From: a virus
Virus record (IMG/VR): IMGVR_UViG_3300045594_000099
Span: 1-64,000 of that record
Direction: 5' to 3' (one strand)
DNA length: 64,000 bases
Part shown: piece by piece, positions 1 through 64,000 of the stretch
Layout: each line of letters begins with the position of its first letter
Position numbering within the stretch: position 1 is the stretch's first letter
Program-made: the position numbers and the translations under genes
The notes under the pieces: model-generated
Database searches by the model: none
What the model saw: the letters and a program-made list of their open reading frames with translations, nothing else
What the model was told of the DNA's origin: nothing

Positions 1-126
1 GGTGGTGGATACTATGGTGCTGGTGCAGGTTCATTCTTGTCTAACAAGACTCTTATAGCGCTGAGGTCTGGTGCTTTTCTTGGTTCTTATCTCAATGTCA
101 ATACAGTAGTCAACACGAATTTCTAG
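1..126 (+). CDS. 3' end of an upstream gene (partial at window edge), Gly-rich C-terminus
   Basis: Frame 1 open from base 1 to TAG 124-126 (GGGYYGAGAGSFLSNK...VVNTNF*); a cassette promoter follows. Confidence 0.4.
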   Translation, partial: GGGYYGAGAGSFLSNKTLIALRSGAFLGSYLNVNTVVNTNF

Positions 127-128
127 AT

Positions 129-157
129 TTTACATTATTAACTATTTGATATATAAT
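129..157 (+). promoter_or_regulatory. Conserved sigma70-type cassette promoter (TTTACA-17-TATAAT)
   Basis: agaTTTTACAttattaactatttgataTATAATtat, about 30 bp upstream of the ligase start. Confidence 0.7.
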
Positions 158-185
158 TATATTAACGTATAAAAAATCGTAAAGA

Positions 186-2021
186 ATGGAATCTAAGATG
201 CTTTCTGAGACAGAAGACAAGATACGAGAAGCTAATAGAGCTTACTATGCAGGCCATCCGCTGATGACAGATGAAGAATACGATGAGATGGTCGAAAGCT
301 CTGGTCTTCTACAGTATCAGATTGATCAGATAAAGACAGAGTCTGTGATCGTATCAGACAAGATAAAGCACTACCAGCCAATGACATCATTGCCCAAAGT
401 CAAAAGCAAAGACGCTTTGCAGGAAGTCAATGGTCACAGAATATATCAGCTGAAGCTCGATGGCTCTTCGCTTGAAGTGCATTATGACTTCAATGGCAAT
501 TTTGATTATGCTGCATCACGAGGCGATTATGTCTATGGCGACAACAGAACGAAGCTAGTCATAGCTATGATAGCTCTTAACAAGATTCCATCTACATTCA
601 AGTATCATAGATGCGCTGTTCGTGGAGAGCTTATAGTAAGCAAAGAAGACATGTCTGTCCTTGGAAACGAGTTCATATCTCAAAGGTCTGCATCTTCAGG
701 CATAGCAAATCGTAATGATCCATCATATGCCAAGTTCTTGACATTCATTCCATATGACATCGTTTTCGATGATGGCAGCAAGTGGCAATATGTCAACGAT
801 GACATAACATTCGACAGCTTCGAAAAAGCAGAAGCTATGTTCAATTCAGAAGCATACCCATGCGATGGCGTCGTAGTCAAAGACTATGATGATGATTCTC
901 ATGAAGAGCTTAGAGGCATGAACTATGCTATGGCTTACAAGTTTGCTGACAAGCAGGTAGAGACTAGAATACGCGATGTCAACTGGCAGATTGGCAAGAC
1001 TGGAAAGCTTACGCCAGTAGCTAAGTTCGATATGGTGTTCATAGATGCTGAAGTGACAAGAGCTTCGCTTGGCTCATTAGAGCTTTTCAAGTCGCTAGAT
1101 CTTCACTATGGAGACAAGATAGTGGTCAAGAAAGCGAATATGGTCATACCGCAAGTAGTCAAGAATCTCGGTGGTGGCAAGAACAAGATAGAAGCTCCAG
1201 AATGGTGGAATGGCAAGAAGACATTTGTTCAAGGACAGCATCTCTACGGCTTTGACAGCGAAAGATGGAAGAAGATACTGTATTCTCAGTCAAGCCAGCT
1301 TTTTGGCAAGGGAGTATCTGGTGGCATCGTAGATCTTTGTGTAGATGAATATGAAGCTACGACTATCTTCGACATATACAAGATATGCATGGATAGCAAT
1401 TTCAAAGCTAAGTCTTATGGCGCTAGAAGGATAGAGAAGCTTAGAGAAGCTGTCTCTGAGCTCAAGACGAAGAATGCTCTTGACTTGCTTGACAGCGTCG
1501 GAATCGATGGGTTCTCATGGTCAAGATGCGTCAATATTGCAAAGAAAGCAGCTGAAGAAGCAAGACTGAAAGGTGTAAGCCAAAGCCAGTTCTTCATAGA
1601 CTTGGTAGATCCGTATAGCTTTGCTATATCTATCGATGGCATTGGAGGCAGTCTTGCTAAGACATTCTCAGATTCGTATCAAGATGTAAGAGACATATTC
1701 TCAAGATTCATAGACACATTCGGCGAAGACGCTAAAGACTGGAACGAAGACATAGAAGTTAAGAAGTCTGTCATCGCAAGCGTATGCGTTACAGGCAAGC
1801 TAGATTTGGGCAGGTCTAAAACGAGGTCTAGAATGAATTCTAATGGCATCGATGTGACTTCTGAAGTCGGCAAGCAGACAGATTTCCTTGTCTGCGGCTC
1901 TAATCCGACAATGCGAAAAGTCAATGATGCAGAGAATGCTGGCATCAAGATACTGTATTGCACACTTACAGAAGAAGCGATATCTCAGATAAAAGCTCTG
2001 AAACCGCTAGAAATCGCGTGA
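186..2021 (+). CDS. ligA: NAD-dependent DNA ligase (LigA family), apparently lacking the Cys4 zinc finger
   Basis: N-terminal Ia-like AYYAGHPLMTDEEYDEM; adenylation KLDGSS (KxDG); VRGELIV; CDGVVVK; AYKF; OB motif VNWQIGKTGKLTPVA; C-terminal BRCT-like FLVCGSNPTMRKVNDAENAGIKIL. Confidence 0.9.
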   Translation: MESKMLSETEDKIREANRAYYAGHPLMTDEEYDEMVESSGLLQYQIDQIKTESVIVSDKIKHYQPMTSLPKVKSKDALQEVNGHRIYQLKLDGSSLEVHYDFNGNFDYAASRGDYVYGDNRTKLVIAMIALNKIPSTFKYHRCAVRGELIVSKEDMSVLGNEFISQRSASSGIANRNDPSYAKFLTFIPYDIVFDDGSKWQYVNDDITFDSFEKAEAMFNSEAYPCDGVVVKDYDDDSHEELRGMNYAMAYKFADKQVETRIRDVNWQIGKTGKLTPVAKFDMVFIDAEVTRASLGSLELFKSLDLHYGDKIVVKKANMVIPQVVKNLGGGKNKIEAPEWWNGKKTFVQGQHLYGFDSERWKKILYSQSSQLFGKGVSGGIVDLCVDEYEATTIFDIYKICMDSNFKAKSYGARRIEKLREAVSELKTKNALDLLDSVGIDGFSWSRCVNIAKKAAEEARLKGVSQSQFFIDLVDPYSFAISIDGIGGSLAKTFSDSYQDVRDIFSRFIDTFGEDAKDWNEDIEVKKSVIASVCVTGKLDLGRSKTRSRMNSNGIDVTSEVGKQTDFLVCGSNPTMRKVNDAENAGIKILYCTLTEEAISQIKALKPLEIA

Positions 2022-2039
2022 AAGAAGAAAGATAAGAAA

Positions 2040-2495
2040 ATGCAGAATATAGACGGATTGTTCGTATCAGATTCTAAAGTCAATCTCATGCCGTCAGAAC
2101 GACTTGACATAAAGAATGCTATTGCTGCAGAATCAAACAGCTATCAGACGAAGTCTTCATTTGATGCAGCTGATTCTGCAAATGCTATCGAAAGCTCTGC
2201 AAAGCATTTTGCAGAAAGATTGATAAGCAGAATCAACAGCCTTGGATATCAGTGCTTCGTATCTTCTAATATAAAAGATGAAGACAACTGGACTATGTAT
2301 TCTGATGGCACTATGATGTGGACTCCCAAAGTCAGTCTTCTTGGCAGATACGATGCTAAGAAAGCTAAGCAAGAGACAGACTACGACAAACTCCAGTGGC
2401 AATGTCAGCATGGGTATGTCGATGGAAAAGTTGGAAAGCTCAAGAATGGCAATACTTGGACTGATGATGTAGACAAGACAAGCGTGCTATTCTAG
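2040..2495 (+). CDS. Hypothetical protein
   Basis: 151-aa ORF 19 bp after ligA stop; no motif recognised. Confidence 0.6.
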   Translation: MQNIDGLFVSDSKVNLMPSERLDIKNAIAAESNSYQTKSSFDAADSANAIESSAKHFAERLISRINSLGYQCFVSSNIKDEDNWTMYSDGTMMWTPKVSLLGRYDAKKAKQETDYDKLQWQCQHGYVDGKVGKLKNGNTWTDDVDKTSVLF

Positions 2496-2496
2496 A

Positions 2497-2594
2497 AGTA
2501 ACGACGTTGTTTTCTGTGAACTTGAGATATAGAGTATATATAATTATATATCTTTTATACTATAAGTTCACAGAGATAAACCTCATTAATCTGA
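2497..2594. repeat. Palindromic intergenic element, copy 1
   Basis: Left arm aacgacgttgttttctgtgaac, centre gtatatataattatatatc, right arm gttcacagagataaacctcattaatctg; starts right after the stop at 2495. Confidence 0.85.
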
Positions 2595-2657
2595 TGATAT
2601 ACATGGTCAATATGTAATATACAAATATAGATGATATGCAGTCAGCGAGATGCTGAT

Positions 2658-2686
2658 TTTACTTTCGTTAATAGTTGTTATATAAT
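2658..2686 (+). promoter_or_regulatory. Conserved cassette promoter (TTTACT-17-TATAAT)
   Basis: ctGATTTTACTTTCgttaatagttgtTATATAATATAA upstream of 2727. Confidence 0.75.
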
Positions 2687-2726
2687 ATAAATACATTGAA
2701 AAATGAACAGGAGGGAATGACATATT

Positions 2727-3680
2727 ATGACCGTTAAGTCTCGCTCTAAGAAATTCGAAGTGAATGACTCTCGCTTTCCGAATGAGCATATCAAGAATAG
2801 AAGCAATGTCGTCAATGATTTGACCGCTATTGATGTCAATCTAAGATACATGCCGACATGGGAAGAAGCTAAAGCTTTTCTTCCAGATGCTATCATGTCA
2901 ACATGGGCTGCTAAGTCAGATGAGTATGACTTCACTGAGCATCAGAAAGATGCTCTTATGTATAGAGCACTACGAAAGAAGTTCCTGCCTCAATATCTAG
3001 AATTCGTTAACGTAGTGTTTTCTGTCGATGGAATGACAGCACACGATCTTTCGCACACACTTCGAAACAGGAATGCTTCTTTCGCAGTAGAATGCACAGG
3101 AGACAATTACAAGAATCGCAATGATGTTTCTATGCCAGAAGCCTATAATGAGCTTGGCTTATCGCATGAGTATGAAGCACTTGCTACACTTCAAATGGAT
3201 CTGTATGCTAAAGCAATCAATTCTGGCATGAGCGTGCAAGATGCAAGACTTATCTTGCCAAGAGGCATCCATCAGTTCGTAATGCTTCGTATGACTTTAG
3301 GCAATGCATTGGGGCTGATCACGCAAAGAATTGACACCCAGATCCAGCCGCGTTCAGATAATGTCTTTGCTCTTCAGCTTGCAGTCGCTATGTGCAAGAA
3401 ATGGCCCTTGCTTGCAACTCTTATCGATTTTGATGACACTAACTGGTACTATGTCAAAGAGACTACGACTAATTTTGCTTCTAGATTCTTCAAGCCACTT
3501 CCGCAAAATGACAAGTTTGAGAATGATGACATTGAATTCAAATTCGATGCAGATCCTCTGCATATCCCAGGTCAGAAGACATTCATCAAGTTGCTGAATA
3601 AGTATAAAGATGAATTGCTAGCAATCAGAAAGCAAGCAGAAGCAGATTATCCATGGGTTTTCGATGAGGACTATCGCTGA
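2727..3680 (+). CDS. thyX: Divergent ThyX-like (flavin-dependent thymidylate synthase fold) protein
   Basis: VVFSVDGMTAHDLSHTLRNRNASFAVECTGDNY aligns to the ThyX motif RHRxxSxxxxSxRY with H to N, second S to C and R to G; downstream DARLILPRG...MLRMTLGNALGLITQR resembles the ThyX AR-x-LP / N-x-R block. Confidence 0.6.
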   Translation: MTVKSRSKKFEVNDSRFPNEHIKNRSNVVNDLTAIDVNLRYMPTWEEAKAFLPDAIMSTWAAKSDEYDFTEHQKDALMYRALRKKFLPQYLEFVNVVFSVDGMTAHDLSHTLRNRNASFAVECTGDNYKNRNDVSMPEAYNELGLSHEYEALATLQMDLYAKAINSGMSVQDARLILPRGIHQFVMLRMTLGNALGLITQRIDTQIQPRSDNVFALQLAVAMCKKWPLLATLIDFDDTNWYYVKETTTNFASRFFKPLPQNDKFENDDIEFKFDADPLHIPGQKTFIKLLNKYKDELLAIRKQAEADYPWVFDEDYR

Positions 3681-3703
3681 TCTAGCTGTTTGGAGTCTCT
3701 ATC

Positions 3704-5194
3704 ATGGCATATGACAAGGTTAAGAAAGCATGTCTTTCGCATAAGTTTTTAGAGCTTTTCTCTGATGATGATGAAGTGCTGTATGCTATGAAAGAGACGC
3801 CTAAGGCAGTGCTTCTGAAAGGCATTGCAACAGAGTCTTGGGTTCCGAAGTCATGCATATCAGAAGCGAATGCTATCGATTTTGATTCTATGTATTCTTC
3901 TCAGGAGAAGAGCATAAAATTTCCGATCAAGCATGACACAGAACACAAGTATAAGAACGTGCTTGCTTTGCCTTTGTATCAGCATCAGCAAGATGTAGTC
4001 AAAACACTGAAGAATAGCAGACGCTCATATCTTGGCATGGAGATGGGCACAGGAAAGACTGCTTCATCTCTTGCTCATATTGCTATACAGAAGCAGAAGT
4101 ATCCAATACAGATCATATGCGAAAAAGGCCTGATGTCCCAGTGGAAGAGCGAAATACATAAGTTTGCTCCAGACCTAGAAGACAGAGTAAGAATCATAAA
4201 TTACGACAAGATATTTCGAGATTCTTGCAAAGCGTATCTTTCAGAATTGAAGAAGAATCGCTACTTTCTTATACTCGAAGAAGTTTCTTGTCTAGGACAT
4301 ATAGAAGCTAAGAGAACGCAGAAGTCTATAGAGCTAGCTAAGAATGCTTTTGATGTTCAGATGCTTTCAGGCTCTTTCTACGGCGGCAAACTAGAGCAAT
4401 TCTATCCAGTCTTCACTATTCAGGGCTTTACTGGCTCTAAAGAGCAATTTGAAGGCATGTTCACTATAAAGATTCCTAGTGTCAAATCTGTAAGGACTAG
4501 ATATGGATACACTAAAATCAAAGACGAAAGAATTATTGGATATAAGAACATCGATTTGATGCTTAAGAAGTCTTCTGAATCTGGAGCTGTGTATCTTAAG
4601 ACAGAAGACTGCATAGACTTGCCTGAGACAGTCATATCTAGCGTATATGTAGCATTAGACAGGAAAGCAGTGAAGTATGAAGGTGCATTCTACAAGCTGC
4701 AGAGCACTATTGATGACAATGAAAAAAGAGGCATGCTCGCTAAGATAAAGCATATGAATTCTTGCGCAGACAACAAGAACAAGCTTGATGCTATCGAAGC
4801 GCTTCTAAGCAAGTCTTCAGATCGTTTTGTCATAATGTATTCGCTTGTAGATGAATTAGACGCACTTAAGAGAATTTGCAAGAAAGCTAATCGAAAAGTA
4901 TCGGAATGGAATGGATCCGTGAAGAACATGTCTGCTTTTGACAAGTATGACAATTCTGTGATGCTAGTCCAATGGCAGTCTGGTGCAAAAGGGCTGAATC
5001 TTCAGAAAGCAAACAAGATGATATTCACTTCTCCAATACCATCTGATGCTTACATACAAGCAAAGAAGAGAATACACAGGATCGGCCAGAAAAGAAAATG
5101 CTTCTATTGGCTTATCTGCTCTGATGACAGATTCGAAAGAAATAGGTATGAGCAGCTCTTCAAGTCTGAAGAAAGAGTCAATTCTATCGGTTGA
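3704..5194 (+). CDS. SNF2/Rad54-family helicase
   Basis: Motif I LGMEMGTGKT; motif II position LILEEVSCLGH (EE instead of DE); QSGAKGLNLQ; motif VI QAKKRIHRIGQKR. Confidence 0.8.
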   Translation: MAYDKVKKACLSHKFLELFSDDDEVLYAMKETPKAVLLKGIATESWVPKSCISEANAIDFDSMYSSQEKSIKFPIKHDTEHKYKNVLALPLYQHQQDVVKTLKNSRRSYLGMEMGTGKTASSLAHIAIQKQKYPIQIICEKGLMSQWKSEIHKFAPDLEDRVRIINYDKIFRDSCKAYLSELKKNRYFLILEEVSCLGHIEAKRTQKSIELAKNAFDVQMLSGSFYGGKLEQFYPVFTIQGFTGSKEQFEGMFTIKIPSVKSVRTRYGYTKIKDERIIGYKNIDLMLKKSSESGAVYLKTEDCIDLPETVISSVYVALDRKAVKYEGAFYKLQSTIDDNEKRGMLAKIKHMNSCADNKNKLDAIEALLSKSSDRFVIMYSLVDELDALKRICKKANRKVSEWNGSVKNMSAFDKYDNSVMLVQWQSGAKGLNLQKANKMIFTSPIPSDAYIQAKKRIHRIGQKRKCFYWLICSDDRFERNRYEQLFKSEERVNSIG

Positions 5195-5195
5195 T

Positions 5196-5224
5196 TTTAC
5201 ATTGCTAAAAATATGGTATATAAT
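5196..5224 (+). promoter_or_regulatory. Conserved cassette promoter (TTTACA-17-TATAAT)
   Basis: tGATTTTACAttgctaaaaatatggTATATAATATAAc; overlaps the tracked ATG at 5213, so the real start is taken downstream. Confidence 0.7.
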
Positions 5225-5260
5225 ATAACTAATCAACCTATTAAGGAAAGGTTCTTAGTT

Positions 5261-5776
5261 ATGGCAGACTCAGGCATATTCGTAAACGATAAGAGCATGT
5301 CTTTTGAAGATTTTGGCAAAGACTCGAAAATTTTCGATATCGACATCTCCATCTCTAAAGAGAAAGATCGTCTTAAAACTGACAGATGGACTGTCTTGAA
5401 AGATGGTCTTACTAATTCTTTGCTATACAAAGAAGAGAACGGCATAAGTTGCTTTCAAAGAGTCATATCTGCTGGCGATGTTGATGTCAATAGGATGTTC
5501 AAAGAAGACATTCCATTCTGTAAGCAATACATGTCAGACAATAGCATTGGTAAGTCGTATTTTGAGTATCTCCCAGTCATTCTAGTTCTTAAGAACACTA
5601 AGACTACTAGACGTGGTGGAATACGAAAAGTCAATATCAAAGAGAATGACGCAAAAGTTGTAGGCTTTGATTCTTCCAGGCTTTCAGTATATGATGAAGC
5701 ACCAGACGATGTGTGTCCAGTATGCTTCATGATACGAGCAAATGGCCACTGCTTTTGCGATGGCATAGCACTTTAA
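5261..5776 (+). CDS. Hypothetical protein with C-terminal Cys cluster
   Basis: ATG 5261 (MADSGIF) preceded by aaggaaagg; tracked start 5213 lies inside the -10 box; C-terminus CPVCFMIRANGHCFC. Confidence 0.6.
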   Translation: MADSGIFVNDKSMSFEDFGKDSKIFDIDISISKEKDRLKTDRWTVLKDGLTNSLLYKEENGISCFQRVISAGDVDVNRMFKEDIPFCKQYMSDNSIGKSYFEYLPVILVLKNTKTTRRGGIRKVNIKENDAKVVGFDSSRLSVYDEAPDDVCPVCFMIRANGHCFCDGIAL

Positions 5777-5805
5777 TATCAAAAACAACAACAAAAGGAA
5801 TCGCA

Positions 5806-6498
5806 ATGAAAAGAAAAGACAAAGTCTGCGACATGTCATTATTCAGCATTCAGTCTATAGATGACTGGGATGTAAATGACATCATAGATTATGCTGGGTT
5901 TGATAGTGAGACTTATGCAAAGCTTGATGACGCAGTCATTCCTAAGATGTACAGACTTTTCAACGTATGGCCTTTAGCAGATGCTCAGAAGCTTGTCAGT
6001 GATGTCAAGGAAGAGTATTCTAGGTCGAATCTGAAAGACATCGTAGTAGACAACAGCATCTATATCTCGGAAGAGATTGACATGCTAAGCGTAAGCAAAG
6101 CATTGAGCATCAGCAACAAAGACAAAGTATTCCGAGTAGATGACTTCAATGCAATGAAAGACTTCGATAAGGCTTTGATTAAGAAGCCAAGAACTAACGA
6201 AGAGCTTTATGAAGCAAAATATTCAGCTTTCGATACAATTATGAAAGATTTTGACAATCGAAGGTTTCAGAAGTCTGCAGTAGAAAATCCTAAAGAATCG
6301 TTAGAGTTTGCGATTCACGACTATTTAGAGAATGCAATTTATTGCTACGATGAAGAAGGTCTGTTAGAGATTCGTGGATTGCATCAAGCAGAATACTTCA
6401 TTCGCAAAATTGTTGGCAAAAGGAATTTCTCTGAGAATACATGGAAGATGCTTTCTTTCGCTTATGCAATTGATGAGAGGAAGTATTCGGGTGACTAA
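5806..6498 (+). CDS. Hypothetical protein
   Basis: ATG 5806 (MKRKDKV) preceded by aaaagga; upstream part of tracked ORF overlaps previous gene. Confidence 0.6.
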   Translation: MKRKDKVCDMSLFSIQSIDDWDVNDIIDYAGFDSETYAKLDDAVIPKMYRLFNVWPLADAQKLVSDVKEEYSRSNLKDIVVDNSIYISEEIDMLSVSKALSISNKDKVFRVDDFNAMKDFDKALIKKPRTNEELYEAKYSAFDTIMKDFDNRRFQKSAVENPKESLEFAIHDYLENAIYCYDEEGLLEIRGLHQAEYFIRKIVGKRNFSENTWKMLSFAYAIDERKYSGD

Positions 6499-7345
6499 AG
6501 CTACGCCAAGAGACTACTTCAAGAATCTAGACGCAGTCTACATCAATCTAGATGCAGCTGCAGAAAGACGAGAAGCTATAGAGAATTCTTTTTCGAACAC
6601 TTTCAGAAGTCTAACAAGGGTTGTTCCAATAGACTTCAAAGACAAGTTTGCTGTTGGTGTAGATACTAAGTTGCGGCTTATGGATGCTCTGCAGAACTAT
6701 GATGAAAAAGGCTACTTCAAGCGTTCGAATCAGTATAAGATCGAAGACATCGAAGACTTCAAGAATAGAAAGAATGACTGCAGATTCGTCAATGAAGTCT
6801 GGACACCTGAACAGTATGCTGCACAGGAAAGCCTGTCTCAGACATATAAGAAGATACTAGAAGACTTTCTAGCTAGCAAACTAGAACGTATCATGATTTT
6901 CGAAGACGATGCGCGTGCTAGAGATTTCATGAATCAAGAAATAGACATTCCTGACGATGCAGAGATTTTAGCATGGGGAGGCGCTACATCTTCAGTTCAG
7001 ACAGATGCTAGGCATTTTATGAACGAGCAGCCTTTTCACTTTCTTAGAGTAAGTGGCAAGCGCACAGCATGGTACTGCACTGCTTATGAATTCGCAAGAA
7101 CTGGTGCAGCTAAGCTTCTTGAAGACTTCAATTCTGTTCCAGCTTATACGACAGACACTATTATCAGATACACATTAGACAGAGCTACTGCATATCGTCT
7201 ATCGCCAATGGGCTTCGTTCAGGGCGATTCATCGTATCTAGCTAGAGAAGGCATCAGAATGCCATTGACTAGAGATGAAGCAAAGACATATGATTTCAAA
7301 AATGTAATTGAGCATAAAGCAAAATTGCAAGCAAGCGCAAATTAG
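6491..7345 (+). CDS. Glycosyltransferase family 25-like protein, paralog 1
   Basis: GTG 6491 after gaggaag; AVYINLDAAAERREAIE resembles the GT25 N-terminus (vInL..s.eRr); TPEQYAAQESLSQ and IMIFEDDARA resemble the gEiGC.lSH and ilEDD blocks. Confidence 0.55.
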   Translation: MTKATPRDYFKNLDAVYINLDAAAERREAIENSFSNTFRSLTRVVPIDFKDKFAVGVDTKLRLMDALQNYDEKGYFKRSNQYKIEDIEDFKNRKNDCRFVNEVWTPEQYAAQESLSQTYKKILEDFLASKLERIMIFEDDARARDFMNQEIDIPDDAEILAWGGATSSVQTDARHFMNEQPFHFLRVSGKRTAWYCTAYEFARTGAAKLLEDFNSVPAYTTDTIIRYTLDRATAYRLSPMGFVQGDSSYLAREGIRMPLTRDEAKTYDFKNVIEHKAKLQASAN

Positions 7346-7358
7346 AAAGAACAATTTC

Positions 7359-8216
7359 ATGGTTGTTATGAAGCCAAGAGACTACTTCAAGACAATCGAC
7401 GCAGTCTACATCAATCTAGATGCAGCCAAAGAAAGACGAGCCTCTATAGAACATGATTTTGGCAATGCATTCAGAAGTCTTACAAGAGTAGAGCCTGTTC
7501 ATTTCGATGACATGCGTTCAGCTGGCGTAGATGCGAAGATGCGGCTAATCGAATCAGCTGAAAGCTACGATGAAAAAGGCTACTTCAAATGTTCAGAGCA
7601 GTACAAGAAGATAAGTGCCGATCGTTTCAAGAAGCGAAAGAGTGGCAGCGTTCACGCTAATTCAGTCTGGACACCTGAACAGTATGCTGCGCAGGAAAGC
7701 CTGTCTCAGACATCTAGAAAGATCTTGCAAGCTTTTCTTAGCACTTCGTTGAATAAGCTTATGATTCTTGAAGACGATGCGCGTGCTAGAAATTTCATGA
7801 ATCAAGAAATTGACATCCCAGATGCAGACATTTTAGTGTGGGGTGGAGCAGTAACATCTGCACAATCTGATGCGAATAGATTCGCTAAGAACACTTCGTT
7901 CTGGTTTTCTAAAATTGATGGAAAGCATAATGCTTGGTATACGACAGCTTATGAAGTTTCCAGAGCTGGAGCAAGCAAGCTTCTTGAAGAGTATAATTCT
8001 CGTCCTGCTTACACAACAGATACAGTATGGCGATATGCTTTTGATGAAGTGAATGCTTACCATCTTATACCAATGGGATTTGTTCAGGGAGCGTCATCAT
8101 ATTTAGCTGACTCCGGCGTAGCAATGCCTTTGACTAGAGATGAAGCTGCAGCATATTGCTTCAAAGACATAACACATCGGACTAAAATTGTACAAAAGAA
8201 CAAAGTGGTTATATAA
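7359..8216 (+). CDS. Glycosyltransferase family 25-like protein, paralog 2 (tandem duplicate)
   Basis: About 60% identical by eye to 6491..7345 along its whole length; a near-identical 45-nt DNA stretch gtctggacacctgaacagtatgctgc.caggaaagcctgtctcagaca occurs in both. Confidence 0.55.
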   Translation: MVVMKPRDYFKTIDAVYINLDAAKERRASIEHDFGNAFRSLTRVEPVHFDDMRSAGVDAKMRLIESAESYDEKGYFKCSEQYKKISADRFKKRKSGSVHANSVWTPEQYAAQESLSQTSRKILQAFLSTSLNKLMILEDDARARNFMNQEIDIPDADILVWGGAVTSAQSDANRFAKNTSFWFSKIDGKHNAWYTTAYEVSRAGASKLLEEYNSRPAYTTDTVWRYAFDEVNAYHLIPMGFVQGASSYLADSGVAMPLTRDEAAAYCFKDITHRTKIVQKNKVVI

Positions 8217-8279
8217 TTATAAATATAAGGATTAAGAAGATTCCTTAGAATAACTTCTACAAAAAAGAAAGAATCGCGA

Positions 8280-8753
8280 ATGATTCCATACATTGAACTG
8301 ATTGGTCCAGACAGGTCTGGAAAGTCAACTATACTCAATTGTTTCAGAAAACGTCTTGAAAAAGACAAATTCTCTTTTGAGTTCATTCAAGACAGAGGCA
8401 TTGCAGATAGCGTTGTTCTTGATGCTTATTTCAATAGAACTAATGAAGATGTTCTTGATGAAAGACTAGCTTTTCTTGAATCTGCAAAACAGCATTACGA
8501 AATCATCTATGTGCATTCTAGCGCACCAATTCTTCAAAATAGAGTAGATGAAGAATTTGACAAAACTGATGCAGAAGACAGTTTCATGAATAAAGTCAAA
8601 GTTGATTCTAGCAAGCAATTAGAGCTTTACGACTTCTATTATGGCGTGTTCAAGTCTTTCATGCCATTTGTTTTTGAATATGATACTTCTTTGCATTCTA
8701 CCGATTTCATTGTAGACGAATTGCTTAAGAATAGAAAAGAAAGGGATTTGTAG
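8280..8753 (+). CDS. Deoxynucleoside monophosphate kinase (thymidylate-kinase-like P-loop)
   Basis: IELIGPDRSGKSTIL Walker A near N-terminus; QDRGIADSVV resembles the Tmk DR..S motif; 157 aa. Confidence 0.6.
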   Translation: MIPYIELIGPDRSGKSTILNCFRKRLEKDKFSFEFIQDRGIADSVVLDAYFNRTNEDVLDERLAFLESAKQHYEIIYVHSSAPILQNRVDEEFDKTDAEDSFMNKVKVDSSKQLELYDFYYGVFKSFMPFVFEYDTSLHSTDFIVDELLKNRKERDL

Positions 8754-11700
8754 ATGTCATACATTGGACTTCATCAGCATCTTGATTCTTCATGTTTGGA
8801 TGGTTTTCAGACTCGTCAAGAACTTGTATCAAGAGCAAAAAGTCTTGGCATGAATGCTGTAGCTATAACAGATCATGGAACTTGTGCAATTCATGTCAAG
8901 TTTGCGCAAGAATGTGCTAAGCAGTCAGATGACAATCTTACGATCAAGCCGATATTCGGTATGGAGTCATATCTTGTAGACGATGTTCATGATATCATGA
9001 CAGACAGGATAGCTCATACTAGAGCTGGAAAGGTCAAATACAATAAAGAGACTGGCGAACCTGAATTAGAGAAGCAAAGAGCTTCAGACTTCAATCATTG
9101 TTGCTTATGGGCTCAGAATGACAAGGGCTTGGAGAATCTTTGGACTGTGTCAACTCTTTCGTATACAGAAGGGTTCTACAGAAAGCCACGTATTGACTTC
9201 AATATGCTTAAGACGTATGGCGAAGGCTTGTTCGTATCAGATGGCTGCATGCTTTCTAGGGTGTCAAGATGCATAGCTAATGATGATATCAAAGGTGCTA
9301 TTGCATGGGAGAAGAAGCTTATTGATGCTGTTGGCAAAGAAAATGTTCTTGTAGAGATTCATACATGGCAGTTCTGCGATCCAAAGACTGAAGAGCAGTT
9401 CAATCTAAATAGCATAATGACGAAGACTAATAAAGTCAAGATTGAGATTGCTAAAGAGCTTGGTCTTAGAACTATAGCAGTCAATGATGCTCATTATGCA
9501 AAAAGAGAAGATTATCGTTGGCATGAGCTTGTATGGCAGTCAACTACAGGAAAAGGTAGCGATCTGAATGATGACAAGACTAGTGGACGTGGAGAGACAG
9601 CTGCTTGGGTCATGTCTGAAGATGAATGCTTCTATTGGCTAAAGAAGCATGGTCTTGATGATGAAGACATTCAGACAGCTATAGACAATACTCAATGGGT
9701 TGCAGATCATTGCAATGCGAAAATCAAGTTCGGCATGGTTCCACCGCGATATGGTGACTCTAAGGAAGACGATGACAGGTTGCTTGAAAAGCTTGTCTTA
9801 GAGGGTGCTAGGGAAAGAATTCCTTCTGTAGATCAAGCTCAAGAATATATGGCAGAGCTTAAGAAAGAGCTTGAGCTTATAGAGAAGACAGACTTGTCAG
9901 GATACTTCCTTATTGTCTGGGATTATGTCAACTTTGTCTTGTCAGATGATGAAGATGGCTCTAAGTATGGAATTGTAGGCAAGAAAGCTTCGTTGCTAGG
10001 TGTAGCACGTGGTTCAAGTGGAGCTTCAGTAGTATGCTACTTCTTGAGAATTACGAATATTGATCCGATAAAGAACAGTCTGTATTTCGAACGTTTTCTT
10101 ACAGCAGGACGTGTTGTATCGTCTGTCAACATCAAGTTTGAAGATGGATGGAAGAAATTCTCACCATCTGAAAAGATATCTCTATCTGATGGCACAAGTA
10201 AAGATGCATGGAAGCTTTTGTATGAAGAAGATGATACAGAATATGGGAAAGAGATAGATTCAAGCTTCGACTTCAAAGACTGCCCAGATATCGATCTCGA
10301 TTTTGAAGCTTCAGTCATTCCACAAGTAGATGCATATCTTAAGAAACGCTGGGGCGAATGGAATGTATGCAGAATCGGTACTGAACTACAAGGCAAGATA
10401 TCGACTTCGGTCCACGATGTATTCGCTATCCATGGATACTCTTCTTCAGACATATTCAATCTGAATCGGAAGATTGCTGCAACAGGCTGGGATACTGGTG
10501 AATACATGGAGCTTCAGACTTATGAAGATTTCATAGAATGCATATCTAAAGATGAAGACCTCAAGAAGATAGTAGATGAGACAGAATACTTCAAAGAGGC
10601 ATGGAATTTCGGTGGAAGAATCAGGACATATGGCGTGCATGCATCAGGCTATGTGATATCTAAGAAGTCATTGCTTGGCAAGATGCCGCTTCGTGTTGCA
10701 CAAGGCATTTTAGTGACTCAATTCTCTCATGATCAGGTTGCAAGCATGGGATTCATAAAGTATGATGTTCTCAAGCTTTCTTCACTTGGGACAATACGCG
10801 AAGTATATGAGAATGTACACGGCAAACTTGATCCCGAATCGATATATGCCGATATGCAGAATGACAAGCTATTCGATGGCGCTGCTATATGGAAGCCGAC
10901 ATGGGATGGAGATGTCTTGGGCATATTCCAGCTAGATACTCCATTAGGCAAGACTACTGCAACGAATGCTATAGTCAATTCAGTATCTGATGCAGGCATG
11001 ATTACAGCTGTTGATCGACCAGGTCTAGTACGAAGTGGACTAATCAAAGACTTCTACAAGGTCAGAAAAGGCGAAGAGGGATGTCCAAGCTACCATCCAT
11101 TCACAGATTCTATTCTTGAAGAGACTTCTGGCTTTGTCGTATATCAGGAGCAGATCATGAAGATCTACTCTAGGCTATGCAACATGAATATGGAGGAAGC
11201 AGACAATGTAAGGAAAGTTTTCTCTAAGAAGCAAGTCACTAAAGTGCCTGCAATGAAGAAGTTGCTTTATGATGTATGTCTTAATGACAAGAACTTCATA
11301 GACAGTGTTCCTGTGAAGTATTCATCTCCTAAAGAATGTCTTGACGATCTATGGGTTGGAATATCAAGAACAGCAGAATATTCATTCAACAAATCGCATT
11401 GCCTTGATGGTCACACTTTAGTAAAGCTAGATACTGGTGAATGCATATATATGTCTGAGTTATTCAAAAGATATGAATCTGGTGAAGAGCTGAAGATAAT
11501 GTCTATGATGCCAGATGGAAAGATAGCTTCTGCAAAAATTCATGAAGTAATGAAGTCTGGAATCAAAGAGTTGCTTACGATAACTCTTGCAAATGGAGCA
11601 CTTATTCGAGCAACTCCAGAGCATAGGTTCTTGACTACTAGAGGTTATGTCGCTGTGAAAGACTTTCGCGATGATGAGGAGCTTATATTCGATAGTAAGC

Positions 11701-13424
11701 ATAGATATGCACATACTTCATTGTCAAAAGCTATGAAAGATACACAGTCAAGAATTACTCATGAGCAAAGATGCAAGCATCAGCAAAATGTTCAGAAGAT
11801 TCATCCAGATAGATGCAAGAATGGGTATATTGCTGGGCAAAAATCATTGATGAGACTTAGGGAAGATGAAGAGTGGTCTAAAAGACATAATAAGAATACA
11901 TCGATTGGTATTCAAAAGTATTGGAATGGCATAGACGATAAAAAGCATGCAAGAAAATGGACTGGGTTCACTTTTTGGCAGACAATGTCTAAAGAAGAAC
12001 TCATGATATTCGAACAGTCTCGGGCCAAAAAGATGAAAGCTACATTAGCTAAAAAGACAGACGATCAGTGGCAAGAGATAACGGATAAAATTAGGAATAC
12101 TAAGCTTGAGCATGGATGTGTCAACTTCGGCAAGAAGACATTTTTGTCAGATGGAAGGCTTTGCGATTCTATGTTTGAAGCTAAGATTGGTGAGTATTTG
12201 ATTGACAGAGGTGTAAAGTTTAGTCTTCATAAACAACTCAGAGGGCAAGGCGACCATAAGCATGTATTCTGTGATTTTTATGCAAATGGCGTCTATATAG
12301 AAGCTGATGGTCTGTACAGAGGCGATGACTTCTTTAAGAATAAGAAGTATGGAGATGATTTGCCATTCTTAGTTTTGTATCCAAACGACTGGAAATATAA
12401 GATTGATGCTATGCTTATGGGAGATCACGTATCGAATGGCATCAAAGTCGTTTCTATTGAAAAGAAGCCTCTTCCTGGAAGATGGCATAAGACATATGGA
12501 ATGACATATGACATTGAGATGGATGACCATTATCCAGCAAACTTCATAGCAAATGGCATCGTATCGCACAATTCAATGTCATACGGCATGATAACAGCAT
12601 ACGAACAATATATGAAGGTCAGATGGCCATTGCAGTTCATATGCGCATCTTTGAATACAGATCCAGGTCAGATAGAGTTTCTGAAGTATGCTATAGTTCG
12701 TGGTTATAATGTCAAAACTCCCAATGTCAACAAATCAACAGACAAATATGTAGTAGACAACAATACTATATACATGCCAATGTGGTCTATAAAAGGTGTT
12801 GGTGGAAAAGCTGTTGAAGAGATTCTCAATAATGGTCCATATTCATCATATGATGACTTTCTAGACAAGACTACTGGAAGAGGTGGTCGAAAGAAGAATG
12901 TTCTTCAAAGTCTTATATCAATAGGCGCTTTTGATGGAGTAGATGAAAGAAGTAGATATGACCTGATGTGTGCATTTGCAGAATCTAAAGGACTAGAAAA
13001 ACCATATAAGAAGAATTTCGAATCTGACAGAATAATTGCTAAGATCGAGCAAGAACTTCTAGGTGTATCATTGTCATATGACGATGTTCTAGATAACAAA
13101 GACTGGCTGTCATCAGAATCTCCTCAATCAATGGCTGGTCTTATGAAGACTGATGTAGGTGAATCTACTAAGATTGCTGGCAAGATAACATCTACGAAGA
13201 CTAAGAATGCTAAGAATGGCTTGATGGCATGGGTTACGCTTAAGCTTGTGTCTCAAGAAGAAGTCAAGATAACAGTATTTGCAAATTCGTATTCTAGATT
13301 CAAAGACTATCTTTCTACTGGAGATTTAGTATCGATAATGTGCAAAAGAAGCTCGGATTTCAATGGCGCACCATCATTCATATGCAATTATGTGTTCAAC
13401 AAGTCTATTCAGCAAGACAAATAG
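8754..13424 (+). CDS. dnaE: DNA polymerase III alpha subunit (DnaE type) interrupted by an intein
   Basis: PHP motifs GLHQHLDSSCLDG and AITDHG; GVARGSSGASVVCYFLRITNIDPI..LYFERFL; PDIDLDF; GVHASGYVI; IKYDVLKL; GIFQLD; DRPGLV; YQEQIM; FNKSH/(intein)/SMSYGMITAY. Confidence 0.93.
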   Translation: MSYIGLHQHLDSSCLDGFQTRQELVSRAKSLGMNAVAITDHGTCAIHVKFAQECAKQSDDNLTIKPIFGMESYLVDDVHDIMTDRIAHTRAGKVKYNKETGEPELEKQRASDFNHCCLWAQNDKGLENLWTVSTLSYTEGFYRKPRIDFNMLKTYGEGLFVSDGCMLSRVSRCIANDDIKGAIAWEKKLIDAVGKENVLVEIHTWQFCDPKTEEQFNLNSIMTKTNKVKIEIAKELGLRTIAVNDAHYAKREDYRWHELVWQSTTGKGSDLNDDKTSGRGETAAWVMSEDECFYWLKKHGLDDEDIQTAIDNTQWVADHCNAKIKFGMVPPRYGDSKEDDDRLLEKLVLEGARERIPSVDQAQEYMAELKKELELIEKTDLSGYFLIVWDYVNFVLSDDEDGSKYGIVGKKASLLGVARGSSGASVVCYFLRITNIDPIKNSLYFERFLTAGRVVSSVNIKFEDGWKKFSPSEKISLSDGTSKDAWKLLYEEDDTEYGKEIDSSFDFKDCPDIDLDFEASVIPQVDAYLKKRWGEWNVCRIGTELQGKISTSVHDVFAIHGYSSSDIFNLNRKIAATGWDTGEYMELQTYEDFIECISKDEDLKKIVDETEYFKEAWNFGGRIRTYGVHASGYVISKKSLLGKMPLRVAQGILVTQFSHDQVASMGFIKYDVLKLSSLGTIREVYENVHGKLDPESIYADMQNDKLFDGAAIWKPTWDGDVLGIFQLDTPLGKTTATNAIVNSVSDAGMITAVDRPGLVRSGLIKDFYKVRKGEEGCPSYHPFTDSILEETSGFVVYQEQIMKIYSRLCNMNMEEADNVRKVFSKKQVTKVPAMKKLLYDVCLNDKNFIDSVPVKYSSPKECLDDLWVGISRTAEYSFNKSHCLDGHTLVKLDTGECIYMSELFKRYESGEELKIMSMMPDGKIASAKIHEVMKSGIKELLTITLANGALIRATPEHRFLTTRGYVAVKDFRDDEELIFDSKHRYAHTSLSKAMKDTQSRITHEQRCKHQQNVQKIHPDRCKNGYIAGQKSLMRLREDEEWSKRHNKNTSIGIQKYWNGIDDKKHARKWTGFTFWQTMSKEELMIFEQSRAKKMKATLAKKTDDQWQEITDKIRNTKLEHGCVNFGKKTFLSDGRLCDSMFEAKIGEYLIDRGVKFSLHKQLRGQGDHKHVFCDFYANGVYIEADGLYRGDDFFKNKKYGDDLPFLVLYPNDWKYKIDAMLMGDHVSNGIKVVSIEKKPLPGRWHKTYGMTYDIEMDDHYPANFIANGIVSHNSMSYGMITAYEQYMKVRWPLQFICASLNTDPGQIEFLKYAIVRGYNVKTPNVNKSTDKYVVDNNTIYMPMWSIKGVGGKAVEEILNNGPYSSYDDFLDKTTGRGGRKKNVLQSLISIGAFDGVDERSRYDLMCAFAESKGLEKPYKKNFESDRIIAKIEQELLGVSLSYDDVLDNKDWLSSESPQSMAGLMKTDVGESTKIAGKITSTKTKNAKNGLMAWVTLKLVSQEEVKITVFANSYSRFKDYLSTGDLVSIMCKRSSDFNGAPSFICNYVFNKSIQQDK
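11400..12572 (+). mobile_element. 391-aa intein in DnaE at the FNKSH site, with a non-LAGLIDADG (PD-(D/E)xK / DUF559-like) endonuclease insert
   Basis: Begins CLDGHTLVKL (Cys1 codon 11400-11402); block B ATPEHRF; blocks F/G TYDIEMDDHYPANFIANGIVSHN then Ser+1 (12573); central CDSMFEAKIGEYLIDRGVKF...FCDFYANGVYIEADG. Confidence 0.85.
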
Positions 13425-13520
13425 ATTAACGACGTTATTCTCTGTTGATACGAATTTTTAAGTATATATAATTATATATATAGTATACTAGGTATTCACA
13501 GAGATAAACGTCGTTAATCT
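13423..13520. repeat. Palindromic intergenic element, copy 2
   Basis: agattaacgacgttattctctgttgat..gtatatataattatatata..attcacagagataaacgtcgttaatct; begins at the dnaE stop. Confidence 0.85.
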
Positions 13521-13563
13521 GGTGAAATATCAGATATCAATCTAATAAAGGAAAACATCGAAA

Positions 13564-13764
13564 ATGGCTATTCTTAATGGCATAGAGAAAGATATCGACA
13601 ATGCTTTGCATTCTGTATGTGAAGTACTGACTACAAATGACAATCTTACAGTCATTGAATCTGACCTGCTTACGCAGTCTATAGCACATCTTGGTTCAGC
13701 AAGGACTTTGATAAAGTCTGCTAAGATATCATACAAAGACAGTTTTCGAGGTTCAAGCAAATGA
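13564..13764 (+). CDS. Hypothetical small protein
   Basis: 66-aa ORF after aaaggaaaac; overlaps next gene by ATGA. Confidence 0.5.
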   Translation: MAILNGIEKDIDNALHSVCEVLTTNDNLTVIESDLLTQSIAHLGSARTLIKSAKISYKDSFRGSSK

Positions 13765-14630
13765 TTGACATGCCATATAGAAAGCGAAAGCAAGTATTCG
13801 TTCTAGATTCTAATCTGCTTATGATGAAGTCGGCAGCAGTCTTTAGAAATCTTAGCCTTGAGTCAGGAGAAGAGTCTGGAATAGTCTATGGCTATGTCAG
13901 CAAGGTACTGAATATCATTTGGCAAGATATGCCAGACTACTTTGTTCCATTGTTTGACAATGGACGATCAAAGTACAGGACTAACATCAGAGCAGAATAC
14001 AAAGGCAACAGAGGCAAGAAGTCAGATTCGAAGATAAAGCAGTTCGAAGCTTGCAAGGAGTTCGCTAGCCTACTTGGATTCAATCCATATTGCCTTGCTA
14101 ATACAGAAGCAGACGACCTTGCAGCAGCAATAGTAAGCAAGTATGCTAGCAAGTACTACATCAAACTGTGGTCTGCAGACCATGACTGGAGACAATTGCT
14201 TAGAGACAACGTAGTGCTCATCAAGGAGCTAAAAGGCAATATCGAGCTCATAACAGAAAAGAAGGCGACAGAAGAGCTAGGTCTTGACATTCATAGATGG
14301 CCAGAGATTGCTGCGATAGTTGGAGATCCTGGTGATGGAGTGTATGGTCTGAAGGGCTTTGGCTATGGAAAAGCTAAGAAGATGCTGTACAAGTATGGCG
14401 ATCTTTGGAATGCTGTAGCTAACGATGACAAGCTTAAGCCATATTCGAAGACTATTCTTGAGAACTACCAGCTTACGATCTTAGACGGCTCTATTGCAGA
14501 AGAGCAGGTCAGTATAGAAGCTCATGACATACGTAACATAAAAGACATAGACAGAGAAGCGTTGTATGCTTTCTTTGATAGGTGGCAACTGAACAAGGCT
14601 AAGAAAGACTTCGAGAATGAATTCGTCTGA
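13761..14630 (+). CDS. 5'-3' exonuclease / flap endonuclease (Pol I N-terminal domain family)
   Basis: FVLDSNLLMMKS; IRAEYKGNR; NTEADDLAAAIV; IVGDPGDGVYGLKGFGYGKAKKML (H3TH-type GD.sD..pG..GiG.KtA). Confidence 0.85.
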   Translation: MIDMPYRKRKQVFVLDSNLLMMKSAAVFRNLSLESGEESGIVYGYVSKVLNIIWQDMPDYFVPLFDNGRSKYRTNIRAEYKGNRGKKSDSKIKQFEACKEFASLLGFNPYCLANTEADDLAAAIVSKYASKYYIKLWSADHDWRQLLRDNVVLIKELKGNIELITEKKATEELGLDIHRWPEIAAIVGDPGDGVYGLKGFGYGKAKKMLYKYGDLWNAVANDDKLKPYSKTILENYQLTILDGSIAEEQVSIEAHDIRNIKDIDREALYAFFDRWQLNKAKKDFENEFV

Positions 14631-15357
14631 TGCATTGTCTAGCATAGAGTTTATGCCTGAGAATGTTCCAGTCTCAGCTAATTTCAGCTCAGATGATGCG
14701 TACTACTACTGTGATGAATGCGGAGACAGGTTCGATTCCATAGGTGCTCTTAACTTTCATAAGACTAGCTTCCACTATGACAGATGGAAAGACATTGATA
14801 GTGCGCAGTATGATGCTGGACAGACATGTCTCTATAACGGCACCCAATGGCTATGGGGCGAATTCAAGAAAGAGCATGCTTTGCCAGATGTAGTCTTCTC
14901 GTTCGACTATGACAGATACATACATAGAGACGACTACGACAAGAACATCATGCCAGCATTCTTCAAAGACAAATGCAAAGACTTGCGAACAGGGCTTATG
15001 TACGATCTTCTTTCTTTCAGCTATCAATGGAAGATGCTTGACCCTTATGCTAAAGCTGCTTCTTTAGCGCATACAGCTGCTCATATAGAGTACATGAATA
15101 GCGGAAGAGCTGTGACTAAGAAGTTTAGCCATGGAAGAGTCTTCAAGAAGATAGCTGAATCGTATCTGTTAGAATGCTCAAGAACGCAAAATGGCTGGGA
15201 TGCTACTTATGCTACTAAGAAGTTCAAAGACAGATACAAGGGAGCATGCAAAGAGCTTGCAAGATATCATCCGCTTGCCGTAGTCGAAGAAGGAAGAAGA
15301 AAGAAGCTATGCAGCGCAGAAAGTAGCAAGCTATGCAATCTTCCAAAACTGATCTGA
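14617..15357 (+). CDS. Hypothetical protein with a C2H2-like zinc finger
   Basis: YYCDECGDRFDSIGALNFHKTSFH near N-terminus; otherwise unrecognised. Confidence 0.55.
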   Translation: MNSSDALSSIEFMPENVPVSANFSSDDAYYYCDECGDRFDSIGALNFHKTSFHYDRWKDIDSAQYDAGQTCLYNGTQWLWGEFKKEHALPDVVFSFDYDRYIHRDDYDKNIMPAFFKDKCKDLRTGLMYDLLSFSYQWKMLDPYAKAASLAHTAAHIEYMNSGRAVTKKFSHGRVFKKIAESYLLECSRTQNGWDATYATKKFKDRYKGACKELARYHPLAVVEEGRRKKLCSAESSKLCNLPKLI

Positions 15358-15358
15358 T

Positions 15359-15387
15359 TTTACTTTCTGCAATTGATGTTATATAAT
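15359..15387 (+). promoter_or_regulatory. Conserved cassette promoter (TTTACT-17-TATAAT)
   Basis: ctGATTTTACTTTCtgcaattgatgtTATATAATtaa directly after the stop at 15357. Confidence 0.75.
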
Positions 15388-15422
15388 TAAATCATAAAAA
15401 ATGAAAAACGAAAGGATATGTT

Positions 15423-16082
15423 TTGGGTAGACGCAAAAAAGACAATCCAAAATACAAAGAAGACGGATTCGTCACAACGAATCTTGATACTGGAATGCAG
15501 ATCGTCGATGGAAGCAAATGTCTTAATGACTACCATCTGACCAATGACATAACGATGTTTTCAGATGCTATCATGTTCGCATTCAAATATGGCATAGTCG
15601 TCAATATTTCTGAATGGTGGCTTGACGATGCTAAAGACATATCAGACGGCAAGATCTACATTGAGAATATGGGCTTTGAAGTCAGCAAACTTCTTCCTAG
15701 CATGAAGATGTATGATCCATGGCTTAATGATGATCTGTACTGGCTTAAGTCATGGACACCTGGTGCGAATGTCAACAAGTTTTCCAGCTGGTCTGATATA
15801 GAGCATGATACGCCTAGAATACAGCAAGTAGAGCATATACGAGGTCCATTCGATCGTTTTGACAAGTATGACATTGACAAGTACTTCAAAAGAGAAGATG
15901 TTCTAGAATGGGACGCTGACGTTGATGAAAGACGTAACTGGCAGAAGAACATAGAAGAGAAAGGTGTTCTTTCTACAGAAGAAGGCAAGAATCTTCATTA
16001 TGAAGAGTCTTCTGGATTGAGCATTGCTGGCAAGATGTGGAAGCCTAGCATCAAGAAGATAAAGGAAGCTGAGCTGTCATGA
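15423..16082 (+). CDS. Hypothetical protein (TTG start)
   Basis: aaagga-6 nt-TTG, the same SD spacing seen at other TTG starts here; no motif recognised. Confidence 0.55.
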   Translation: MGRRKKDNPKYKEDGFVTTNLDTGMQIVDGSKCLNDYHLTNDITMFSDAIMFAFKYGIVVNISEWWLDDAKDISDGKIYIENMGFEVSKLLPSMKMYDPWLNDDLYWLKSWTPGANVNKFSSWSDIEHDTPRIQQVEHIRGPFDRFDKYDIDKYFKREDVLEWDADVDERRNWQKNIEEKGVLSTEEGKNLHYEESSGLSIAGKMWKPSIKKIKEAELS

Positions 16083-16774
16083 ATGTTTTGACTTTTGATT
16101 TGGAGACTACTGGCCTTGATTTCGATTCAGACCAGATTACTCAATTTGCTGCAATGCATTTTAGTGATTGCAAGATAAAGGAATTCCAGTTCAAGCTGCC
16201 AGCAACTAAGCAATTGTCTGATGCCGCAATTGAGAAGACTGGATTCGATCTTGATAGCTTGAAGAAAGATTCGCCATTCGACGACTACAACGAAGCGCTT
16301 AAGAATGCTTTGAATGCAATAGTCTCTGCTATATCAAACGACTTTGTGATTTGCGGATACAATGTATCGTTTGACTTCACGATGCTTTTCAACAATGCTG
16401 CAAGAGAGCTTAACGTCAACAAGACTGCTTTAAGCAAGCTGTTCAATATTGCTTTAGTATATGATGCGTATGTCATTGACAAAGAATACAGACGCAATAC
16501 TAACGGAATGTCAAGGCGTCTTGTAGATGTAGCAGACTTCTATGAAGTGCCAAGCAAGCCAAATCATGATGCTAAGTATGATGTAAGAGCGACATTCGAG
16601 ATAATGCAAGCTCAGTTGCAATCGTATAATGACAAGCTTGGAGACAGCAAAGAGCAAATATGCAAAGATTGCAAGCTTGCAGCTATTGCACAAAGAGAAT
16701 CGCTCAATATGTGGTTGAAGACTAAAGAGCATGAGAAGCTTTACGATGGATTCCCTATTCTAAAAGAAATCTGA
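16079..16774 (+). CDS. dnaQ: DnaQ-like DEDDh 3'-5' exonuclease
   Basis: ExoI FDLETTGL; ExoII GYNVSFDFTML; ExoIII HDAKYDVRAT. Confidence 0.85.
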   Translation: MNVLTFDLETTGLDFDSDQITQFAAMHFSDCKIKEFQFKLPATKQLSDAAIEKTGFDLDSLKKDSPFDDYNEALKNALNAIVSAISNDFVICGYNVSFDFTMLFNNAARELNVNKTALSKLFNIALVYDAYVIDKEYRRNTNGMSRRLVDVADFYEVPSKPNHDAKYDVRATFEIMQAQLQSYNDKLGDSKEQICKDCKLAAIAQRESLNMWLKTKEHEKLYDGFPILKEI

Positions 16775-16792
16775 CTTATTTTCATCATCGAT

Positions 16793-16821
16793 TTTACAAA
16801 CGTAAAAGAGTGTATTATAAT
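16793..16821 (+). promoter_or_regulatory. Conserved cassette promoter (TTTACA-17-TATAAT) driving the tRNA/structured-RNA region
   Basis: cGATTTTACAaacgtaaaagagtgtatTATAATaaaac; no ORF follows. Confidence 0.7.
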
Positions 16822-16834
16822 AAAACTATAAGGT

Positions 16835-17150
16835 TTAATCCAATCATAATGCGGTTGCCTTGAAACGGTTGAGGCTAGTTAGATTCCTTTCAGACCTTGA
16901 TCGTTTCGTTAATTGTTGCATGCATCTTAATGGTGCATGCAACTTTAATCTTTGCAATTCAAATATTGCATTTTGGGTAATATGGTACTGTATGTAGAGT
17001 GTTCTGTATATTGCTGATGTTCGATTCATCAGTTACCTACGCAGTTTCAGTAGGCTATGAGTTAGCAGCATGACGAAAGTCATCATGGTTATATGTGACC
17101 ACTAACGAGCTGAATGCTATAGCATACAGTCTGGTGCAATGCCAGACATT
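16835..17150 (+). ncRNA. Hairpin-rich non-coding transcript upstream of tRNA-Arg (decayed tRNA array or unknown structured RNA)
   Basis: No credible ORF. Perfect 10-bp stem gttgcatgca/tgcatgcaac (16914-16942); tgcaat/attgca; T-arm-like tgatgTTCGATTcatca plus acceptor-like gggtaat/gttacct (16975-17038); atgac-GAAA-gtcat; gtctgg/ccagac. Confidence 0.3.
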
Positions 17151-17224
17151 GCCTTTGTAATTCAACTGGATAGAATGCCCGTCTTCTAAACGGGATGTTG
17201 CGAGTCCGAGTCTCGCCAAAGGCA
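17151..17224 (+). tRNA. tRNA-Arg (anticodon UCU)
   Basis: Cloverleaf by hand: acceptor GCCTTTG/CAAAGGC, D stem ATTC/GAAT, anticodon stem CCCGT/ACGGG with loop CTTCTAA, T stem GCGAG/CTCGC with loop TCCGAGT, discriminator A; 74 nt. Confidence 0.85.
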
Positions 17225-17322
17225 CGCACAAAAAATGTAGAAAGGTGATTATGTAATGCTGGTAGTTTAACTCTCTTTTCTACCAGCACATACCAATATA
17301 TGCTGTTAGCTCAGAAGGTTAG

Positions 17323-18045
17323 ATGATATTTATGTTCGTTTGTGATATTTGTGATAGAAGTTTTGATACAAAAGGCGGTATGCATTATCATAGAACAGTA
17401 ATTCATGATAAGAATATAAACGAAAAAATTAAGACGTCGTATAAGAGGAAAAACCAATACTAAAGAAGCAAATGCTAAAAGAAGAAAAACGTGTCTAGAA
17501 AGATATGGATGTATTCCAATTAATAGCAAAGCTTCACATGAAAAAGCACATAAAACATATATGTCTAGAGGTTATAAACATAGGAAAGGTACTCATTTAT
17601 CTAAATAGCAAAAGAAAGAATTTCTGTTGGAAGAAAACGATATCTATATAATTTATCAGATGAAGAAAGAAGTATTTTATTTAATAAATGCGCAAGAGGA
17701 AATAAAAGCATAGTTAATTTTGAAAATAAAATGATAAGATGCGATTCTGATTTGGAAGCTAAATTTGTTAATTTAGCAGAAGAATTACAGTTAAAAAATT
17801 TTGATAGATGTAATAGACATATAAATTACATTTATGAAGGAGAAAAGCATAGATACTATCCAGATTTTGAATTTGATTATAATGGAAAAAGGTTTATAGC
17901 AGAAGTAAAGAATAGTCATAATAGATATAATCATAAGGTATTAGCTAAAGAATCTGCTGCAATAGATTCTTTAAAAAATATAGAATACTTTATAATTACA
18001 GAAAAACAAATGAATAAGGATTGTTTGTTAGAACTAATCAGTTAA
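17323..18045 (+). pseudogene. Free-standing homing-endonuclease gene broken by two compensating frameshifts; only the nuclease-domain ORF 17731..18045 is intact
   Basis: Three fragments: 17323-17463 (frame 1; CDICDRSFDTKGGMHYHRTVIH zinc finger), 17462-17608 (shifted frame; KRRKTCLERYGCIPIN module) and 17605-18045 (frame 1; CDSDLEAKF...YYPDFEF...IAEVK = PD..ExK). Very AT-rich compared with flanks. Confidence 0.65.
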
Positions 18046-18050
18046 TAAAC

Positions 18051-18127
18051 AGCTCGCTATCTCCTCATTCTTATAAAATGCTGAAAGAGTAATTGGTGAC
18101 ATAAGAGTTCGAATCTCTTGCGAGCTA
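18051..18127 (+). other. tRNA-like element (perfect acceptor stem plus canonical T-arm, no anticodon or D arm found)
   Basis: agctcgc...aagagTTCGAATctctt-gcgagct-a; I tested all 5-bp/7-nt-loop registers and found no anticodon arm. Confidence 0.35.
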
Positions 18128-18175
18128 CGATAAAATTGAAAGAAGACTAGAAAGAAGATACTATAAGACATATTA

Positions 18176-18217
18176 GCATTATTTAGCATTATTTAGCGTA
18201 TAGACGCATTATTTAGC
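18176..18217. repeat. Iteron-like direct repeats GCATTATTTAGC (three copies, two in tandem)
   Basis: gcattatttagcattatttagc-gtatagac-gcattatttagc, plus a partial aagcattaag, in the gap before 18249. Confidence 0.6.
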
Positions 18218-18248
18218 ATAGTTTAAGCATTAAGAAAGTGGATACGAT

Positions 18249-19064
18249 ATGTCTAACTATCAAGATCTATTCGAACAGTATCGCAAAAAAGTAGAGAACA
18301 ATTACAGAAATAGCGTCAATCTCATTGGTGTTACGGAAGAAAATCCGAAGATCTACATCCAGCTTCTTCAGAATGGGCTGTTCGCTATTCCATTCTATCG
18401 CTGGCATAAAGTGTTTGACGGTGGCAAGAATCGAAACTTCATTGCTCGGTCATTCCTTGGCAAGCCAGATTTCATTCACGATCATTTTCATGAAGACCCT
18501 AAGCCTCGTTATGTAGGTAGAGTCCTGCAGCTTGATCGAGACGGCAAAGACTTGACTCCAATGATTGAAGACATTGTCACTACTCAAGAGAAAGCTGACA
18601 AGGTGCTTTCAAAGTTCCCGAATCTTGAGCATTCAGATTACAATGGCAAAGTCACATTCAAGAATCTGTATCGAATTGGCTTCATCAATGTCGGAAAATC
18701 TGTTGATGGTGAGGTAGCTGGCATTCTTGAAGAGTTTGGAGACATTACGTCTACGCCGCTGTCTTTCTCTCGCAAAGGTGAGAAGCTAGAGACTTCATAC
18801 AGTGTCATTCCAGCTAGGGAAGCTAAGCTAGATGCAGACATTCTTACAGCGTCAGTTCTTGCTTCTGCTACTATCGACGACTATGTCGATATCTTTGCAT
18901 CTGAGAAGCGATACAACAAAGCATTCAATCTGAATCAAGACTCTGAAAGCAAAGCTGCATCAGAAGAGTCTGTTGCTTCGAAAGCAGATGAAGATGATGC
19001 AGAATCTAAAACAGACAGCAAGCAAGATATCGCTGCAGCAATCAATGATCTGTGGAAAGACTAG
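18249..19064 (+). CDS. Hypothetical protein, possible ssDNA-binding protein
   Basis: Position just upstream of recA-like gene and an acidic C-terminal tail (ADEDDAESKTDSKQD); no OB motif verified. Confidence 0.3.
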   Translation: MSNYQDLFEQYRKKVENNYRNSVNLIGVTEENPKIYIQLLQNGLFAIPFYRWHKVFDGGKNRNFIARSFLGKPDFIHDHFHEDPKPRYVGRVLQLDRDGKDLTPMIEDIVTTQEKADKVLSKFPNLEHSDYNGKVTFKNLYRIGFINVGKSVDGEVAGILEEFGDITSTPLSFSRKGEKLETSYSVIPAREAKLDADILTASVLASATIDDYVDIFASEKRYNKAFNLNQDSESKAASEESVASKADEDDAESKTDSKQDIAAAINDLWKD

Positions 19065-19262
19065 AAGTTCTGTAGAATCTAGATCATTCTCAGATTTCGG
19101 TTCATTCACGAACATATAAGATGAGTTCATGCCAGTCTCTGCATCATAAGAATATTATGAATATAGTATTATATATTCAATTGATTAGCTATGGTCAGAG
19201 ATTGGCATTCTCATTATTTTTCAACTGATTCAGATTCACGTTGTAAGGCAAAAGAATACAAT

Positions 19263-20546
19263 ATGGTAACAGCTATCGATAAGCTTAAAGCTAGTCTTAA
19301 GTCTCAATTTGGGGATATATCTGCTATGTCTCCAAGTGAGATACCAAACAAGGGTGTTGTTTCTACAGGCTCATTAGGAATAGACTACATGGTCGGTTCT
19401 AAGCATGGTATGGGCGTGCCAAGAAACATTGTAGTAGAGCTAGGTGGAATGCCAGGCTCATCAAAGTCTTCGCTTTCATTTTCGATAATAGAGCATGTTC
19501 TTGAATTGGAGTTCTACAGAGCTTGCTTCAAGCGAAAAGTAGAGAAGCTAGTATCTCAAGGAAAATTCGAAAAAGGTGAATTAGACTGGTTCAACAAATT
19601 CTATGATGAGCAGATAGCAGACTTGCATGTATGGAATGAGCAAGAGAAGAATGATGCTGTAGATGCAGAGACATTGACAGATGAAGAGAAGCAGTCTGTC
19701 ATAGAGAATGACATGAGAAATGCTATCTATCTAGATGTCGAAGGCAGATTCGACAAGGAATGGGCGTCTCATTTCATCAAAGAAGAGTTCTTCAACAAGC
19801 TCATTCTTGTCTGGCCTGATACGGCAGAGCAAGCGACTGACATGTACGTAGAAGCTTTGCGAACTGGCACTATAGCGGTTGCAGTATTCGATTCCATAGG
19901 CGGAGCTCCATCTCAAAGGACATACTGGAAGTCAGCTACATCTGGAAATGTAGGTGGCAATGCATTAGCTATCACTAGATTCTCGCAATTCGCTCAGAAC
20001 ATGTCAAACAAGTATACATGTCTGACAATCGGAATCAACCAGGTCAGAGCAGACATGAGCGGATATCATCAGTACATAACTCCTGGTGGTCTTGGATGGC
20101 AGCACGCATGCTCTTTGAGAATCGAACTGAAGCGCAAGAACAAAGATGTCGTATATGATATCGAACCAGGTACAGTAGACTCACAATACATATGCGGATA
20201 CAAAGTAGCTGCAAGACTGCATAAGAATTCTATTGGCATGTCTAAGCAAGCTTGTGAGTTCTGGTTCTACACTAATGATTGCAGATATGGAAAAGCTGGC
20301 TTTGGCACTATAGAAGAGCTCATCAATCTTGCGACTCTATGTGGAGAGGTAGAAAAGGGTGCTGCTGGAGTGTATCGATCAGGATACTTCCCAGATGGCA
20401 AGATTCGTGGCTACGACAAGATGGTCAACTACATAAAGAACGATGAAGGCGTATACAATCAGCTATATGAAGACATGAAGTCTAGATTGATGGCTGGTGA
20501 CATACGAAATGCTGTCACAGAATTCAATGATGCTGACGAAGAATAA
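19263..20546 (+). CDS. recA: RecA-family recombinase with an approximately 80-aa insertion after the P-loop
   Basis: SQFGDISAM..VVSTGSLGIDYMVG..GVPRNIVVELGGMPGSSKSS matches the RecA N-terminus and Walker A; YLDVEGRFD; Walker B VAVFDSIGG; start taken at ATG 19263 (MVTAIDKL). Confidence 0.8.
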   Translation: MVTAIDKLKASLKSQFGDISAMSPSEIPNKGVVSTGSLGIDYMVGSKHGMGVPRNIVVELGGMPGSSKSSLSFSIIEHVLELEFYRACFKRKVEKLVSQGKFEKGELDWFNKFYDEQIADLHVWNEQEKNDAVDAETLTDEEKQSVIENDMRNAIYLDVEGRFDKEWASHFIKEEFFNKLILVWPDTAEQATDMYVEALRTGTIAVAVFDSIGGAPSQRTYWKSATSGNVGGNALAITRFSQFAQNMSNKYTCLTIGINQVRADMSGYHQYITPGGLGWQHACSLRIELKRKNKDVVYDIEPGTVDSQYICGYKVAARLHKNSIGMSKQACEFWFYTNDCRYGKAGFGTIEELINLATLCGEVEKGAAGVYRSGYFPDGKIRGYDKMVNYIKNDEGVYNQLYEDMKSRLMAGDIRNAVTEFNDADEE

Positions 20547-20551
20547 CAAAT

Positions 20552-20580
20552 TTTACTTTTGATTGCCTATAGTATATAAT
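20552..20580 (+). promoter_or_regulatory. Conserved cassette promoter (TTTACT-17-TATAAT)
   Basis: aaATTTTACTTTtgattgcctatagTATATAATATAA directly after recA stop. Confidence 0.7.
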
Positions 20581-20604
20581 ATAATTATAGACTTGGAGAC
20601 GACA

Positions 20605-21147
20605 ATGGCTAATTCTCATGAAAGCTTCCCAGACTGGCATCAGCATGAAAAAGACATATCTGACATGATTCAAGCTGATCAGACCACAGCTTCTGGTTCC
20701 GTATGGTATGACAAGACTGATGTGACGACAAGAGAGCACCCATTAGATAGAGAAGTGCAATTCCAAGCAGATGGAAAGTCAACTCACTTCAGCAAATATT
20801 CTATCGATGTGCATTTCATGGAAGAGAACAGAATTCGTGCAGTGAAGACTGGCAAGATCTTCCTTCTCCCTGTTCGTTTCGAACTTACGCCAGACAGACA
20901 TGAGAAATACGACTATGTCGTTCTGTCAATGGACGATTTCAGATTCGTCACTGGTCTAGACGAAGTGAAAAGCATACGAGAGAAAGATGCTAATCGCAAG
21001 AACAAAGAAGCTGCATTCAAGAACAAGATATCAGCAGTCATTGAGTCGCTCTACAATATGGCTGCAGACAACAAGCTGTCTTCAAATGAGCTAAACATCA
21101 TATACAAAGCTTGCGATGTTCTCGATGAAGGCACGAATGAACTGTGA
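20605..21147 (+). CDS. Hypothetical protein, possible Hjc-like PD-(D/E)xK nuclease
   Basis: ATG 20605 after ggagacgaca; EKDISDMIQ..ASGSVWYDKTDV..FQADGKST loosely matches the E..SG..D..ExK pattern of archaeal-type resolvases. Confidence 0.3.
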   Translation: MANSHESFPDWHQHEKDISDMIQADQTTASGSVWYDKTDVTTREHPLDREVQFQADGKSTHFSKYSIDVHFMEENRIRAVKTGKIFLLPVRFELTPDRHEKYDYVVLSMDDFRFVTGLDEVKSIREKDANRKNKEAAFKNKISAVIESLYNMAADNKLSSNELNIIYKACDVLDEGTNEL

Positions 21148-21704
21148 CAGATTCATTAGAGCTTGTATCTGCTGTTGCGCAGTCTAACAAAGAGAGACTT
21201 GCAAAGTCTAGCATATGTAGGATATGCTCTCTAGAAGTATCTGAAAGACGAGTCTTAGAGCAGCTTATAGCTTGTGGAGTGCCCAATACTGTAATCATAC
21301 ATATTGCGAGCCAGATGTTCAATATCGAGATCAATGGCTCTATTATAGCTAAGCACATCGATCATCTTCCTGCTAAGCTGTTCATGTACAAGGAGATAAT
21401 AGAGAGACGAGCTAAAGAAGCTGGCATATCGCCAGATGATACTGCTAGCAGACTTACTCCAGTCGCTTACATAGAGATGCTTCTCAATGATGCAGCTCAG
21501 ACACTTATTGACAATCCTAAAAGCACTAATGCATTTGTTGGGATGCAAGCTGCCAAGACTTTGATAGACATCGAAGGGAACAAGGCTTCTCAAGACGATG
21601 TCATGCTTTGGGTTTCTAAGTTCAGGCAATTGGTTGGTGCTATGAAGACTGTATGCTCGCAAGATCAGATAGACAAGATACTGAAAGTTGTAGAAGATGA
21701 GTGA
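21144..21704 (+). CDS. Hypothetical protein
   Basis: 186-aa ORF overlapping neighbours by 4 and 8 nt; CRIC pair and possible HTH, not assignable. Confidence 0.55.
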   Translation: MTDSLELVSAVAQSNKERLAKSSICRICSLEVSERRVLEQLIACGVPNTVIIHIASQMFNIEINGSIIAKHIDHLPAKLFMYKEIIERRAKEAGISPDDTASRLTPVAYIEMLLNDAAQTLIDNPKSTNAFVGMQAAKTLIDIEGNKASQDDVMLWVSKFRQLVGAMKTVCSQDQIDKILKVVEDE

Positions 21705-22002
21705 GTCTGATGTATCAAAAGAAGAAGCTGAGCAGAAGTTCGATGATTTCAGAAAGACAAAAGCTTTGCTTCCATGTCAGTATCTGCCATCTGCTTATTT
21801 CTACAGACGATACTGGATATGGTCTTCGCCTACTGATGTTGATGACATAAGAGTCGTAAAGAATGTTTGCGATACTTGTCCTCTTAAAGAAGAATGCAGG
21901 GAAGTCGGCAAAGACGAGCCTTATGGCATTTGGGGTAATGAATATAGAGAGCACTGGGCTGAAAGACGAGATCTTGATAAAGATAGAGAGCCTTATGCGT
22001 AG
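21697..22002 (+). CDS. WhiB-like (Wbl) Fe-S transcription factor
   Basis: Four Cys in Wbl spacing (LPCQY ... VCDTCPLKEEC) followed by YGIWGN, the G(V/I)WGG turn. Confidence 0.7.
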   Translation: MSESDVSKEEAEQKFDDFRKTKALLPCQYLPSAYFYRRYWIWSSPTDVDDIRVVKNVCDTCPLKEECREVGKDEPYGIWGNEYREHWAERRDLDKDREPYA

Positions 22003-22024
22003 TTTCTAGTTTTTGTCATATGAT

Positions 22025-22053
22025 TGTACATTGTCAATCATTTGATATATAAT
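22025..22053 (+). promoter_or_regulatory. Cassette promoter variant (TGTACA-17-TATAAT)
   Basis: attGTACAttgtcaatcatttgataTATAATaaaaat upstream of 22091. Confidence 0.55.
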
Positions 22054-22090
22054 AAAAATATTATAAAATACAAAAAAGAAAGGATTCATT

Positions 22091-22522
22091 TTGAGTAAGA
22101 ACAACAAAGACTTTCTAAGTAAGAAAGCTTCGCAATTTGATTGGGAAGATGTCCTCAATTCGCAAATGGCATTGCAATCTGCTTATCGTGTAGATTTGAA
22201 TGCTAAAGGCAAAGACAAATGCCGTCTGATAAAAGACATGGCTTTCTCATGCGAATCAGAACTTCATGAAATGTTGCAATGCGTTTCATGGAGAGACTGG
22301 TCTGATAGCGATGACATAGATGAAGATGGCGTAAAAGAAGAATTACGAGACTCTTTCCAATTCTTTGTCAACCTTATGCTCATAATGAAAATGTCGCCTG
22401 AAGAGCTATTTGAAAGAATCAAGTCCAAGCAGAATAAGAATTGGGACAGAATTTCTTCTAATTACAGTGAGCATATCAATTCTAAGGATTCTGATGGATC
22501 AGACTATAGTAATGCAATCTGA
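22091..22522 (+). CDS. All-alpha NTP pyrophosphohydrolase (dimeric dUTPase / MazG-like)
   Basis: aaagga-6 nt-TTG start; CESELHEMLQCVSWRDW...EELRDSFQFFVNLML matches the E..E...wK.W....EL.D..fF pattern of dUTPase_2/MazG folds. Confidence 0.45.
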   Translation: MSKNNKDFLSKKASQFDWEDVLNSQMALQSAYRVDLNAKGKDKCRLIKDMAFSCESELHEMLQCVSWRDWSDSDDIDEDGVKEELRDSFQFFVNLMLIMKMSPEELFERIKSKQNKNWDRISSNYSEHINSKDSDGSDYSNAI

Positions 22523-23285
22523 ACCTTCTATGTCTGATGAAGAAATGCGATATGACTTTCTTTCAGACAGAGATGTTCTTTATGTCTATTCTGTATATCC
22601 TGAATCTAAAAAGAAGTCATGGTGCCCGACTTGCAATGGTAGTGACGCTAATTGCGATCATGAATTGCAAAGGCAATTGTTCAAGCATTATGCAAATGCA
22701 GGCATAGGTCTTACATATCAACGGCTTTCATGGAAAGACTACAATGGGCCTGAAGATGTGAAGAAATTCTGTCAGATATATGCAAGTCAGTCTAAAGCTT
22801 TCAAAGAGAACAATGTCGGACTAATGCTTCTTGGCAATAATGGAACAGGCAAGACTACTGTAATGTCATTGCTATTGAAAGACTTGGTAAGACAAAGAGC
22901 TAAGTGCTTCTTCACAACGTATTCGAATCTAGTTCAAATGCTTGGTGGCTCGTTTTACGATGAAGATGCAAGACGACTTTATGCTGACAAGATTATCAAG
23001 TCTACTTTCTTGGCTATAGACGACATAGGCAAAGAGATGGCTAACAAGTTGACTGTAAATGCTATCGATAATGTTCTTAGACAAAGAGTGCAAGCTTCTA
23101 GACCTACTTTCCTTACATCGAACATGACTAGAGGTCAGATAATGAATGAGTATGGAAGATCTGCTTTCAGTCTGATAGCTGAGACCTCTAATGCATTCGA
23201 TTTTGACGGATACGATGTCAGACCAGATGTAAGAAAGCGAAAGCTTGAAGATGCAGCTAAGGGTATCATTCATCCCATCATTTGA
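22512..23285 (+). CDS. DnaC/IstB-like AAA+ helicase loader
   Basis: Walker A LLGNNGTGKTT; Walker B FLAIDDIGKE; sensor RPTFLTSNM; start taken at ATG 22512. Confidence 0.75.
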   Translation: MQSEPSMSDEEMRYDFLSDRDVLYVYSVYPESKKKSWCPTCNGSDANCDHELQRQLFKHYANAGIGLTYQRLSWKDYNGPEDVKKFCQIYASQSKAFKENNVGLMLLGNNGTGKTTVMSLLLKDLVRQRAKCFFTTYSNLVQMLGGSFYDEDARRLYADKIIKSTFLAIDDIGKEMANKLTVNAIDNVLRQRVQASRPTFLTSNMTRGQIMNEYGRSAFSLIAETSNAFDFDGYDVRPDVRKRKLEDAAKGIIHPII

Positions 23286-23304
23286 AAGAATGTAACAACA
23301 GCTT

Positions 23305-24597
23305 ATGGAAGAAGCAACTAAATTAGAAGACATGGCTGTCTACTTGATGACAGATCTGACTTCATTGAAGAGAATGTACTCTCTTGGTCTTAGAGAGAGT
23401 TATTTCGAAGAGATTCAGAACAAGAAAGCATTTGCATTCTCTGTAGAATACTGGCAAGGATCGAATCTTAAGAAAGCGCCTACTTGTAGTCTGCTTGAAA
23501 AGGAAGTCCCAAGTCTTCATGTGAAATCGACAGACGTATCTGCAACATACATTGTAGAAGCTCTTAAGAAACGGCTTATATCAAACAGGATGAAAAGAGC
23601 TTTGCTGGATTCAGCAGACTCTTTGAAAGAGCATCCAAAAGAAGCACTAGAAATTCTGTCTAATCAGCTATGGTCTATTTCGAAGCAAGCTAAAGACAGA
23701 AAGAATGTTTCAGAACTGTATGATACTGTAGAAAGTCGAAAAGAAAGATATCATAAACGCTCAGAAATGTCTAAGAATGGCATAATGGGCGCATCTATTG
23801 GTTTTCCTGAAATCGATCAAGTCACTATGGGTCTTGCAAATGGAGAGCTATGTACAATAGCAGCACCTACTAAGACTGGTAAGACTTGGATTGGTCTAAA
23901 GATTGTTGCAGAAGCTATGAAAGCTAAGAAGAGAGCAGTCTTCTTCACGCTTGAGCTTTCTGTAGCAGATATAGAAGATAGACTTGACGCTATTCTATCA
24001 GGTGTCTCATATGCAAGGCTTTCTACAGGTACTTTGTCTTCTATAGAAGTCGGAAAGCTGTCAAAGATTCAGCAGTCGTACGATTCATATGGACAAGTGC
24101 TGATTTCTAAGCCACGAATAGGTGAAAGAACAGTTCCAGACATGATGAAAGTAATACGAGATTTTGATGCGGAGTTAGTAGTCATAGATCAGCTTTCATT
24201 CATGGAAGCATCGAATCCTGGAACATCAAAGACAGAGAACGCATCTAGAATAATCGATGAGCTTAAGATGTCGGTATCTGAAGACGAAGACAGCATGATT
24301 CCAGTCTACTTGCTTTCTCAGATGAATAGAGCTGCATCTTTTACTGAAAATGGAAGAGGAAAGCTTACAAATATAGCTCTTACATCAAATATAGAGAATG
24401 CTTCTGATCTGATAATCGGTCTTGGTGCTACAAAAGAGCAAAGAATCAACAATACAATGGTCGTAGAAATCTTGGGTTCAAGAAGAACAAGTATGCGATC
24501 GTGGCTAATATATCGAAATCTTCAAGATAAGACAGACTTCCACGTCATAAAAGAAATGACTGACGATGAAGACGCAAGTGAAGAGGGAGAATCGTGA
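23305..24597 (+). CDS. dnaB: DnaB-family replicative helicase
   Basis: GFPEIDQVTMGLANGELCTIAAPTKTGKTWIGLKI; Walker B VVIDQLSFM; LLSQMNRA. Confidence 0.85.
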   Translation: MEEATKLEDMAVYLMTDLTSLKRMYSLGLRESYFEEIQNKKAFAFSVEYWQGSNLKKAPTCSLLEKEVPSLHVKSTDVSATYIVEALKKRLISNRMKRALLDSADSLKEHPKEALEILSNQLWSISKQAKDRKNVSELYDTVESRKERYHKRSEMSKNGIMGASIGFPEIDQVTMGLANGELCTIAAPTKTGKTWIGLKIVAEAMKAKKRAVFFTLELSVADIEDRLDAILSGVSYARLSTGTLSSIEVGKLSKIQQSYDSYGQVLISKPRIGERTVPDMMKVIRDFDAELVVIDQLSFMEASNPGTSKTENASRIIDELKMSVSEDEDSMIPVYLLSQMNRAASFTENGRGKLTNIALTSNIENASDLIIGLGATKEQRINNTMVVEILGSRRTSMRSWLIYRNLQDKTDFHVIKEMTDDEDASEEGES

Positions 24598-25643
24598 TGC
24601 AGTATGTTTCTGGAAGAGGACTTAGAATTGCTTTTGTAACGCATAAAGGCAATCTGAATGGAAGTCTGACATGGTTCAATTCTATGAAGGAGATAGAGTT
24701 TTTGAAGCAAGTATTCAAGGGCTCTGTGGTTGATGGCGTAAGCATGAAGCCAGATGCTAAAGATTTCAATACTACATTCAAGCAGGCGTCTAAAAGACGT
24801 TATGACCTGATCGTCATGAACATTCAGAAGAAGTATGCTTCTGAAAGAACGCATGCTGGCTTCAAAATGATGAATGACTTCATCAAGCAATCTGAAGCGC
24901 CTGTGCTAGCGCTTATAGATGATGTAGTGATAGCAGAATCGCCATCTACGAACATGTCCTCTTTCGACAACAAGATGGCAGTGCTAGGAATGAAGATAGA
25001 CAGCAAGAAGCTAAAAGACGCTGGATATCATAATGTCGTCATCTCAAACAGAATCAAAGGCATGTCTGTCATGCTGAAGTCAGATAGACGTTTCATGACT
25101 TCTGCTAAGCCTGTAGACTTCGCTTACATTGGAATGCTTCGCAACAAGAGACTTAGATTAGTAGTAGATGCTTTCAATGCTCTTTCGAAAGCAGGATATT
25201 CATGCAAATTCTATGGAGCTGATGCTATCTATGACATGGATTCGGAAGAATCTTCTAGCATTCTAGATTATGTTGAGTTTGAAGTGCTTGACAAAGTTGA
25301 TGCTGACAAAGTAGTGGACGTCATGTCTGAAGCTAGATACTCCATTCTTCCAAGATACGATTATGGAAAAGACATACTCTCAAATAGGATATACGAAGAT
25401 GATTCTGCTAATTGCTTGATGCTAGTTGATGAGCAATATGGCCTGCATGACTTGTTCGATAAAGAAGTGCGATATCAGAATGACAAGGATCTGATAGCTT
25501 TAGTCAAGCTGTTCGATGATCATCCAGAACTGCAGTCGTACATGCTTGACCAGCAGCATGTTAGCGTAGATAGAGAATATCATGCTTCCAGAGCAGAGCT
25601 AGAGCAAGCTTTGATAGATTCTGTAAAAGAGCTTCTGCGATGA
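24594..25643 (+). CDS. T4 beta-glucosyltransferase-like protein (candidate DNA hydroxymethyl-pyrimidine glycosyltransferase)
   Basis: 349 aa versus 351 aa for T4 Bgt as I remember it. Collinear blocks by eye: RIAFVTHKGNL / KIAIINMGNNV; YDLIVMN / YDRLIVVN; DFAYIGMLRNKRLR..CKFYG / DVIYGGSFRSGQRE..IEFFG; LSNRIYEDDSANCLMLVDEQYG / ITLRVWETMASDAVMLIDEEFD. Confidence 0.5.
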   Translation: MMQYVSGRGLRIAFVTHKGNLNGSLTWFNSMKEIEFLKQVFKGSVVDGVSMKPDAKDFNTTFKQASKRRYDLIVMNIQKKYASERTHAGFKMMNDFIKQSEAPVLALIDDVVIAESPSTNMSSFDNKMAVLGMKIDSKKLKDAGYHNVVISNRIKGMSVMLKSDRRFMTSAKPVDFAYIGMLRNKRLRLVVDAFNALSKAGYSCKFYGADAIYDMDSEESSSILDYVEFEVLDKVDADKVVDVMSEARYSILPRYDYGKDILSNRIYEDDSANCLMLVDEQYGLHDLFDKEVRYQNDKDLIALVKLFDDHPELQSYMLDQQHVSVDREYHASRAELEQALIDSVKELLR

Positions 25644-26557
25644 GCTTAGGAAGACTTTCTGCTATAGAGATAATCAGAAGATATCGTCCAGACAGCAGAA
25701 TCATAGTAAGCGGAAGCTGGATACGACATTCTTGCATAATCGATACGGTAGATCCGCATCACAATCACGGTGACAGAAATCCATCTGCAGGTCTGAATAG
25801 CCAATCTGGTGCTTATCTTTGCTTTGCATATTCTGCTCATGCTTTGTCATTCAACAAGCTGAAGCAGATAATGCATCTGCAGTATGACTTCGAGTCTGAA
25901 AGAAGAGAGCTGCCATCTGACTTCAAGAAAGCTATGGAGTCTAAAGTATCGAATGACGACAAGCATTTCATTGACTTAAGACCATACAAGCGAGTCAATC
26001 ATCAATACATGCTAGATAGGGGCTTTCTAGAGTCTACTCTTGATGCTGCAGACATAAGGTATGACGACATCAATGAAAGAATAGTCATACCAGTGTATGA
26101 AGATGGAATGTGCGTAGGATATCAAAGCAGAGCAATAAGAGATTCTCAGTTCCCAAGATACAAGAACAGCAAGGGCTTCGACAAGTCAGATCATGTCTAT
26201 TCGATATCTGCTTTAGACGAATCTATGCCATTGATCGTATTCGAGTCACCAATGTCTGTAATGCGAGCTTATGACTATGGCATGACTAATTGCATTGCGA
26301 CATTCGGAAGCAAGATATCAAGTACACAAGCATCATTCATCAATAAGTTCAGAGATGTATTGCTATGGTTCGATGGTGATGGTGCTGGTCAATGGGGAAT
26401 AAAGCAGGCAATCAAGAAGCTATCAGCTACTGACCTTAGGATAGTGGATTCGAAAGACCTTGGCACTAAAGACATCGCTGACATAAGTCAGAATGAAGCT
26501 ATAGTCAAGATAGTCTCAGCTAAGACTGCTTTAGAATACGCTATTGATTATATTTGA
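25640..26557 (+). CDS. dnaG: DnaG-type primase (TOPRIM)
   Basis: Zinc-binding-like SCIIDTVDPHHNHGDRNPSAGLN..YLCFAYSAH; RNA-pol core VIPVYEDGMCVGYQSRAI; TOPRIM LIVFESPMSVM and LWFDGDGAG. Confidence 0.8.
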   Translation: MSLGRLSAIEIIRRYRPDSRIIVSGSWIRHSCIIDTVDPHHNHGDRNPSAGLNSQSGAYLCFAYSAHALSFNKLKQIMHLQYDFESERRELPSDFKKAMESKVSNDDKHFIDLRPYKRVNHQYMLDRGFLESTLDAADIRYDDINERIVIPVYEDGMCVGYQSRAIRDSQFPRYKNSKGFDKSDHVYSISALDESMPLIVFESPMSVMRAYDYGMTNCIATFGSKISSTQASFINKFRDVLLWFDGDGAGQWGIKQAIKKLSATDLRIVDSKDLGTKDIADISQNEAIVKIVSAKTALEYAIDYI

Positions 26558-26583
26558 CATTAGATAGCTATTCAGTATATCAC

Positions 26584-26683
26584 CAGAATTACGACGTTTA
26601 TCTCTATGAACTTCAAGTATCAAATATATATAATTATATATACCAAAAATTCTAAGTCATTAGAGAACAACGTCGTTAATCTG
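26584..26683. repeat. Palindromic intergenic element, copy 3 (arms in flipped orientation)
   Basis: cagaattacgacgtttatctctatgaac..aaatatatataattatatata..gtcattagagaacaacgtcgttaatctg. Confidence 0.85.
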
Positions 26684-26691
26684 TACTCGAT

Positions 26692-26720
26692 TTTACAATT
26701 GTTCAATAATGATATATAAT
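26692..26720 (+). promoter_or_regulatory. Conserved cassette promoter (TTTACA-17-TATAAT)
   Basis: cGATTTTACAattgttcaataatgataTATAATATAA, abutting palindrome copy 3. Confidence 0.75.
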
Positions 26721-26749
26721 ATAAATATAGTTGAATAGAAAGGACTCAA

Positions 26750-27688
26750 ATGTCAACTACGTTAAAAGATCTGCAAGCATTTATAGACGACAATCTTGAT
26801 AAAGTAATTCATAGAGGAATAGATTGCAAATATACTGACGACAAGCTGCAATTCAAAGACGATGAAAATCTGTACGATATTTCGCCTGTTGCAATATCAG
26901 AACTTTCTGCTATTCTGCATTTGCCAAACAAGTATATAGAATCTATCCCTTCAGATTTGCGTACGATGAACATCATGTATTTCCTGATGCGTTTCGAAGG
27001 CAATCTTACATTCTCTATCTCAGGCAATGCGATTTCAGAAGTCATTGAATCAGATAACATTCGTCCTGTCGACAGCATCATTTCAGAGCTTTCAGAAGTG
27101 TTTGATGCAAATGAAGTCAATGTCATTCAACCAGAGATTGACAACAAGCACATCTCAATGTGGATTTATTTTGCAGACGAAGTTGCTACTTCTAAGTTCG
27201 GTGCATTCAATCAAGGCTACAATCTTTATATTGGAACAGACAAGAAAGATTCTGTGTATTGCAATCCTATTCTTGTCAATCCACTTGAAGAAACAGCTAT
27301 TGAAGTATTGGTCGATGACGATGATGAAGTAGACAATTCGTCTATAACAGAAAAAATTGAATACGTCATGTTATTCAAGAATGTCTTTGATGCGCTTAAT
27401 CTAGCTTCTGAAAATAGAATAGAAGACATCAATGTATTCTTCAATATCATGTCTTCCGGTTTTCGTATGACTTCTAAAGCTAAGAAAGCTGTACTAGAAG
27501 AATTGCAATTGTCAGATGCTTCTACTATATCTGATGCAATAAAAGCTTCATTGTCTGCAGAGACTAGAATGAAGAAGCTTTCAGATGTCAAGTCTATCGC
27601 TACATTCATAGGAAAGTATTCTGAATTCAAGAACCCGAAATTCTGCTCTGAATGCGGACAGCCGATCATTGAGGATGTGAATCTTTGA
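26750..27688 (+). CDS. Hypothetical protein, possibly DUF932-like, with C-terminal zinc ribbon
   Basis: ISPVAISELSAILHLPNKYIESIPSDL resembles the DUF932 a..QL...lgiP..Y block; C-terminal FCSECGQPI. Confidence 0.35.
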   Translation: MSTTLKDLQAFIDDNLDKVIHRGIDCKYTDDKLQFKDDENLYDISPVAISELSAILHLPNKYIESIPSDLRTMNIMYFLMRFEGNLTFSISGNAISEVIESDNIRPVDSIISELSEVFDANEVNVIQPEIDNKHISMWIYFADEVATSKFGAFNQGYNLYIGTDKKDSVYCNPILVNPLEETAIEVLVDDDDEVDNSSITEKIEYVMLFKNVFDALNLASENRIEDINVFFNIMSSGFRMTSKAKKAVLEELQLSDASTISDAIKASLSAETRMKKLSDVKSIATFIGKYSEFKNPKFCSECGQPIIEDVNL

Positions 27689-28686
27689 AGCTAGCAATAC
27701 TGATTACAGAGAAAGACTCAGAAGCATCGCTTGTCAATATCGTCAATGATGCTATGCATGTCAACAACGCTAAGACATTCGTAGTAGATGACGGGTCAAG
27801 AATTCCAATTTCTATAGAAGGCAATAGCAAGCTAGCAGTTTTCAGACACGATAAGAACATTGGCTATGGAGCAGAAATGAACTTTCTGCTTGATTGCATA
27901 AAGTATGACGATTTCGATTATGTCATGTTTGCAGAAGCAGATGACAGAATAGACTATGTCAATCTAAACAAAGTCTTGCAAAAAGTCAGCAACTTGCCAT
28001 GCTACTATGACATGATCAAGTGCTCGTATTACAAGAGACAGACACCAGAAAGTGAGTTTTGCATTCCAGAATCTGAATTAGCTTTCTATGAAGATGGTCT
28101 TCTGAAGAACAAAGACATTCCTATGATGTTAGATCATCATAATGCTATCTGGTCTATTCTTTATTCTTCTGCATTTATAGAGAATCATAGTTTTGTAGAG
28201 GCTAAAGGTGCTGGATGGGTAGACATACCTTTTGCGTATGATACTTTGCTAGATGCTGATGCTGTATACAGAATTGCAACACCAATCTACAAGTATACAT
28301 TGCATAACGTCACTAATTCATCAGATGTTTTCGATGCATCTACTCCATTTGCAAGATTGCTAGATGTTCAGAAGATTTTGTTTGATGAAGGCATAGACAA
28401 CATTCCTGTAGAAGTTCTATGGTGCTATATTCATCAAATTCTGAAAATGATAGATCTTTGCTTCTATAACAAACGAAAGCTTTCTGAATATCAAACCAAC
28501 AGATTTGCTATCTATCAATGCATGAACTTCATATACAGCATCATGAATGACAGATCATTTGCTAGCATATTGCGTGTCTTCAAGAATGACAGAAGTCTTC
28601 TTGACAGTGTATCTTCAGAGCAGATAGCTATTTTAGACGATTTCAACAAGAACGGCAATATAGACAAATGGATAAGCAGTCTTTAA
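27685..28686 (+). CDS. Glycosyltransferase family 2 (soluble)
   Basis: LAILITEKDSEASLVNIV...TFVVDDGSRIP (GT-A DDGS); FAEADD (DxD-like); TTG start overlapping previous stop. Confidence 0.65.
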   Translation: MKLAILITEKDSEASLVNIVNDAMHVNNAKTFVVDDGSRIPISIEGNSKLAVFRHDKNIGYGAEMNFLLDCIKYDDFDYVMFAEADDRIDYVNLNKVLQKVSNLPCYYDMIKCSYYKRQTPESEFCIPESELAFYEDGLLKNKDIPMMLDHHNAIWSILYSSAFIENHSFVEAKGAGWVDIPFAYDTLLDADAVYRIATPIYKYTLHNVTNSSDVFDASTPFARLLDVQKILFDEGIDNIPVEVLWCYIHQILKMIDLCFYNKRKLSEYQTNRFAIYQCMNFIYSIMNDRSFASILRVFKNDRSLLDSVSSEQIAILDDFNKNGNIDKWISSL

Positions 28687-29147
28687 GAAAAGTCTTAGAA
28701 GCATTTCAGAATGATGCTGGTGCATCTGAAACAGAGAAAGAGTTAGCGACTAGACTTCTTAAGACTATTCCTAAACTGTCTATTGTAAGTGAAGACAAAT
28801 CAGTAGACATAGCTTTCGACATTGCGATGTCATCCGACCTAAGAATGGAAATAGCTAAGATTGCTTCTTCATATGGCTGTGTCATAGTATATGATAATGA
28901 TACGACGTACATAAGAGGAAGACACAATCAAGCTGTCGCTTTCAAGTACATAGTAGACAATGCTTTGTCTTTATGCAAAGATATCGATGATATAGACGTA
29001 GCGATAGCTGTTCTTAGAAAGATAGGCGAATCTAAATACAGTATCGTTGCATCATTGCCAGACGTAAAAGACTGCAATGTAGAATATGTGAAGACGAAGC
29101 ATATCGGAAAACGAAAAATGAACAAAGCTGATAAGCTACTTTCTTAA
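28668..29147 (+). CDS. Hypothetical protein
   Basis: 159-aa ORF, last gene of this cassette. Confidence 0.55.
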   Translation: MDKQSLRKVLEAFQNDAGASETEKELATRLLKTIPKLSIVSEDKSVDIAFDIAMSSDLRMEIAKIASSYGCVIVYDNDTTYIRGRHNQAVAFKYIVDNALSLCKDIDDIDVAIAVLRKIGESKYSIVASLPDVKDCNVEYVKTKHIGKRKMNKADKLLS

Positions 29148-29172
29148 TAGTTTTATATTATATCATCTGTAT

Positions 29173-29201
29173 TTTACAAACTTTATCAAATGGTATATAA
29201 T
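29173..29201 (+). promoter_or_regulatory. Conserved cassette promoter (TTTACA-17-TATAAT)
   Basis: gtATTTTACAaactttatcaaatggTATATAATATAA. Confidence 0.75.
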
Positions 29202-29240
29202 ATAAATATAAAGATAAATCAATCAATGAAAGGAAAAGCA

Positions 29241-29873
29241 ATGAAAACAGCTATCGTACCAAGGCATCCGTTTACAGAGGTTTCTAGCAGCAGTATAAAA
29301 GCTTGGGTATCAGAAGCTTCTAAAGAAGATGTTCTTCAAGAAGTTTCAGAATACAATGACAATCTAGAAAAATTCGAAAAAGCGGTAGTTAAAGCTGATA
29401 GAAGCGATGCTTCTGTAAAGACATACTCTGATGCATATGTTCATGCATCTAAGCTTGCAGCATATTTCAATGCTGCATTGGACAAAATCAAGAATATCGC
29501 TATTCAAATTGGCACTTTTGAATCTGATGAATATAGTCTGAAATTCTCAGTCGAAGGTGGCAAAGAAAAAGCTAGAGAGTATGATCTAGATGCTCTTAAG
29601 AAAGACCATCTAGATGTATACAGAAAAGTCACATTCAAGAATGGCAAGCCAATGCTTAAAGCAGATCGCAAAAAGCTTGATGATGAAGCTGACAGATTGA
29701 AGGCAGAGCTTCAAGAAGTCAATAAGAAGCTTATTGAGGACAATGCCAACAAGCAAGTCTATGTGAATGAGCAACTTTTTGACAATGCTGTAGAATCTGA
29801 TCCGGATATTGCTAATTACAGGACAATCAAGTACGGATCTAAGCGTTTCCAGGTTCGAGAGCTTAAGGATTGA
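29241..29873 (+). CDS. Hypothetical coiled-coil protein
   Basis: ATG 29241 (MKTAIV) after aaaggaaaagca; tracked start 29190 lies inside the promoter. Confidence 0.55.
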   Translation: MKTAIVPRHPFTEVSSSSIKAWVSEASKEDVLQEVSEYNDNLEKFEKAVVKADRSDASVKTYSDAYVHASKLAAYFNAALDKIKNIAIQIGTFESDEYSLKFSVEGGKEKAREYDLDALKKDHLDVYRKVTFKNGKPMLKADRKKLDDEADRLKAELQEVNKKLIEDNANKQVYVNEQLFDNAVESDPDIANYRTIKYGSKRFQVRELKD

Positions 29874-29876
29874 GTC

Positions 29877-30425
29877 TTGCTTCTGTCAGATACTTCTATC
29901 AAAAGAATCAATGCTATTGAGCCATTCAATGAAGACAATTTGCAAGCAGCGTCATATGATTTGACATTAAGCGACGTATTCATTGTTACAGATGCAGAAA
30001 TATTATGTCCTGGAGATGCAAGTCTTACAAGGAAATGCTATTCTACTAAATTAGTAACGCATCAGTACAAGCTCATGCCAAACGAATTCATCTTGTCATC
30101 TACTATTGAGAAAGTAAGCATTCCCAATAACATCGGAGCAAGATTCGAAGGCAAATCGTCTCTTGGCCGCATCGGCCTAGCTACGCATATAACTGCTGGC
30201 TTCATTGACCCTGGCTTTGAAGGCAATATCACTCTTGAGATAAAGAATGAAGCATCGTATCCAATACTTCTCACTTGTGGGATGAAGATAGGACAGATAT
30301 GCTTCTACTATATGGATGAAGCTAGTTCTGAACCGTATGGAAGCACTAGCAAGTCGCATTATCAAAATCAGTTTTCAGCAACTAGTTCGTGGTACGTATC
30401 TAGTTTTACAAAGCAGCATAAGTAA
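29877..30425 (+). CDS. dcd: dCTP deaminase (Dcd family)
   Basis: MLLSDTSIKR..IEPFNEDNLQAASYDLTL; EGKSSLGRIGLATHITAGFIDPGFEGNITLEIKN. Confidence 0.9.
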   Translation: MLLSDTSIKRINAIEPFNEDNLQAASYDLTLSDVFIVTDAEILCPGDASLTRKCYSTKLVTHQYKLMPNEFILSSTIEKVSIPNNIGARFEGKSSLGRIGLATHITAGFIDPGFEGNITLEIKNEASYPILLTCGMKIGQICFYYMDEASSEPYGSTSKSHYQNQFSATSSWYVSSFTKQHK

Positions 30426-30470
30426 TATATAATTATATTAAATAGTTTTATTATGAATATGGAGAATAAT

Positions 30471-30944
30471 ATGAAGGTCTCAGAGGAATTCAGACAAGCT
30501 ATTGATAAGCCAGAAGGCAATATCAGAGTATATTTTGCTAATTCGTGGTTCAATGAAAATAAAGCAAAAGCTTCTGATTTAGGTTTCGATGTTCTAAAGA
30601 AGTTCGATGTGGAAGTATTCAATCCGCGTTTTGATTCTCCACAAATTGGAAAGAATCCAACAGAAGCTGAACGACAAGCTAATTTCGATGCAAATCTTTC
30701 TGCTATGCGAAGTTCAGATGTTCTTATCGCTTCTACAGAAGGACTTGATTCTGGCACTATCTGGGAATGCGGCTATGGTTCTGCTTTAGGAATTCCAACA
30801 TTTGGTTTTGCACCATTGCTTCCAGAAGGTGTGCCATTCAATCTAATGCTTGCACAATCTATGAAGCATATCTTCCTTTCAAGCGAAGCTCTTGCTTCTT
30901 ATCTTAAAGATGGCAAAGAGCCTGACAGGATTGGTGCTTGCTAA
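30471..30944 (+). CDS. Nucleoside 2-deoxyribosyltransferase-family protein (NDT / Rcl-like)
   Basis: RVYFANSWFNENKA (Y.AG..F motif) and LDSGTIWECGYGSALGIPTFGF (D.GT..E.G.A); start at ATG 30471 after ggagaataat, tracked ORF opens at 30453. Confidence 0.75.
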   Translation: MKVSEEFRQAIDKPEGNIRVYFANSWFNENKAKASDLGFDVLKKFDVEVFNPRFDSPQIGKNPTEAERQANFDANLSAMRSSDVLIASTEGLDSGTIWECGYGSALGIPTFGFAPLLPEGVPFNLMLAQSMKHIFLSSEALASYLKDGKEPDRIGAC

Positions 30945-31483
30945 TGTTGACTGATGAAGACATTGTAGATTCAGTAATCGATGCTGCGAATGAGATTAGT
31001 GGACAAGCTTATGTAGTCAGATACAATGGAAAGCCAACTTTGCATAGGCAGAATCTTTATGAGCATCATGGATCTGTAGCTCAGTTGCTGCTGTTGCTAT
31101 TCAAAGTCTATGATGTTCCAGAATTCGAGCAATTGAATGCTTTGAAACGTGCTTTGACGCATGATTTGCCAGAGATATGGCTTGCTGACATCCCATTCAA
31201 CACTCATGTAGACAATCCGCATTTTTCTGAAGCATATGACTATTCTGAGCAGAAGATACTGAATAGCAAGCTAGAAAAGTTCGACTATTCAGTATCCAAG
31301 TATGGCAGAGTGTGGCATTTAGTGAAAGCAGCAGATTGCTTAGATGTAGTCCTGTTCTGCAAGCAAGAGTTCAATCTTGGCAACAAGTCAGATACAGTCA
31401 TGTCTATGTATAAGCAGGATGTAGAGCTAGCTGCAAAGCATTTAAGAGAATTGGATAGCAATTATGCAAGATTTGAAAAGTAA
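30938..31483 (+). CDS. HD-domain 5'-deoxynucleotidase (YfbR-like)
   Basis: RQNLYEHHGSVAQLLLLL ... ALKRALTHDLPEIWLADIP parallels YfbR E-H-s..vA ... HDasE..tGDlP. Confidence 0.7.
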   Translation: MLMLTDEDIVDSVIDAANEISGQAYVVRYNGKPTLHRQNLYEHHGSVAQLLLLLFKVYDVPEFEQLNALKRALTHDLPEIWLADIPFNTHVDNPHFSEAYDYSEQKILNSKLEKFDYSVSKYGRVWHLVKAADCLDVVLFCKQEFNLGNKSDTVMSMYKQDVELAAKHLRELDSNYARFEK

Positions 31484-31925
31484 ACTTCAGTTCAACAAGC
31501 AAGTGCTAGACGCTAAAGCATCTCAGATCGATGAGATGGTAGAGTCTGTAATAAAAGACGTCAATGACGGAAAGAGCTTCAAAGATGCGTCTAATCAATA
31601 TGGCAAGTCACCATACAATGTAAGACGATTCGTAAAAGCGTATCTTTTCAAGCATGATCTGTCTGCTAATGACATCTTCAAAGACAATAAGAAGAGCATT
31701 GGCGGCAAGTACCATAAAGAAGACATGCAAGAGCTTATCGACAAGGTTTCAGAAATCGCTGAATTCATAAAAGAAGGCCATACTATTGCAGATGCTAGCA
31801 AAGCGTTCAATGTGTCTGCTGTCACTATCTACAAGTATCTGACCATTCTGCTTTATGTCGATCCTGTCGCTGGAGCAGAGTACAGGACTATGACAGACTC
31901 GCATAGATTCGGCATCAGAAAATGA
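31464..31925 (+). CDS. Tandem helix-turn-helix DNA-binding protein (possible small terminase or regulator)
   Basis: Two similar HTH units: GKSFKDASNQYGKSPYNVRRFVKAY and GHTIADASKAFNVSAVTIYKYL; lies 0.8 kb upstream of the terminase ATPase gene. Confidence 0.35.
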   Translation: MQDLKSKLQFNKQVLDAKASQIDEMVESVIKDVNDGKSFKDASNQYGKSPYNVRRFVKAYLFKHDLSANDIFKDNKKSIGGKYHKEDMQELIDKVSEIAEFIKEGHTIADASKAFNVSAVTIYKYLTILLYVDPVAGAEYRTMTDSHRFGIRK

Positions 31926-32143
31926 GCACGGAGATAGTATTTGAAGATGAAAGCAAGCCATCACTTCTATCTTATCATTTTGAAGAAGACAGCAATGGTA
32001 ATGATGTCCTTGTAGTAGCAGATTCTAATGGCGAAGTCAATGATATGCGATTCTTATATCCTGAAGACGTATTAGCATTCTCTTGTGTGCTGAAAGATGC
32101 TTATGCTGACTTCAATAACAGAAAGGCTCTGTCAGATGAATAA
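31922..32143 (+). CDS. Hypothetical small acidic protein
   Basis: 73-aa ORF coupled by ATGA to the previous gene. Confidence 0.45.
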   Translation: MSTEIVFEDESKPSLLSYHFEEDSNGNDVLVVADSNGEVNDMRFLYPEDVLAFSCVLKDAYADFNNRKALSDE

Positions 32144-32525
32144 GTCTTGGGGAGTAGTAGTGTCGTTTGACACTAAGCTTATGTCTGGATCTGTCAATGT
32201 AGCTAGCGGTTATGTTACAGCATTTATGGCTGTCAATACTAGCGTCATCAGAATTCCACAGCCTGGAGAGCTATGGAAGCTAGACTATGACAATGGCTCA
32301 TATTCATTCGATTCGCCATTTGCGAAAGACATGAGCGAAGATGTCAGAATACTTCAAGCAGGAGACACACTCATATCTACGCCAGAGATAATGAGCATAA
32401 AAGCTAAAAGGCTTGATCTGAAAGACGGCAATGGCGACTTGCTTGATGAGATAGACGGAACAGTCTCAACTAGCAGGATGCCAAAGCAATGGCTGATCGA
32501 TCTGATAAAAGATGTGATTAAGTAG
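32136..32525 (+). CDS. Hypothetical protein
   Basis: ATG 32136 (MNKSWGVV) after gaaagg, overlapping previous stop. Confidence 0.5.
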   Translation: MNKSWGVVVSFDTKLMSGSVNVASGYVTAFMAVNTSVIRIPQPGELWKLDYDNGSYSFDSPFAKDMSEDVRILQAGDTLISTPEIMSIKAKRLDLKDGNGDLLDEIDGTVSTSRMPKQWLIDLIKDVIK

Positions 32526-32737
32526 TGCTTGTAGAGATTGGCGACATGAAACTTACTCCGAAATTCCAGTGCTTTGATTCGTATGGCCCATTCGTTCTGA
32601 AAAGAGATGCTATAGAGGCATGCGCCAATCTTACTTCTGATTTAGCTGTGGCGTATGAGCAATTGCAAGCATACAAGTTGCAGAATGACATTCTTGTTGC
32701 TAGGCTTTCACGTTTAGAAAGAAATATGAATCTATGA
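32525..32737 (+). CDS. Hypothetical small protein (GTG start)
   Basis: 70-aa ORF filling the gap to the terminase gene; overlaps it by ATGA. Confidence 0.45.
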   Translation: MLVEIGDMKLTPKFQCFDSYGPFVLKRDAIEACANLTSDLAVAYEQLQAYKLQNDILVARLSRLERNMNL

Positions 32738-34341
32738 AAAGCAAGATGCTTGATTCTTTACTGAATGCTGTCACACCAGAATCTATAATAGCTAACTCGT
32801 TCAAGAGAAGCACTTCTCCATGGAATGACGACCCTATGGAGTTCTTCGAATCAGACAAGTTCTGCAATATGAAGCTGTATCCTAGACAGAGACTGATGCT
32901 TAAGCTATGGAATCTGCAATTAGATGACCTGTCTGATTATGAGAAGAAGACTCTTGACTCATGGAGAGCTTCTTTCTCAAATGATCAGTATACGATAGGC
33001 GTCAATGAGGACATATATGAAAGAATAGCCATTCTGAAGAAGAACGGCTACTTGTGGTTCAATACGATCATTCCGATTCTTGGAAGACGAGCATCCAAGA
33101 CTATGATGTCTGGTGCTCAGCTATGCCTTCAAGATGCTACTTTGATGTGGGATGGCATACCATCTGTCACTGTAGATGATGCTGGCGAGGGTGAAGACAA
33201 AGATGACTCTACATATTCGTTTGTAATTGCTAAGACGCAAGGCCAGGCTAAAGAGACTACGTTCGCAGCTCACTATAATGCAGTAATGCATTGCAAATGG
33301 CTAAAGCAATACATTGAAAGAGCTACTCCGTTCGAGATAAGATTTCAGACGTTCGATGACAGAATGCAATCTATCGATCTAGTAAGTCAGGGAATGCCGC
33401 TTGAAAAGCCAATCTCATCATTTGTAGCAAGGCCTGTGTCATCCGATTCCGATTCTATACGTGGTAGAGCTTGCGTATCTCCAGATTCGTATGTGCTTGA
33501 CTATCAAAGACATTGGGTTCAGCTTAGCACTATTCATCCTGGAAGCAGAATACTTGCTTTTCATGAGCATGAACCGTATTCATTGACAGAAGCTGTAGTT
33601 CTGAACATGTGGAAGACGAAGAAGGAATGCGTAAGACTGCATGTCTCTAAGAATGTCAATATGCCGTTAGTCTGCTCCATAGACCATAAGGTTCAGATGA
33701 ACGACTGGTCTTGGAAAGAAGCAGGAGCTCTGTCTAAAGGTGACATAGTTCGTACAGCTGACAGCACTAAGACTGTTCTTGAAGTCGAACATGTCGGAGA
33801 GCAAGATCTGATAGACATGACTACTTCTTCGCATACGTATCTTGCTAACAACATTCGATCTCACAACTGCGTATCGCTTGCTTATGACGAGATCTTCTTT
33901 GCTAATGCTGGGCAGTCGTCAAGATCTGGCGACAGAGGCGTCAAAGCAATGCAGCCAGCTTTGCAGCAGTTCGGCAAATACAAGCTGATGCTTTTCCCAT
34001 CTTCTCCATGGACTAGAAATGGAGTAGTGTACGACAAGTACTTGCAAGGTAGAGAGCATGTCAAAGAGTACATTGAGAAATACGGTCTATCAAGCAAAGA
34101 GAAAGATGCTCTAGACAAAGACATTGAGCATACTAAGAAAGCTATCATAACAGATCCCACTATTTTTGTTGCTCAGTTAGAGTCTTGGAATCTTTATGAA
34201 GACTTCGACAGTCAAGCATATGTTCCGACATACTATTCTGGCTTCAAAGCGAAGAAGCTTGTCATAGATGACAATGGCCATAAGACTGAAATAGTCGCCG
34301 ATACTAATGCTGTTGAAGGAGATTATGTCTATGTAGAATGA
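32734..34341 (+). CDS. Terminase large subunit, ATPase half only, interrupted by a mini-intein
   Basis: Walker A-like ILGRRASKTMMSG; SIRGRA/(intein)/CVSLAYDEIFF (Walker B); FPSSPW; ends soon after ESWNLYED with no nuclease domain. Confidence 0.8.
   Translation: MKSKMLDSLLNAVTPESIIANSFKRSTSPWNDDPMEFFESDKFCNMKLYPRQRLMLKLWNLQLDDLSDYEKKTLDSWRASFSNDQYTIGVNEDIYERIAILKKNGYLWFNTIIPILGRRASKTMMSGAQLCLQDATLMWDGIPSVTVDDAGEGEDKDDSTYSFVIAKTQGQAKETTFAAHYNAVMHCKWLKQYIERATPFEIRFQTFDDRMQSIDLVSQGMPLEKPISSFVARPVSSDSDSIRGRACVSPDSYVLDYQRHWVQLSTIHPGSRILAFHEHEPYSLTEAVVLNMWKTKKECVRLHVSKNVNMPLVCSIDHKVQMNDWSWKEAGALSKGDIVRTADSTKTVLEVEHVGEQDLIDMTTSSHTYLANNIRSHNCVSLAYDEIFFANAGQSSRSGDRGVKAMQPALQQFGKYKLMLFPSSPWTRNGVVYDKYLQGREHVKEYIEKYGLSSKEKDALDKDIEHTKKAIITDPTIFVAQLESWNLYEDFDSQAYVPTYYSGFKAKKLVIDDNGHKTEIVADTNAVEGDYVYVE
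33472..33867 (+). mobile_element. 132-aa mini-intein (no endonuclease domain) in the terminase ATPase just before Walker B
   Basis: Cys1 CVSPDSYVL (33472); block B SIDHK; block F/G DLIDMTTSSHTYLANNIRSHN followed by Cys+1 (33868). Confidence 0.8.
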
Positions 34342-34348
34342 CATAGAT

Positions 34349-34377
34349 TTTACTTTCTTATAGAAGTGTTATATAAT
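34349..34377 (+). promoter_or_regulatory. Conserved cassette promoter (TTTACT-17-TATAAT)
   Basis: taGATTTTACTTTCttatagaagtgtTATATAATATAA, 8 bp after the terminase-ATPase stop. Confidence 0.75.
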
Positions 34378-34408
34378 ATAATTACAAAATAAAAAACAAG
34401 ACAAAGGA

Positions 34409-34885
34409 ATGACAATGAAATACAAGAAAGCATTGCTAGCAATTACGAATATGCTTAACTGCGTAGCAGAAACTGACACTAATCCGAACATTTCGTTTAG
34501 AGTGCATTTCAAAGACAAAAAAGATGACAAAGCGCTTAATGACATAAATCAAGCACTAGTCAATCTTGGACTTGATATGTATTCATGCGTATTTGTAGAC
34601 AAGAGCTACTGGAAAGCAGTATGCGCTGATACGTCTAACAATGTGCATATCAATGCAAATCTTGACTTCGATCTACCCGAAGAAGAATGGTCTGACGATG
34701 TCAAGGAAGACGACAGGAAAGCTAAGAGACTTGCTTCAAAATCGTATCTGTCTAAAGAGCAAGAAGACGCTCTCGAAATCATTCGAGACATAATCAGCAT
34801 TGGCATCAGTCCAGATGATGCTGCAAAAGTGCTAGAAGCTTTGTCTAAGAAATACGACATCAAGAAGAAAGAGAACAAGATTTGA
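34409..34885 (+). CDS. Hypothetical protein
   Basis: 158-aa ORF after acaaagga. Confidence 0.55.
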   Translation: MTMKYKKALLAITNMLNCVAETDTNPNISFRVHFKDKKDDKALNDINQALVNLGLDMYSCVFVDKSYWKAVCADTSNNVHINANLDFDLPEEEWSDDVKEDDRKAKRLASKSYLSKEQEDALEIIRDIISIGISPDDAAKVLEALSKKYDIKKKENKI

Positions 34886-35178
34886 AGATAAGTTCTGGAC
34901 GAAAAAGGCTACGAAGCGACATAGCAAAGAGAATCTACTTCGATGCAAGCACATCTTCAGACATCAAAGAAGACTTCAGCAAAGTCAAGCCGCTAATTCA
35001 AGCATCTGTGCAACATGACTACACTAACATCAGCAATCATTTCAATGGTCAGCCATTCAAGATCAAATTCTGCAAGACTTGGGTAGAGCATCATTGTCTA
35101 GTAGTGATGTTCGCAATTGGATATACAGATGAAGCTAATGACGTGCTATACAGAAAGCAAAGTAGGAAAACGCTTTGA
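34882..35178 (+). CDS. Hypothetical protein (TTG start)
   Basis: 98-aa ORF translationally coupled to neighbours. Confidence 0.45.
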   Translation: MKISSGRKRLRSDIAKRIYFDASTSSDIKEDFSKVKPLIQASVQHDYTNISNHFNGQPFKIKFCKTWVEHHCLVVMFAIGYTDEANDVLYRKQSRKTL

Positions 35179-35426
35179 TTACAGATAAACACGAAAGTTT
35201 CGAATCAATAGAATACAATAATCTTTATGGATACGTAAAGAAAGATAAAGTTCCTATTAGCATTGATTTTGACAAAGATGAAATCGTCTATGCATACAGG
35301 TACTTTGTTTTCGTATTTGTCGGTACAATCATACGAATAGGCAAGAAAAGAGTTGGCTATTCTACAAGAGAAGAAGCTATAGACAGTTTCAAGAAATACG
35401 CTTCTGTTGAAGGCTTCAAATACTAG
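35175..35426 (+). CDS. Hypothetical protein (TTG start)
   Basis: 83-aa ORF; aggaaa-5 nt-TTG. Confidence 0.45.
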   Translation: MITDKHESFESIEYNNLYGYVKKDKVPISIDFDKDEIVYAYRYFVFVFVGTIIRIGKKRVGYSTREEAIDSFKKYASVEGFKY

Positions 35427-35440
35427 AAAGATTTGATATC

Positions 35441-35761
35441 ATGGCGAACGATCAAGAATACTCTATCTTAGACGCTTTTGAATATGTGAAAAGCAATGAA
35501 AACATTACGTCAAAGCCTGCTATCAATGACTTTGTCTATGTTACTCGCAATACGTACATTGATGGCAATGGCTATTATGGCAAGATTGCATACTATTCAG
35601 ATGTTTCACGAGTCATCATGCCTGTTCCAGCATTGCTATATTACAATGACAAGTATGGAGTAGGCGGAATGCAATACAAGTCTATTCTTGACTTGCTTAT
35701 GTCTGGATATTCATTCATCAAGATATCTGAAAAGCAATACGACGACAATGTCAAGAAGTGA
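35441..35761 (+). CDS. Hypothetical protein; AT-rich homolog of the C-terminal part of 44829..45353
   Basis: Shares FVYV.. / DYVY.. and Y.SIL..M.GYSFI. blocks with the GC-rich ORF 44829..45353. Confidence 0.55.
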   Translation: MANDQEYSILDAFEYVKSNENITSKPAINDFVYVTRNTYIDGNGYYGKIAYYSDVSRVIMPVPALLYYNDKYGVGGMQYKSILDLLMSGYSFIKISEKQYDDNVKK

Positions 35762-35782
35762 AAGTTTTGTTTTCATCTTGAT

Positions 35783-35811
35783 TTTACTTTCTTTCAGTAG
35801 TGTTATATAAT
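35783..35811 (+). promoter_or_regulatory. Conserved cassette promoter (TTTACT-17-TATAAT)
   Basis: tGATTTTACTTTCtttcagtagtgtTATATAATATAAc; drives the GC-rich island. Confidence 0.75.
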
Positions 35812-35851
35812 ATAACTATAAATAAAGACAAGTTTGTAGAAAGGACACAAA

Positions 35852-36139
35852 ATGAACAAGAAACTGCACCTCTATCGCATCAGCCAAAGCGTTAACATCG
35901 ATTACGATGTATATGATTCTGCTGTCGTTGCGGCGACAAGCGAGGACGACGCACGATCAATCCACCCGGACTCCTCCTTCCATCCGGGACCCGTACCAGC
36001 CTCGGAAGATGAATCCGGGAACGACGATGACTATTCGAATGACTGGTGCTGGCGGGAGGACGTGGATGTCGAATACGTCGGAGAGGCCCGTGACGGCATG
36101 CAGCGCGGTGTCATCTGCGCCAGCTTCAACGCAGGCTGA
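35852..36139 (+). CDS. Hypothetical protein, first gene of GC-rich island 1
   Basis: 95-aa ORF after gaaaggacacaaa; first 30 nt AT-rich, then composition jumps to GC-rich; ends ..GVICASFNAG. Confidence 0.6.
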   Translation: MNKKLHLYRISQSVNIDYDVYDSAVVAATSEDDARSIHPDSSFHPGPVPASEDESGNDDDYSNDWCWREDVDVEYVGEARDGMQRGVICASFNAG

Positions 36140-36164
36140 ACGAAAACACAGGAAAGGATATGAA

Positions 36165-36299
36165 ATGACAGAAACGGCCCTAGGAGCGCCCAGTAATCCG
36201 AAGAGCGATAACTTACCGCATTCAAGCCAAACCACGCAGGACGCCCACATTACGCAAGCCTCAGGGCATACCAACCACGAAACCAAGGCGGCAAAATGA
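36165..36299 (+). CDS. Hypothetical small protein
   Basis: 44-aa ORF after caggaaagga; its stop overlaps the next ATG. Confidence 0.3.
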   Translation: MTETALGAPSNPKSDNLPHSSQTTQDAHITQASGHTNHETKAAK

Positions 36300-36949
36300 G
36301 CAAGCAGATAATCACCGACTATATGGCGGGCAAAATCGGGGATGAATACTGGGTATCGGATCAGAACGGCGTCATCCGGGCACTGGGTGTGGTTGATCAT
36401 ATCGACGAAGAGGCAACCTTTCTTCGGTATCGCATTGACCTGTCGAGTAACGTCAGAAGCAACAGGAGACCCTGGTATAGCGGATTCGACCATTTTGAGC
36501 GCGAGGTGCCGGATGAGGAGTCCGAATCCGATGAAGGCATGGAACGGATCACCGACATCAAGCAAGTGTGCTCGGGTGATATCGAGGTCACGAAGAGCGG
36601 CAACCGGTATGAGGTGATTGAAACTGATAACACTCTAGACACTCTCAAGCTGCGCGTTGCCATCCCCGAATCCAACGATGAATACACGTGGCTTCATGAT
36701 TCTGCTTTCGCGTATGCGCTTCGCCCGAAGCCCAAGGTTCCCACCGAACCGGGATTGTACTTTGACAGTGTAAAAGATGTATGGGCGCTGTACGATGATG
36801 GCACTCGTCAACTAATACGTCGTGATGGACGGTATGTGAGTTTTGGTCTGAGAAGAAATGGTCTCAGAAGAAATGGTCTCAGAAGAAATGGTCTCAGCCC
36901 TAAGTTCGCACCATACTCTCGTATCGACTTGGATGACGACCATGAGTGA
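36296..36949 (+). CDS. Hypothetical protein containing a (GLRRN)n repeat
   Basis: 217-aa GC-rich ORF; shares a PEPGLY/TEPGLY block with the next gene. Confidence 0.55.
   Translation: MSKQIITDYMAGKIGDEYWVSDQNGVIRALGVVDHIDEEATFLRYRIDLSSNVRSNRRPWYSGFDHFEREVPDEESESDEGMERITDIKQVCSGDIEVTKSGNRYEVIETDNTLDTLKLRVAIPESNDEYTWLHDSAFAYALRPKPKVPTEPGLYFDSVKDVWALYDDGTRQLIRRDGRYVSFGLRRNGLRRNGLRRNGLSPKFAPYSRIDLDDDHE
36845..36897 (+). repeat. 15-bp tandem repeat, 3.5 copies (ggtctSagaagaaat)
   Basis: ggtctgagaagaaat ggtctcagaagaaat ggtctcagaagaaat ggtctcag; encodes GLRRNGLRRNGLRRNGL. Confidence 0.9.
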
Positions 36950-37430
36950 GCTAATAGCCAAGGACACGCCGGAACCGAAAGAGCCGGGACTCTATCTTAT
37001 TGCAGGCGAAACCGTTCTGCCGACTGTAGTTGTACGTTGTACAGATGACTTGGATAAGGAATTCCATTGGATGATGGTCGGAAGCACATGGATGTATAAC
37101 TGGGAAGGCATCCTCTTCGACTGGCTTCCATCTGATATTGCTTATACCATAGAGTCCCTGACCGAGCATGACAAGCGTATTCGTGATGAGACTGCACAAG
37201 ACATTGCAAGTAGATATTCAATTACACGTGGACCATTGACACAGGATGAGTTGGACAAGTCACAGAGTCTTCTCGATTCATTTATGAGCGATTTTGTTAA
37301 AGCGCCAAGACTTGTTGATCATGATCGCGATATAGCTAGCAAGGCATGGCGTGAAGGTCATTCTGCTGGTGAATACGACAGGCTGCTAGGCAACATTGAC
37401 ATATCTCCAAACCCATACGAAATCGAATAA
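36942..37430 (+). CDS. Hypothetical protein
   Basis: ATG 36942 (MSELIAKD) overlaps the previous stop (ATGAGTGA); the tracked start 36858 lies in the repeat. Confidence 0.55.
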   Translation: MSELIAKDTPEPKEPGLYLIAGETVLPTVVVRCTDDLDKEFHWMMVGSTWMYNWEGILFDWLPSDIAYTIESLTEHDKRIRDETAQDIASRYSITRGPLTQDELDKSQSLLDSFMSDFVKAPRLVDHDRDIASKAWREGHSAGEYDRLLGNIDISPNPYEIE

Positions 37431-37509
37431 TAGTGAATATGCAGTTGACAACCAAAGACATGGCAGAATCTGAAGACGTATCGCTGACATGTATAGAGAA
37501 AGGCATTCT

Positions 37510-37590
37510 ATGAATTGGCAGGATGTTGTCGTTACGGTGGCTATCCTAGCCGCAATAGTTCTGATTAGCTGGATGAATCGAAAAAAGTAG
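37510..37590 (+). CDS. Possible 26-aa single-TM peptide
   Basis: MNWQDVVVTVAILAAIVLISWMNRKK after gagaaagg; too short to be sure. Confidence 0.25.
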   Translation: MNWQDVVVTVAILAAIVLISWMNRKK

Positions 37591-37645
37591 ACATGAAGAA
37601 TATTCTCATTGCATTTTGGCTACACAACAATAGCGAGCGTAAATT

Positions 37646-37996
37646 ATGAGTGAACTGACAACCAATGAAATGCTGGAACATGAAGAGAAGTTGTTCTTCA
37701 TTGATGGAGAGCCATTCGTTCTCACTAAAAACAAAGAATCAGATTGCTATCGCGAACAGGTAAAGGAACTCCATGACCAGCATTCGTCCAACATCATTGA
37801 ATCACTTGCAGAGCATTACAAGCGCATACGTCATGATGCATTGACCCTTACTGATGCTGAAGCTAATGCTGGGGCAGATGCTATCGCTGACTTTTTCGCT
37901 TCGCCAGGCGAAGAAGTGATGTTAGAAATTCCGACGCTAGACATTCTGAATGCTGCAATCAAAGCAATAGCAGAGATACGCGAGCACAAATCATGA
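37646..37996 (+). CDS. Hypothetical protein
   Basis: 116-aa ORF; overlaps next start by ATGA. Confidence 0.5.
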   Translation: MSELTTNEMLEHEEKLFFIDGEPFVLTKNKESDCYREQVKELHDQHSSNIIESLAEHYKRIRHDALTLTDAEANAGADAIADFFASPGEEVMLEIPTLDILNAAIKAIAEIREHKS

Positions 37997-38136
37997 AGCA
38001 GTTGACAATAGACATGATACTCAAATGGCATGATGCAGGATATTCGCCAGAAGAGACATCCCGTCTGCTCAAACAGCCTGTAGCTATCGTAAATGCCGTC
38101 ATCGAAACTGCTAATGACAAGGGGCAGGATTTTTGA
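37993..38136 (+). CDS. Possible small HTH protein (47 aa)
   Basis: MKQLTIDMILKWHDAGYSPEETSRLLKQPVAIVNAVI..., translationally coupled on both sides; below the ORF-track cutoff. Confidence 0.35.
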   Translation: MKQLTIDMILKWHDAGYSPEETSRLLKQPVAIVNAVIETANDKGQDF

Positions 38137-38342
38137 AAGACTATAGAAAAGAGGCCGAATACCAGCGCAAATACCGGCAAAAGAAACGCGAAGAGAAGAT
38201 ACTAGAGGAGCTAGAAGAGATTGAATTATCAGAAGTCAAGGTAGATGTTGACGATCCAGTAACCTATAAGCTGATACAGAGAATGAGACAGCCTAAAATT
38301 AAGAGAGTGCATCGTAGCATGATAGATGATGTAGGCAGCTGA
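38133..38342 (+). CDS. Hypothetical basic protein (TTG start)
   Basis: 69 aa, KDYRKEAEYQRKYRQKKREEK. Confidence 0.4.
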   Translation: MKDYRKEAEYQRKYRQKKREEKILEELEEIELSEVKVDVDDPVTYKLIQRMRQPKIKRVHRSMIDDVGS

Positions 38343-38375
38343 TCAGCTTCCTGATATCGCTAAAGCATACAGCAA

Positions 38376-38861
38376 ATGAACTGCTCGCATCTACAAAAGA
38401 AAGAGACATGGCTAATGAAAGACAAAGAGACGCTTGCTTATTCGATATTCATAGCTTTAGAGCAAGCAGACATACTTGATCCTGCTCATGAATATTCGCC
38501 TTCGTGGCTGTATGACGAAGCGAAGCCTGTCATAATGAAGTGCTTGAATCAGTACTATGAAGATTCAAATAGCTCTGACATTACTGACAAAGACATAGAA
38601 TCTGTAGATTCTGCAAAGCAATTGCTGTCAGATGCGATAGATACTGTCACTGTCGACAGGAAAGAGGACTATGGAGAAGCTGAAGACTTCTTCAGTGATA
38701 TCGCTGGACTGTGGTCTGTCATTCTGCATGAAGACGTCTCAAGCAAAGAAGTAGCATTGTGCATGATAGCTTTGAAGATTGCTAGATGCAATAATGGCAA
38801 CTACAAAAGAGACAGTTGGCTTGATATTGCCGGATATGCAGCTTTGGGAAGTCAGTTGTAG
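38376..38861 (+). CDS. Hypothetical protein, DUF6378-like C-terminal half
   Basis: RKEDYGEAEDFFSDIAGLWSVIL...VALCMIALKIARC...RDSWLDIAGYAALG recalls a phage domain of unknown function (R..YG...f..iA..W....K..R...Ds..D.aGYa). Confidence 0.35.
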   Translation: MNCSHLQKKETWLMKDKETLAYSIFIALEQADILDPAHEYSPSWLYDEAKPVIMKCLNQYYEDSNSSDITDKDIESVDSAKQLLSDAIDTVTVDRKEDYGEAEDFFSDIAGLWSVILHEDVSSKEVALCMIALKIARCNNGNYKRDSWLDIAGYAALGSQL

Positions 38862-38944
38862 ACATATCTGCAATACAAGATACTTGCATCTAATAGACTG
38901 CTATTGTAACGATAGCATAATGTAAATGATACTATTGAAAGAAG

Positions 38945-39184
38945 ATGACTAGACCAATGTCTGCTTTGACATCTGCAAAATGCATAGAATGTGGTCATAT
39001 CGGACCTAAGTTTGCTATGCGAAAAGTCTTTGAGAATGGCTTTGTCAAAGGCTACAAGCACGAGAACTGCGAAAGCTACAAGGCAGCTCCGAAAGATACG
39101 AAAGACATCATAGAAGACAGTTATTCAAGGGCTTCAAGCTTGTTCGTCAAGAACAGAAATATGCGAAAGAGTCAGCAATTCTGA
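38945..39184 (+). CDS. Hypothetical small Cys-containing protein
   Basis: 79-aa ORF. Confidence 0.45.
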   Translation: MTRPMSALTSAKCIECGHIGPKFAMRKVFENGFVKGYKHENCESYKAAPKDTKDIIEDSYSRASSLFVKNRNMRKSQQF

Positions 39185-39228
39185 ATCTGTCACGAATTAG
39201 CAAAAAATGGAGACTAGACTTGCATAAG

Positions 39229-39375
39229 ATGAAAAGCTGGACATTCGAGAATGATGTCAAGACTAAAGTCACTGTCAAAGCAGAAAGATTTTCAGAAGCA
39301 TACAATAAAGCTTCGAAGTTCATCTGCAACCCTGTTCTTGTCAGCATCAAAGAAATGGATGATTTAGATGACTAG
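39229..39375 (+). CDS. Hypothetical small protein (48 aa)
   Basis: MKSWTFENDVKTKV...; overlaps the next start; below track cutoff. Confidence 0.3.
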   Translation: MKSWTFENDVKTKVTVKAERFSEAYNKASKFICNPVLVSIKEMDDLDD

Positions 39376-39601
39376 CATAGAAGATCGCAATGCAATCGAA
39401 TGCCCGTTCTGCAAAAAGCACCCTATTCTTGTCACAGAAGAAGTGACTGAAGGCAACAAGATGCATAATGAGCATCAGCTAAGATGCTCTCATCCATCAG
39501 GCTTCAAGACCTGCTTCTACTTGACTAAAGCTGAAGCTGAAAAGCATTGGAATGGCATGATGCTTGAATGCATATCTAATAGAGCACTGCTAGGAAGATG
39601 A
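39368..39601 (+). CDS. Lar-like restriction-alleviation protein candidate
   Basis: IECPFCKKHPILV ... RCSHPSGFKTC ... TKAEAEKHWNGM follows the Lar family layout (CPFCG ... second Cys pair ... eAi..WN). Confidence 0.45.
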   Translation: MTSIEDRNAIECPFCKKHPILVTEEVTEGNKMHNEHQLRCSHPSGFKTCFYLTKAEAEKHWNGMMLECISNRALLGR

Positions 39602-39622
39602 CATTCTACATCGCATCTTGAT

Positions 39623-39651
39623 TTTACTTTCTTGTAATTGTGTTGTATAAT
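39623..39651 (+). promoter_or_regulatory. Conserved cassette promoter (TTTACT-17-TATAAT)
   Basis: tGATTTTACTTTCttgtaattgtgttgTATAATATAAc. Confidence 0.75.
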
Positions 39652-39700
39652 ATAACTATAAATCAAAAACAAACAAGAAAGTGAATCAGGAGAATACATC

Positions 39701-39874
39701 ATGAAACTCAACAAGACTAGAATCAAGCTTATCGCTCTTGCTTTCATAGCATCTATGCTTGCTCTTGCAGTCAATGCTATCCCATCGCTATCCGATTCTA
39801 AAGGCGAAGTAAATGCTTTTGCATTGCTAGGCGTTTTCTTGTTCTTAGCTGCTTGGAAAGGAAACGAAGACTGA
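39701..39874 (+). CDS. Small two-TM membrane protein (57 aa)
   Basis: ATG after aggagaatacatc; MKLNKTRIKLIALAFIASMLALAVNAI...FALLGVFLFLAAWKG. Confidence 0.5.
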   Translation: MKLNKTRIKLIALAFIASMLALAVNAIPSLSDSKGEVNAFALLGVFLFLAAWKGNED

Positions 39875-40221
39875 TGAATGCTACTACTCAAGACAGCGAA
39901 GCTAATGAAGATGACTGCATCTACTATGACAATCGTAAATGGGTGAAATGCAATGGTGACAACGACTACTATTGCGACTGGTCTATGAACATCATAAAGA
40001 CTTCTTATGGCAAAGTCTCAGTCAAGAAGACATATTCAGATCCACTCAATGGTGAGAAGTACATACGAGAATCGCACTCATACAAAGACAAAGATGGTAG
40101 ACGTCATCAAAGAACTATTCGAAGGTATGTCTCTCAGCTTTGCAAGTGCAAGTACGGATTGCAAGAGCCACATATCAGATTCATCACTCGTGGCAATACA
40201 GAAAACCCATGGTTCTGGTAG
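39874..40221 (+). CDS. Hypothetical protein
   Basis: ATG 39874 overlaps previous TGA; Cys-rich N-terminus. Confidence 0.5.
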   Translation: MNATTQDSEANEDDCIYYDNRKWVKCNGDNDYYCDWSMNIIKTSYGKVSVKKTYSDPLNGEKYIRESHSYKDKDGRRHQRTIRRYVSQLCKCKYGLQEPHIRFITRGNTENPWFW

Positions 40222-40236
40222 AAAGTGATATGCATC

Positions 40237-40485
40237 ATGACTAAAGACTATGAAAGAGTGCTGAACATCAAGAAGCAAGTCGAAAACTTCAAGCGACAGC
40301 TGCATTCGTACATTGCAGATTTGATTGATGCAGACGATCTTGCATGCATAGATGACAGCATGCTGCGAATAGAAGCTGTCGTTAATTCTTGCATAGCTGA
40401 CTGCGAAGACGACGAGAATGTTCAGAATGATAACAATGAGAACAAAAGCAATAAGAATGACGCTGAAAGCGAGGCATCAGAATGA
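40237..40485 (+). CDS. Hypothetical acidic protein
   Basis: ATG 40237 (tracked GTG 40225). Confidence 0.45.
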   Translation: MTKDYERVLNIKKQVENFKRQLHSYIADLIDADDLACIDDSMLRIEAVVNSCIADCEDDENVQNDNNENKSNKNDAESEASE

Positions 40486-40772
40486 CTAGCAAACGAAAGA
40501 CATTGAAGCAGAATCTGAATGAGATGAAGCAGCATATCGAAAGCAGATTCAAAGCAAGCTGCGAAGTCAAGAGCTGCATTCTGTCATTTCAGAAAGATGG
40601 CGTCTTGTTCGTCATAGACAAAGCTAATGACACATGGTTCAGACTTGAATGCTATTCAGCAGATAGCATGCTTCTTGACAGACCATTCATGTCAAAGCTT
40701 GTAGGATGCAAAGCATATGACACAGTAGATGCTGTCATTGAGAAAGCTACAGAGTCAGGATGGACAGAATGA
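40482..40772 (+). CDS. Hypothetical protein
   Basis: 96-aa coupled ORF. Confidence 0.5.
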   Translation: MTSKRKTLKQNLNEMKQHIESRFKASCEVKSCILSFQKDGVLFVIDKANDTWFRLECYSADSMLLDRPFMSKLVGCKAYDTVDAVIEKATESGWTE

Positions 40773-41077
40773 AACTAGACTATGATGTTGCTGCAGAGTG
40801 TTCTGAGAAGATAGCAAAGCTTGCTTTCAAGCTAAGACAGTCTGACTCTGTACTGAATATGCGACTGCATGAATACAGCGTCACATTCGATTGCTTCAGC
40901 ATGTCATACTGCATTTCATTCTATGACATGTTTGCTAATTCTGACACTCTGCTTGTAGAAGAGTACTTGCGTTCTCTTACACGCAGGCATGCGACCCTGC
41001 CTTGGACAGATGAAGATTCTGATGCTAAGATGATACTAGCTCTGATTGACGAATGGAAGTCTAGCTCCATCTTCTAG
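40760..41077 (+). CDS. Hypothetical protein
   Basis: 105-aa coupled ORF, last before palindrome copy 4. Confidence 0.5.
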   Translation: MDRMKLDYDVAAECSEKIAKLAFKLRQSDSVLNMRLHEYSVTFDCFSMSYCISFYDMFANSDTLLVEEYLRSLTRRHATLPWTDEDSDAKMILALIDEWKSSSIF

Positions 41078-41102
41078 TATCTGAAAGCAGTCATGAAGCA
41101 CG

Positions 41103-41192
41103 CACTAGATTGTTCTCTGATGACTTAGAATCGTATGTATATATAATTATATAGACATTATTCTTGAAGTTCACAGAGATAAACGTCGTAAC
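41103..41192. repeat. Palindromic intergenic element, copy 4 (left outer end eroded)
   Basis: tgttctctgatgacttagaatcg..tatatataattatata..gttcacagagataaacgtcgtaac. Confidence 0.8.
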
Positions 41193-41336
41193 ACTGAGTA
41201 TACATCAGATTCATATCTAATATATGAAATGGAAAGAATAGCTGAAATGACTTGAAACTGTCTGTTTTCTATATTAAGATAGGAGCAATAGCATGCGTGA
41301 TGAATTGCTAGATAAGTTCAATACAAAGAGCAAATC

Positions 41337-41549
41337 ATGCTGAAGCACAAGCTTAAGCAATATCAAGACAAAGGAATCGAAATCAGAATGAAGAAGCAAA
41401 TAGTAGAAGTTCATGAAGATGACAATGGCTTCTGGTGCAAAGTCAATGGAATTGTAGTAAGAGCAACCAACGTGTTCGCTCTTGACAATGAAGTAGACAA
41501 AGCTGTGCATGACCAGCAGCATAGAGACTATCGACTAGTCAGGGACTAG
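41337..41549 (+). CDS. Hypothetical small protein
   Basis: 70-aa ORF. Confidence 0.4.
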   Translation: MLKHKLKQYQDKGIEIRMKKQIVEVHEDDNGFWCKVNGIVVRATNVFALDNEVDKAVHDQQHRDYRLVRD

Positions 41550-41569
41550 ACATGAAAGAATGAGCAATC

Positions 41570-42997
41570 ATGAACACCGACATAGCAGTACGACAAAAAC
41601 CATTCATGTGGGCGACACTTGATTTCATTGAACGACAGATAGGTCGTCTGCACAGATTCATTGACGTGCAACAGCAAACAGACAATGAGATTACAGCTTT
41701 GATTCCGACATATGAGAAAGAGGAATCGCGCAATGTTACTCTTGATTCTCTTTTGCGACAGACACGCAGAATCAACAACATACTGATTGTCATAAACGGA
41801 AGCGGAATCAGCGATGTCTCAGCAAAGATTGCGCAGACATACGCCGGTTGCTTTCCCAATATTCATGTCATCAGACTTCGTGTTCCAGGAAAAGCTAATG
41901 CGCTTAATGAAGGGTATTCATGCATTCGTCATGACTTTCCAAACACTATGATGATTCTTGGATGTGACGCTGATGTAGAGGCTGACTCTCATATGGTAGA
42001 GCATCTTGAGCATGACATGAAGCAATGGCCTCTTTCACTTGGAGTTCGTGCACGGTATGCATTCCGCAAACCAGATACGAATTCAGACTTTTCTCGTTCT
42101 CTTGTCTCTGGTCAACGTGTCGAATTCGCAATGACTGAGGTTCGTGCACAACTCAGAGGTCAGCATACATCTATTCTTGGTGGTCAAGCGACATTGTTCA
42201 GCATGAAAGCTCTTGATTCGATAGCGAAGACAATGCCCAATCGACTTCCATGGGATGCATCAAGCAAGGTTGAGGATGCACAGCTTACAAGAATCGGGTC
42301 TCGTTTGGGACTGGAGGCACGAGTATCGTTACAAGCAAGAGCTTGGACTGGTTTGATGCTTCACTCATACCAATGGCACAGTCAAAGACGAAAATGGCAG
42401 GATGGTCATTTTGATGATCTAACTCGTGAATTCCATCCATATCAGGATAGAAGAAGATGGCTTGACCAATTGGCTCTTGGTTGGAATGTCATTCTTCGAG
42501 TGCTGTTTGTCTCACTGATTGGTGCAGACATTTTGACTGGCAGTCTTTCTTTGTCGCTGTGGTGGCTTACACCAATCGTTCTTGCTATCATTCAATCAAC
42601 ATTGATTGCAGTCAGAATGCCAGACAGATCTCTTGGAGAAGTCTTTCGTGCTTTAGTGTTCATTCCTGGTGAGATCTACTATCTGCGAACTCTATCTGTA
42701 TGGATAGAATCGCTAGTATCGCTTTTGCTGAATCTTCGTTCTGATGGATGGAAGAAGCAGTACAAAGCTGAGTCTTCGAGCAAGCATGTCAATGTTTCAG
42801 GTTGGATGGTGCTCACTGTGTCTTTTTCGCTACCGATGATAGGACTTATCGCACTGTTGCGATATGCACCAGCAGCAGGTAGTGTGGCAATGACTGTTGG
42901 ATGGAGTTTGCTAGCTTTCATGACCATTCTGTCTTCATTGTCAATGACATTCTTGATACTTAGGATTGTAAGACGATTCAAAGAGATGAGACCATGA
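41570..42997 (+). CDS. Membrane-embedded processive GT2 synthase (cellulose/PNAG/hyaluronan-synthase-like)
   Basis: ALIPTYEKEE; GCDADVEAD (DxD); VEDAQLT (ED); SQRRKWQDG (QxxRW); several C-terminal hydrophobic helices. Confidence 0.7.
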   Translation: MNTDIAVRQKPFMWATLDFIERQIGRLHRFIDVQQQTDNEITALIPTYEKEESRNVTLDSLLRQTRRINNILIVINGSGISDVSAKIAQTYAGCFPNIHVIRLRVPGKANALNEGYSCIRHDFPNTMMILGCDADVEADSHMVEHLEHDMKQWPLSLGVRARYAFRKPDTNSDFSRSLVSGQRVEFAMTEVRAQLRGQHTSILGGQATLFSMKALDSIAKTMPNRLPWDASSKVEDAQLTRIGSRLGLEARVSLQARAWTGLMLHSYQWHSQRRKWQDGHFDDLTREFHPYQDRRRWLDQLALGWNVILRVLFVSLIGADILTGSLSLSLWWLTPIVLAIIQSTLIAVRMPDRSLGEVFRALVFIPGEIYYLRTLSVWIESLVSLLLNLRSDGWKKQYKAESSSKHVNVSGWMVLTVSFSLPMIGLIALLRYAPAAGSVAMTVGWSLLAFMTILSSLSMTFLILRIVRRFKEMRP

Positions 42998-43075
42998 CTA
43001 ATTGCTTTTGATCTGACAATGCGACATTCTGGTTATGCAATGGAAACGTCAAGACAAAATGAAGAAGGAGACGAA

Positions 43076-43486
43076 ATGAAGCTGTTCAGGCTTGATGGCC
43101 GCGAGATCGGCTCTGGTGAGAGTCTCAGGAAGATAGCAGAGAGGAATTTTGCGAACCTTATTGGAGCTGATCTTGCTGGTGCTGATCTACGTTACGCTAA
43201 CCTACGTGGTGCGAATCTACGTGGAGCAGATCTTCGGGATGCGAATCTAAAAGACACTGATCTACGTGGCGCATACATCGTGGATGTGAACCTCAGTGGT
43301 GCTGATCTAAGGAATGCAGATCTCAGGAACGCGAAACTTATGCATACGAAACTCATGGCGGCTGACTTAAGTGGAGCGAACCTAGTTGGTGCGAACTTCG
43401 ATTGTGCAAGCCTCAGGCACGTGAACTTCAAGGGAGCGAAAGCAGACACAAAAACACTACACGATCATGCGAGCATTCATTCTTAG
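43076..43486 (+). CDS. Pentapeptide-repeat protein
   Basis: ATG 43076 after gaaggagacgaa; about 20 consecutive A(D/N)LxG-type pentapeptides ([33 protein letters not shown]...). Confidence 0.85.
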
Positions 43487-43513
43487 AATCTTGAACATTA
43501 GCGTTCATGCGAT

Positions 43514-43542
43514 TTCCCTTTCTCAATATTATAGTATATAAT
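43514..43542 (+). promoter_or_regulatory. Cassette promoter variant with degenerate -35 (TTCCCT-17-TATAAT)
   Basis: cGATTTCCCTTTCtcaatattatagTATATAATATAAc. Confidence 0.55.
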
Positions 43543-43594
43543 ATAACTATAACTTAAAGAAGTCATATCAGCAAAAGCAAAATGGAGAATCAAA

Positions 43595-43813
43595 ATGACA
43601 GACAGCTCATCGATCATCAAGCCAGCAGACCCTCACTCAATCTCAATCAGCGACATAAGCGACGCTGAGCACTACACAGACTACTGGGTGCTGACTACAA
43701 GCAAGTATATGTCTCAGAACGGCCCAGTGACTTCAGACATCATTCTGACTGATGATGAGATGAAGTCTCTCTATGACGGTCTGACTCAGTTCTACTCTAA
43801 GGACAGCAAATGA
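43595..43813 (+). CDS. Hypothetical small protein
   Basis: 72-aa ORF after aatggagaatcaaa. Confidence 0.5.
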   Translation: MTDSSSIIKPADPHSISISDISDAEHYTDYWVLTTSKYMSQNGPVTSDIILTDDEMKSLYDGLTQFYSKDSK

Positions 43814-44145
43814 ACGACGAAGACTCAAAGTCTGACAAGCAGTATCGTACAAAGAACGCTATGCTCAAGCGAATCACCTCGTCATACTATTCTGACACTG
43901 GTGAGGTGCTGTTCAAGCTAGAGCTAAAGACATTAGATGCGACGCTCTTCTCATTCGTCAAGTTCGAAGACTTGAAGACATTGCTCAAAGATGTCTTGCA
44001 GATCAAAGACAAGAAGATCGTAGACTTGTCAAGAGTCATAGACAAGCCAGTCAAATTGACGGTCGTGATGTCTTCTACTATATTTGAAGAAGTGACGACT
44101 GTGTCTAACTTCATTGATCCGACTAAAGCAATCGCAGTCATCTGA
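43810..44145 (+). CDS. Hypothetical protein
   Basis: 111-aa coupled ORF. Confidence 0.5.
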   Translation: MNDEDSKSDKQYRTKNAMLKRITSSYYSDTGEVLFKLELKTLDATLFSFVKFEDLKTLLKDVLQIKDKKIVDLSRVIDKPVKLTVVMSSTIFEEVTTVSNFIDPTKAIAVI

Positions 44146-44242
44146 TTGTACGACGTTGTCATGTGTGGACTTAGAATGCGAGGTATATATAATTTATAAT
44201 CCTAATACTACTAAGTTCACACATGACATCCTCATAACACGT
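44142..44242. repeat. Palindromic intergenic element, copy 5
   Basis: ctgattgtacgacgttgtcatgtgtggacttagaatg..gtatatataatttataat..gttcacacatgacatcctcataacacg; compensatory arm changes keep pairing (gtcatgtgtg / cacacatgac). Confidence 0.8.
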
Positions 44243-44318
44243 GAGATACACTGAGTTAAAATATAGGATATGAATATGACAGCGTCATGATGAAGCTGAA
44301 ACAAAGCTCAATCTTGAT

Positions 44319-44347
44319 TTTACTTTCTGCAAAAGTGGTTATATAAT
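44319..44347 (+). promoter_or_regulatory. Conserved cassette promoter (TTTACT-17-TATAAT)
   Basis: tGATTTTACTTTCtgcaaaagtggtTATATAATATAA; drives GC-rich island 2. Confidence 0.75.
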
Positions 44348-44391
44348 ATAAATATAAGGAAAACAAATAAAAAAGAAAGAAAGCGATAAAA

Positions 44392-44604
44392 ATGAAAAAG
44401 ACAATCAGAATAGACAATTTGGAAGATGTGAAGATCGGTGACATGCTGTTTGTCAAAGGGCGCAGCGACGGGTTCCATGTAGTATGCGTGCGCGCATGCG
44501 CTTCGTGGCTCCATGTAGCTGTGGACAACCCATCCTGTAACAGGATGGCTTACGTGAGTACGGACAGGTTCGATCATGCTGAGCGGAAGGCTGTGGCGCG
44601 ATGA
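44392..44604 (+). CDS. Hypothetical small protein, first gene of GC-rich island 2
   Basis: 70-aa ORF; AT-rich first 60 nt then GC-rich. Confidence 0.5.
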   Translation: MKKTIRIDNLEDVKIGDMLFVKGRSDGFHVVCVRACASWLHVAVDNPSCNRMAYVSTDRFDHAERKAVAR

Positions 44605-44676
44605 GCATCACAACAGATGAAGCGTAAGTCAAGGCAGTGAATCAGCTTTGTTAAAGTACAAAAGAGGGACATAATC

Positions 44677-44832
44677 ATGAGCGGCGTTCTTAACGTTTCG
44701 TTCTCCATACCGTTTGAAACATACGACATGGACGATATTAACCAGATGCTCAGCCATGCAGGGTTCGTTGATCCTAGGTGCTATGAGATATCTTTTAAAG
44801 ATTTTGAAGATGATGAGGAGCAGGAATCATGA
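44677..44832 (+). CDS. Hypothetical small acidic protein (51 aa)
   Basis: After aaagaggga; stop overlaps next ATG; below track cutoff. Confidence 0.35.
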   Translation: MSGVLNVSFSIPFETYDMDDINQMLSHAGFVDPRCYEISFKDFEDDEEQES

Positions 44833-45353
44833 CACAGGAATACACGCCAACCACTGATGAGGTTCGTAGGGGTTTCAGAGCTGATCCGAGCAAATATGAA
44901 TACGCTGAAACGCCTGAGTACATAGACGAGAACTGGTGGGAGCTTAATAAACTGGCCCATGGCCGCCCCGACGAACTCGCCGCTCATGATGCTCAGGTAC
45001 GAGCAGAAGCAGTGCTTTCAGCTTTTCATTATGACGATTACGAGAGTGAGGATGGCGAAGAGCCGAGACTTCGACTAGGTGACTATGTGTATGCATTCTG
45101 CGAGCTTCCGCCAAACATGGGAGAGGTTTGTTTTCACGCACATATTGTCAATTTCTCCGATGATTACAGGGGCGTTAAACCCACACCTGCTTTCAAAATA
45201 CTGGATTCAGAAGGCGAAGAAAGATATGCGTCAATTCTTGAATGCGCGATGCAGGGTTACTCGTTCATTCTTGTAAACAAGCAGTCAGTTGCCGAGCACC
45301 GTAAGGAGACAGTAATGAATGAGTATCTTGAACAATTGAACAGAGCATATTAG
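44829..45353 (+). CDS. Hypothetical protein; GC-rich homolog of 35441..35761 in its C-terminal half
   Basis: LGDYVYAF...RYASILECAMQGYSFILVNKQS versus FVYVTR...QYKSILDLLMSGYSFIKISEKQ. Confidence 0.55.
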   Translation: MTQEYTPTTDEVRRGFRADPSKYEYAETPEYIDENWWELNKLAHGRPDELAAHDAQVRAEAVLSAFHYDDYESEDGEEPRLRLGDYVYAFCELPPNMGEVCFHAHIVNFSDDYRGVKPTPAFKILDSEGEERYASILECAMQGYSFILVNKQSVAEHRKETVMNEYLEQLNRAY

Positions 45354-45374
45354 AAAGTAGTAAGGAATATTATC

Positions 45375-45617
45375 ATGAAAGAAGCAAACTCAGTATTCGA
45401 CGTTCTGCTCTTCGACGAAAAGCATAATCTTATAGAGCGAATTGGCCCCTTTGTTGAAGATTATAGTGATGTTATAGAGCTGGGATATTCAAGGCTTTCG
45501 GAGAAGAGGCCAGAACAGCAAAAGCCTGCGTATTTCACAATTGAGAAGAGGTTTCTACCTTTTCTCAATCAGAAGAATACCCCGTTCGAATACCCCTTTG
45601 TTATAAGGAGACAGTAA
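45375..45617 (+). CDS. Hypothetical small protein
   Basis: 80-aa ORF after gtaaggaatattatc. Confidence 0.5.
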   Translation: MKEANSVFDVLLFDEKHNLIERIGPFVEDYSDVIELGYSRLSEKRPEQQKPAYFTIEKRFLPFLNQKNTPFEYPFVIRRQ

Positions 45618-45636
45618 GGAATGAAAGGCTTGAATC

Positions 45637-46602
45637 ATGGACATTCAAAATCAGAACTACCCGAATTGGCAGCATGACAGTACTCATATATCGCACCCAT
45701 CTGCACAAGCTCCTGATCCAGACAGCAAGAAGCATGACACGATCAAGAAAATTGCAATTGGAGTTGGCGTAGCAGTTGTTGTAGCGGCAACATGCTTAGC
45801 GATACATTCATACGTTCAGAAAGCTAATGTAGTAGGTCTCAATGCTGCTTTTAGTAGATGCGACAATGAAATGAACAAATCTTTCAAAGATGACGGTTTC
45901 AGTGCTGACGACTACATGGCATCAACTTCGTCAGTGTCTCCATACAGCAATACGAAGTATTTCGACTGCATTGCGACTAATCTTGGAGTAGACAAGAGCA
46001 ATCTTAATTCGATAGTCAAGCATGACGCTGACAAGGGCAGTGATGAGACTGTAGACACTGCTGGCACTAAAGCAAAACAAAATGGAGACTATCGGTTCTT
46101 CCTGTTCAAGAACGACTATGGCAAGTATCAGTTTGGAGCTATGACAGAAGCTACGTATGATACTTACTTCAAACCTGAACCAGCATCCAATTCTTCGTCT
46201 GATTCTGATTCAGATAGCAGTTCTAGCGATAATGACCAGCAAGATGCTTCTCAGCCAGAACCTAGTGATAGTGATGCAACTCCTTCTTCATCGCAATTAA
46301 AAGAGCAGATCATGGACACTTGCTTTGCTGATGTGACTACGTCGCAATATGCTAAGCTTGGCTTCATCAATGACAATGAGCTTGTATGGAATGACTCTAC
46401 TGAAATGGTAGCTAATGGCGCAGATGCTATCAACTGCACTAAGAATCTGATTCATTCCACAGATCCAGACGTGACTTGGTCCCAGCTTATGAGCATTCAT
46501 GGTCGTCAAGCACCCTTGATGCTCATTGGAGCTTGCGGAGTCATAGAAATACAAGATGGAGACACTCAGGACTCTACTGCAGTGCAAGTCAGTCTGGACT
46601 AG
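45637..46602 (+). CDS. N-terminally membrane-anchored protein with Ser/Asp-rich linker
   Basis: TM segment IAIGVGVAVVVAATCLAI; SNSSSDSDSDSSSSDNDQQD linker. Confidence 0.55.
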   Translation: MDIQNQNYPNWQHDSTHISHPSAQAPDPDSKKHDTIKKIAIGVGVAVVVAATCLAIHSYVQKANVVGLNAAFSRCDNEMNKSFKDDGFSADDYMASTSSVSPYSNTKYFDCIATNLGVDKSNLNSIVKHDADKGSDETVDTAGTKAKQNGDYRFFLFKNDYGKYQFGAMTEATYDTYFKPEPASNSSSDSDSDSSSSDNDQQDASQPEPSDSDATPSSSQLKEQIMDTCFADVTTSQYAKLGFINDNELVWNDSTEMVANGADAINCTKNLIHSTDPDVTWSQLMSIHGRQAPLMLIGACGVIEIQDGDTQDSTAVQVSLD

Positions 46603-46618
46603 CATTTAGCGAGATTGA

Positions 46619-46647
46619 TTCGAATATAGTAGCGTTGATGATATAAT
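46619..46647 (+). promoter_or_regulatory. Weak cassette promoter variant (TTCGAA-17-TATAAT)
   Basis: gattcgaatatagtagcgttgatgaTATAATATAAc. Confidence 0.4.
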
Positions 46648-46675
46648 ATAACTATATGGATCTTGTCATCACATC

Positions 46676-47761
46676 ATGATTCTTCCATATGAATCGCATC
46701 TATTCTACTACGAAAGGTTGAATGCATTGAGCAATACTATGAAGTTTGAGATAGCTTCTGACGACTTGGGAATCTGGGATGCTTCAGATGCACAAGATCT
46801 CTATTCTAGTCTGAAGTCTTCTGCCAAGAGCTACAATGTAGTTCTGCAATATGATGGCGAGGACGGATTCAATTATGCATTCACAGCTGTAGGAGATGGA
46901 GACGATCTTCTAGCTTTGTATGATGGTGCAATTAGATGGTACACGAAAATGTCTGCTGAAGATGCTGCAAGCGAATCAGCTGAAAATGGAGGAATAACTA
47001 TGTCTGCTAAGAAGACAGCTGCTGACGACTTCGACTGGTCTTTGGAGTCATATGACGATCCAGACTATGGCGAGATCAAAGAATGGACATACAGCACTGG
47101 CAAAGACGAGTTCACGATCCAGTCTTATGTAGATGAAGATGGCTTTGAGCATTTTGATGCTACATCGTCAGTCAATGGTCTGCTAAATGACAGCTTCGAT
47201 GGATTCGATTCGTTTGAAGAAGCTGAAAATGCTTGCTACAATGCTGCTGATCTTGATGATGAGAAAGAAGCAGATGACCCATTTGCTACTGAAGCTTCTG
47301 CAAAGAAAGCCCATCTTGATGGCTGGGAAGAAGACGAACCAGGTACATTCTACAAGGAATTATCGAATGGCTTTGAAGGTTTTGTTGGAGATGCTACTGG
47401 CAATGGCTTTGGCTATACTATTCTAAACAATACGGATAACGATCTGCCTTCAAACGAGCTGTATTCAAAGGATGGCTTTGATTCTATTGAAGAAGCTGAA
47501 GCTGCTGCAGATGCATGGGTAGCTTCCAATATCACTGCCTCGAAGCATGAAGCTTCTGTAAAGAAAGCACATGACGTATCTAATCTAGATGTAGCTATTT
47601 CAGCACTGTCTGATCAATTAGCGCTTGATCCGGATGATGAACTAGCTGATATGCTTTCAGATCTAGTCGAATACAGAAACGGTGAAGCAAAAGAGACTGT
47701 TGAAGACGAATTCGAAGCACATGGAGAGAATGTTCCGATCACTGAATCTGCAAAGAAATAA
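46676..47761 (+). CDS. Highly acidic protein with internal repeats (start uncertain, alternative ATG 46739)
   Basis: Repeated modules DGFDSFEEAENA / DGFDSIEEAEAA and SAKKTAADDFDW / SAKKAHLDGWEED / SVKKAHDVS / ESAKK; D+E very abundant. Confidence 0.6.
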   Translation: MILPYESHLFYYERLNALSNTMKFEIASDDLGIWDASDAQDLYSSLKSSAKSYNVVLQYDGEDGFNYAFTAVGDGDDLLALYDGAIRWYTKMSAEDAASESAENGGITMSAKKTAADDFDWSLESYDDPDYGEIKEWTYSTGKDEFTIQSYVDEDGFEHFDATSSVNGLLNDSFDGFDSFEEAENACYNAADLDDEKEADDPFATEASAKKAHLDGWEEDEPGTFYKELSNGFEGFVGDATGNGFGYTILNNTDNDLPSNELYSKDGFDSIEEAEAAADAWVASNITASKHEASVKKAHDVSNLDVAISALSDQLALDPDDELADMLSDLVEYRNGEAKETVEDEFEAHGENVPITESAKK

Positions 47762-47838
47762 TCTGCTGAATTGACATCTTTTTGATGTTCGAATATAGCA
47801 TTTGCACTTGATATGACGATGCCATGAAGTCTAGTCTA

Positions 47839-47866
47839 AGCCCAGCCCAATAAGCTGGGCTTTTTC
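47839..47866 (+). terminator. Rho-independent terminator
   Basis: AGCCCAGC-ccaataa-GCTGGGCT followed by TTTTT; the only classical GC-stem/T-tract terminator I found. Confidence 0.8.
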
Positions 47867-47886
47867 TATATTCTTTTCATGTCGAT

Positions 47887-47915
47887 TTTACTTTCATAAA
47901 ATAGTGTTATATAAT
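47887..47915 (+). promoter_or_regulatory. Conserved cassette promoter (TTTACT-17-TATAAT)
   Basis: cGATTTTACTTTCataaaatagtgtTATATAATATAAc. Confidence 0.75.
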
Positions 47916-47959
47916 ATAACTATAAATAAAAAACAATCAACAAAAGGAAGAAGTCAATC

Positions 47960-48271
47960 ATGATGTGGTATTTCACATTCGGAAGCAAATACGACTACGA
48001 GCCTCATTCAGTACTAGGCAACATCAGTGCAGATGAAGTCATTCTTGTAGAAGCTGCTTCTTATGATGATGCTAGAACTGCTATGCTAGATGTAGTCGGA
48101 ACAGAATTCGCTTTCCAGTACGAGACTCCTACTGTTCCAGATAATGTGCTGCTGAAAATAACAGTAAAGAATGAAAATGGAAAGAAGACATACAGCTACG
48201 TTCCATTCCCGTCTACTCCAATCGTAGTCAATCGTTATGCTCAGATTGAGAATGCATTCGTTCATACATGA
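47960..48271 (+). CDS. Hypothetical protein
   Basis: 103-aa ORF after aaaaggaagaagtcaatc. Confidence 0.55.
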   Translation: MMWYFTFGSKYDYEPHSVLGNISADEVILVEAASYDDARTAMLDVVGTEFAFQYETPTVPDNVLLKITVKNENGKKTYSYVPFPSTPIVVNRYAQIENAFVHT

Positions 48272-48306
48272 CCTGGAAAGTATCAAGCAAGTCTTAAGGA
48301 TGTAAA

Positions 48307-48708
48307 ATGACAGACTTGTACACGATATCCAACATAGAAGTAGATTCCAATGGACTATCTAAAGACACATATATTGGACGATTGATGTATGCTGCTGATT
48401 TGAAATTCAAAGACGAGATAATTGACTTCTACAAAGAAGACTTTGTAAAGAGACTTCATAGTGATGGCTGCAATGCTACAAAAGAAGATGTGCAAGTACA
48501 TGTAGAGTATTCAGACAGTACTTTACAGTTCACTATTTGGATGAAATACATTCCATGCAAGTCTCTTGTCAATTCTTTGGAACGCGATACTGTCTATGGC
48601 AAGTTGTCAGATCCAGTTCGATATGCTACTGACGGGACAAAGCAGTATCGATATGCTGGCATCAATCCAAGATTGAACGTATGCATATATACATTAGACG
48701 AGGAGTGA
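48307..48708 (+). CDS. Hypothetical protein
   Basis: 133-aa ORF after taaggatgtaaa. Confidence 0.55.
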   Translation: MTDLYTISNIEVDSNGLSKDTYIGRLMYAADLKFKDEIIDFYKEDFVKRLHSDGCNATKEDVQVHVEYSDSTLQFTIWMKYIPCKSLVNSLERDTVYGKLSDPVRYATDGTKQYRYAGINPRLNVCIYTLDEE

Positions 48709-48711
48709 CAT

Positions 48712-48972
48712 ATGGAAGACTTCAACATAAAATACTCAAATCGACAGAAAGGGTATATTGAATATTTGACAGAAAATCCACGTATTGCAGGCTACATAAT
48801 GCGAAGAAAAATTGTGATTTATGCAGATGAATCTACTGGCAAGAAACAGTATGCATATCGCTGGATAATACGTCACGATGACGGTTTTGGCTATAAGACT
48901 TTGAATGAAGCTAAGAAAGCAGTAGAAGAAAGAATGCGAAATGGAAGTCTGGAGCAATTCACATTATTATGA
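48712..48972 (+). CDS. Hypothetical protein
   Basis: 86-aa ORF after gaggagtgacat. Confidence 0.5.
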   Translation: MEDFNIKYSNRQKGYIEYLTENPRIAGYIMRRKIVIYADESTGKKQYAYRWIIRHDDGFGYKTLNEAKKAVEERMRNGSLEQFTLL

Positions 48973-49124
48973 CTAGCTGCGACGATCTTCCATTCTACAG
49001 ATACATCCAATCTGGTTTCAGCATAGACTACTTGTTCAGAGAGTTCGGAATTAGCTATGAAGAAGCTACTCGTATCTTTGATGACTTCGATGATGCATAT
49101 TGCAAAGACGTTCTAGATGAGTAG
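48969..49124 (+). CDS. Hypothetical small protein (51 aa)
   Basis: ATGA-coupled; MTSCDDLPFYRYIQSGF...; below track cutoff. Confidence 0.3.
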   Translation: MTSCDDLPFYRYIQSGFSIDYLFREFGISYEEATRIFDDFDDAYCKDVLDE

Positions 49125-49222
49125 ATTTACGACGTTGTTCTCTAATGACTTAGAATTGTAAGTATATATAATTATATATACTGAATACTCGAGGTTCACA
49201 CATATAAACCTCGTAATTCTGA
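49122..49222. repeat. Palindromic intergenic element, copy 6
   Basis: tagatttacgacgttgttctctaatgacttagaattg..gtatatataattatatatac..ggttcacacatataaacctcgtaattctg. Confidence 0.85.
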
Positions 49223-49312
49223 GGATATGCAGAGTATAAAGATAGGATATGAATATGACATGAACATGCTGATTGAAAACGAAGATAGAAACAGAAACGA
49301 AAAGGACGAAAT

Positions 49313-49483
49313 ATGGTTGCGCTTGTCAAGCCAAATGATGTAGACAACAAAGAATTCGACTTCAAGACTAGCTACAAAAGGGACTGGTATGATGCAGACC
49401 AAGTAGATGACTTTCTAGATGATGTGCATGACACTATACTGGAGCTAGCTAAAGACAACATACGATTGAGAAAGAGACTTTGA
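49313..49483 (+). CDS. DivIVA-domain small protein (56 aa)
   Basis: FDFKTSYKRDWYDADQVDDFLDDVHDTILELAKDNIRLRKRL fits the DivIVA N-terminal pattern F....rGY....VD.FLd.v....l..eN..L. Confidence 0.55.
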   Translation: MVALVKPNDVDNKEFDFKTSYKRDWYDADQVDDFLDDVHDTILELAKDNIRLRKRL

Positions 49484-49488
49484 ATAGA

Positions 49489-49920
49489 ATGACTGAATAT
49501 ATGAGACTATCAGATGTTGCTCAAGAACCGACTAGAAAGCATGCATTTGATGCTGGCTCTGATCTGCATTCTTCTGAAGACACGACAATCGAACCTGGAC
49601 AGTACAAGCTTGTGCATACAGGCATTGCTATTAGACTAGACAAGAACAAAGTAGCAATGGTAGTTCCACGATCTGGTCTAGCTATCCATAATGGAATCAC
49701 AGTCATGAATTCTCCAGGAATTGTAGACTCTGGATACAGAGGAGAGATTCTAGTCAATCTTGTCAATCACAGCGACAAAGTATTCGAAATCAAGACTGGT
49801 GACAGAATCGCTCAGCTTCTTGTCATGTCTGTAGACTTGTCAAATTGGGAAGAAACAGAAAGCCTGGGCAAGTCTGAAGATGGAAGAGATGAATCTGGCT
49901 TCGGATCTACAGGAGTCTGA
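49489..49920 (+). CDS. dut: Trimeric dUTPase
   Basis: All five motifs: DAGSDL, PRSG, GIVDSGYRGEI, GDRIAQLL, RDESGFGSTG. Confidence 0.93.
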   Translation: MTEYMRLSDVAQEPTRKHAFDAGSDLHSSEDTTIEPGQYKLVHTGIAIRLDKNKVAMVVPRSGLAIHNGITVMNSPGIVDSGYRGEILVNLVNHSDKVFEIKTGDRIAQLLVMSVDLSNWEETESLGKSEDGRDESGFGSTGV

Positions 49921-49977
49921 TTGCAATAGCATGAAATGCTATGTCTTATAATAGAAAGCTTAGAAAAGGGAATTGAA

Positions 49978-50454
49978 ATGAAGCGCACTTTAAGAATCAA
50001 CATGAAGAACAATGTGAAAGATGGAGATCGAGTTCATGTATTCTTGCACGACTTGAATGTTGATTTCATGTTCGACAGAGAATGTGAGATATATGCAAAC
50101 TACATTGCGCATCTTGAAGATGGAGTCATCTATGTCGGAGGATGCAATATAGACAGTCTATACGATCAGAATCATGCGCCAAAGCAAGGGTCTTATGCAG
50201 AATTCTTGTTTGCTACTAGAGAGAAAGACGAGGAGATTGACGAAGTAGACAGCTTTCTTTCAAGACAAGATGTATTGACTCTGTTCAGAAAAGAAGATGG
50301 GTCTGTATGGTTCATCAGCAGAGACAACCATCCGATTCTTCTTCATGGGGCTCGTGGCAATGTCACTGCTAAATACGCTAGACAATGCATTGACTCTTAT
50401 GGCTTCCCTGGAGGAATGAGTCGTTACAAGCGATTCGATGTACCTCTTAAGTAG
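49978..50454 (+). CDS. Hypothetical protein
   Basis: ATG 49978 (MKRTLRI) after gaaaaggg. Confidence 0.5.
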   Translation: MKRTLRINMKNNVKDGDRVHVFLHDLNVDFMFDRECEIYANYIAHLEDGVIYVGGCNIDSLYDQNHAPKQGSYAEFLFATREKDEEIDEVDSFLSRQDVLTLFRKEDGSVWFISRDNHPILLHGARGNVTAKYARQCIDSYGFPGGMSRYKRFDVPLK

Positions 50455-50496
50455 CATTCTGCAAAAATGCAATTTAGCATGTTCTCATGAATCACT

Positions 50497-50564
50497 CAGA
50501 TTAATTGCAGTAAACCGTTAGTATATAATTATATATACAAGCTTCAATGACTACAGTTAATCTG
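50497..50564. repeat. Short variant of the palindromic element (termini and centre only)
   Basis: cagattaattgcag..gtatataattatatatac..ctacagttaatctg; its right end forms the first codons of ORF 50547. Confidence 0.6.
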
Positions 50565-51611
50565 GTGAAAATGGGACATTTTGTAAAAGTGTTGGATTCT
50601 GAAGCAATTGACACTTCAGATATGAGCAATATTGAGCTAGATGCTTTCCAGAAAGCTAAAGCTTACAAGCATCTTGCATTCTCCAGGCCTATTCAGTTCA
50701 AGCCAGATGCTAATGGCTCAATTGAAGAGCAAGCTATGGCAGCTGAAGAAGCAGCTGATCCAATAAATGCTAGAGTTGAGAACAGAGCTCAGTTCGTCGA
50801 AGGCTTGAATGTCTATCTGTCTCCTCAAGCTGTTGCTAAGATATTTGACGACTTCGACATCAATGGCATTCACAGACATCTTGAGAAGCAAAATCAGGGT
50901 GCATACTCTAAAGAGTACCATATGCATTGCGATCCAGCTAAAGTCAACGATGACTTCGCTGTAATGATATGCCATTCTGAACTGAATGAGCCTGACGAGT
51001 TCGGCATAAGCTACAAGCACATGATAGTCGACTGGTATTCAGTCTACAAGTCAAGCCAGTTCGAATCTGGTCAGATAGAGTACAGACACATACTGAATGA
51101 CATAAAGCAGCTTATAGCTATGTTCAGACTAAAGACGATATCATTCGATCAGTTCAATTCAGTCATGCCTATACAGGATCTGATGGCATACTGCCATGAT
51201 AACAACATAGCTTGCAAAGTGTTCGAAGAGACATTCACTGGAAGCAAGAACACTAAGATGTACGAGACATTGAAGATGTGCATAAATGAGCATTGGGTTC
51301 ATTCGTACTTCGATGACATGAACACTTGGGAGACAGCTAGGTGCATGCTTCAAGCAGAACTGGAAGCTTTGCAGATAGTGAATGGCAAAGTAGTCAAGCC
51401 AAGAATAGGGAATCTTGGGCACTCAGATCTTGTCGACTGCTTGATGGTGCTAGCATACAGACTTCTTTCAGACCAGACTAATGCTAGAGCAGACAGATAT
51501 CTGAACAATGTCGTGTCTAGTCCATCTGATTCGTTAAATTCAGCAGTATCTGACATAGATGCATATGCTAAGCCGTCTAAGTTCAAGTCTCCGTATTCTG
51601 GAATGTTTTGA
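50547..51611 (+). CDS. Terminase large subunit, nuclease half (separate gene; start may be ATG 50571)
   Basis: DPINARVENRAQFVEG (linker motif dp..f..e..a.F), HMHCDPAKVNDDFAVMICH (first catalytic Asp strand), ISFDQFNS, HSDLVDCLMVLAY (last Asp), the RNase-H-like TerL nuclease layout. Confidence 0.75.
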   Translation: MTTVNLVKMGHFVKVLDSEAIDTSDMSNIELDAFQKAKAYKHLAFSRPIQFKPDANGSIEEQAMAAEEAADPINARVENRAQFVEGLNVYLSPQAVAKIFDDFDINGIHRHLEKQNQGAYSKEYHMHCDPAKVNDDFAVMICHSELNEPDEFGISYKHMIVDWYSVYKSSQFESGQIEYRHILNDIKQLIAMFRLKTISFDQFNSVMPIQDLMAYCHDNNIACKVFEETFTGSKNTKMYETLKMCINEHWVHSYFDDMNTWETARCMLQAELEALQIVNGKVVKPRIGNLGHSDLVDCLMVLAYRLLSDQTNARADRYLNNVVSSPSDSLNSAVSDIDAYAKPSKFKSPYSGMF

Positions 51612-51638
51612 TTCCATCCATTGCACTGGCTATATCAC

Positions 51639-51733
51639 CAGAATTACGACGTTGTTCTCTGTGAACTTCCAGTATCAAGTATATATAATTATATATGCAT
51701 CGGATTCTAAGTCCACACATATAAACGTCGTCA
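51639..51733. repeat. Palindromic intergenic element, copy 7
   Basis: cagaattacgacgttgttctctgtgaac..gtatatataattatatatg..gtccacacatataaacgtcgtcaat. Confidence 0.85.
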
Positions 51734-51746
51734 ATAGTATTAGCGG

Positions 51747-51775
51747 CATGCTTTCTGCAAGCGTTTTGATATAAT
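51747..51775 (+). promoter_or_regulatory. Cassette promoter derivative with lost -35 and an extended -10 (TGaTATAAT)
   Basis: CATGCT-ttctgcaagcgttttga-TATAAT keeps the spacer core ttctgcaa of the promoter at 44319. Confidence 0.4.
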
Positions 51776-51814
51776 TATCAATATAAGCAACATTACTACG
51801 AAACGAGCAGCCAT

Positions 51815-52291
51815 ATGGTATCAAGACGACAGCAAGACAGAGCTCTAGAAAGAGCTAGAGCTGCAGAGCAGCCTGCAGAAGATGAAGTCGAAATGCATGA
51901 CGAAGCTGAGACGCATGATCAGGCTGATGAGTTTGCTATCATAGAAGCTGCTAGGCAGGGTGAAAAACGACAGACTTTGTCTATTCTCAAGCATACTGTA
52001 GAGATGAAAGTGCTGAATGCTAGAGAAGAGATGGAAGCTTTCACTCTAGTATCTCAGTATGAGAACTCTCTAGCATATCCGCTTGCATACAATACAGCTA
52101 TATTCGCTATGTCTGTCATACGAATAGATGGAGAGCTGTTCATACCGTCTATATCTAAAAGAGACGACACACCAGAAGCTAGATATGAGAAAGCTAAAGA
52201 CTACTACTCTAAATTCATAGAGAAGTATTGCTTAGCTTACAGAGACATGAAAAACGAATCAGACAAAGAACTTGAAGCACTGGGAAAATGA
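51815..52291 (+). CDS. Hypothetical protein, possible tail assembly chaperone
   Basis: Position two genes upstream of the tape-measure-like gene; no motif. Confidence 0.3.
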   Translation: MVSRRQQDRALERARAAEQPAEDEVEMHDEAETHDQADEFAIIEAARQGEKRQTLSILKHTVEMKVLNAREEMEAFTLVSQYENSLAYPLAYNTAIFAMSVIRIDGELFIPSISKRDDTPEARYEKAKDYYSKFIEKYCLAYRDMKNESDKELEALGK

Positions 52292-52599
52292 TACGGCAGG
52301 GACTGTCAGACAACACAGCATCTCGTTTGAGATGGCTTGACAGAAGCAATTCTCTGCCTGAATCTAGACTCAATGTGCACATTAAGCAGTATCTTGATGA
52401 GATCGATGCTAAGAACGACAAAGAGTTCTATGTCAATGTAGCTAAGATGCTGACAGCATTCATCAATCCGAAAATGCATGAAGCAGCATTCCCATCTGAA
52501 GACGACTCTGTCAACCAAAGGCATTCTGTCAATGGAGAAGTAGACATGAGAAAGATATCGGAGTTCCTGTCAGCTCACAATCTTGGCGGTAAAGCATGA
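52288..52599 (+). CDS. Hypothetical protein, possible tail assembly chaperone partner
   Basis: ATGA-coupled on both sides, immediately upstream of the tape-measure-like gene. Confidence 0.3.
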   Translation: MIRQGLSDNTASRLRWLDRSNSLPESRLNVHIKQYLDEIDAKNDKEFYVNVAKMLTAFINPKMHEAAFPSEDDSVNQRHSVNGEVDMRKISEFLSAHNLGGKA

Positions 52600-54659
52600 T
52601 AGATGACACAGTGTCTTTCTCGTTTGACGAAGACGAAGACAGCAGATCAATAGGCGATCTGATAGACCTGATAAAGAGCAGGTATGCTGAAGAAGATGAG
52701 AAGCGAGAGAAAGAGCGTGCTGCTAAAGCTAAGACGAATTCTAGCGATGAGTCAAGCGATTACGAAAGCAACATAGCTGCTATCGCTAAAGCTGTCAAAG
52801 AGAGCAATGAAAGACAGAAAGTCGACAGTGCTAAGCATGACAATGACAGAGTCAAGCGACAGCAGAATGAAGAGAAGAAAGCTGCAGTAAGTCGCACATC
52901 TAATGCTAGCGACGACAGGAAGATAGCTCAATTCAGCAAAGTCAATGCTGACGAAATACGAAAAGTATTCGCTACTCTCAACATGCAGCAAGTCGTCAAG
53001 AACTTAGATCAGTACACTTCGTCAATCAACAAGTACATTGATGGAATGCATACTGTAATGTCTATGGGCACTTCTTTCTATGACAGCTTGCATTCAAGAC
53101 TTGCGACTAAAGCAGCTTCTGAAAGCATAGACCAGACTGCTATGAGAGCTAAAGCTTCTGAGATATCATCTGACATGAAGACAGTCATAGACTCAAAGCA
53201 AGCTCTTGGGCCAGATACGATATCATCTATTCCGCAGACTGGCTCATCAGCTGGTGCTAGCTCTGATGAAGCTATGAAATCTGTCAGCACTGCTATATCC
53301 AAAGCTTTGCAAGCTGGCAAGTCTGTCACTAAGACACCTGGCATAGCCTCAGATGCAACTGAAAATGCTTCTTCAATTGCTACTAAGCAAATTGGTTCTG
53401 AAGCAGCTGATACTATTGCTAAGCCAGCATCAGAAGCATTGGACTCTGCAGCAACTTCTAAGATAGGCACTGCAGCTTCAGGCGCTTTAGCTGATGGCGC
53501 TGAGACAGCTGCAACAGGCGCAATAGACTCTGGCATAGCAGGTGCAGCTGGAGATGCTGCAGCTGGTGCTACTACTGCTGCAGCTGGTGCTGCTGGTGGT
53601 GGATTGATGTCGCTTGCTGGAAATCTTCTTACTAAAGTCAATCCTGTCCTCGCAGGCGTTACAGCAGTAGGTGCTCTTGCTAAAGCTGGAATGGAAGGCT
53701 ATAGAGATGCACAAAGACAAGGCAATGTCTATGGCTTAGGTGCAGGTGAAGGTGCCAAGATGATGGCATCTGGCGGATGGCAAGACGCTCAGAAGTTCCT
53801 TGGTCTTACAGATGTATCTGGCAAAGACTTGGCTAACTACAGAGCAAGCGCTTCAAGTGCTGGCTTGTCATATGGGTCAGAAGCTTTCAATGCATCTATC
53901 GAGTTGAAGAAGAGCATCAAAGACTCTGGGCTTCCTGATTCCATGATGTCTATGGCTGATCAGATGCTTAAGACTGGCGCTTCCACAGATGCTGTCAAGT
54001 CTTCTATGGATGCTTTGAAAGATACAGCCAAGACGACAGGCCAAAGCCTAGACGACATAACTAAGTCTGCTGCTGGAATAGGAAACAAGATAAATCAGGG
54101 AACTGGCGGCAGTGATGGTGAGGAGATGGCTGCAGATGTGCAAGCGAATCTTGAGAAAACTGTCAAAGACACTACTGGCGCTACCATAGGCGTAAAAGAC
54201 GCTCAGGCGCTAGTAAGCAACAAAGCATTCTTGCAAGGTCTTGGCTCTCTTGGTGGAGATGCTCTTGCAGCTTCTCAAAGCCCTGTCACAGCTACAAGAT
54301 ATCTGAATGACCATCCTGAAGATGCTTCAAGAGCTATGCAAAATATGTTGAGATTCAATACTCTTCCTGGAACAAGCACTAGCGAACAGTATATGAACGA
54401 GAACAATCTGGACAGAGCTGGCCTTGGCGCTGTCATAGGATCTGTAGACAGAGCTAGAAAAGTAGCAGTAGGAGAATCTGATTACGGCGAATCTAAGAGC
54501 ACATCTAGAAAGTCAAGAAGCAATAGCGATGCTAAGTCTTCGTCAGACATCAACATAAAGATAAGCGCAGATGATGGTCTGTATGCTAAGATGGCTAAGA
54601 AAGACGAGACGCTACAGAGAATCTATTCTGGCTCTGACTCTATGAGAATAGGCAAGTAG
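52596..54659 (+). CDS. Tape-measure-like tail protein
   Basis: 687 aa, long helical K/E-rich N-terminus, central Ala/Gly-rich hydrophobic stretch (AAGDAAAGATTAAAGAAGGGLMSLAGNLL..VLAGVTAVGALAKAG). Confidence 0.55.
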   Translation: MIDDTVSFSFDEDEDSRSIGDLIDLIKSRYAEEDEKREKERAAKAKTNSSDESSDYESNIAAIAKAVKESNERQKVDSAKHDNDRVKRQQNEEKKAAVSRTSNASDDRKIAQFSKVNADEIRKVFATLNMQQVVKNLDQYTSSINKYIDGMHTVMSMGTSFYDSLHSRLATKAASESIDQTAMRAKASEISSDMKTVIDSKQALGPDTISSIPQTGSSAGASSDEAMKSVSTAISKALQAGKSVTKTPGIASDATENASSIATKQIGSEAADTIAKPASEALDSAATSKIGTAASGALADGAETAATGAIDSGIAGAAGDAAAGATTAAAGAAGGGLMSLAGNLLTKVNPVLAGVTAVGALAKAGMEGYRDAQRQGNVYGLGAGEGAKMMASGGWQDAQKFLGLTDVSGKDLANYRASASSAGLSYGSEAFNASIELKKSIKDSGLPDSMMSMADQMLKTGASTDAVKSSMDALKDTAKTTGQSLDDITKSAAGIGNKINQGTGGSDGEEMAADVQANLEKTVKDTTGATIGVKDAQALVSNKAFLQGLGSLGGDALAASQSPVTATRYLNDHPEDASRAMQNMLRFNTLPGTSTSEQYMNENNLDRAGLGAVIGSVDRARKVAVGESDYGESKSTSRKSRSNSDAKSSSDINIKISADDGLYAKMAKKDETLQRIYSGSDSMRIGK

Positions 54660-54661
54660 TC

Positions 54662-55549
54662 ATGGTCATATCTATCACATCAGGCACAGCTGCATATTCA
54701 TTTGCGACTAACCCTACAGACTGGTCTTACACTGTCAAGCCAAAGTACACTATATCAGACACATTGCAAGGCAGAGTCATACAGCTTCTTGGCAAGACAG
54801 AGTCTGGAGCTTTCAGTGGCGATCTATGCGCAAGACCAGCATCTCCATCTGATCTTGACTCCATAGCATATGTATTCGCTTCATTCTACAAGTCTGTCCT
54901 TCAGAACCAGCAGAACAACATACCAACAAGACTTCAGTTCCCAGACAAGGGCATAGATGTCATATGCGCTTTGGGAGACTATGCTTACTCTAAGAGTCTT
55001 GACAGCAATTCTATCCCATATGCTATATCATTCGATGTCGTCAGAAATTCGTCTCCAATGACAAGAAGCGATATGTCATCTCTGTTCAATGCTATCAGAC
55101 AAGACATAGGCTTCACATCTGGAGATGAAGGCTGGCATGGCGGGACTGGAGACTACACTCTGCAGCCGATCACTGGACTTACGCCAAATGGAGTAGAAGT
55201 CAAGGGTCAGACAGTAGGCACATCTACAGATCTCGCTTCTAATTCTCCTGTCGATTGCCAGAAGTATGCTCATCAAAGAGTGCTTGACATGGGTTGGACA
55301 GAAGCTGACTTCGCTGCTCTTGTCAAGCTATGGAATCGAGAGTCAGGCTGGAACTATAAAGCTACGAATCAATCTTCTGGCGCGTATGGTATCGTGCAGT
55401 CTCTGCCACCTGAGAAGATGGCATCTGCTGGTGCTGACTGGAAGACTAATCCGAAGACTCAGATAGAGTGGGGACTTAAGTACATAAAGGACAGGTATGG
55501 AAGTCCGTCGCAAAGCTGGCAACACGAGTTGTCCGTCGGATGGTATTAA
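54662..55549 (+). CDS. Tail protein with C-terminal lysozyme-like transglycosylase domain
   Basis: LVKLWNRESGWNYKATNQSSGAYGIVQSLP...QIEWGLKYIKDRYGSPSQSW...GWY. Confidence 0.65.
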   Translation: MVISITSGTAAYSFATNPTDWSYTVKPKYTISDTLQGRVIQLLGKTESGAFSGDLCARPASPSDLDSIAYVFASFYKSVLQNQQNNIPTRLQFPDKGIDVICALGDYAYSKSLDSNSIPYAISFDVVRNSSPMTRSDMSSLFNAIRQDIGFTSGDEGWHGGTGDYTLQPITGLTPNGVEVKGQTVGTSTDLASNSPVDCQKYAHQRVLDMGWTEADFAALVKLWNRESGWNYKATNQSSGAYGIVQSLPPEKMASAGADWKTNPKTQIEWGLKYIKDRYGSPSQSWQHELSVGWY

Positions 55550-55581
55550 ATGATAATGATTGTCAACAAAGGTAGCATATC

Positions 55582-56289
55582 ATGTCTATGACGCTGTATT
55601 CTTCTGATACTATGGTAGAAGTGCTTCCAATACGAATGTCTTGGACTATGCAATCTGATGCTAGCACTTCTGTAGCTCAAAGAAATGCATGGTTCCAGGC
55701 TAAGCATCCACGACAAGACAGCTTGACAGTCACGTTCAGAAATGGTCCGCAAGAAGTGCAAGAGCAGACTGCTATGTGCTTCCAAAGATGGCAGAGAGGA
55801 AATGCGATACTGACTCTATCTTGGCCTGAGCAGCATATGAACTACAAAGTCACTATAGCTAGCTTCTCATGGCAAGAGACAGCTGGAGCGCCGACTAAAG
55901 ACTTGACTGCGTCATTCTTGCTTCTGACTAACATGTTCCAGACATCTATGACAGACATGATAGTATCGACAGACGTCATAAAGATAGTAGAGTCAATGCT
56001 TGAGAATGAAAGCATAGACGACAAGCTTGGAGACATAGCTAAAGACAACAACAAGAACCTGTATGACAAGTGGTCTAAAGAGAACAAGCAGATCGCTGGT
56101 ATGACAATAGCATATCTTGGCGATGGCAATGTCAGAATATCATGCACTAAGCCAATAGACTACACTAAGCCATTGAGCAGCAGCATGCAGTCAGCATCAT
56201 TCACAGTGCCATTCAGTCAGGATCTAGCTGACACATTAGCTAGCAATAGCGATGTGTATTCGTATCTTCAGCATCTGTCTGGCAAGTAG
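55582..56289 (+). CDS. Hypothetical tail/baseplate protein
   Basis: 235-aa ORF within the tail gene run. Confidence 0.45.
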   Translation: MSMTLYSSDTMVEVLPIRMSWTMQSDASTSVAQRNAWFQAKHPRQDSLTVTFRNGPQEVQEQTAMCFQRWQRGNAILTLSWPEQHMNYKVTIASFSWQETAGAPTKDLTASFLLLTNMFQTSMTDMIVSTDVIKIVESMLENESIDDKLGDIAKDNNKNLYDKWSKENKQIAGMTIAYLGDGNVRISCTKPIDYTKPLSSSMQSASFTVPFSQDLADTLASNSDVYSYLQHLSGK

Positions 56290-56310
56290 AAATAGATTGG
56301 GAAGGCAAGA

Positions 56311-58812
56311 ATGAGCAATCAAGTCACAGAGGCTTTCTACTCTGGAGTGGAAGTCATGGTGCGTCTTGCAAACAGCTCCATAATAGACGTGTCTGATGAT
56401 GTTGAGTCTGTCACTGTATCAAGACGCAAGTCTGCAATATCGACAGCATCAGTAACTCTGAACAATGCAGGATCGTATTCTCAGGGCAAGTACAGTGCTG
56501 GTAAATGGAAGCTGCACCCTGGCGATGCTGTGCACATAAGCTTCCTCAAGAACGACAGGACTATAGAAGCTTTCACTGGCAAGATATCCAAATGCCCAGC
56601 TTTCGGCTTCTATGACATAAGCTACTCATTTGATTGTGAAGACGCTATAGGCGACTTGCACTACATCTACTGGGATCCGTATTCTACTAAAGCTATAGAG
56701 AAGTACTGGAACGGCACGATGTCTGTACTTAGCAACGACAGCAAGTCAAGCAATGATGCTGAATCAGGGTCTCAGCTAGTGCAGTTCTTGCAGGACGTCT
56801 GCGGCTTTCCGTCTAGCATGATAAAGATAGCTAAGTTCCCTAATCAGAATAAGTTCATAGAAGACATAATCGGATCGATAACTGATGGCAAAGCTCAGTC
56901 TGATGACATGGCTCTTTCGATATTCCAGCAGCTGTTCGGTCCAACCAACATGTCTGATGCTTCTTCTAGCAAAAATGGATCTGCTGCAGCTGGAGACGTA
57001 GATTCTTATCAAGGCGTCATCCAGAAAATGCTGAATCTTGATGCTAAATCTAACATGAACGATGTGGGCAAAGAAGTTGGATTCGTAAATGCAAACAGCA
57101 ATACCACTTATGACTGGACGCATATGGATGGAGAAGGTCATACTGGCAAGTATGGTCTGACTCAAGAGCAGATGAAGAAATGGGCTAATATCGACAAAGC
57201 AGCTAAAGACTGCTCAGAATCTGCTCAAGACAAAGCTATGAAAGCTATATGCTTAGACATATCTAAAGGCACGGGAAGTGAAGATGCTGCTTGCATCATA
57301 TTCTACTACTTCACTGGTCTCAATATCAAAGACAAAAAAGACAAAGCTGATCTAAAGCTTCCAAGCAATGTCTATCTTAAGATTGGCAGCACTACTTACA
57401 AGACTCTTGACAAGTGGAAAGATTTCATAGACAAGCAGATTGGCGAGACTAATAGCTCTTCTTCGTCTGGCTCGCCCAGTTCGCATACATCAAATTCTGC
57501 TACTGGATCGACAGCTATGGATGGCAAGCTAGATGCATTCCTGAAGAAGCATGCTGATGGCACTCCATCTCTTGATGTAGATGGAGCTTGGGGGCATCAG
57601 TGCTGGGATCTGTACCTGTCTTACGGAAAGGAAGTGCTTGGCTTCAGCATGGGCAGTCCAGAGATGATGCAAGATGCTGGCGGAAATGGCGCTTTCTACA
57701 ATGCTATGCCAAAGGGCGATAGCGGCAAAGTACTGAAGAAGATACAGCCAAATGAAACATGTCAGAAGGGCGACATAGCATTGTGGAGAAGCTCTCCTGG
57801 CGATGGAGGATATGGGCATGTCGCTATAGTGCTTTCTGACAAGGGATCAGGCGTTGACTGCTTGTCTCAGGGAGGGTCAATACCAACTGTCTTCAGAATG
57901 ACGATGCCAAAGAACTCTGGCGGCTATTCGCTTGCAGGGTATCTTAGACCTACTGGAGTGACTGGGTCTTCTGACAACTCTGACTCATCAGATGGCAGCT
58001 CGTCTGATTCTGCTACTGCTACTGCTGAAGACCTAGCATACAAGCTGTTCAAGTATGTCACTTATGTCGGGCAGACACCAAGCTATGAGTCTGAAGCTCT
58101 TACTGGCCCATTAGCTCTGTACAATGATAAGCCTGCTCTTGAATTCGTGCAGTCTCTTTGCAAAGGGTCTATGAGAGAGTTCATGACTTTGCCAGATGGA
58201 TCGTTTGCAGCATTCGTACCAGACTACTTCGGAAAGCTTCATGCATCTGGCATTCTTAACAATGAGATATCGATACCTCAGTACGAGATAGTAGACTACT
58301 CTGCAGACTTCGACAAGTCAATGTACACTTCTCATGTCTACTTGCTTACTAGAGAGCATATGGACACTCAGTATGGAGTCACCATAGGCACATTCGATGA
58401 AGTGCAAAGACTTCTGCAATCTAATGGCACTATATCGTTGGAGAAGCAGGGAGACAGTCTTCTCAAGCTTGTAGACATATCGATAACAGGATGCAAGACA
58501 GCATCTCAGCTATTGCAAAGATTCGGCGTCTCAGTATACGATACTACTGACAACTACATAATAGACTCGACTATGACAGCTGTCAAAGCTTTGCTGATCT
58601 TCATGGAGAGATGGGCAGCTTGCTTCTCGAATACTTTGAAGATAACATTCAGGCCAGAGATACTGCCAGGCATAAGACTTAGACTAGAAGGAGCAGGAGT
58701 GACTGTATTCGTGGAGTCTGTCACTCATTCTTGGTCCGCTACTAATGGCGGAGCTACAAATGTGCAGATATCATCTCCAGTTGAGACGAATACTGGAAAA
58801 GTTGGATTGTAA
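56311..58812 (+). CDS. Tail/baseplate hub-like protein with an internal CHAP peptidase domain
   Basis: CHAP Cys block GAWGHQCWDLYLSYG and His block GDIALWRSSPGDGGYGHVAIVL; Ser-rich linkers; N-terminal part resembles late-control-D/hub proteins only loosely. Confidence 0.65.
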   Translation: MSNQVTEAFYSGVEVMVRLANSSIIDVSDDVESVTVSRRKSAISTASVTLNNAGSYSQGKYSAGKWKLHPGDAVHISFLKNDRTIEAFTGKISKCPAFGFYDISYSFDCEDAIGDLHYIYWDPYSTKAIEKYWNGTMSVLSNDSKSSNDAESGSQLVQFLQDVCGFPSSMIKIAKFPNQNKFIEDIIGSITDGKAQSDDMALSIFQQLFGPTNMSDASSSKNGSAAAGDVDSYQGVIQKMLNLDAKSNMNDVGKEVGFVNANSNTTYDWTHMDGEGHTGKYGLTQEQMKKWANIDKAAKDCSESAQDKAMKAICLDISKGTGSEDAACIIFYYFTGLNIKDKKDKADLKLPSNVYLKIGSTTYKTLDKWKDFIDKQIGETNSSSSSGSPSSHTSNSATGSTAMDGKLDAFLKKHADGTPSLDVDGAWGHQCWDLYLSYGKEVLGFSMGSPEMMQDAGGNGAFYNAMPKGDSGKVLKKIQPNETCQKGDIALWRSSPGDGGYGHVAIVLSDKGSGVDCLSQGGSIPTVFRMTMPKNSGGYSLAGYLRPTGVTGSSDNSDSSDGSSSDSATATAEDLAYKLFKYVTYVGQTPSYESEALTGPLALYNDKPALEFVQSLCKGSMREFMTLPDGSFAAFVPDYFGKLHASGILNNEISIPQYEIVDYSADFDKSMYTSHVYLLTREHMDTQYGVTIGTFDEVQRLLQSNGTISLEKQGDSLLKLVDISITGCKTASQLLQRFGVSVYDTTDNYIIDSTMTAVKALLIFMERWAACFSNTLKITFRPEILPGIRLRLEGAGVTVFVESVTHSWSATNGGATNVQISSPVETNTGKVGL

Positions 58813-58840
58813 TATCCTTCATTGGATCTCACTGTATCAT

Positions 58841-58935
58841 CAGGTTAACGACGTTTAATCGTGTGATACTTCAGTAATAGGTATTATAAAATATATATAC
58901 CTAATACTTCAAGTTCACAGAGATAAACGTCGTCA
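58841..58935. repeat. Palindromic intergenic element, copy 8 (convergent gene ends)
   Basis: caggttaacgacgtttaatcgtgtgat..gtattataaaatatatatac..gttcacagagataaacgtcgtcaat; lies between the + strand stop at 58812 and the - strand stop at 58937. Confidence 0.8.
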
Positions 58936-58936
58936 A

Positions 58937-59338
58937 TCATACATGCATGATGCAAGCATTGCCATGCCAGTCTGTATACACTGCATTCTTTACGTTAGCT
59001 GCTTTCATCAGCTTCTGGCATCTCTTGCATGGCTTAGACATCGTGGCCGTGCCGTCAGAATAGACTCTAGCTACGTAGACAGTAGAATTGCCAGCATCAC
59101 CTCTGCATGCCTTCAAAGCTTGCTCTTCAGCATGGACAGATATGCCTGATGGTCTGTCTAGCATGTATGCAGGATTGTTTCGCATCTTGTTGATTCCTAC
59201 AGACAGAACATTGTTGCTTCTTACGACTAAAGCACCATGTTTCTTCTTGCATGAACTGAGCTTAGCTAGTTCTGTAGCTATGTCAAGCCAATGCTGATGT
59301 CTTGCTGATATCATGTCTTTCATAGCTTTCAGAACCAT
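58937..59338 (-). CDS. dCMP (deoxycytidylate) / cytidine deaminase family zinc enzyme
   Basis: VHAEEQAL (HAE) and SKPCKRCQKLM (PCxxC); the only convincing minus-strand gene in the window. Confidence 0.85.
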   Translation of the reverse strand: MVLKAMKDMISARHQHWLDIATELAKLSSCKKKHGALVVRSNNVLSVGINKMRNNPAYMLDRPSGISVHAEEQALKACRGDAGNSTVYVARVYSDGTATMSKPCKRCQKLMKAANVKNAVYTDWHGNACIMHV

Positions 59339-59457
59339 CGACGTTCGAAGTCATTTCCAGGAAGTCGAATCCATCTTAAACTTTGATTAGCTATCATGTC
59401 GTTATTGCTTTTGATCCACATTCGATATCGCTTTCTTGTTTTTGTTTTTATAGTTAT

Positions 59458-59486
59458 ATTATATAACATAATAGTACGAAAGTAAA
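59458..59486 (-). promoter_or_regulatory. Conserved cassette promoter on the minus strand (TTTACT-17-TATAAT)
   Basis: Reverse complement reads aGATTTTACTTTCgtactattatgtTATATAATATAAc; drives the deaminase gene. Confidence 0.75.
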
Positions 59487-59518
59487 ATCTGAAGCATTCC
59501 AGTTGTTGTCAGGTTTAT

Positions 59519-59585
59519 CCAGATTGAAATCGTTGTTTAGTATCCATATAATTATATAGACTACGAATACAAAGCGTTCAGAAGT
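59519..59585. repeat. Degenerate copy of the palindromic element
   Basis: ccagattgaaatcgttgtttagtatccatataattatatagactacgaatacaaagcgttcagaag between the divergent promoters. Confidence 0.45.
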
Positions 59586-59596
59586 AAATTCTCAAT

Positions 59597-59625
59597 TTTA
59601 CATTTGCTAAAAAGTGTTATATAAT
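59597..59625 (+). promoter_or_regulatory. Conserved cassette promoter (TTTACA-17-TATAAT)
   Basis: caATTTTACAtttgctaaaaagtgtTATATAATAttc; followed by about 500 nt without a credible ORF. Confidence 0.7.
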
Positions 59626-59631
59626 ATTCAT

Positions 59632-60125
59632 ATAGGTTGGTGACAATCTATGATAAGATTGTGTTGAGCAATACAGACATGGACATTGTGTCTAGCATAT
59701 GGTCTTTTGCTGCATGAGCTAATATCGATTGAGTTGATGACTGACATCATACGATTTCGATATGCTTGATGATCATGCAGTACTTTGGATGGCAGTAGCT
59801 TTCACATCCAAAAGCAATTCAGCCATATGTGCAGGTACTGAAATAGCCTGGCATCTTTGTTCGTGCTTGCATCTGATGCAAGATGGGATCAGCAACTTCA
59901 GAAATGCTGAAATTCATGGTCTGCTTAAGAGGCATAGCCTACGAGTTCCATTTAATGCTCAGAGCAAATGCAAGTCTGAGGACCACAATATCCTCAATGT
60001 CTGCACAGCATAGAATACTCTATATCCGAAGCTTGCTTTATAGACAGCAGTTTAGGGCTATTTCCCTGAAATAGGACAAGTATGCTTAGAATACACATCA
60101 ACATCTAAATATCTTATCATAGAAA
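59632..60125 (+). ncRNA. Candidate structured non-coding RNA or long structured 5' leader
   Basis: Nested helices CTGCATGA(59710)/TCATGCAG(59780) enclosing ATATCGA/TCGATAT and TGATG/CATCA; TTTGGATG(59784)/CATCCAAA(59812); CTTGCAT/ATGCAAG; TCAGCA/TGCTGA; CTATTTC/GAAATAG. Tracked ORFs here lack SD sequences. Confidence 0.35.
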
Positions 60126-60137
60126 GAAGAATCTAAC

Positions 60138-60452
60138 ATGAACATTGAAAATGAAAATGAATTTGCAGACGAATCATATTATTCACTATTTACGAAGTCT
60201 AAAATGAACAGACTTGCATTCAATCAAGAGCAATGGCTTAAGCTTGACTCAAAGATTTCATATGCTTTACTTAATCACTATGCAGACTTGAATTCTAATC
60301 TCATCAAAGAACTAGATGTTCTATATGCTTATACAGAAATGACTTTGCCAAATGTTCCAGCAAAAGACAAGAAGACATTCGATTTGTATGAATCTATCAA
60401 CAACAGACTTCATATAATGGATACAAGACGTTCAGAACTTGAAAGCATCTGA
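60138..60452 (+). CDS. Hypothetical protein
   Basis: 104-aa ORF after agaaagaagaatctaac. Confidence 0.5.
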   Translation: MNIENENEFADESYYSLFTKSKMNRLAFNQEQWLKLDSKISYALLNHYADLNSNLIKELDVLYAYTEMTLPNVPAKDKKTFDLYESINNRLHIMDTRRSELESI

Positions 60453-60538
60453 TTTCTGATTTGAAATAGAGTGATTTATCAAATAGACTACGATAGTCAT
60501 ATTGGTCTTCAAACCAATATCTAGCTTGGCAGCAATGC

Positions 60539-61087
60539 TTGCGAAAAATACGAGAATCTGAAACGAATTGCAGTAATGCAGAAAGAGACAATATGCTAGA
60601 TGATTCAGATATGATAGTCATAGACAATAGGGCATTCAAGAAGAGAAAGAAGTCTAGAAGGTCTTCTAATCCCATCAAGTATCGCAATTGCGAATCTGAA
60701 AGCTACATCAGAACTGTACATTACTATGACAAGCAATCATTCAAGAGCATAGATTCAGAAAACGATTTCGATTATGCAGACGAATCAGTCAAAAGACGCA
60801 ATACAGCAAATGTCATTAGCAAAGCAGCTAGCATGTTCGTATTGAACAAACTATACGAAGACAAGAATGTAGTAGATGACATAATGCATGATGCTGATTC
60901 TGATACAATAGAAGACGATCTAGACAACTTCGCTGATACTGCCATATCGAATCTGAAATATGACATCAGCGACAATATAGCATTGCGAAGCAAAGTCAAC
61001 AGCATAGTGTCTAGCATAACAAAGGAAGACGTAATCGACATGCTAGCACAACAGTATTCAAAGCATGCTATCAAAAATCTGATGTAG
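60539..61087 (+). CDS. Hypothetical protein (start uncertain; TTG 60539 or ATG 60593)
   Basis: 182-aa ORF. Confidence 0.45.
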   Translation: MRKIRESETNCSNAERDNMLDDSDMIVIDNRAFKKRKKSRRSSNPIKYRNCESESYIRTVHYYDKQSFKSIDSENDFDYADESVKRRNTANVISKAASMFVLNKLYEDKNVVDDIMHDADSDTIEDDLDNFADTAISNLKYDISDNIALRSKVNSIVSSITKEDVIDMLAQQYSKHAIKNLM

Positions 61088-61229
61088 CTTTTGCTGTCTG
61101 TCGCTATGGACAATGATGTTCATGCAAAAGAGAACAGCGAAAACATCGCAAGCCTTAGCTTGTTTGATATAATCTATTATATAGAGATATAGATCATATC
61201 ATCAAATACAAGCTATAGGAGCAGCTATC

Positions 61230-61307
61230 TTGAATTTCATAATGCTTTCTATACTAGCAATAGTAGCGATCATATCAGTCATTCTGTCTAAGATAGAGAA
61301 GAAGTAG
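61230..61307 (+). CDS. Possible 25-aa membrane peptide (TTG start)
   Basis: aggag-8 nt-TTG; MNFIMLSILAIVAIISVILSKIEKK. Confidence 0.2.
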   Translation: MNFIMLSILAIVAIISVILSKIEKK

Positions 61308-61317
61308 CAAGAAAGTC

Positions 61318-62640
61318 ATGACTGAGCAAGAAAGCTCTCTTGGCCAGGACATGGTCTTCATGCCCTCTACGCTGCCAGTGTTGTCGTCTATAGACATAGA
61401 CAGCATAATGGCTCATTTCGACGATGACGTGTATGACAAGACAGCTTCAAGCCATCTAAGGCACATTGTAGAAGTAGTATGCGGTCAAGCAGGCTTTGGA
61501 CAGCTTCTTGCTGCTTCTGTAAAAGACTGGCTTAATGGTGGAGTAGAGACAGCGTGGCTTGGCTTCGTAGACCAGTTGTTCGCTTCTATATACGGGCTTC
61601 CAAGAGTCTATTCTGAAAAGACTTCGTTTGATACTGATGCAGCGCTGCTTACAGTAGATGAAGCTAATGAAGCTCTAGTCAAGGAGTCATGGTACAAAGA
61701 GCGCTTCATTGACATGATGCGTGCTATGAACGATGGCGGTACTGTCAAAGGGTTCAAAGAAGCAGTAAGGTCTGTTACATTCGATGACTGCAAGATGTAC
61801 GAGACTTGGCGATATGAGAAGCGTGATGAGACTGTAGGAAGAATGCAGTATCTTCTCAGAAACGAAGTAGTCATAGTCCCAGACAACAAAGACATAACTC
61901 CTCAGCAGAAAGACCTGCTTCTGAGAGTATTAGACAGGATCAAGCCTGCAGATGTCATCATCACTATAGACACAAATGGACTGGCATCATACAAAGAGGA
62001 CGATCTAAGAGACATATCTGCATCTTCATCATACTTCGAGATAGTCAAGACTCTGACTAATGCAGTAGACTCATCTAAGCTGCCACCGCCAGAATACTTG
62101 TTCGACGAGATAGCTTACGGCTATGATGCCAACTTCAATCTTAATCTTGGAGATCAAGCAGAAGTCAGGAAGAGCATGGAGAGCAGGACGCAAGAGTATT
62201 CTGAGTACTATGTGTACGACAAGTCCAACAACACTCAGATAAAGAACATCTCATACCAGTCTGAATACGAGTCTACGACAAAAGACGAGACTAGCTTCTC
62301 CGAGAAGACTTCATCGATACAGTGGTCTGACTGGAAGCAATTCGACAGAATAGACTCTCCTGACAACTTCCCTGGTGGCAAGTACGGAAAGACTCCATTG
62401 AGTGCTCCAGCTCTGAACAAAGACGGGTCGTCATACACTTTCCAGTACGACAGCCAGAATGAGTACGAGCTAGAGCAGTCTAAGAGCATAATAGCATCTG
62501 GAGGGCAAGTAAGCGGACATCAGTACAGAATGAAGTCGTTCTCGTCATCATCTGACATAACGTATCTTCCAGAGATGTCGCTCATGTCTGTCAACAATTC
62601 CAATGGCACTCTTTCTATGATGCCTGAGAAGAGCAAGTAG
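61318..62640 (+). CDS. Hypothetical baseplate-region structural protein
   Basis: 440-aa ORF immediately upstream of the baseplate J-like gene. Confidence 0.5.
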   Translation: MTEQESSLGQDMVFMPSTLPVLSSIDIDSIMAHFDDDVYDKTASSHLRHIVEVVCGQAGFGQLLAASVKDWLNGGVETAWLGFVDQLFASIYGLPRVYSEKTSFDTDAALLTVDEANEALVKESWYKERFIDMMRAMNDGGTVKGFKEAVRSVTFDDCKMYETWRYEKRDETVGRMQYLLRNEVVIVPDNKDITPQQKDLLLRVLDRIKPADVIITIDTNGLASYKEDDLRDISASSSYFEIVKTLTNAVDSSKLPPPEYLFDEIAYGYDANFNLNLGDQAEVRKSMESRTQEYSEYYVYDKSNNTQIKNISYQSEYESTTKDETSFSEKTSSIQWSDWKQFDRIDSPDNFPGGKYGKTPLSAPALNKDGSSYTFQYDSQNEYELEQSKSIIASGGQVSGHQYRMKSFSSSSDITYLPEMSLMSVNNSNGTLSMMPEKSK

Positions 62641-62654
62641 AAAGGAATAGCATA

Positions 62655-64000
62655 GTGAAGACTCCTGCTGAATGGTCTGACCAGCTTGTCAAAGCTCTCA
62701 ACACTATCGATCCTAACATAAGTACTGATGTTGGAGACCCGATACGAAAGATACTGGATGCCGCGGCTTCTGTAGCATCTGGTATCGACATCAATGCTCA
62801 AGTCAACATGTCATTCTTCGACATAGACTCAAAAAGCGGCGCAGATCTTGATGCTCTAGCATCATGGCTTGGCTTTGGCAGACAGAGCGGATTGAAAGCT
62901 ACAGGGCAAGTCAGATTCTATCTTGATACGCCAGCTACAGTAGAAGTAGACATACCTTCTGACTTCCAGATAACAGACGGCTCGCTGATATACAGCACTA
63001 ATGATGCAGCAATCATACCTGTAGCTCAATATGAAGTATTCGTCAATGCAACATGCACTACTCCAGGCGTTCAGGGAAATGCTAATGCTTATTCTATCAA
63101 TCAGATAGCAAGCAACTTCTACATAAAAGACCTGAAAGTCGAGAACAGATACAACTTCACTGGCGGCTATGATGTAGAGACCGATGCAGAGCTTAGAGCT
63201 AGAATACGAGCTACATTCTTAAGAAACGTAGCTGGCACTGAAGATGCTTACATGGGTACTGCTATGAATGTAGTGGGCAATAGCAGAGTCAATGTCATCG
63301 GTCCTATCGAAAGATGGGAAGAGCAGCTTGAAGTCGTCAATCTTCCGCAATCTCTAGGCGGTGGCATCGGCTTCCAGTCTATGATACCATGCTCCAAGTT
63401 CACATGGCCAAGGCAGACATATCTTGTCAAGGAGCCAGGAACAGCTAAGGAGCATGCATATGTAGAAGGCAAAGACTACTTCGTAGACACATCGTATGGC
63501 TCACAGCCAGTAGTCAAGCTGTACAAGTCATCTGCAGACTTGAATCTTGACAACATGTACGGAGCTGACCTGGATGCACTTGGCACTAAGATCGGTCTAG
63601 GCAGATTCTCTGGCTCATCTGCTACTGGAACAGTCTCATTCGGCTTCGATGTAGCTCAGAAGTCTAATTATATCCTTAAAGCAGGCACAAGACTTCAGGA
63701 CTCTAGCGGCAATGTGTATTCGACTAAGTCGGATGCTACTATCTATTCGGGAGCTATAGCATCTGCAGCAGTTCCAGTGGAGTCTGAAGACTTAGCTCCA
63801 AGATCTGTAGCATCAGGGTCTATGCTAACTTTGCCAGACAGGTCTGGCTTCAAATGCGAAGTCTCTGCTCCTATATCTGGAGGGCAGGAGATATGGACAG
63901 ACGCTGTCTACAGAGCGAAGCTGGCAGATGCTTTCAATGCTAGCGTCAATTTCAATGTCGGAGACTTCCTGTTCTTCAAGCATGAATACTGCCCTATAGA
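62655..64000 (+). CDS. Baseplate J-like protein (5' part; runs off the window)
   Basis: GTG 62655 after aaaggaatagcata; I translated the frame by hand and it is open to base 64000. GADLDALASWLGFGRQSGLKATGQVRF and GGYDVETDAELRARIRATF are typical gpJ/gp47 blocks. Not in the ORF track because it has no stop. Confidence 0.7.
   Translation, partial: MKTPAEWSDQLVKALNTIDPNISTDVGDPIRKILDAAASVASGIDINAQVNMSFFDIDSKSGADLDALASWLGFGRQSGLKATGQVRFYLDTPATVEVDIPSDFQITDGSLIYSTNDAAIIPVAQYEVFVNATCTTPGVQGNANAYSINQIASNFYIKDLKVENRYNFTGGYDVETDAELRARIRATFLRNVAGTEDAYMGTAMNVVGNSRVNVIGPIERWEEQLEVVNLPQSLGGGIGFQSMIPCSKFTWPRQTYLVKEPGTAKEHAYVEGKDYFVDTSYGSQPVVKLYKSSADLNLDNMYGADLDALGTKIGLGRFSGSSATGTVSFGFDVAQKSNYILKAGTRLQDSSGNVYSTKSDATIYSGAIASAAVPVESEDLAPRSVASGSMLTLPDRSGFKCEVSAPISGGQEIWTDAVYRAKLADAFNASVNFNVGDFLFFKHEYCPI

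Follow-up and report, generated by a model that had tools for sequence, protein, structure and literature searches.

A gene resembling the T4 DNA beta-glucosyltransferase between the helicase and primase genes of a phage

Introduction

Decorating DNA with sugars is one of the main means by which phages evade restriction enzymes and the nucleases of CRISPR systems, and the DNA beta-glucosyltransferase (Bgt) of phage T4 is a standard reagent for mapping 5-hydroxymethylcytosine. T4 Bgt belongs to CAZy family GT63 and combines an N-domain of the Pfam family PF09198 with a PF13524-like C-domain (PDB 1BGT, 1QKJ, 1J39, 1NZD). The N-domain carries acceptor and DNA recognition. In the structures of Morera and Lariviere, the residues binding UDP are Arg191, Arg195, Arg269 and Glu272; Arg191, Arg269 and Glu272 hold the diphosphate and ribose of UDP. 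In T4, bgt is embedded among the replication genes, together with 61, 41, uvsX, 42 and 43.

The catalytic base of T4 Bgt is Asp100 (bioRxiv 10.1101/2023.12.21.572611), in agreement with the D100A entries of the enzyme in the PDB, including the title of 1NZD. The same study described GT-B DNA glycosyltransferases of metagenomic phages (GT53, GT66 and GT94, in 5mYOX and ThyS clusters). Their structures resemble that of T4 Bgt, and an Asp corresponding to D100 is proposed to be catalytic in them. These enzymes are often encoded beside helicase or polymerase genes and secondary glycosyltransferases (10.1101/2023.12.21.572611).

Here, we analyse 64,000 nucleotides of viral DNA (positions 1 to 64,000 of IMG/VR record IMGVR_UViG_3300045594_000099), the whole of which we call the window. 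It comes from an uncultured phage and carries, between dnaB and dnaG, a gene whose product is a distant and very rare relative of the T4 DNA beta-glucosyltransferase.

Results

A glycosyltransferase gene within a replication unit

The genes around the glycosyltransferase are the following.

22091..22522, + strand: all-alpha NTP pyrophosphatase of the dUTPase_2 family (Pfam dUTPase_2, 6e-7)
22530..23285, + strand: DnaC/IstB-like helicase loader (Pfam IstB_IS21, 2e-10; synteny), its start inferred from a 251-aa homologue in the related locus L002
23305..24597, + strand: DnaB-type replicative helicase (Pfam DnaB_C, 3e-26; phrog_19, 1e-50)
24583..24589, + strand: Shine-Dalgarno-like GAGGGAG, within the 3' end of dnaB, 7 nt before the ATG at 24597
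24597..25643, + strand: gene for a Bgt-like glycosyltransferase of the GT-B type with 348 aa (or one more, from a GTG at 24594)
25640..26557, + strand: DnaG-type primase (Toprim_2, Toprim_4, DNAG_N; phrog_47, 8e-42)
26750..27688, + strand: conserved 312-aa protein with a C-terminal CxxC (synteny)
27685..28686, + strand: GT-A (family 2) glycosyltransferase (Pfam Glycos_transf_2, 5e-5, 23.6 bits against a cut-off of 23.3)

A preliminary description of this DNA had placed an ORF of T4 Bgt-like length at 24594..25643, joined to the helicase gene by a GTGATG overlap and coupled to the primase gene. The ORF, on the + strand, and both junctions are present. The helicase stop TGA occupies 24595-24597 and is overlapped by the GTG at 24594 and the ATG at 24597 (GTGATG/TGATG), and at the other end the primase start, an ATG at 25640, shares letters with the glycosyltransferase stop TGA at 25641-25643, forming an ATGA at 25640-25643. 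Depending on the start, the protein has 348 or 349 aa; T4 Bgt has 351. The ATG at 24597 is the likelier start because GAGGGAG lies 7 nt upstream and because the 85% identical homologue in L002 has an equivalent ATG start, there in a TAATG overlap. The same GAGGGAG precedes the ATG of this homologue, and the ATGA overlap with the primase gene is found in L002 too. The gene is under purifying selection, with a dN/dS of 0.16-0.17 relative to two relatives.

The genes for the dUTPase_2-like protein, DnaC, DnaB, the glycosyltransferase and DnaG follow each other with tight spacing or overlaps, the first of them putatively opening the unit. Since its gene sits in this run, the glycosyltransferase is made together with the replisome. 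The order DnaB-glycosyltransferase-DnaG is retained in a relative with only 44% identity. It had been proposed that modification is coupled to replication. The overlapping stop and start codons demonstrate co-expression with DnaB and DnaG, but such overlaps do not imply physical or kinetic coupling. The dUTPase_2-like protein is locally similar to the dCTPase/dUTPase gp56 of T4 (BLASTP 1e-6 over 49 aa). Promoter-like hexamers are found at 22025-22069, before its gene.

The 312-aa CxxC protein follows the primase in 3/3 loci and has no family match in Pfam, PHROGs or NCBIfam; an 11/12 promoter-like site lies before its gene, at 26692-26720. The family 2 glycosyltransferase (GT2) is co-conserved two genes downstream, and its counterpart in locus L003 matches PF00535. 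It is a candidate second sugar-adding enzyme, with an NCBIfam glycosyltransferase match at 4.5e-7 whose score is far under the NCBIfam cut-off. Another GT2 is encoded in the structural half of the genome (phrog_22973, 2e-32), and tandem GT25-like genes lie upstream of the gene for Pol III alpha (Pfam E 6e-4 and 7e-4, below the family cut-off). Hence, at least two more glycosyltransferases, both GT2, are supported in this phage, the two GT25-like genes being weaker candidates. The phage also has a WhiB-like gene, and its DnaB is about 33% identical to actinophage DnaB, which together suggest that its host is probably an actinobacterium.

Profile comparisons relate the protein to T4 Bgt

The predicted product is a GT-B glycosyltransferase: residues 200-332 match Pfam PF13524 (Glyco_trans_1_2) at 8e-8, with 32.7 bits against a gathering cut-off of 25. 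This family also matches T4 Bgt and P0006, a metagenomic protein. The relationship to T4 Bgt, originally proposed from an alignment by eye, is significant by profile. When the profile of the window family was searched against all 177,635 PDB sequences, it matched only T4 Bgt (E 8.4e-6) and a T4 Bgt mutant, and no other GT-B was found even at E<=10. Alignment by hhalign to 26 Bgt-family sequences gave a probability of 95.5% and an E of 1.5e-8 over 306 columns. With full-length family ORFs this became 97.6% and 3e-12 over 303 collinear columns, whereas the best of 20 column-shuffled controls reached 0.077. Without two bridging sequences the E was still 2.5e-11. The C-domain carries most of the signal (E 2.3e-12 on its own). 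Reciprocally, an HMM of the Bgt family searched against the six-frame translation of the window matched this ORF alone (E 2e-12, 42.7 bits). All this occurs at an identity to T4 Bgt of just 16-19%; a single-sequence phmmer search of the PDB returned nothing, and Bgt was found by the family profile only.

The family is very rare: 5.8 billion proteins contain about 3 clusters of it. A word-indexed homology search gave only 3 relatives. Neither megablast of the helicase-glycosyltransferase-primase region nor tblastn of the protein matched any of 50,697 phage records, and the protein is unmatched in NCBIfam. An exhaustive search of 1.84 billion representatives with the family profile brought just two further true matches, both marginal. 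It found P0006, a PF09198-positive member of the Bgt family, at E 1.5e-5, and the cellular GT4 protein P0005 at 5.8e-6; P0004 and P0007 from this search were discarded as repeat-protein artefacts. A PHROGs 'endonuclease' match to the glycosyltransferase (E 0.0099) was taken as noise.

A Bgt-like nucleotide-sugar domain and a divergent N-domain

An independently made MAFFT alignment of 48 sequences from both families has seven invariant positions, which in the window protein are D109, G179, R182, G207, R264, E267 and Y293; D278 is also among its key residues. Four of the aligned pairs concern functional residues of T4 Bgt: Asp100/D109, Arg191/R182, Arg269/R264 and Glu272/E267. The Asp comes after strand 4 in the N-domain, is invariant in 4/4 members of the window family and is aligned with D100 by hhalign as well. 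Two UDP-binding blocks had been named in the preliminary description. The one pairing NRIYED with LRVWET was recovered in BLASTP, hhalign and hmmsearch. In the other, YIGMLRNKR does fall on YGGSFRSGQ(R), with R182 on R191, but at the second Arg the register slips by one position (R185/Q194, L186/R195). Arg195 thus aligns with L186, which is flanked by R185 and R187, and it varies within the Bgt family too. Two T4 residues that do not vary in the Bgt family, N70 and D287, are replaced by K79 and G282. With R182, R264 and E267 kept, the nucleotide-sugar-binding C-domain looks specifically Bgt-like.

The N-domain is another matter. PF09198 (T4-Gluco-transf), which covers residues 1-167 of T4 Bgt, had no match in the window protein at E<=1 (hmmscan), whereas it scores 325 bits for T4 Bgt and 67 bits for the distant member P0006. 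Aligned alone by hhalign, the N-domain is weakly similar to that of Bgt (probability 21%, P 0.001), collinearly over residues 9-113 against 1-104. It is basic in 3/4 family members (net +8 to +11). Net charge and pI were dismissed as tests of DNA binding, the overall pI of the protein, 5.9, lying within the Bgt-family range of 4.9-9.4.

Within the C-domain, residues 168-259 resemble P0005, the product of a gene in a polysaccharide cluster of a bacterium, no less well than they resemble Bgt (E 2.7e-9). This similarity goes no further than residue 259, short of the R264-x-x-E267 motif, and the R-[IV]-[WY]-E helix with the long loop preceding it is of the Bgt type. The window protein has no match to PF00534 (GT4/Glycos_transf_1) at E<=1, and the Bgt family profile gives no match to P0005 (E 0.35).

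Structure models

At about 350 aa, the protein appears to have the two domains of a GT-B enzyme. AlphaFold2 run on the merged alignment gave a model with pLDDT 82.8 and pTM 0.84, whose top six PDB matches in Foldseek are all T4 Bgt (1QKJ; E 2.7e-13, TM 0.75), although 44/48 rows of this alignment come from the Bgt family, so that the resemblance is partly circular. The next GT-B had an E of 4e-8 and a TM of 0.5; tetrahydrobiopterin glucosyltransferases, BshA and SenB rank after Bgt. Among the top matches of this model in BFVD are phage proteins that bear the name DNA beta- or alpha-glucosyltransferase, and glycosyltransferases of Bacillus phage SP-15. The unbiased 4-sequence alignment led to a poor model (pLDDT 60) that matched only generic GT-B folds, at a TM of about 0.3.

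Search for the source of the acceptor base

A ThyA-type hydroxymethylase was searched for by tblastn and with a ThyA HMM in six frames, and nothing was found at E<0.1 in the window, nor in 68 kb of an approximately 95% identical 108-kb genome, which cover its remainder. No TET/JBP or 2OG-oxygenase match was found among the window ORFs scanned with Pfam, PHROGs and NCBIfam (those of the replication module), and 16 unannotated ORFs, concatenated, had no match in the PDB. The sole thymidylate-synthase-type ORF found is

2727..3680: divergent ThyX-like protein

In its clade, the canonical RHR...SxRY is replaced by R-x-x...CTGD. We may speculate that this protein releases a 5-hydroxymethyl or otherwise oxygenated pyrimidine nucleotide instead of dTMP. 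Counting against a role as hydroxymethylase, the phage homologues of the ThyX-like protein are inconsistently partnered with glycosyltransferases.

Other genes of the nucleotide pool encode a dCTP-deaminase-like protein, a nucleoside-deoxyribosyltransferase-like protein, an HD 5'-nucleotidase, a trimeric dUTPase and a weakly matched P-loop kinase, in addition to the ThyX-like protein. We considered such pool remodelling as a sign of base replacement and set it aside, as the supply of dTTP for a phage with 40% GC explains these genes equally.

Discussion

The window protein shares with T4 Bgt the length, a probable GT-B architecture, collinearity over some 300 profile columns and, in T4 numbering, D100, Arg191, Arg269, Glu272, G188, G214, D283 and Y299; T4 Bgt is also the best Foldseek match of its partly circular model. 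It departs from T4 Bgt in its N-domain, in N70 and D287, and in the shift of Arg195 by one. Both genes lie among replication genes, but the window phage has a replisome with DnaB, DnaG and Pol III alpha, unlike that of T4, and a gp42-type (ThyA-like) hydroxymethylase was not found in the window or the related genome. The placement is not unprecedented, as shown by T4 bgt itself and by distant Bgt homologues that overlap the PolA gene. P0006, the Bgt-family sequence nearest to the window profile, is in such an overlap, and both it and P0051, likewise metagenomic, are packed in replication and nucleotide operons like the window gene. Yet P0006 and P0051 have N-domains recognised by PF09198 and adjoin a ThyA homologue together with a dUTPase or a dCMP deaminase, whereas the window gene has no ThyA neighbour. 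P0005, a GT4 protein with PF00534, is alike in the first part of the nucleotide-sugar domain, up to its middle, and the match stops ahead of the R-x-x-E helix. The GT53, GT66 and GT94 enzymes are defined by what is encoded next to them, either a TET-like dioxygenase accompanied by a methyltransferase or a homologue of thymidylate synthase; here, neither was found.

We favour, at a probability of about 55%, an active inverting GT-B of T4 Bgt ancestry that glycosylates a hydroxyl-bearing base in phage DNA. Early in infection, such an enzyme would draw a UDP-hexose from the host pool and transfer the sugar by direct displacement, in beta linkage, onto the hydroxyl-bearing base of newly made phage duplex DNA, this base probably being flipped into the inter-domain cleft as in T4 Bgt. 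The adjacent GT2 may then extend the sugar, and the tandem GT25-like genes may do so too. Modified in this way, the DNA of the phage would be shielded against restriction and against CRISPR nucleases. From the preliminary description the distant T4 beta-glucosyltransferase homologue in a DnaB-DnaG unit stands, while coupling to replication can mean no more than co-expression. DNA is only the likely acceptor, because the N-domain is weakly similar, part of the protein resembles GT4, the structure model is partly circular and no ThyA or TET/JBP was found.

The same observations could be read as a Bgt-related GT-B working on something else, be it a virion protein, some other protein of the phage or a glycopolymer of the host's envelope, with its position in the replication unit reflecting early expression and nothing more. 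Envelope and virion glycosyltransferases usually sit with structural or lysogenic-conversion genes, which speaks against this reading, as does the retention of the gene between DnaB and DnaG despite the divergence of the 44% identical relative. So does the fact that the sole sequence match among solved structures is a DNA enzyme, and the GT4 similarity stops short of the Bgt-type R-[IV]-[WY]-E helix. Yet the N-domain is not by itself recognisable as Bgt-like and lacks PF09198, the local match to a polysaccharide-cluster GT4 is strong, and no base-hydroxylating enzyme was found in the window or the related genome. The phage has further glycosyltransferases, one GT2 being in the structural half, and some actinobacteriophages, whose hosts are of the likely kind here, glycosylate capsid and tail proteins; the glycosylation of virions by phage glycosyltransferases has been discussed for mycobacteriophages (PMC11256854). 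Moreover, in the metagenomic study about 65% of the contigs with glycosyltransferases had no base-modification enzyme nearby, and for these an action on DNA was considered less likely (10.1101/2023.12.21.572611), which counts in the same direction. We regard a non-DNA acceptor as rather unlikely, though it deserves serious attention.

A free nucleotide or small pool molecule might also be glycosylated before polymerisation, in concert with the pool-remodelling genes. The unit starts with a gp56-like NTP pyrophosphatase, nucleotide-pool genes are many in this phage, and small-molecule GT-Bs are among the structural neighbours that come after Bgt. This would require a polymerase that accepts a bulky glycosylated dNTP, the phage base glycosylations characterised in the literature we examined are all post-replicative and on DNA, and dTTP supply at 40% GC accounts equally for the pool genes. 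Hence, we find action on the pool improbable. Still far less credible is that the similarity to T4 Bgt arose by generic GT-B convergence or chance. The low identity, the empty phmmer search and the generality of PF13524, a GT-B C-domain family matched by many enzymes, might suggest it, but Bgt alone was matched out of hundreds of GT-B chains in the PDB, the shuffled alignments never went below 0.077 against 3e-12, the reciprocal HMM match confirms the relationship, and the seven invariant columns include the catalytic Asp and UDP ligands.

With this lineage, the Bgt family extends well beyond T4-like phages, to a phage of about 108 kb whose replisome (DnaB, DnaG and Pol III alpha) is of a bacterial kind, and its acceptor domain has here diverged past recognition by the family model. 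Should the enzyme not act on DNA, the Bgt scaffold would have been reused for another acceptor. Should it do so, then, with no known hydroxymethylase or dioxygenase among the genes found, either the acceptor base or the way of making it would be new, and the enzyme could prove to have a new specificity, for sugar or base, that would make it a useful tool. The full scenario, in which the Bgt-like enzyme glycosylates DNA, the GT2 with or without the GT25-like proteins extends the sugar and the acceptor is made without ThyA or TET/JBP, seems to us doubtful, with the odds well against it; the ThyX-like protein would be the obvious candidate for making that base. If the base were 5-hydroxymethyluracil, one would have DNA resembling that with base J in a phage of a probably actinobacterial host.

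Position and reading frame of the glycosyltransferase gene

The window has about 40% GC, is phage-like and carries essentially all its genes on the + strand. The preliminary description had placed an ORF with a GTGATG overlap between a helicase and a primase gene, and coordinates, junction sequences and the Pfam and phrog matches of the flanking genes confirm this arrangement:

23305..24597, + strand, DnaB-type helicase, upstream (Pfam DnaB_C 3e-26; phrog_19 1e-50)
24594 (GTG) or 24597 (ATG) to 25643, + strand, glycosyltransferase
25640..26557, + strand, DnaG-type primase, downstream (Toprim_2, Toprim_4, DNAG_N; phrog_47 8e-42)

The helicase/glycosyltransferase junction reads ...GAGGGAGAATCGTGATGCAG, and both GTG 24594 and ATG 24597 overlap the helicase stop codon (TGA, 24595-24597). 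At the other end, which reads CTGCGATGAGC, the primase ATG at 25640 overlaps the glycosyltransferase stop (25641-25643). Judging from these signals, ATG 24597 is more likely to be the start than GTG 24594, since a Shine-Dalgarno-like element (GAGGGAG) lies 7 nt before it and the equivalent ATG, with a TAATG overlap, is the start of the 85% identical homologue in locus L002. The annotated homologues P0002 (319 aa, in L002) and P0003 (318 aa, in L003) lack the first 29 and 14 codons of their genes; the complete ORFs (L002, 7043..8089, 348 aa; L003, 2937..3935, 332 aa) retain the conserved first beta strand, LRIAFV/MRFCFV. The dN/dS against two relatives is 0.16-0.17, and this is therefore a real gene under purifying selection.

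The gene order dUTPase_2-like, DnaC-like, DnaB, glycosyltransferase, DnaG, 312-aa unknown, GT2, 159-aa protein recurs in L002 and in L003 (44% identity), the latter with spacers of 10 and 8 nt in place of the overlaps. The best promoter-like hexamers fall in the only intergenic gaps (22025-22069, 26692-26720 and 29173-29201), which suggests two transcription units, one from dUTPase_2 to DnaG and one from the 312-aa gene to the 159-aa gene. Since promoter-like sites are not enriched overall, this reading stays suggestive. The dUTPase_2-like gene that opens the first unit locally resembles T4 gp56 (E 1e-6). In T4, bgt likewise lies among replication genes (61, 41, uvsX, 42, 43), and the gene of P0006, a distant metagenomic Bgt homologue, has a 4-nt overlap with a PolA gene.

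A rare and divergent relative of T4 Bgt

Over residues 200-332 the protein matches PF13524 (Glyco_trans_1_2) at E 8e-8, scoring 32.7 bits where the cut-off is 25; this family covers the half of GT-B glycosyltransferases that binds the nucleotide sugar. The lineage is rare: no DNA or tblastn match was found among 50,697 phage records, a search of 5.8 billion proteins returned only three related clusters (95, 85 and 44% identity), and a profile search through all 1.84 billion representatives added just two marginal true matches. One of these is P0006 (E 1.5e-5), a member of the T4 beta-glucosyltransferase family (PF09198 2e-18; 27% identity to T4 Bgt).

Comparison with T4 Bgt itself (gene from NC_000866) gave a BLASTP alignment of residues 255-339 on Bgt 260-345 (24% identity, E 3e-5 as a single comparison), in which NRIYED and LRVWET are paired exactly as had been proposed by eye. 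Of all PDB sequences, T4 Bgt (E 8.4e-6) and its mutant (E 1.4e-5) were the only ones matched by the window-family profile, and no other GT-B appeared even at E<=10. With 26 diverse Bgt-family sequences hhalign gave 95.5% probability and E 1.5e-8 over 306 collinear columns, rising to 97.6% and E 3e-12 with the corrected full-length ORFs; E was still 2.5e-11 without two bridging sequences, and never fell below 0.077 in 20 column-shuffled controls. In the reciprocal search, over all six frames of the window, a Bgt-family HMM matched this ORF alone, with 42.7 bits. The profile alignment to the Bgt family is significant, and the description of a T4 Bgt-like gene between dnaB and dnaG was correct.

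Table. The 11 invariant positions of the Bgt-family alignment, mapped from T4 Bgt to the window protein by hhalign.
T4 Bgt; window; comparison
N70; K79; different
D100; D109; identical
G188; G179; identical
R191; R182; identical
G214; G207; identical
T267; S262; conservative
R269; R264; identical
E272; E267; identical
D283; D278; identical
D287; G282; different
Y299; Y293; identical

In an independent MAFFT alignment D109, G179, R182, G207, R264, E267 and Y293 are invariant in all 48 sequences. In T4 Bgt crystal structures Arg191, Arg195, Arg269 and Glu272 are the residues that hold the UDP diphosphate and ribose. Within the first of the two arginine blocks aligned in the preliminary description, the first arginine stands (R182 on R191) and the second is off by one, R185 falling on Q194 and L186 on R195. 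T4 Bgt uses Asp100 as its catalytic base (10.1101/2023.12.21.572611; see also the D100A entry 1NZD in the PDB).

The signal is carried mainly by the C-domain, which by itself gives an hhalign E of 2.3e-12. The N-domain alone reaches 21% probability (P 0.001), its alignment being collinear (9-113 against 1-104) and including D109/D100, and PF09198, which models only the Bgt N-domain, fails to detect the protein at E<=1. Residues 168-259 also match P0005 (E 2.7e-9), a cellular GT4 protein (Glycos_transf_1) from a bacterial polysaccharide cluster, so that the similarity is not exclusive to Bgt. The aligned stretch stops short of the R-x-x-E motif, and P0005 gives no match to the Bgt family profile (E 0.35). 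AlphaFold2 run on the four sequences of the window family gave a model of pLDDT 60 with only generic GT-B matches (TM about 0.3). On the merged alignment it gave pLDDT 82.8 and pTM 0.84; the top six PDB matches of this model are T4 Bgt (E 2.7e-13, TM 0.75), the next GT-B following at 4e-8 and TM 0.5. In BFVD a 351-aa protein ranks first, followed by phage proteins, among them some annotated as DNA beta- or alpha-glucosyltransferase and glycosyltransferases of Bacillus phage SP-15. Because 44 of the 48 rows of the merged alignment are Bgt-family sequences, this structural evidence is partly circular, and the predicted fold is consistent with Bgt rather than independent support for it.

The acceptor

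A ThyA homologue adjoins every Bgt-family homologue whose context was examined (T4, with gp42, and the metagenomic P0006 and P0051). In the window neither tblastn nor a ThyA HMM, applied to all six frames, gave a match below E 0.15. At the DNA level the window shares about 95% identity with the IMG/VR contig UViG_3300044557_000185 (108,378 bp), of which the 68 kb covering the genome part outside the window were recovered and hold no ThyA homologue. No family scan of window ORFs matched TET/JBP or another oxygenase, and neither did a PDB search of 16 concatenated unannotated ORFs.

The only candidate C5-pyrimidine enzyme in this genome without ThyA is a ThyX-like protein (2727..3680; Pfam Thy1 2e-9), which reaches 25.9 bits with NCBIfam thyX, whose cut-off is 87.9. 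Throughout its small clade R-x-x...CTGD (R-N-R...C-T-G-D in the window) stands where the canonical substrate motif would be RHR...SxRY, and CTGD is invariant in seven homologues, that of Geobacillus phage GR1 among them. The protein is unlikely to be an ordinary thymidylate synthase. Across other phages its homologues show no consistent link to glycosyltransferases; one exception is GR1, which has the ThyX-like, NDT-like, HD and Pol III alpha genes in common with the window and carries a glycosyltransferase of its own in that block. GR1 is otherwise unrelated to the window phage.

The reading we favour, with a probability of about 0.55, is that the protein is a divergent DNA glycosyltransferase of the inverting Bgt type, which would be produced together with the replisome and would use as sugar acceptor a hydroxyl-bearing base of freshly replicated phage DNA; the neighbouring GT2 may then lengthen the attached sugar. 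For this protein the homology and the place in the operon are established, as are the purifying selection on it and the conservation of its catalytic and UDP-binding residues. That DNA is the acceptor we infer, as we do the donor sugar, the beta linkage and a protective role, and the earlier notion of DNA modification coupled to replication keeps the same standing.

A less likely but serious alternative is that the enzyme glycosylates something other than DNA, for instance virion proteins or envelope polymers. In its favour are an N-domain that is not recognisable, a segment resembling GT4, the lack of a hydroxymethylase in the sequence searched and the further glycosyltransferases of the phage; the replisome position and the Bgt-type residues sit beside these on the DNA side. 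We think it improbable that the enzyme acts at the nucleotide level or on a small molecule. That the likeness to Bgt is chance or generic GT-B similarity is very unlikely, the shuffled controls and the PDB search standing against it.

The kind of enzyme proposed is already known, because metagenomic phage GT-B DNA glycosyltransferases resembling T4 bGT, with a catalytic Asp equivalent to D100 and often beside helicases, polymerases and secondary glycosyltransferases, have been reported (10.1101/2023.12.21.572611), as has glycosylated 5-hydroxycytosine made via a ThyA homologue (PMC13326640). What sets this case apart is the extreme divergence and rarity of the lineage, the failure of the N-domain model, the setting in a bacterial-type replisome, and the absence of a known acceptor-making enzyme (ThyA in the window and recovered 68 kb, TET/JBP in the window ORFs scanned).

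Other genes of the phage

186..2021, NAD-dependent ligase
2727..3680, divergent ThyX-like protein
3704..5194, SNF2 helicase
6374..7345 and 7308..8216, pair of tandem paralogues, weakly GT25-like (E 6e-4 and 7e-4, both under the cut-off)
8280..8753, weak P-loop kinase (faint thymidylate-kinase-like match)
8754..13424, Pol III alpha with intein
19191..20546, RecA-like protein
21697..22002, WhiB-like protein (Pfam 1.4e-6, above cut-off)
29877..30425, dCTP-deaminase-like protein
30453..30944, nucleoside 2-deoxyribosyltransferase-like (NDT-like) protein
30938..31483, HD/YfbR-like 5'-nucleotidase
32734..34341, large terminase
41570..42997, GT2 in the structural half (Pfam 1e-14; phrog_22973 2e-32)
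49480..49920, trimeric dUTPase

The closest DnaB homologues, at about 33%, come from phages of Rhodococcus, Gordonia and Mycobacterium, which together with the WhiB-like gene hints at an actinobacterial host despite the 40% GC. The 108,378-bp contig is circularly permuted relative to the window, and the genome is thus about 108 kb long and probably circular or terminally redundant.

The GT2 of the structural half is followed, also within that half, by a pentapeptide-repeat protein (43019..43486, Pfam 1e-30), and the place of the pair there may point to virion or host-surface glycosylation. The tandem GT25-like ORFs are clearly similar in sequence and are followed by the P-loop protein, directly upstream of Pol III alpha; the latter is of DnaE type, and an intein splits its coding sequence (Pfam Intein_splicing at aa 894-1273; 45 bits, above cut-off). 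Within the trio at 29877..31483 the last two genes are those shared with GR1. The replication module contains a single tRNA gene, tRNA-Arg(TCT), at 17151..17225, and a DUF6378 protein (38376..38861, Pfam 8e-28) comes after the terminase. That terminase, at 32734, is distant from the portal-like gene (phrog_2833 6e-42), which sits immediately upstream of the ligase.

Follow-up and report, generated by a model that had tools for sequence, protein, structure and literature searches.

An NDT-HD gene pair of an uncultured phage belongs to a recurrent cassette, carried almost exclusively by phages, around a divergent ThyX-like enzyme

Three genes of nucleotide metabolism were located in the window (the whole 64,000-nt stretch of DNA that was analysed), which belongs to an uncultured phage with a complete genome of ~102.5 kb and a GC content of 41%. 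A search for nucleotide-level relatives of this phage among 50,697 phage records returned none. The genes are present as intact open reading frames on the plus strand, at the positions proposed in an earlier sequence-only reading, and encode a dCTP deaminase (Dcd, 29877..30425), a protein of the nucleoside 2'-deoxyribosyltransferase family (NDT, 30453..30944) and a YfbR-like HD 5'-deoxynucleotidase (HD, 30944..31483). The domain calls of that reading and its general idea of nucleotide-pool editing hold, with Pfam scores above the cut-offs. The viral ORF in front of Dcd (29241..29873, plus strand; stop codon TGA at 29871-29873) is stop/start-coupled to the Dcd start at 29877. No Pfam, PHROG or NCBIfam family could be assigned to it and its matches in a protein atlas were viral hypothetical clusters only, for which reasons it was rejected as a hidden enzyme. 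On the other side, a helix-turn-helix (HTH) protein with weak HTH_28, HTH_23 and HTH_7 matches (31464..31925, plus strand) overlaps the HD gene by 20 nt and lies in the same cassette. The large terminase gene follows downstream, and the HTH protein is possibly the small terminase.

Dcd is read from a TTG start (MLLSD...) and was identified by PF22769 (1.8e-36; 126 bits against a cut-off of 27) and by the NCBIfam equivalog TIGR02274 (145.2 bits, cut-off 92.8). Its best solved relatives are M. tuberculosis Dcd:dut (2qxx, 1.8e-35), M. jannaschii DCD-DUT (1ogh) and the B. halodurans enzyme, also reported as a bifunctional dCTP deaminase:dUTPase, while E. coli Dcd (1xs1) ranks behind these three. 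The motifs KSSLGR, TAGFIDPGF, ITLE and PYGS...YQ align identically with 2qxx. Thus the active-site motifs and the C-terminal lid of the M. tuberculosis and M. jannaschii bifunctional enzymes are conserved in the phage protein, although it is ~45% identical to them at best and the phage also carries two separate dUTPases. Judged by its sequence, Dcd is probably of the dUMP-forming bifunctional type. Being closest to this type, it would drain dCTP and feed dUMP, as an added dUMP supplier. Bifunctional Dcd:dut enzymes are known to set the dCTP:dTTP balance (PMC5519681).

The likely start of NDT is the ATG at 30471, behind GGAGA, and the protein matches PF05014 at 2e-16 (60.6 bits, cut-off 28.8). 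In a family alignment of 19 sequences, Y27, D99, E105 and N130 are invariant and N81 is nearly so. The four invariant residues align with Y7, D92, E98 and N123 of LlNDT, in which D92 is the ligand of the 5'-OH and E98 carries the covalent intermediate (PMC11647913, PMC11368039). The Tyr tunes this Glu nucleophile. Asp92 and Asn123 of NDTs bind the free 5'-OH (PMC11647913, PMC12884076), whereas neither residue is present in the relatives specific for dNMPs (PMC12884076). Asn81 stands where NDTs have the general acid/base contact Asp72, and the same Tyr-Asn-Glu triad is found in the natural enzymes DmtZ and TbPDT (PMC12884076). The AlphaFold2 (AF2) model of NDT (pLDDT 93) retrieved true NDTs as top Foldseek matches (7o62 and 6evs, TM 0.81 normalised to the target), with DNPH1 appearing from rank 38 only and BcmB at rank 44. 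Because the 5'-OH-binding residues D99 and N130 are kept, the protein is predicted to be nucleoside-type and not Rcl/DNPH1-type, and the earlier label 'Rcl-like' has to be replaced by an NDT-type assignment. An Rcl/DNPH1/MilB-type (d)NMP glycosidase was likewise rejected, given D99 and N130 in place of small uncharged residues and the fold ranking.

The phage NDT shares with bacterial NDTs (L. leichmannii NDT-2, B. psychrosaccharolyticus 6evs, D. psychrophila 7o62) the fold, the catalytic residues Glu and Tyr, and the Asp/Asn pair holding the 5'-OH. It differs from them by the Asn for Asp72, by ~26% identity, by a family signature of its own (D-x-G-T-I-W-E-C-G-Y and F-N-L-M-L) and by its occurrence almost only on phage contigs. 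Among 185,579 species genomes eight matches were found, all on MAG contigs, while at least 219 IMG/VR contigs carry the gene, including gut, marine and thermophile phages.

For HD, which has an alternative TTG start at 30938, PF12917 was matched at 9e-14 (52 bits, cut-off 25.9). Residues R26, H41, H73, D74, E77, D82 and D131 are invariant in the family alignment and align with R18, H33, H68, D69, E72, D77 and D137 of E. coli YfbR (2paq, 2par), so that all metal and substrate residues of YfbR are kept in HD. They comprise the H...HD...D metal site, the catalytic Glu, the Arg and the Asp which senses the deoxyribose. The family profile matched YfbR 2paq at 1.5e-17 and DatZ at 4e-11, and the AF2 model (pLDDT 89) gave YfbR, OxsA and DatZ as top Foldseek matches. 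Unlike YfbR, the phage protein has Tyr for W19, stays below the YfbR equivalog cut-off (NF003009; 23.8 bits vs 122) and is phage-borne and gene-coupled to NDT. Tyr27 and Gly29 occupy the positions of the DatZ specificity residues W20 and I22.

The phage promoter motif TTTTACW-N17-TATAAT occurs in 16 exact copies in the window, with none expected. The copy at 29172..29201 (TTTTACA-N17-TATAAT, plus strand) precedes ORF 29241-29873 and Dcd, and was also found by a promoter scan (11/12 matches). A second copy (30404..30433, plus strand) lies inside the last codons of Dcd, ends 20-38 nt upstream of the NDT start (30453 or 30471) and is also present in relatives with NDT identities of 100% and 86%. 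This copy separates Dcd from NDT, and the proposal that the three genes form one operon was therefore not confirmed. The locus would instead consist of two adjacent promoter-defined cassettes, the first ending with Dcd and the second opening with NDT-HD. Between the genes of the locus no terminator-like site was found, so read-through is possible. The overlap of NDT and HD noted before was confirmed: the NDT stop codon TAA (30942-30944) shares its last A with the HD start codon ATG at 30944, and through this TAATG junction the two genes are translationally coupled.

Elsewhere in the genome, a divergent ThyX-like enzyme is encoded at 2727..3680 (plus strand). With 37.9 bits it passes the Pfam Thy1 cut-off (PF02511), but it reaches only 25.9 bits against the 87.9 of the ThyX equivalog TIGR02170. 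It is the sole Thy1 match in the complete genome and the only thymidylate-synthase-family gene, as neither ThyA (PF00303) nor a canonical ThyX was found there. The family has the motif RHRxxSFxxxC[TS]GD in place of the canonical RHRxxSxxxxSxRY. RHR (RNR in this phage) is retained, and so are both Arg residues of the ARxILP and xRxD motifs. In canonical ThyX, the Arg of xRxD contacts uracil O4. A small P-loop protein (8280..8753, plus strand) is a remote member of the Tmk-like family, with a weak dTMP-kinase match and an E value of 4e-8 against an HMM of the P-loop family that adjoins ThyX-like genes; the same HMM matched the P-loop protein of Geobacillus phage GR1 at 1.5e-49. Further genes encode an all-alpha dUTPase_2/MazG-like NTP pyrophosphatase (22091..22522, plus strand; PF08761 5.7e-7), a trimeric dUTPase (Dut; 49480..49920, plus strand; PF00692 1.4e-30) and a dCMP/cytidine deaminase-family protein (58937..59338, minus strand; PF00383 3.6e-10), which brings the dUMP-forming or C-draining enzymes of the phage to four. 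Several glycosyltransferase-like genes are present, and a Bgt-like GT1-type gene sits between dnaB and the primase gene. No deoxynucleoside kinase was found in the phage apart from a dNK match below the threshold, located in the dUTPase_2 ORF, so any salvage route would need a host kinase. A post-replicative 5-hmdU kinase route was rejected, since no 5-hmdU DNA kinase (PF18748) matched in the phage.

The ThyX-like gene accompanies NDT more often than HD or Dcd does: among 80 IMG/VR loci it was found in 69, HD in 24 and Dcd in 8. After dereplication to 23 phage lineages, it lay within 6 kb of NDT in 20, and HD directly followed NDT in 14. Dcd adjoined NDT in one lineage and was next to it in the closest relatives only; where the NDT identity was 48%, the distance to Dcd was 3.3-5.4 kb. 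Dcd-NDT-HD, taken for one unit in the sequence-only reading, is thus not what is conserved. Homologues of dUTPase_2 were present within 6 kb of NDT in 9/23 lineages. All eight MAG loci have the order NDT-HD-ThyX-like, with a P-loop gene directly after it in five and a weak P-loop match upstream of NDT in one. In locus L085 the genes form a compact Dut-NDT-HD-ThyX-like-P-loop-PolB operon, and both here and in L029 a trimeric Dut gene (80 bits) is fused to the module on its upstream side. Cultured phages that bear the module include Geobacillus phage GR1 and Streptococcus phage vB_SagM-GXN1. ThyX-like was found genome-wide in five of five ~100-kb relatives tested, and the phage studied here holds all parts of the module, scattered over its genome. 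Together these results assign NDT-HD to a recurrent, almost exclusively phage-borne cassette around ThyX-like and a small kinase.

HD homologues are also found behind ThyA-type homologues, in phage IME392 and in the 5-hmdU hypermodification cluster of the M6/YuA-like T-hypermodifying phage MW2, where the gene is located directly behind that of the dUMP hydroxymethylase. These data bear on a function unlinked to the composition of phage DNA. HD could act like the T5 Dmp protein in the disposal of dNMPs derived from host DNA, or the pair could serve in anti-defence, and the clustering with Dcd would be the usual grouping of nucleotide genes. Disposal of host nucleotides by phage 5'-deoxynucleotidases is known (T5 dmp), and the lineage-specific adjacency of Dcd fits such a function. 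However, linkage of NDT, HD, ThyX-like and the kinase gene recurs in phages that are very divergent, often with the stop codon of one gene overlapping the start codon of the next, and thymidylate-synthase homologues of either fold are found as partners of HD. A single shared pathway is suggested by both observations, which make this explanation highly improbable.

Canonical ThyX co-occurs with the module in some phages. The complete 42-kb phage G006 encodes a canonical ThyX (131 bits) in addition to ThyX-like, NDT and HD, and in 21 loci of an abundant marine group a canonical ThyX lies beside ThyX-like-NDT. This coexistence indicates that ThyX-like is not merely the thymidylate synthase, and it counts against a plain supply or salvage of dTTP for a genome that is AT-richer than the host, of which salvage was the alternative offered in the sequence-only reading. 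Under such a scheme, the P-loop protein would serve as thymidylate kinase beside ThyX-like, a genuine if divergent thymidylate synthase, without any modified base; Dcd, Dut and dCMP deaminase would lead to dUMP, and HD and NDT would reuse products of host DNA breakdown through base exchange. The GC content of the genome agrees with it, as does the order Dut-NDT-HD-ThyX-like-kinase-polymerase, which resembles a dTTP supply line, and dCMP deaminase, thymidylate synthase and NDT of roseophage R7L have been interpreted along these lines (PMC11981692). The Pfam score of ThyX-like is above the threshold, and several ThyX motifs are kept; with RHR and both motif Arg residues retained, the enzyme may still function as a thymidylate synthase. 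Against this stand its low equivalog score and the replacement of SxRY by a conserved C[TS]GD, beside its coexistence with canonical ThyX in two lineages. Furthermore, a dedicated truncated kinase suggests a product poorly handled by host Tmk, and the phage has no nucleoside kinase of its own to finish the salvage. We consider a pure dTTP supply line unlikely.

What was observed, namely the gene identities and their catalytic residues, the folds, the coupling, the promoter motif and the synteny, is best explained by an NDT-HD shunt that serves a non-canonical pathway from dUMP to a thymidylate analogue, a proposal whose chances we judge to be even. The substrates, the direction of flux and the modified base that we infer are as follows. 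HD would strip the 5'-phosphate from a dNMP, and NDT would take the resulting deoxynucleoside, form a deoxyribosyl-Glu105 intermediate and free the base, after which the sugar would be handed to another base or to water. In the wider module, NDT-HD would work with ThyX-like as a pyrimidine C5-modifying enzyme, the Tmk-like kinase and a dUMP-forming enzyme, which may be Dut, the all-alpha dUTPase or Dcd. Most likely this module would build a thymidylate analogue from dUMP, while the shunt would either destroy competing dTMP or dCMP or channel the deoxyribose of host-derived dNMPs into deoxyuridine. Two observations count against the proposed shunt: the canonical ThyX of some module-bearing phages conflicts with a sink for thymidine nucleotides, and the module genes are dispersed in the present phage. 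In addition, no HD was found elsewhere in the large genomes which have ThyX-like-NDT only, so an order of action from HD to NDT would not be universal.

Exclusion of thymine is a sub-case of this shunt. Here HD would be a dTMPase/dTTPase, NDT would cleave thymidine and thereby prevent its rescue by the host thymidine kinase, and ThyX-like would use the dUMP from Dcd to make a base that replaces T. A genome with four dUMP-forming or C-draining enzymes and neither ThyA nor canonical ThyX is consistent with such a role, and so are the HD homologues directly after the dUMP hydroxymethylase gene in M6/YuA-like T-hypermodifying phages and the glycosyltransferase-like genes, which could decorate a hydroxylated base. 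Both dTMPase and dTTPase are known from hmU phages (PMC8989533), and for dA in Z-genome phages the same kind of sink has been put forward and in part assayed (bioRxiv 10.1101/2025.10.22.683976). The nucleotide-exclusion role suggested by the sequence-only reading thus finds precedent in the HD and NDT-family enzymes of base-replacing phages, but its thymine-specific version is weakened because canonical ThyX coexists with the module in G006 and in the abundant marine group. A phage making dTMP would hardly exclude it. The phage also lacks a 5-hmdU DNA kinase, and the base preference of HD and NDT is not readable from their sequences. We regard thymine exclusion as doubtful.

The coexistence with canonical ThyX would fit a cytosine-directed, T4-like logic carried out with a ThyX fold. 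ThyX-like would then produce a 5-substituted dCMP, Dcd, dCMP deaminase, HD and NDT would remove dCTP, dCMP and dC, and the Bgt-like transferase, whose gene lies between dnaB and the primase gene, would glycosylate the base. Thymidylate-synthase homologues making 5-hydroxy-dCMP and 5-hydroxymethyl-dCMP have been described (PMC13326640). It can also be counted in favour of this logic that E. coli YfbR acts on dCMP in vivo. On the other hand, the upstream enzymes fused to the module in L085 and L029 are dUMP-forming, the xRxD Arg kept in ThyX-like favours a uracil substrate, and the phage would make much dUMP while having no thymidylate synthase of its own. A cytosine-directed pathway is therefore rather improbable.

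The proposed dUMP-to-thymidylate-analogue pathway can be compared with known systems of base modification. The hmU and thymidine-hypermodifying phages (SPO1, SP8, phi-e, PhiW-14, M6, ViI) employ dUMP hydroxymethylase, dTTPase, dTMPase, dCMP deaminase and dNMP kinase (PMC8989533). In the phage studied here the same roles can be filled by the dUMP suppliers (Dcd, Dut, dCMP deaminase), a thymidylate-synthase-family enzyme, the nucleotidase and the small kinase. The differences are the ThyX fold instead of the ThyA fold, the addition of NDT and the lack of a 5-hmdU DNA kinase; the ThyA-family dUMP hydroxymethylase of the hmU pathway has no PF00303 counterpart in the genome.

Z-genome phages combine DatZ, a YfbR-like HD dATPase, with an NDT, or have DmtZ, an NDT-family dAMP hydrolase and dR5P transferase encoded beside DutZ (bioRxiv 10.1101/2025.10.22.683976; PMC12884076). 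HD and NDT-family enzymes there edit the pool towards a non-canonical base. The present phage resembles them in having an HD phosphohydrolase and an NDT-family enzyme near a dUTPase-superfamily enzyme, and in the Tyr-Asn-Glu triad of DmtZ. It differs in that its HD has Tyr and Gly for W20 and I22 of DatZ, its NDT keeps the 5'-OH-binding Asp and Asn absent from DmtZ, and the conserved partner is the pyrimidine enzyme ThyX-like and not a purine enzyme. A Z-genome was rejected on the basis of the HD residues and of PurZ (PF00709), for which no match was obtained in the complete phage genome. In the nucleoside-antibiotic pathways with MilA/MilB and BcmA/BcmB, a thymidylate-synthase-like hydroxymethylase is paired with an NDT-fold N-glycosidase. 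The pairing of a C5-modifying enzyme of the thymidylate synthase family with an NDT-fold enzyme is similar, but those systems act on (d)CMP, have ThyA-fold partners and release the free base, in contrast to the nucleoside-type NDT and the ThyX-fold partner found here.

Phages that replace a base in their DNA depend on enzymes which alter the nucleotide pool, and the known sets of this kind are few (T4 hmC, hmU phages, Z-genomes, deazaguanines). We tentatively propose, as a possibility well short of an even chance, that NDT-HD, the Cys-motif ThyX-like enzyme and the truncated Tmk-like kinase form an undescribed and widespread phage pathway that puts a new 5-substituted deoxyuridine in the place of all or part of the thymidine. 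In this phage the new base might be glycosylated, and NDT-HD would act as a sink or recycler for the canonical nucleotide at the nucleoside level. Even if the cassette is a dTTP supply line only, the Dcd-NDT-HD triad would still not be the conserved unit. If the proposal is true, it would be a pyrimidine counterpart of DatZ/DmtZ and the first entry of a ThyX fold into DNA hypermodification. Should the cassette make a new base, one and the same nucleotidase would have been acquired as a partner independently by enzymes of the ThyA and ThyX folds, biocatalysis would gain new enzymes for nucleoside modification and base swapping, and a large group of uncultured gut, marine and thermophile phages would be opened to the study of restriction evasion.

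The contig from which the window was taken, as its first 64 kb, measures 102,656 bp with a GC content of 41%, and its first 128 bases are repeated at its end. The phage genome is therefore complete, either terminally redundant or circularly assembled; CheckV gave a completeness of 100%. It encodes an NAD ligase, a SNF2-type helicase, a DnaE-type polymerase, DnaB, a primase and a large terminase, and no relative at the DNA level was found among 50,697 phage records. The lone tRNA of the window is a tRNA-Arg(TCT) at 17151-17225. The large-terminase ORF (32734-34341) has a weak PHROG terminase match (1.5e-7) and no Pfam match; by eye, it contains a segment flanked by Cys...Ser-His-Asn/Cys that looks mini-intein-like.

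The sequence-only reading had described a dCTP deaminase gene (Dcd), an NDT/Rcl-like gene and an HD 5'-deoxynucleotidase gene in one operon. All three ORFs were found on the + strand at the positions named there, with domain matches far above chance. Dcd (29877-30425) has a TTG start giving the canonical MLLSD N-terminus, matches Pfam DCD at 1.8e-36 and exceeds the NCBIfam dCTP deaminase equivalog cut-off (145 vs 92.8 bits). Among solved structures it is closest to two bifunctional enzymes that form dUMP, from M. tuberculosis (1.8e-35) and M. jannaschii, with the monofunctional E. coli Dcd ranking behind them; the active-site motifs and C-terminal lid are kept. The NDT (nucleoside 2'-deoxyribosyltransferase-family) gene, 30453-30944 on the + strand, matches PF05014 with 60.6 bits against a cut-off of 28.8; its likelier start is the ATG at 30471, just preceded by GGAGA. 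HD, also on the + strand, starts at ATG 30944 and matches PF12917 (YfbR-like) with 52 bits against 25.9. The overlap of the last two genes was confirmed: HD start and NDT stop codon share one base (TAATG).

The single operon was not demonstrated. The window holds 16 copies of the promoter motif TTTTACW-N17-TATAAT (15 on the + strand), compared with none in 100 shuffles, and a copy conserved in relatives (30404-30433) parts Dcd from NDT, lying inside the last Dcd codons and directly before NDT. Another copy, at 29172, precedes an uncharacterised ORF to which Dcd is stop/start-coupled. The locus is therefore two neighbouring cassettes, orf-Dcd and then NDT-HD-HTH onward. A scan of the locus found no terminator-like site between them, so read-through is possible. 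Across the window, copies of the motif span 128-59625 and mark out cassettes in the early and middle region.

The 'Rcl-like' label was also not upheld. An alignment of 19 NDT family members, whose identity to the window protein ranges from 28 to 87%, shows no variation at Y27, D99, E105 and N130 and almost none at N81. Their counterparts in the L. leichmannii enzyme, read from alignment to solved NDTs, are Y7, D92, E98, N123 and D72, respectively. There, E98 becomes covalently linked to deoxyribose in the reaction intermediate, the 5'-OH is held by D92, and D72 makes contact with O2 of pyrimidines or N3 of purines (PMC11647913, PMC11368039). DmtZ, a pool-editing enzyme of Z-genome phages with a Tyr-Asn-Glu triad, and other dNMP hydrolases lack the 5'-OH-stabilising Asp and Asn (PMC12884076); the window protein has the same triad but retains a nucleoside-type sugar pocket. 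The structural model (pLDDT 93) best matched the true NDTs 7o62 and 6evs (TM 0.81), while DNPH1 first appeared at rank 38 and BcmB at rank 44. Conserved residues and predicted fold thus indicate an NDT-type rather than an Rcl-type enzyme. The C-termini are conserved in the family, ending in R-I/V-G-A-C in the window's group and in Glu in a distant group, reminiscent of the C-terminal carboxylate of L. leichmannii NDT that completes the neighbouring active site.

For HD, residues R26, H41, H73, D74, E77, D82 and D131 are invariant among 15-17 family members and align to R18, H33, H68, D69, E72, D77 and D137 of YfbR (family profile, E 1.5e-17); the profile matched DatZ, the YfbR-like HD enzyme of Z-genome phages, more weakly (4e-11). 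The protein lies below the YfbR equivalog cut-off, and its model (pLDDT 89) matched YfbR, OxsA and DatZ. Tyr and Gly replace W20 and I22 of DatZ, and base preference is not readable from the sequence.

Genomic neighbours place the three genes in a wider pattern. By tblastn, NDT, HD and the divergent Thy1-family (ThyX-like) gene at 2727-3680 all have their closest phage relative in one record, Geobacillus phage GR1, where the three lie no more than 6 kb apart; in Streptococcus phage GXN1, NDT and HD adjoin. An NDT profile found 219 IMG/VR relatives in all, and in the 80 loci examined for neighbours ThyX-like lay within 6 kb in 69, an all-alpha dUTPase was nearby in 42, HD followed NDT in 24, and Dcd was present in 8, all of the window phage's own lineage. 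After dereplication at 80% NDT identity, ThyX-like was within 6 kb in 20/23 lineages, HD adjacent in 14/23 and Dcd adjacent in 1/23. Relatives with 48% NDT identity carry Dcd 3.3-5.4 kb upstream, with five genes between, and ThyX-like elsewhere in the genome. Eight matches were obtained in 185,579 species genomes, all MAG contigs with NDT-HD-ThyX-like; a small P-loop gene directly follows ThyX-like in five, and another shows a weak P-loop match ahead of NDT. Motifs resembling those of thymidylate kinases were seen by eye in this P-loop family, to which the window ORF 8280-8753 distantly belongs. The whole module occurs in its cleanest natural form in an unrelated IMG/VR phage (L085:5462-11251), as a compact operon of trimeric Dut-NDT-HD-ThyX-like-small P-loop-family-B DNA polymerase with overlapping junctions. 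Dcd-NDT-HD is thus a local variant of a pattern that recurs, dUMP-forming enzyme, NDT, HD; ThyX-like and the kinase are the partners most tightly linked to NDT-HD.

Other neighbours recur. Marine-type loci (L024-L095; dUTPase_2-ThyX-like-NDT without HD) frequently carry an Fpg/Nei-type DNA glycosylase (25 loci) and an NAD-dependent sugar epimerase/dehydratase (38 loci), e.g. L025:2139-2942 and L026:7453-8553. In GR1-type loci (L004:9198-11767, L053:8984-11589) the P-loop gene and ThyX-like flank a nitroreductase-family flavoprotein, which could be a flavin reductase for ThyX-like, and HD is followed by a 451-459-aa protein labelled glycosyltransferase in GenBank, without Pfam match. HD homologues also overlap the 3' end of a ThyA-family dUMP hydroxymethylase gene in Bordetella phage MW2 (L097:5896-7534), an M6/YuA-like phage with a PF18748 5-hmdU DNA kinase in its gene cluster, and directly follow a divergent ThyA homologue in E. 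coli phage IME392 (L099:1305-3061). The HD nucleotidase family is therefore recruited beside C5-modifying enzymes of both thymidylate-synthase folds.

ThyX-like scores above the Pfam Thy1 cut-off and below the ThyX equivalog (25.9 vs 87.9 bits). It retains two Arg-containing motifs of canonical ThyX, and its family has RHRxxSFxxxC[TS]GD (RNR in the window phage) in place of RHRxxSxxxxSxRY. A canonical ThyX accompanies it in 21 loci and in a complete 42-kb genome, which argues that ThyX-like has a role different from dTMP synthesis. The window phage genome itself has no ThyA or second ThyX.

In hmU-type phages, dTTPase and dTMPase deplete thymidine nucleotides, a deaminase supplies dUMP, and the phage has its own dNMP kinase (PMC8989533). 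Z-genome phages pair DatZ with a dA-preferring NDT, or place beside DutZ the NDT-family enzyme DmtZ, which hydrolyses dAMP and hands its sugar phosphate on to Z (bioRxiv 10.1101/2025.10.22.683976; PMC12884076). Because of these analogies and the nucleoside-type NDT pocket, we propose that HD would make a deoxynucleoside whose base NDT would then remove or swap. NDT-HD may drain dTMP or dCMP, or may channel deoxyribose from the host into deoxyuridine that ThyX-like would use; the latter would need a host kinase, since no dNK was found in the phage genome. The interpretation given in the sequence-only reading is partly supported. A thymine sink fits this genome, with its many dUMP suppliers, several glycosyltransferase-like genes and no canonical thymidylate synthase, but is at odds with the canonical ThyX of some module-bearing phages, and a plain line of dTTP supply and salvage is a serious rival. 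Neither PurZ nor a 5-hmdU DNA kinase was found in the phage genome.

Literature searches covering NDT, ThyX and the modification of phage DNA turned up no experimental characterisation of the NDT-HD-ThyX-like-kinase module, and this module is a more interesting object than the triad. The complete contig G006 (42,337 bp), which combines a canonical ThyX (131 bits, PF02511) with a ThyX-like-NDT-HD cassette at locus L061, is a useful test case against thymine exclusion.

Follow-up and report, generated by a model that had tools for sequence, protein, structure and literature searches.

The large terminase subunit (TerL), a hallmark gene of tailed phages, is encoded by two separate genes, one for the motor ATPase and the other for the cutting nuclease, in this wastewater phage and in a whole clade of its relatives. 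Each TerL half has its own start and stop codons, the two genes lie 16.2 kb apart in the 64,000-nucleotide stretch of DNA analysed here (hereafter referred to as the window), and all close homologues are organised likewise; the two domains are not carried on one polypeptide and joined by a hinge. As no intron or intein was found at the break, the ATPase and nuclease parts most probably act as distinct proteins, an arrangement with no prior description for tailed phages. An initial annotation of the window had proposed a TerL split into genes 16 kb apart, with either separate polypeptides or a large insertion as the explanation. Both halves proved to be real, with the ORFs and quoted motifs present as described, but the nuclease start, the ORF count, the placement of the palindromes and the Hint-like character of the ATPase tail had to be revised. 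The first of its two explanations is supported by the clade-wide distribution of the split, the intactness of both halves and the absence of a splicing device. The features of the locus are listed in the table.

Table. Features of the split terminase locus in the window
Feature	Position	Strand	Description
TerL ATPase-half gene	32734..34341	+	535 aa (403 aa without the intein); PHROG 2, Bangla1971 alignment
Predicted cis mini-intein	33472..33867 (aa 247-378)	+	132 aa; CVSPDSY...NNIRSHN, then Cys+1
ATPase-half C-terminal extension, proposed docking tail	34210..34338 (aa 493-535)	+	43 aa, clade-specific
First promoter-like cassette copy	34349..34377	+	TTTACT-17-TATAAT; 8 nt past the ATPase stop; opens the accessory block
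Full palindromic elements, about 100 nt	41103-41202, 44149-44236, 49125-49228	.	Between the halves
Reduced palindromic element	50513..50542	.	TATATAATTATATA core; upstream of the nuclease gene
TerL nuclease-half gene	50571..51611	+	346 aa; inter-domain linker region and RNase-H-fold nuclease
Nuclease-half N-terminal extension, proposed docking head	50571..50645 (aa 1-25)	+	Clade-specific
Fourth full palindromic element, about 100 nt	51632..51744	.	Directly 3' of the nuclease gene

The ATPase half is of the Bxz1 type. Judged by sequence, it contains the complete N-terminal ASCE P-loop ATPase of a TerL, with a Walker A motif (GRRASKT), a Walker B motif with the catalytic glutamate (LAYDE) and the coupling motif III (FPSSPW), and GRRASK[ST], DE and SSP were unchanged across 18 aligned ATPase-half sequences. 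The ORF matched PHROG 2 (terminase large subunit; E = 1.5e-7) and aligned with amino acids 24-364 of the TerL of phage Bangla1971. A profile search against PDB sequences yielded no match for this half, and its AlphaFold2 model was poor (pLDDT 51).

The nuclease half aligned with amino acids 369-656 of the Bangla1971 protein, including the whole linker region. Its AlphaFold2 model (mean pLDDT 76) had as its best PDB matches TerL nuclease domains, with that of G20c (5m1o; E = 6.7e-7) followed by those of P74-26, Sf6, HK97 and D6E, and 13 of the 18 Foldseek matches at E ≤ 0.001, including the top 13, were to TerL or TerL nuclease domains. The conserved acidic metal ligands of an RNase-H/RuvC-fold nuclease are present, as the invariant residues D121 (HCDPA), D193 (DQFN), and D286 and D289 (GHxDLVDC). 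The product of 50571..51611 is thus a terminase nuclease by fold, an identity on which the initial annotation had made its reading depend. Translation had been placed at 50547, but the true start is 50571: the upstream ATG is ATT in three relatives with 97-98% identity, in which the ATG at 50571 and its GGTGA are unchanged. Pfam provided no significant match for either TerL half and PHROGs none for the nuclease half, and pipelines in which TerL serves as a marker or as the basis of a phylogeny will therefore label such phages as TerL-less or truncated.

The split is old and clade-wide, rather than a local 16-kb insertion. Stand-alone homologues with intact catalytic motifs were found for both the nuclease half (about 18, all 18 of 274-349 aa) and the ATPase half (about 45), and the ATPase motifs (Walker A, Walker B and motif III) and the acidic residues of the nuclease were still invariant at 35-40% identity. 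In a profile search of 1.84 billion representatives, the closest clusters consisted of stand-alone proteins matched from residue 1, and the farther matches were mostly fused proteins of 570-750 aa. On shared contigs, the two genes were separated by 16.7-16.9 kb in close relatives and, in more distant ones, by about 45, 62 and 68 kb, and the gene order was reversed in one relative contig, with the nuclease gene upstream. In a relative with no nuclease gene at this position, the block running from the ATPase gene through the dUTPase gene to the homologues of 51815 and 52288 is syntenic, indicating that the variation lies in the location of the nuclease gene rather than in an insertion of accessory genes into terL. 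The proposed huge accessory insertion tolerated at the domain boundary is not supported, given halves that are 45-68 kb apart in relatives and, in one case, in the opposite order.

It is most improbable that the split is a disabling mutation and that the phage is defective or uses the terminase of a helper. All the data come from metagenomes, with no cultured isolate, as might be expected under such a scenario, but the split is retained at only 35-50% identity with every catalytic motif intact, the genomes, of 90-137 kb, encode portal, sheath, baseplate and replication genes, and the phage turned up in many sludge and wastewater runs, some of them RNA runs. Its contigs begin at different points of the genome, a pattern compatible with headful cutting.

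We located the break with respect to contiguous TerLs. Both ORFs matched the same 224 actinophage records (tblastn), in which the two matches lay within a single 'terminase' gene, 12 nt apart. Contiguous actinophage TerLs cover the two ORFs end to end, with nothing lost or duplicated, as found for the Bangla1971/Bxz1-type protein and for P0063, P0068 and P0069; in P0068, amino acids 246-360 correspond to 33877-34209 and amino acids 359-659 to 50646-51554. In the 738-aa Bangla1971 TerL, the break maps between residues 364 and 369, at the inter-domain hinge.

The reading frames run 43 and 25 codons beyond this homology break, with conservation at the protein level, and they are delimited by a conserved stop in the ATPase half and a conserved start in the nuclease half. 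Every stand-alone ATPase half retains the C-terminal tail (consensus PTYxSGWSPKxLxLxNExGxxxxVxAxTNAxxGxYV), in which P498, T499, Y500, G503, G515, T524 and N525 are invariant or nearly so; the tail is absent from the contiguous TerLs compared. It is predicted to form a beta-hairpin (strands 505-513 and 516-524; pLDDT 62-82); as the rest of the model is poor, this prediction comes from one locally confident stretch. The N-terminal head of the nuclease half was found only in stand-alone nuclease halves and is missing from contiguous relatives. It begins with MGHFVKVL in the window and with MSWWRVV or MxFWKV in relatives, and is conserved as a hydrophobic pattern only, with no invariant residue; the GHFVKVL of the window departs from the SWW[KR]V consensus, and residues 1-6 had pLDDT values below 50 in the monomer model.

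These extensions bear on a possible joining of the halves in RNA or DNA, through the cis- or trans-splicing of a group I or group II intron or through late programmed excision of the intervening DNA segment. Group I introns split terL in other phages (PMC12880540), and the ATPase and nuclease genes follow each other in this order on one strand of the window, but we consider such joining highly improbable, given the conserved codons beyond the break and the location of the nuclease gene upstream or 45-68 kb away in relatives. Rfam searches identified no intron family in the whole window at the gathering threshold, and no family at either gene boundary at E values up to 5. No DNA joint between the two genes was found, the DNA run being colinear with the window, and no long direct repeats bracket the intervening segment. 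Three metatranscriptomes contained no RNA joint, and one RNA contig continues past the ATPase stop codon without interruption; because RNA coverage was sparse and limited to contigs, the lack of spliced joints is weak evidence. No second TerL, the presence of which would have contradicted the initial annotation, was detected in the window or in approximately 40 kb of the remaining genome by PHROG scans or by tblastn searches in which both halves and four contiguous TerLs served as queries. These searches covered about 95% of the genome, or all but about 5.4 kb as judged from a 108-kb contig of a relative.

The ATPase ORF itself contains a putative 132-aa cis mini-intein, overlooked previously. 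It is inserted 7 residues ahead of the Walker B Asp-Glu and displays the features expected of a mini-intein (in-frame insertion at a conserved site, Cys1, a His-Asn end and Cys+1). It is missing from 16 of the 18 aligned ATPase-half homologues, and its match to the Pfam Hint domain is weak; the homologue P0020 has precomputed Hint and Intein_splicing domains. At the same site, the relative L019 carries a canonical split intein, with an N-fragment opening with CLDPNT, a free-standing endonuclease gene and a C-fragment ending with KTHN followed by Cys. As this textbook example lies elsewhere in the gene, a split intein at the ATPase/nuclease junction would have been recognisable.

Trans-splicing of the two halves into one polypeptide by an atypical or degenerate split intein, as described by Dassa et al. 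(2009), is very unlikely, and already largely refuted by the sequence. A natural split intein with a very short N-part is known in a gp17-like terminase (PMC2677866), the clade has both cis and split inteins within this gene, and the tail combines a beta-hairpin with a G-D-x-V motif. However, the two extensions sum to about 68 aa, against 132 aa for the mini-intein of the clade. The tail does not open with a conserved Cys or Ser, the window having Lys-Ala at a position occupied by Ser-Pro or Thr-Pro in relatives, and an HN with Cys, Ser or Thr after it is missing from the N-terminal region of all 17 aligned nuclease halves, in agreement with the earlier rejection of a split intein on the basis of the start of the nuclease ORF. 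The description of the ATPase tail as Hint-strand-like did not stand: hhalign of the tail against the intein N-fragments of the clade gave a probability of 0.3%. Finally, the halves of a fractured gene lie adjacent to each other, usually around a free-standing homing endonuclease gene, whereas those of the clade are 16-68 kb apart, and no homing endonuclease gene was found between adjacent halves.

The large terminase therefore probably consists of two separately translated proteins that are never rejoined and assemble noncovalently into a two-subunit TerL. According to this model, the cis intein would splice itself out of the ATPase precursor, leaving a packaging ATPase of about 403 aa, and the gene at 50571..51611 would yield the linker and RNase-H-fold nuclease (346 aa), with no rejoining at the DNA, RNA or protein level. 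The 43-aa beta-hairpin tail of the ATPase would pair with the N-terminal strand (~25 aa) of the nuclease, replacing the lost peptide bond, and the noncovalent complex would package and cut concatemeric DNA by headful, like a contiguous TerL. We infer that this complex would be stable, with the extensions as its interface. A split enzyme would need some compensation, because the isolated nuclease domain of T4 has about 13-fold lower activity than full-length gp17 and is no longer regulated by ATP (PMC3074133).

It is also conceivable, albeit unlikely, that no stable complex forms, and that the ATPase half alone acts as the portal-bound motor, the nuclease being a free enzyme recruited for the first and headful cuts. 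The two genes lie in different transcription contexts with no constraint on their relative position, the nuclease gene is equipped with a promoter-like element of its own, and the N-terminal head of its product is only loosely conserved. By contrast, the ATPase tail is conserved as strongly as the catalytic core and only in split forms, which points to a partner, and the nuclease half retains the whole linker region homologous to contiguous TerLs. Moreover, the C-domain of T4 belongs to the translocating unit (PMC3012670, PMC3074133), and its weak activity in isolation also argues against a free nuclease. Were the nuclease free, a tailed phage with headful packaging could dispense with the covalent hinge and the tethered C-domain on which the T4-type inchworm model of DNA translocation centres.

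The closest contiguous counterparts of the two-gene TerL are those of the Bxz1-type cluster C mycobacteriophages (Ceeclamvirinae), which are similar in type (DnaE-type polymerase, WhiB, scattered structural genes). Bangla1971 gp254 (738 aa) displays ~30% identity to both halves, with the same motif order, but is a single polypeptide lacking both extensions (43-aa tail and 25-aa head) as well as the intein, and the cut in the window corresponds to its residues 364/369. The fractured terminase of Dassa et al. (PMC2677866) is also encoded by two ORFs, and L019 provides a canonical fracture within the same clade. Its halves are adjacent, with a homing endonuclease gene between them, and are spliced into one protein by intein parts (C-part of 122 aa), whereas the split described here has no intein blocks at the junction, separates the two genes by 16-68 kb across the clade and cuts TerL at its domain hinge, not within a conserved motif. 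In Jug phages, terL consists of several adjacent, co-transcribed ORF fragments with self-splicing group I introns between them, and the restoration of the coding region by splicing is evident from metatranscriptome reads (PMC12880540); in the present case, neither intron RNA nor a joint was found, and the gene order is not fixed. The packaging ATPase gp16 of phi29 also has no active nuclease on its chain, but it retains a vestigial C-terminal nuclease fold and serves a unit-length, protein-primed genome that requires no cutting (PMC7672431), whereas the window phage keeps an intact nuclease, encoded elsewhere.

The fusion of ATPase and RNase-H-fold nuclease in TerL has been described as universal (PMC7824862), and models assign to the inter-domain hinge the transmission of force and the regulation of the nuclease (PMC3012670, PMC3074133). 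The fission seen here, natural and conserved, lies exactly at this hinge and provides a system for asking whether translocation and the timing of the headful cut need a covalent linkage, and which minimal peptide interface replaces the hinge. More speculatively, the split might help the phage to control or hide a protein sensed by bacterial Avs.

The region between the halves contains about 34 plus-strand ORFs by our count, rather than the 45 or so small genes reported initially, and includes glycosyltransferase, pentapeptide-repeat and dUTPase genes and about 30 small genes. The repeated promoter-like cassette was recovered, with TTTACT-17-TATAAT at 34349, 35783, 39623, 44319 and 47887 and variants at 43510 and 46636. 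The four full palindromic elements and the reduced one exist, but the fourth full element follows the nuclease gene instead of lying between the halves. The reduced element, which may function as a promoter, had been thought to supply the first codons of the nuclease; with translation starting at 50571, the gene is not built from the palindrome, and two of three close relatives (L007 and L009) lack the element. A GC-rich island is present at 36-37 kb (52%, versus about 40%).

The 535-aa product of ORF1 (32734..34341) matched PHROG 2, terminase large subunit, and carried Walker A (GRRASKT), Walker B (LAYDE) and motif III (FPSSPW) sequences. The nuclease ORF, initially placed at 50547..51611, matched no PHROG and yielded nothing significant in Pfam. 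In tblastn searches, it hit the same 224 actinophage records as the ATPase ORF, and both matches lay inside a single annotated “terminase” gene. In alignments with the contiguous 738-aa TerL of Bangla1971, from the Bxz1-type cluster C mycobacteriophages (the nearest named relatives of this phage), ORF1, the ATPase half, corresponded to residues 24–364 and ORF2, the nuclease half, to residues 369–656; three further contiguous homologues gave the same alignment pattern. Residue 360 of one contiguous TerL (P0068) mapped to nt 34209 and residue 359 to nt 50646. This end-to-end mapping of contiguous TerLs therefore indicates a clean cut at the inter-domain hinge. The TerL split reported in the initial annotation was thus essentially right, with several details corrected. 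The nuclease gene is real, but its start lies at 50571: the ATG at 50547 is ATT in three relatives 97–98% identical to the window, whereas the ATG at 50571 and a GGTGA sequence are invariant. When an AlphaFold2 model of the nuclease half (pLDDT 76) was compared with the PDB, TerL nuclease domains ranked highest (G20c, P74-26, Sf6, HK97 and D6E), and the acidic residues of the HCDPA, DQFN and GHxDLVDC motifs were invariant in 17 nuclease-half sequences. Profile searches of PDB sequences with both halves gave no terminase match, fold comparison alone being successful; for the ATPase half, modelled with the intein in place (pLDDT 51), model quality was too low for a fold search.

The split was found throughout the clade. 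The nuclease half had 18 database homologues, each 274–349 aa long, and about 45 ATPase-half homologues were stand-alone proteins of roughly 320–440 aa (longer with an intein), only the five most distant being fused TerLs (573–687 aa). Searching 1.84 billion representative proteins with a profile gave 634 matches; the closest clusters were stand-alone proteins matched from residue 1, and the remainder were mostly fused proteins in which the match began near residue 320–400. On contigs with both halves, the two genes were on one strand in every case, at distances of up to ~68 kb (see table). In L004, a 132-kb relative, the block that begins with the ATPase gene, continues with small genes and a dUTPase and reaches homologues of the genes at 51815 and 52288 is syntenic with the window and lacks the nuclease gene. 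In this lineage, the nuclease gene ends a plus-strand block with head-fibre and LRR/DUF285 proteins, just before opposite-strand genes. The accessory region had been considered as a possible huge insertion tolerated at the domain boundary; given the variable spacing and the nuclease-less L004 block, the 16 kb between the halves is therefore not an insertion into terL. The fission is an old one, and since then the nuclease gene has been relocated at least once.

Genes directly 5' of the nuclease halves in two relatives (L001 and L003) were rejected as ATPase halves, being unrelated. In L003 (7605–8872), a reverse transcriptase gene and an RT-19 RNA motif (Rfam RF03073, 93.5 bits) are found ~1–2 kb 5' of the nuclease half; they form a separate element and were rejected as a group II intron. 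A distant lineage encodes stand-alone ATPases of 317–331 aa (P0060, at 6001–6966 of contig L026, and P0061, P0062, P0064 and P0066). These P0060-type proteins end exactly at the ESWKMYE motif, without the 43-aa tail of the other ATPase halves, and may reflect another fission that arose independently at this hinge. The ORFs 3' of P0060 in L026 were rejected as nuclease halves, none being found in the 2.4 kb downstream.

We searched for a device that would rejoin the halves. In terL genes split by group I introns, RNA splicing rejoins the parts (PMC12880540), whereas no intron was found here: Rfam identified only a single tRNA in the whole window at the gathering threshold, and nothing intron-like within 1.3 kb of either terL boundary at E values up to 5. 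One DNA run was colinear with the window across 32500–52000. Three metatranscriptomes contained no joint between the halves, a result that counts for little alone given their thin coverage, and one RNA contig (34201–34351) read through the ATPase stop codon. RNA joints from 41191/41192 to 43528 and to 50703 were rejected as terL junctions, as they involve ~21 nt of a repeated palindromic element.

An atypical split intein has also been described in terL (PMC2677866); none was found at the junction in the window. Beyond the homology break, the two halves together contain ~68 aa. The tail does not open with a conserved Cys or Ser (Lys-Ala occupies that position in the window), and none of the nuclease halves shows HN plus Cys, Ser or Thr close to the N-terminus, bearing out the earlier conclusion that the junction holds no split intein. 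The tail had also been called Hint-strand-like, a description that did not stand, as its profile did not resemble that of the intein N-parts found in this clade. Inteins do occur within the ATPase gene. That of the window has a predicted cis mini-intein (132 aa, Cys1 ... His-Asn, then Cys+1), absent from the initial annotation, seven residues before Walker B. In the relative L019 (9968–12756), the ATPase half is itself fractured at the matching site, in the manner described by Dassa et al. 2009 (PMC2677866). With this ATPase in two pieces and a separate nuclease, TerL is therefore encoded in three pieces in L019; another contig, L024, is similar in appearance. Split inteins are plain in this clade because L019 carries a textbook fractured-gene arrangement, and the clade's inteins are its own positive control for the split-intein test. 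Split inteins are present and obvious in the clade, yet absent from the ATPase/nuclease junction.

Features of the window and of its relatives (window coordinates unless a relative is named)
Feature	Position	Remarks
Mini-intein of ATPase gene	33472-33867	aa 247-378
L019 fractured ATPase gene, first part		ATPase N-terminal part and N-intein fragment (CLDPNT...)
L019 fractured ATPase gene, gene in between		free-standing endonuclease gene, 378 aa, zinc-finger-like repeats
L019 fractured ATPase gene, last part		C-intein fragment (...KTHN then Cys), ATPase C-terminal part and tail
Three 97-99% identical relatives		genes 16.7-16.9 kb apart (worked out for two), arranged as in window
IMGVR_UViG_3300045988_069020 (L019)		genes ~45 kb apart, nuclease gene upstream
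IMGVR_UViG_3300003155_000137		genes ~62 kb apart, nuclease gene at lower coordinates
IMGVR_UViG_3300045988_063082		genes ~68 kb apart, ATPase gene upstream
153-aa protein	31464-31925	C-terminal helix-turn-helix
70-aa ORF	32525-32737	overlaps ATPase start (ATGA)
Palindromic elements (~100 nt)	41103-41202, 44149-44236, 49125-49228, 51632-51744	reduced copy 50513-50542
Promoter cassette GATTTTACTTTC...TGTTATATAATATAACTATAAA (TTTACT-17-TATAAT)	34340-34411, 35774-35845, 39614-39685, 43510-43558, 44310-44381, 47878-47949	partial 46636-46660
GC-rich island	36000-37000	52% vs ~40%
Tandem repeat TGGTCTCAGAAGAAA in GC-rich island	36844-36897	15 nt, three copies
DnaE-type DNA polymerase III alpha	8754-13424	1556 aa; large intein at ~aa 894-1273 (Pfam Intein_splicing)
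tRNA-Arg(TCT)	17151-17225	
WhiB-family regulator	21697-22002	Pfam 29.2 bits, cut-off 23.6
NAD-dependent ligase		encoded in window
RecA/UvsX and DnaB homologues		encoded in window
Baseplate and other virion proteins		encoded in window

The genome outside the window was reached, except for ~5.4 kb at positions 35174–40577 of contig IMGVR_UViG_3300044557_000185, using nearly identical contigs from IMG/VR and a single Logan contig. Across the window and this further sequence, tblastn searches with the two halves and with four contiguous TerLs detected the two known genes only, and PHROG scans of the larger remaining ORFs identified portal, sheath, minor tail, transposase and homing endonuclease proteins, but no terminase. 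The possibility of a complete TerL elsewhere, a check on the two-gene reading, thus yielded none in the genome save those ~5.4 kb. With the split clade-wide and no rejoining device found, the data support the proposal that the halves act as separate polypeptides.

Both halves carry additions found in split forms only, contiguous TerLs being without them. The 43-aa ATPase tail (consensus PTYxSGWSPKxLxLxNExGxxxxVxAxTNAxxGxYV) has several invariant or nearly invariant positions, its conservation matching that of the catalytic core, and is followed in many relatives by an acidic run. A predicted beta-hairpin in the tail is the most confident part of the otherwise poor ATPase model. The nuclease head, about 25 aa long, is a hydrophobic strand (MSWWRVV or MxFWKV in relatives, MGHFVKVL in the window), its first residues having low confidence in the monomer model. 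We infer from these sequences and models that the hairpin tail would pair with the head strand, docking the ATPase and nuclease proteins, and that the docked extensions would stand in for the covalent hinge. The chief alternative is a nuclease acting as a free enzyme, with no stable complex between the halves. In T4, the C-domain in isolation is ~13-fold less active, and the hinge is credited with transmitting force and controlling the nuclease (PMC3012670, PMC3074133). Because of these properties of the T4 enzyme, a natural fission at the hinge is informative. MAFFT placed the head (MSWWRVV) under the ATPase motif ESWRLYE, which hints at a short duplicated overlap, the two shared residues being too few for a claim. 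In all the relatives examined, the 70-aa ORF is kept 5' of the ATPase half; in the window, the gene immediately preceding this ORF encodes the 153-aa protein. Both are candidates for the small terminase or for some other partner of the split TerL.

A comparative survey described the ATPase–nuclease fusion as universal in Caudovirales (PMC7824862), and phi29-type ATPases have a vestigial nuclease domain (PMC7672431). Searches of the open-access literature found no described TerL with ATPase and nuclease as separate products without a splicing element, which is not proof of absence. TerL is a very well-known enzyme, and its split form is a real and conserved variant that had apparently not been described.

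The core of the palindromic elements, TATATAATTATATA, resembles a -10 box on either strand. Metatranscriptome contigs of run X10 had their highest depth at these elements (12.3 and 11.1), which also generate spurious joints to one another in such contigs; possible roles are as bidirectional promoters or as stable hairpin RNAs common to related phages. The promoter cassettes precede sets of small accessory genes, and the first of them lies directly 3' of the ATPase stop codon. The GC-rich island, which contains a 217-aa ORF without a family match, was probably acquired horizontally.

The phage genome (~106–108 kb) is transcribed almost wholly from the plus strand. The phage is recurrent across bioreactor-sludge and wastewater metagenomes and was not found in the INPHARED collection; among reference genomes, the sole match (36%) was to a short contig of an Aeriscardovia MAG. 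Although GC content is 40%, the WhiB homologue suggests a host among the actinobacteria. Outside the window, the structural genes are interspersed with a TnpB/IS605-type gene (L028 8557–9831), a transposase gene (L038 14795–16081, minus strand) and a gene for a 603-aa HNH homing endonuclease (L038 73–1884), and the portal gene (L030 7262–8887) lies just 5' of the window start, adjoining the DNA ligase gene.
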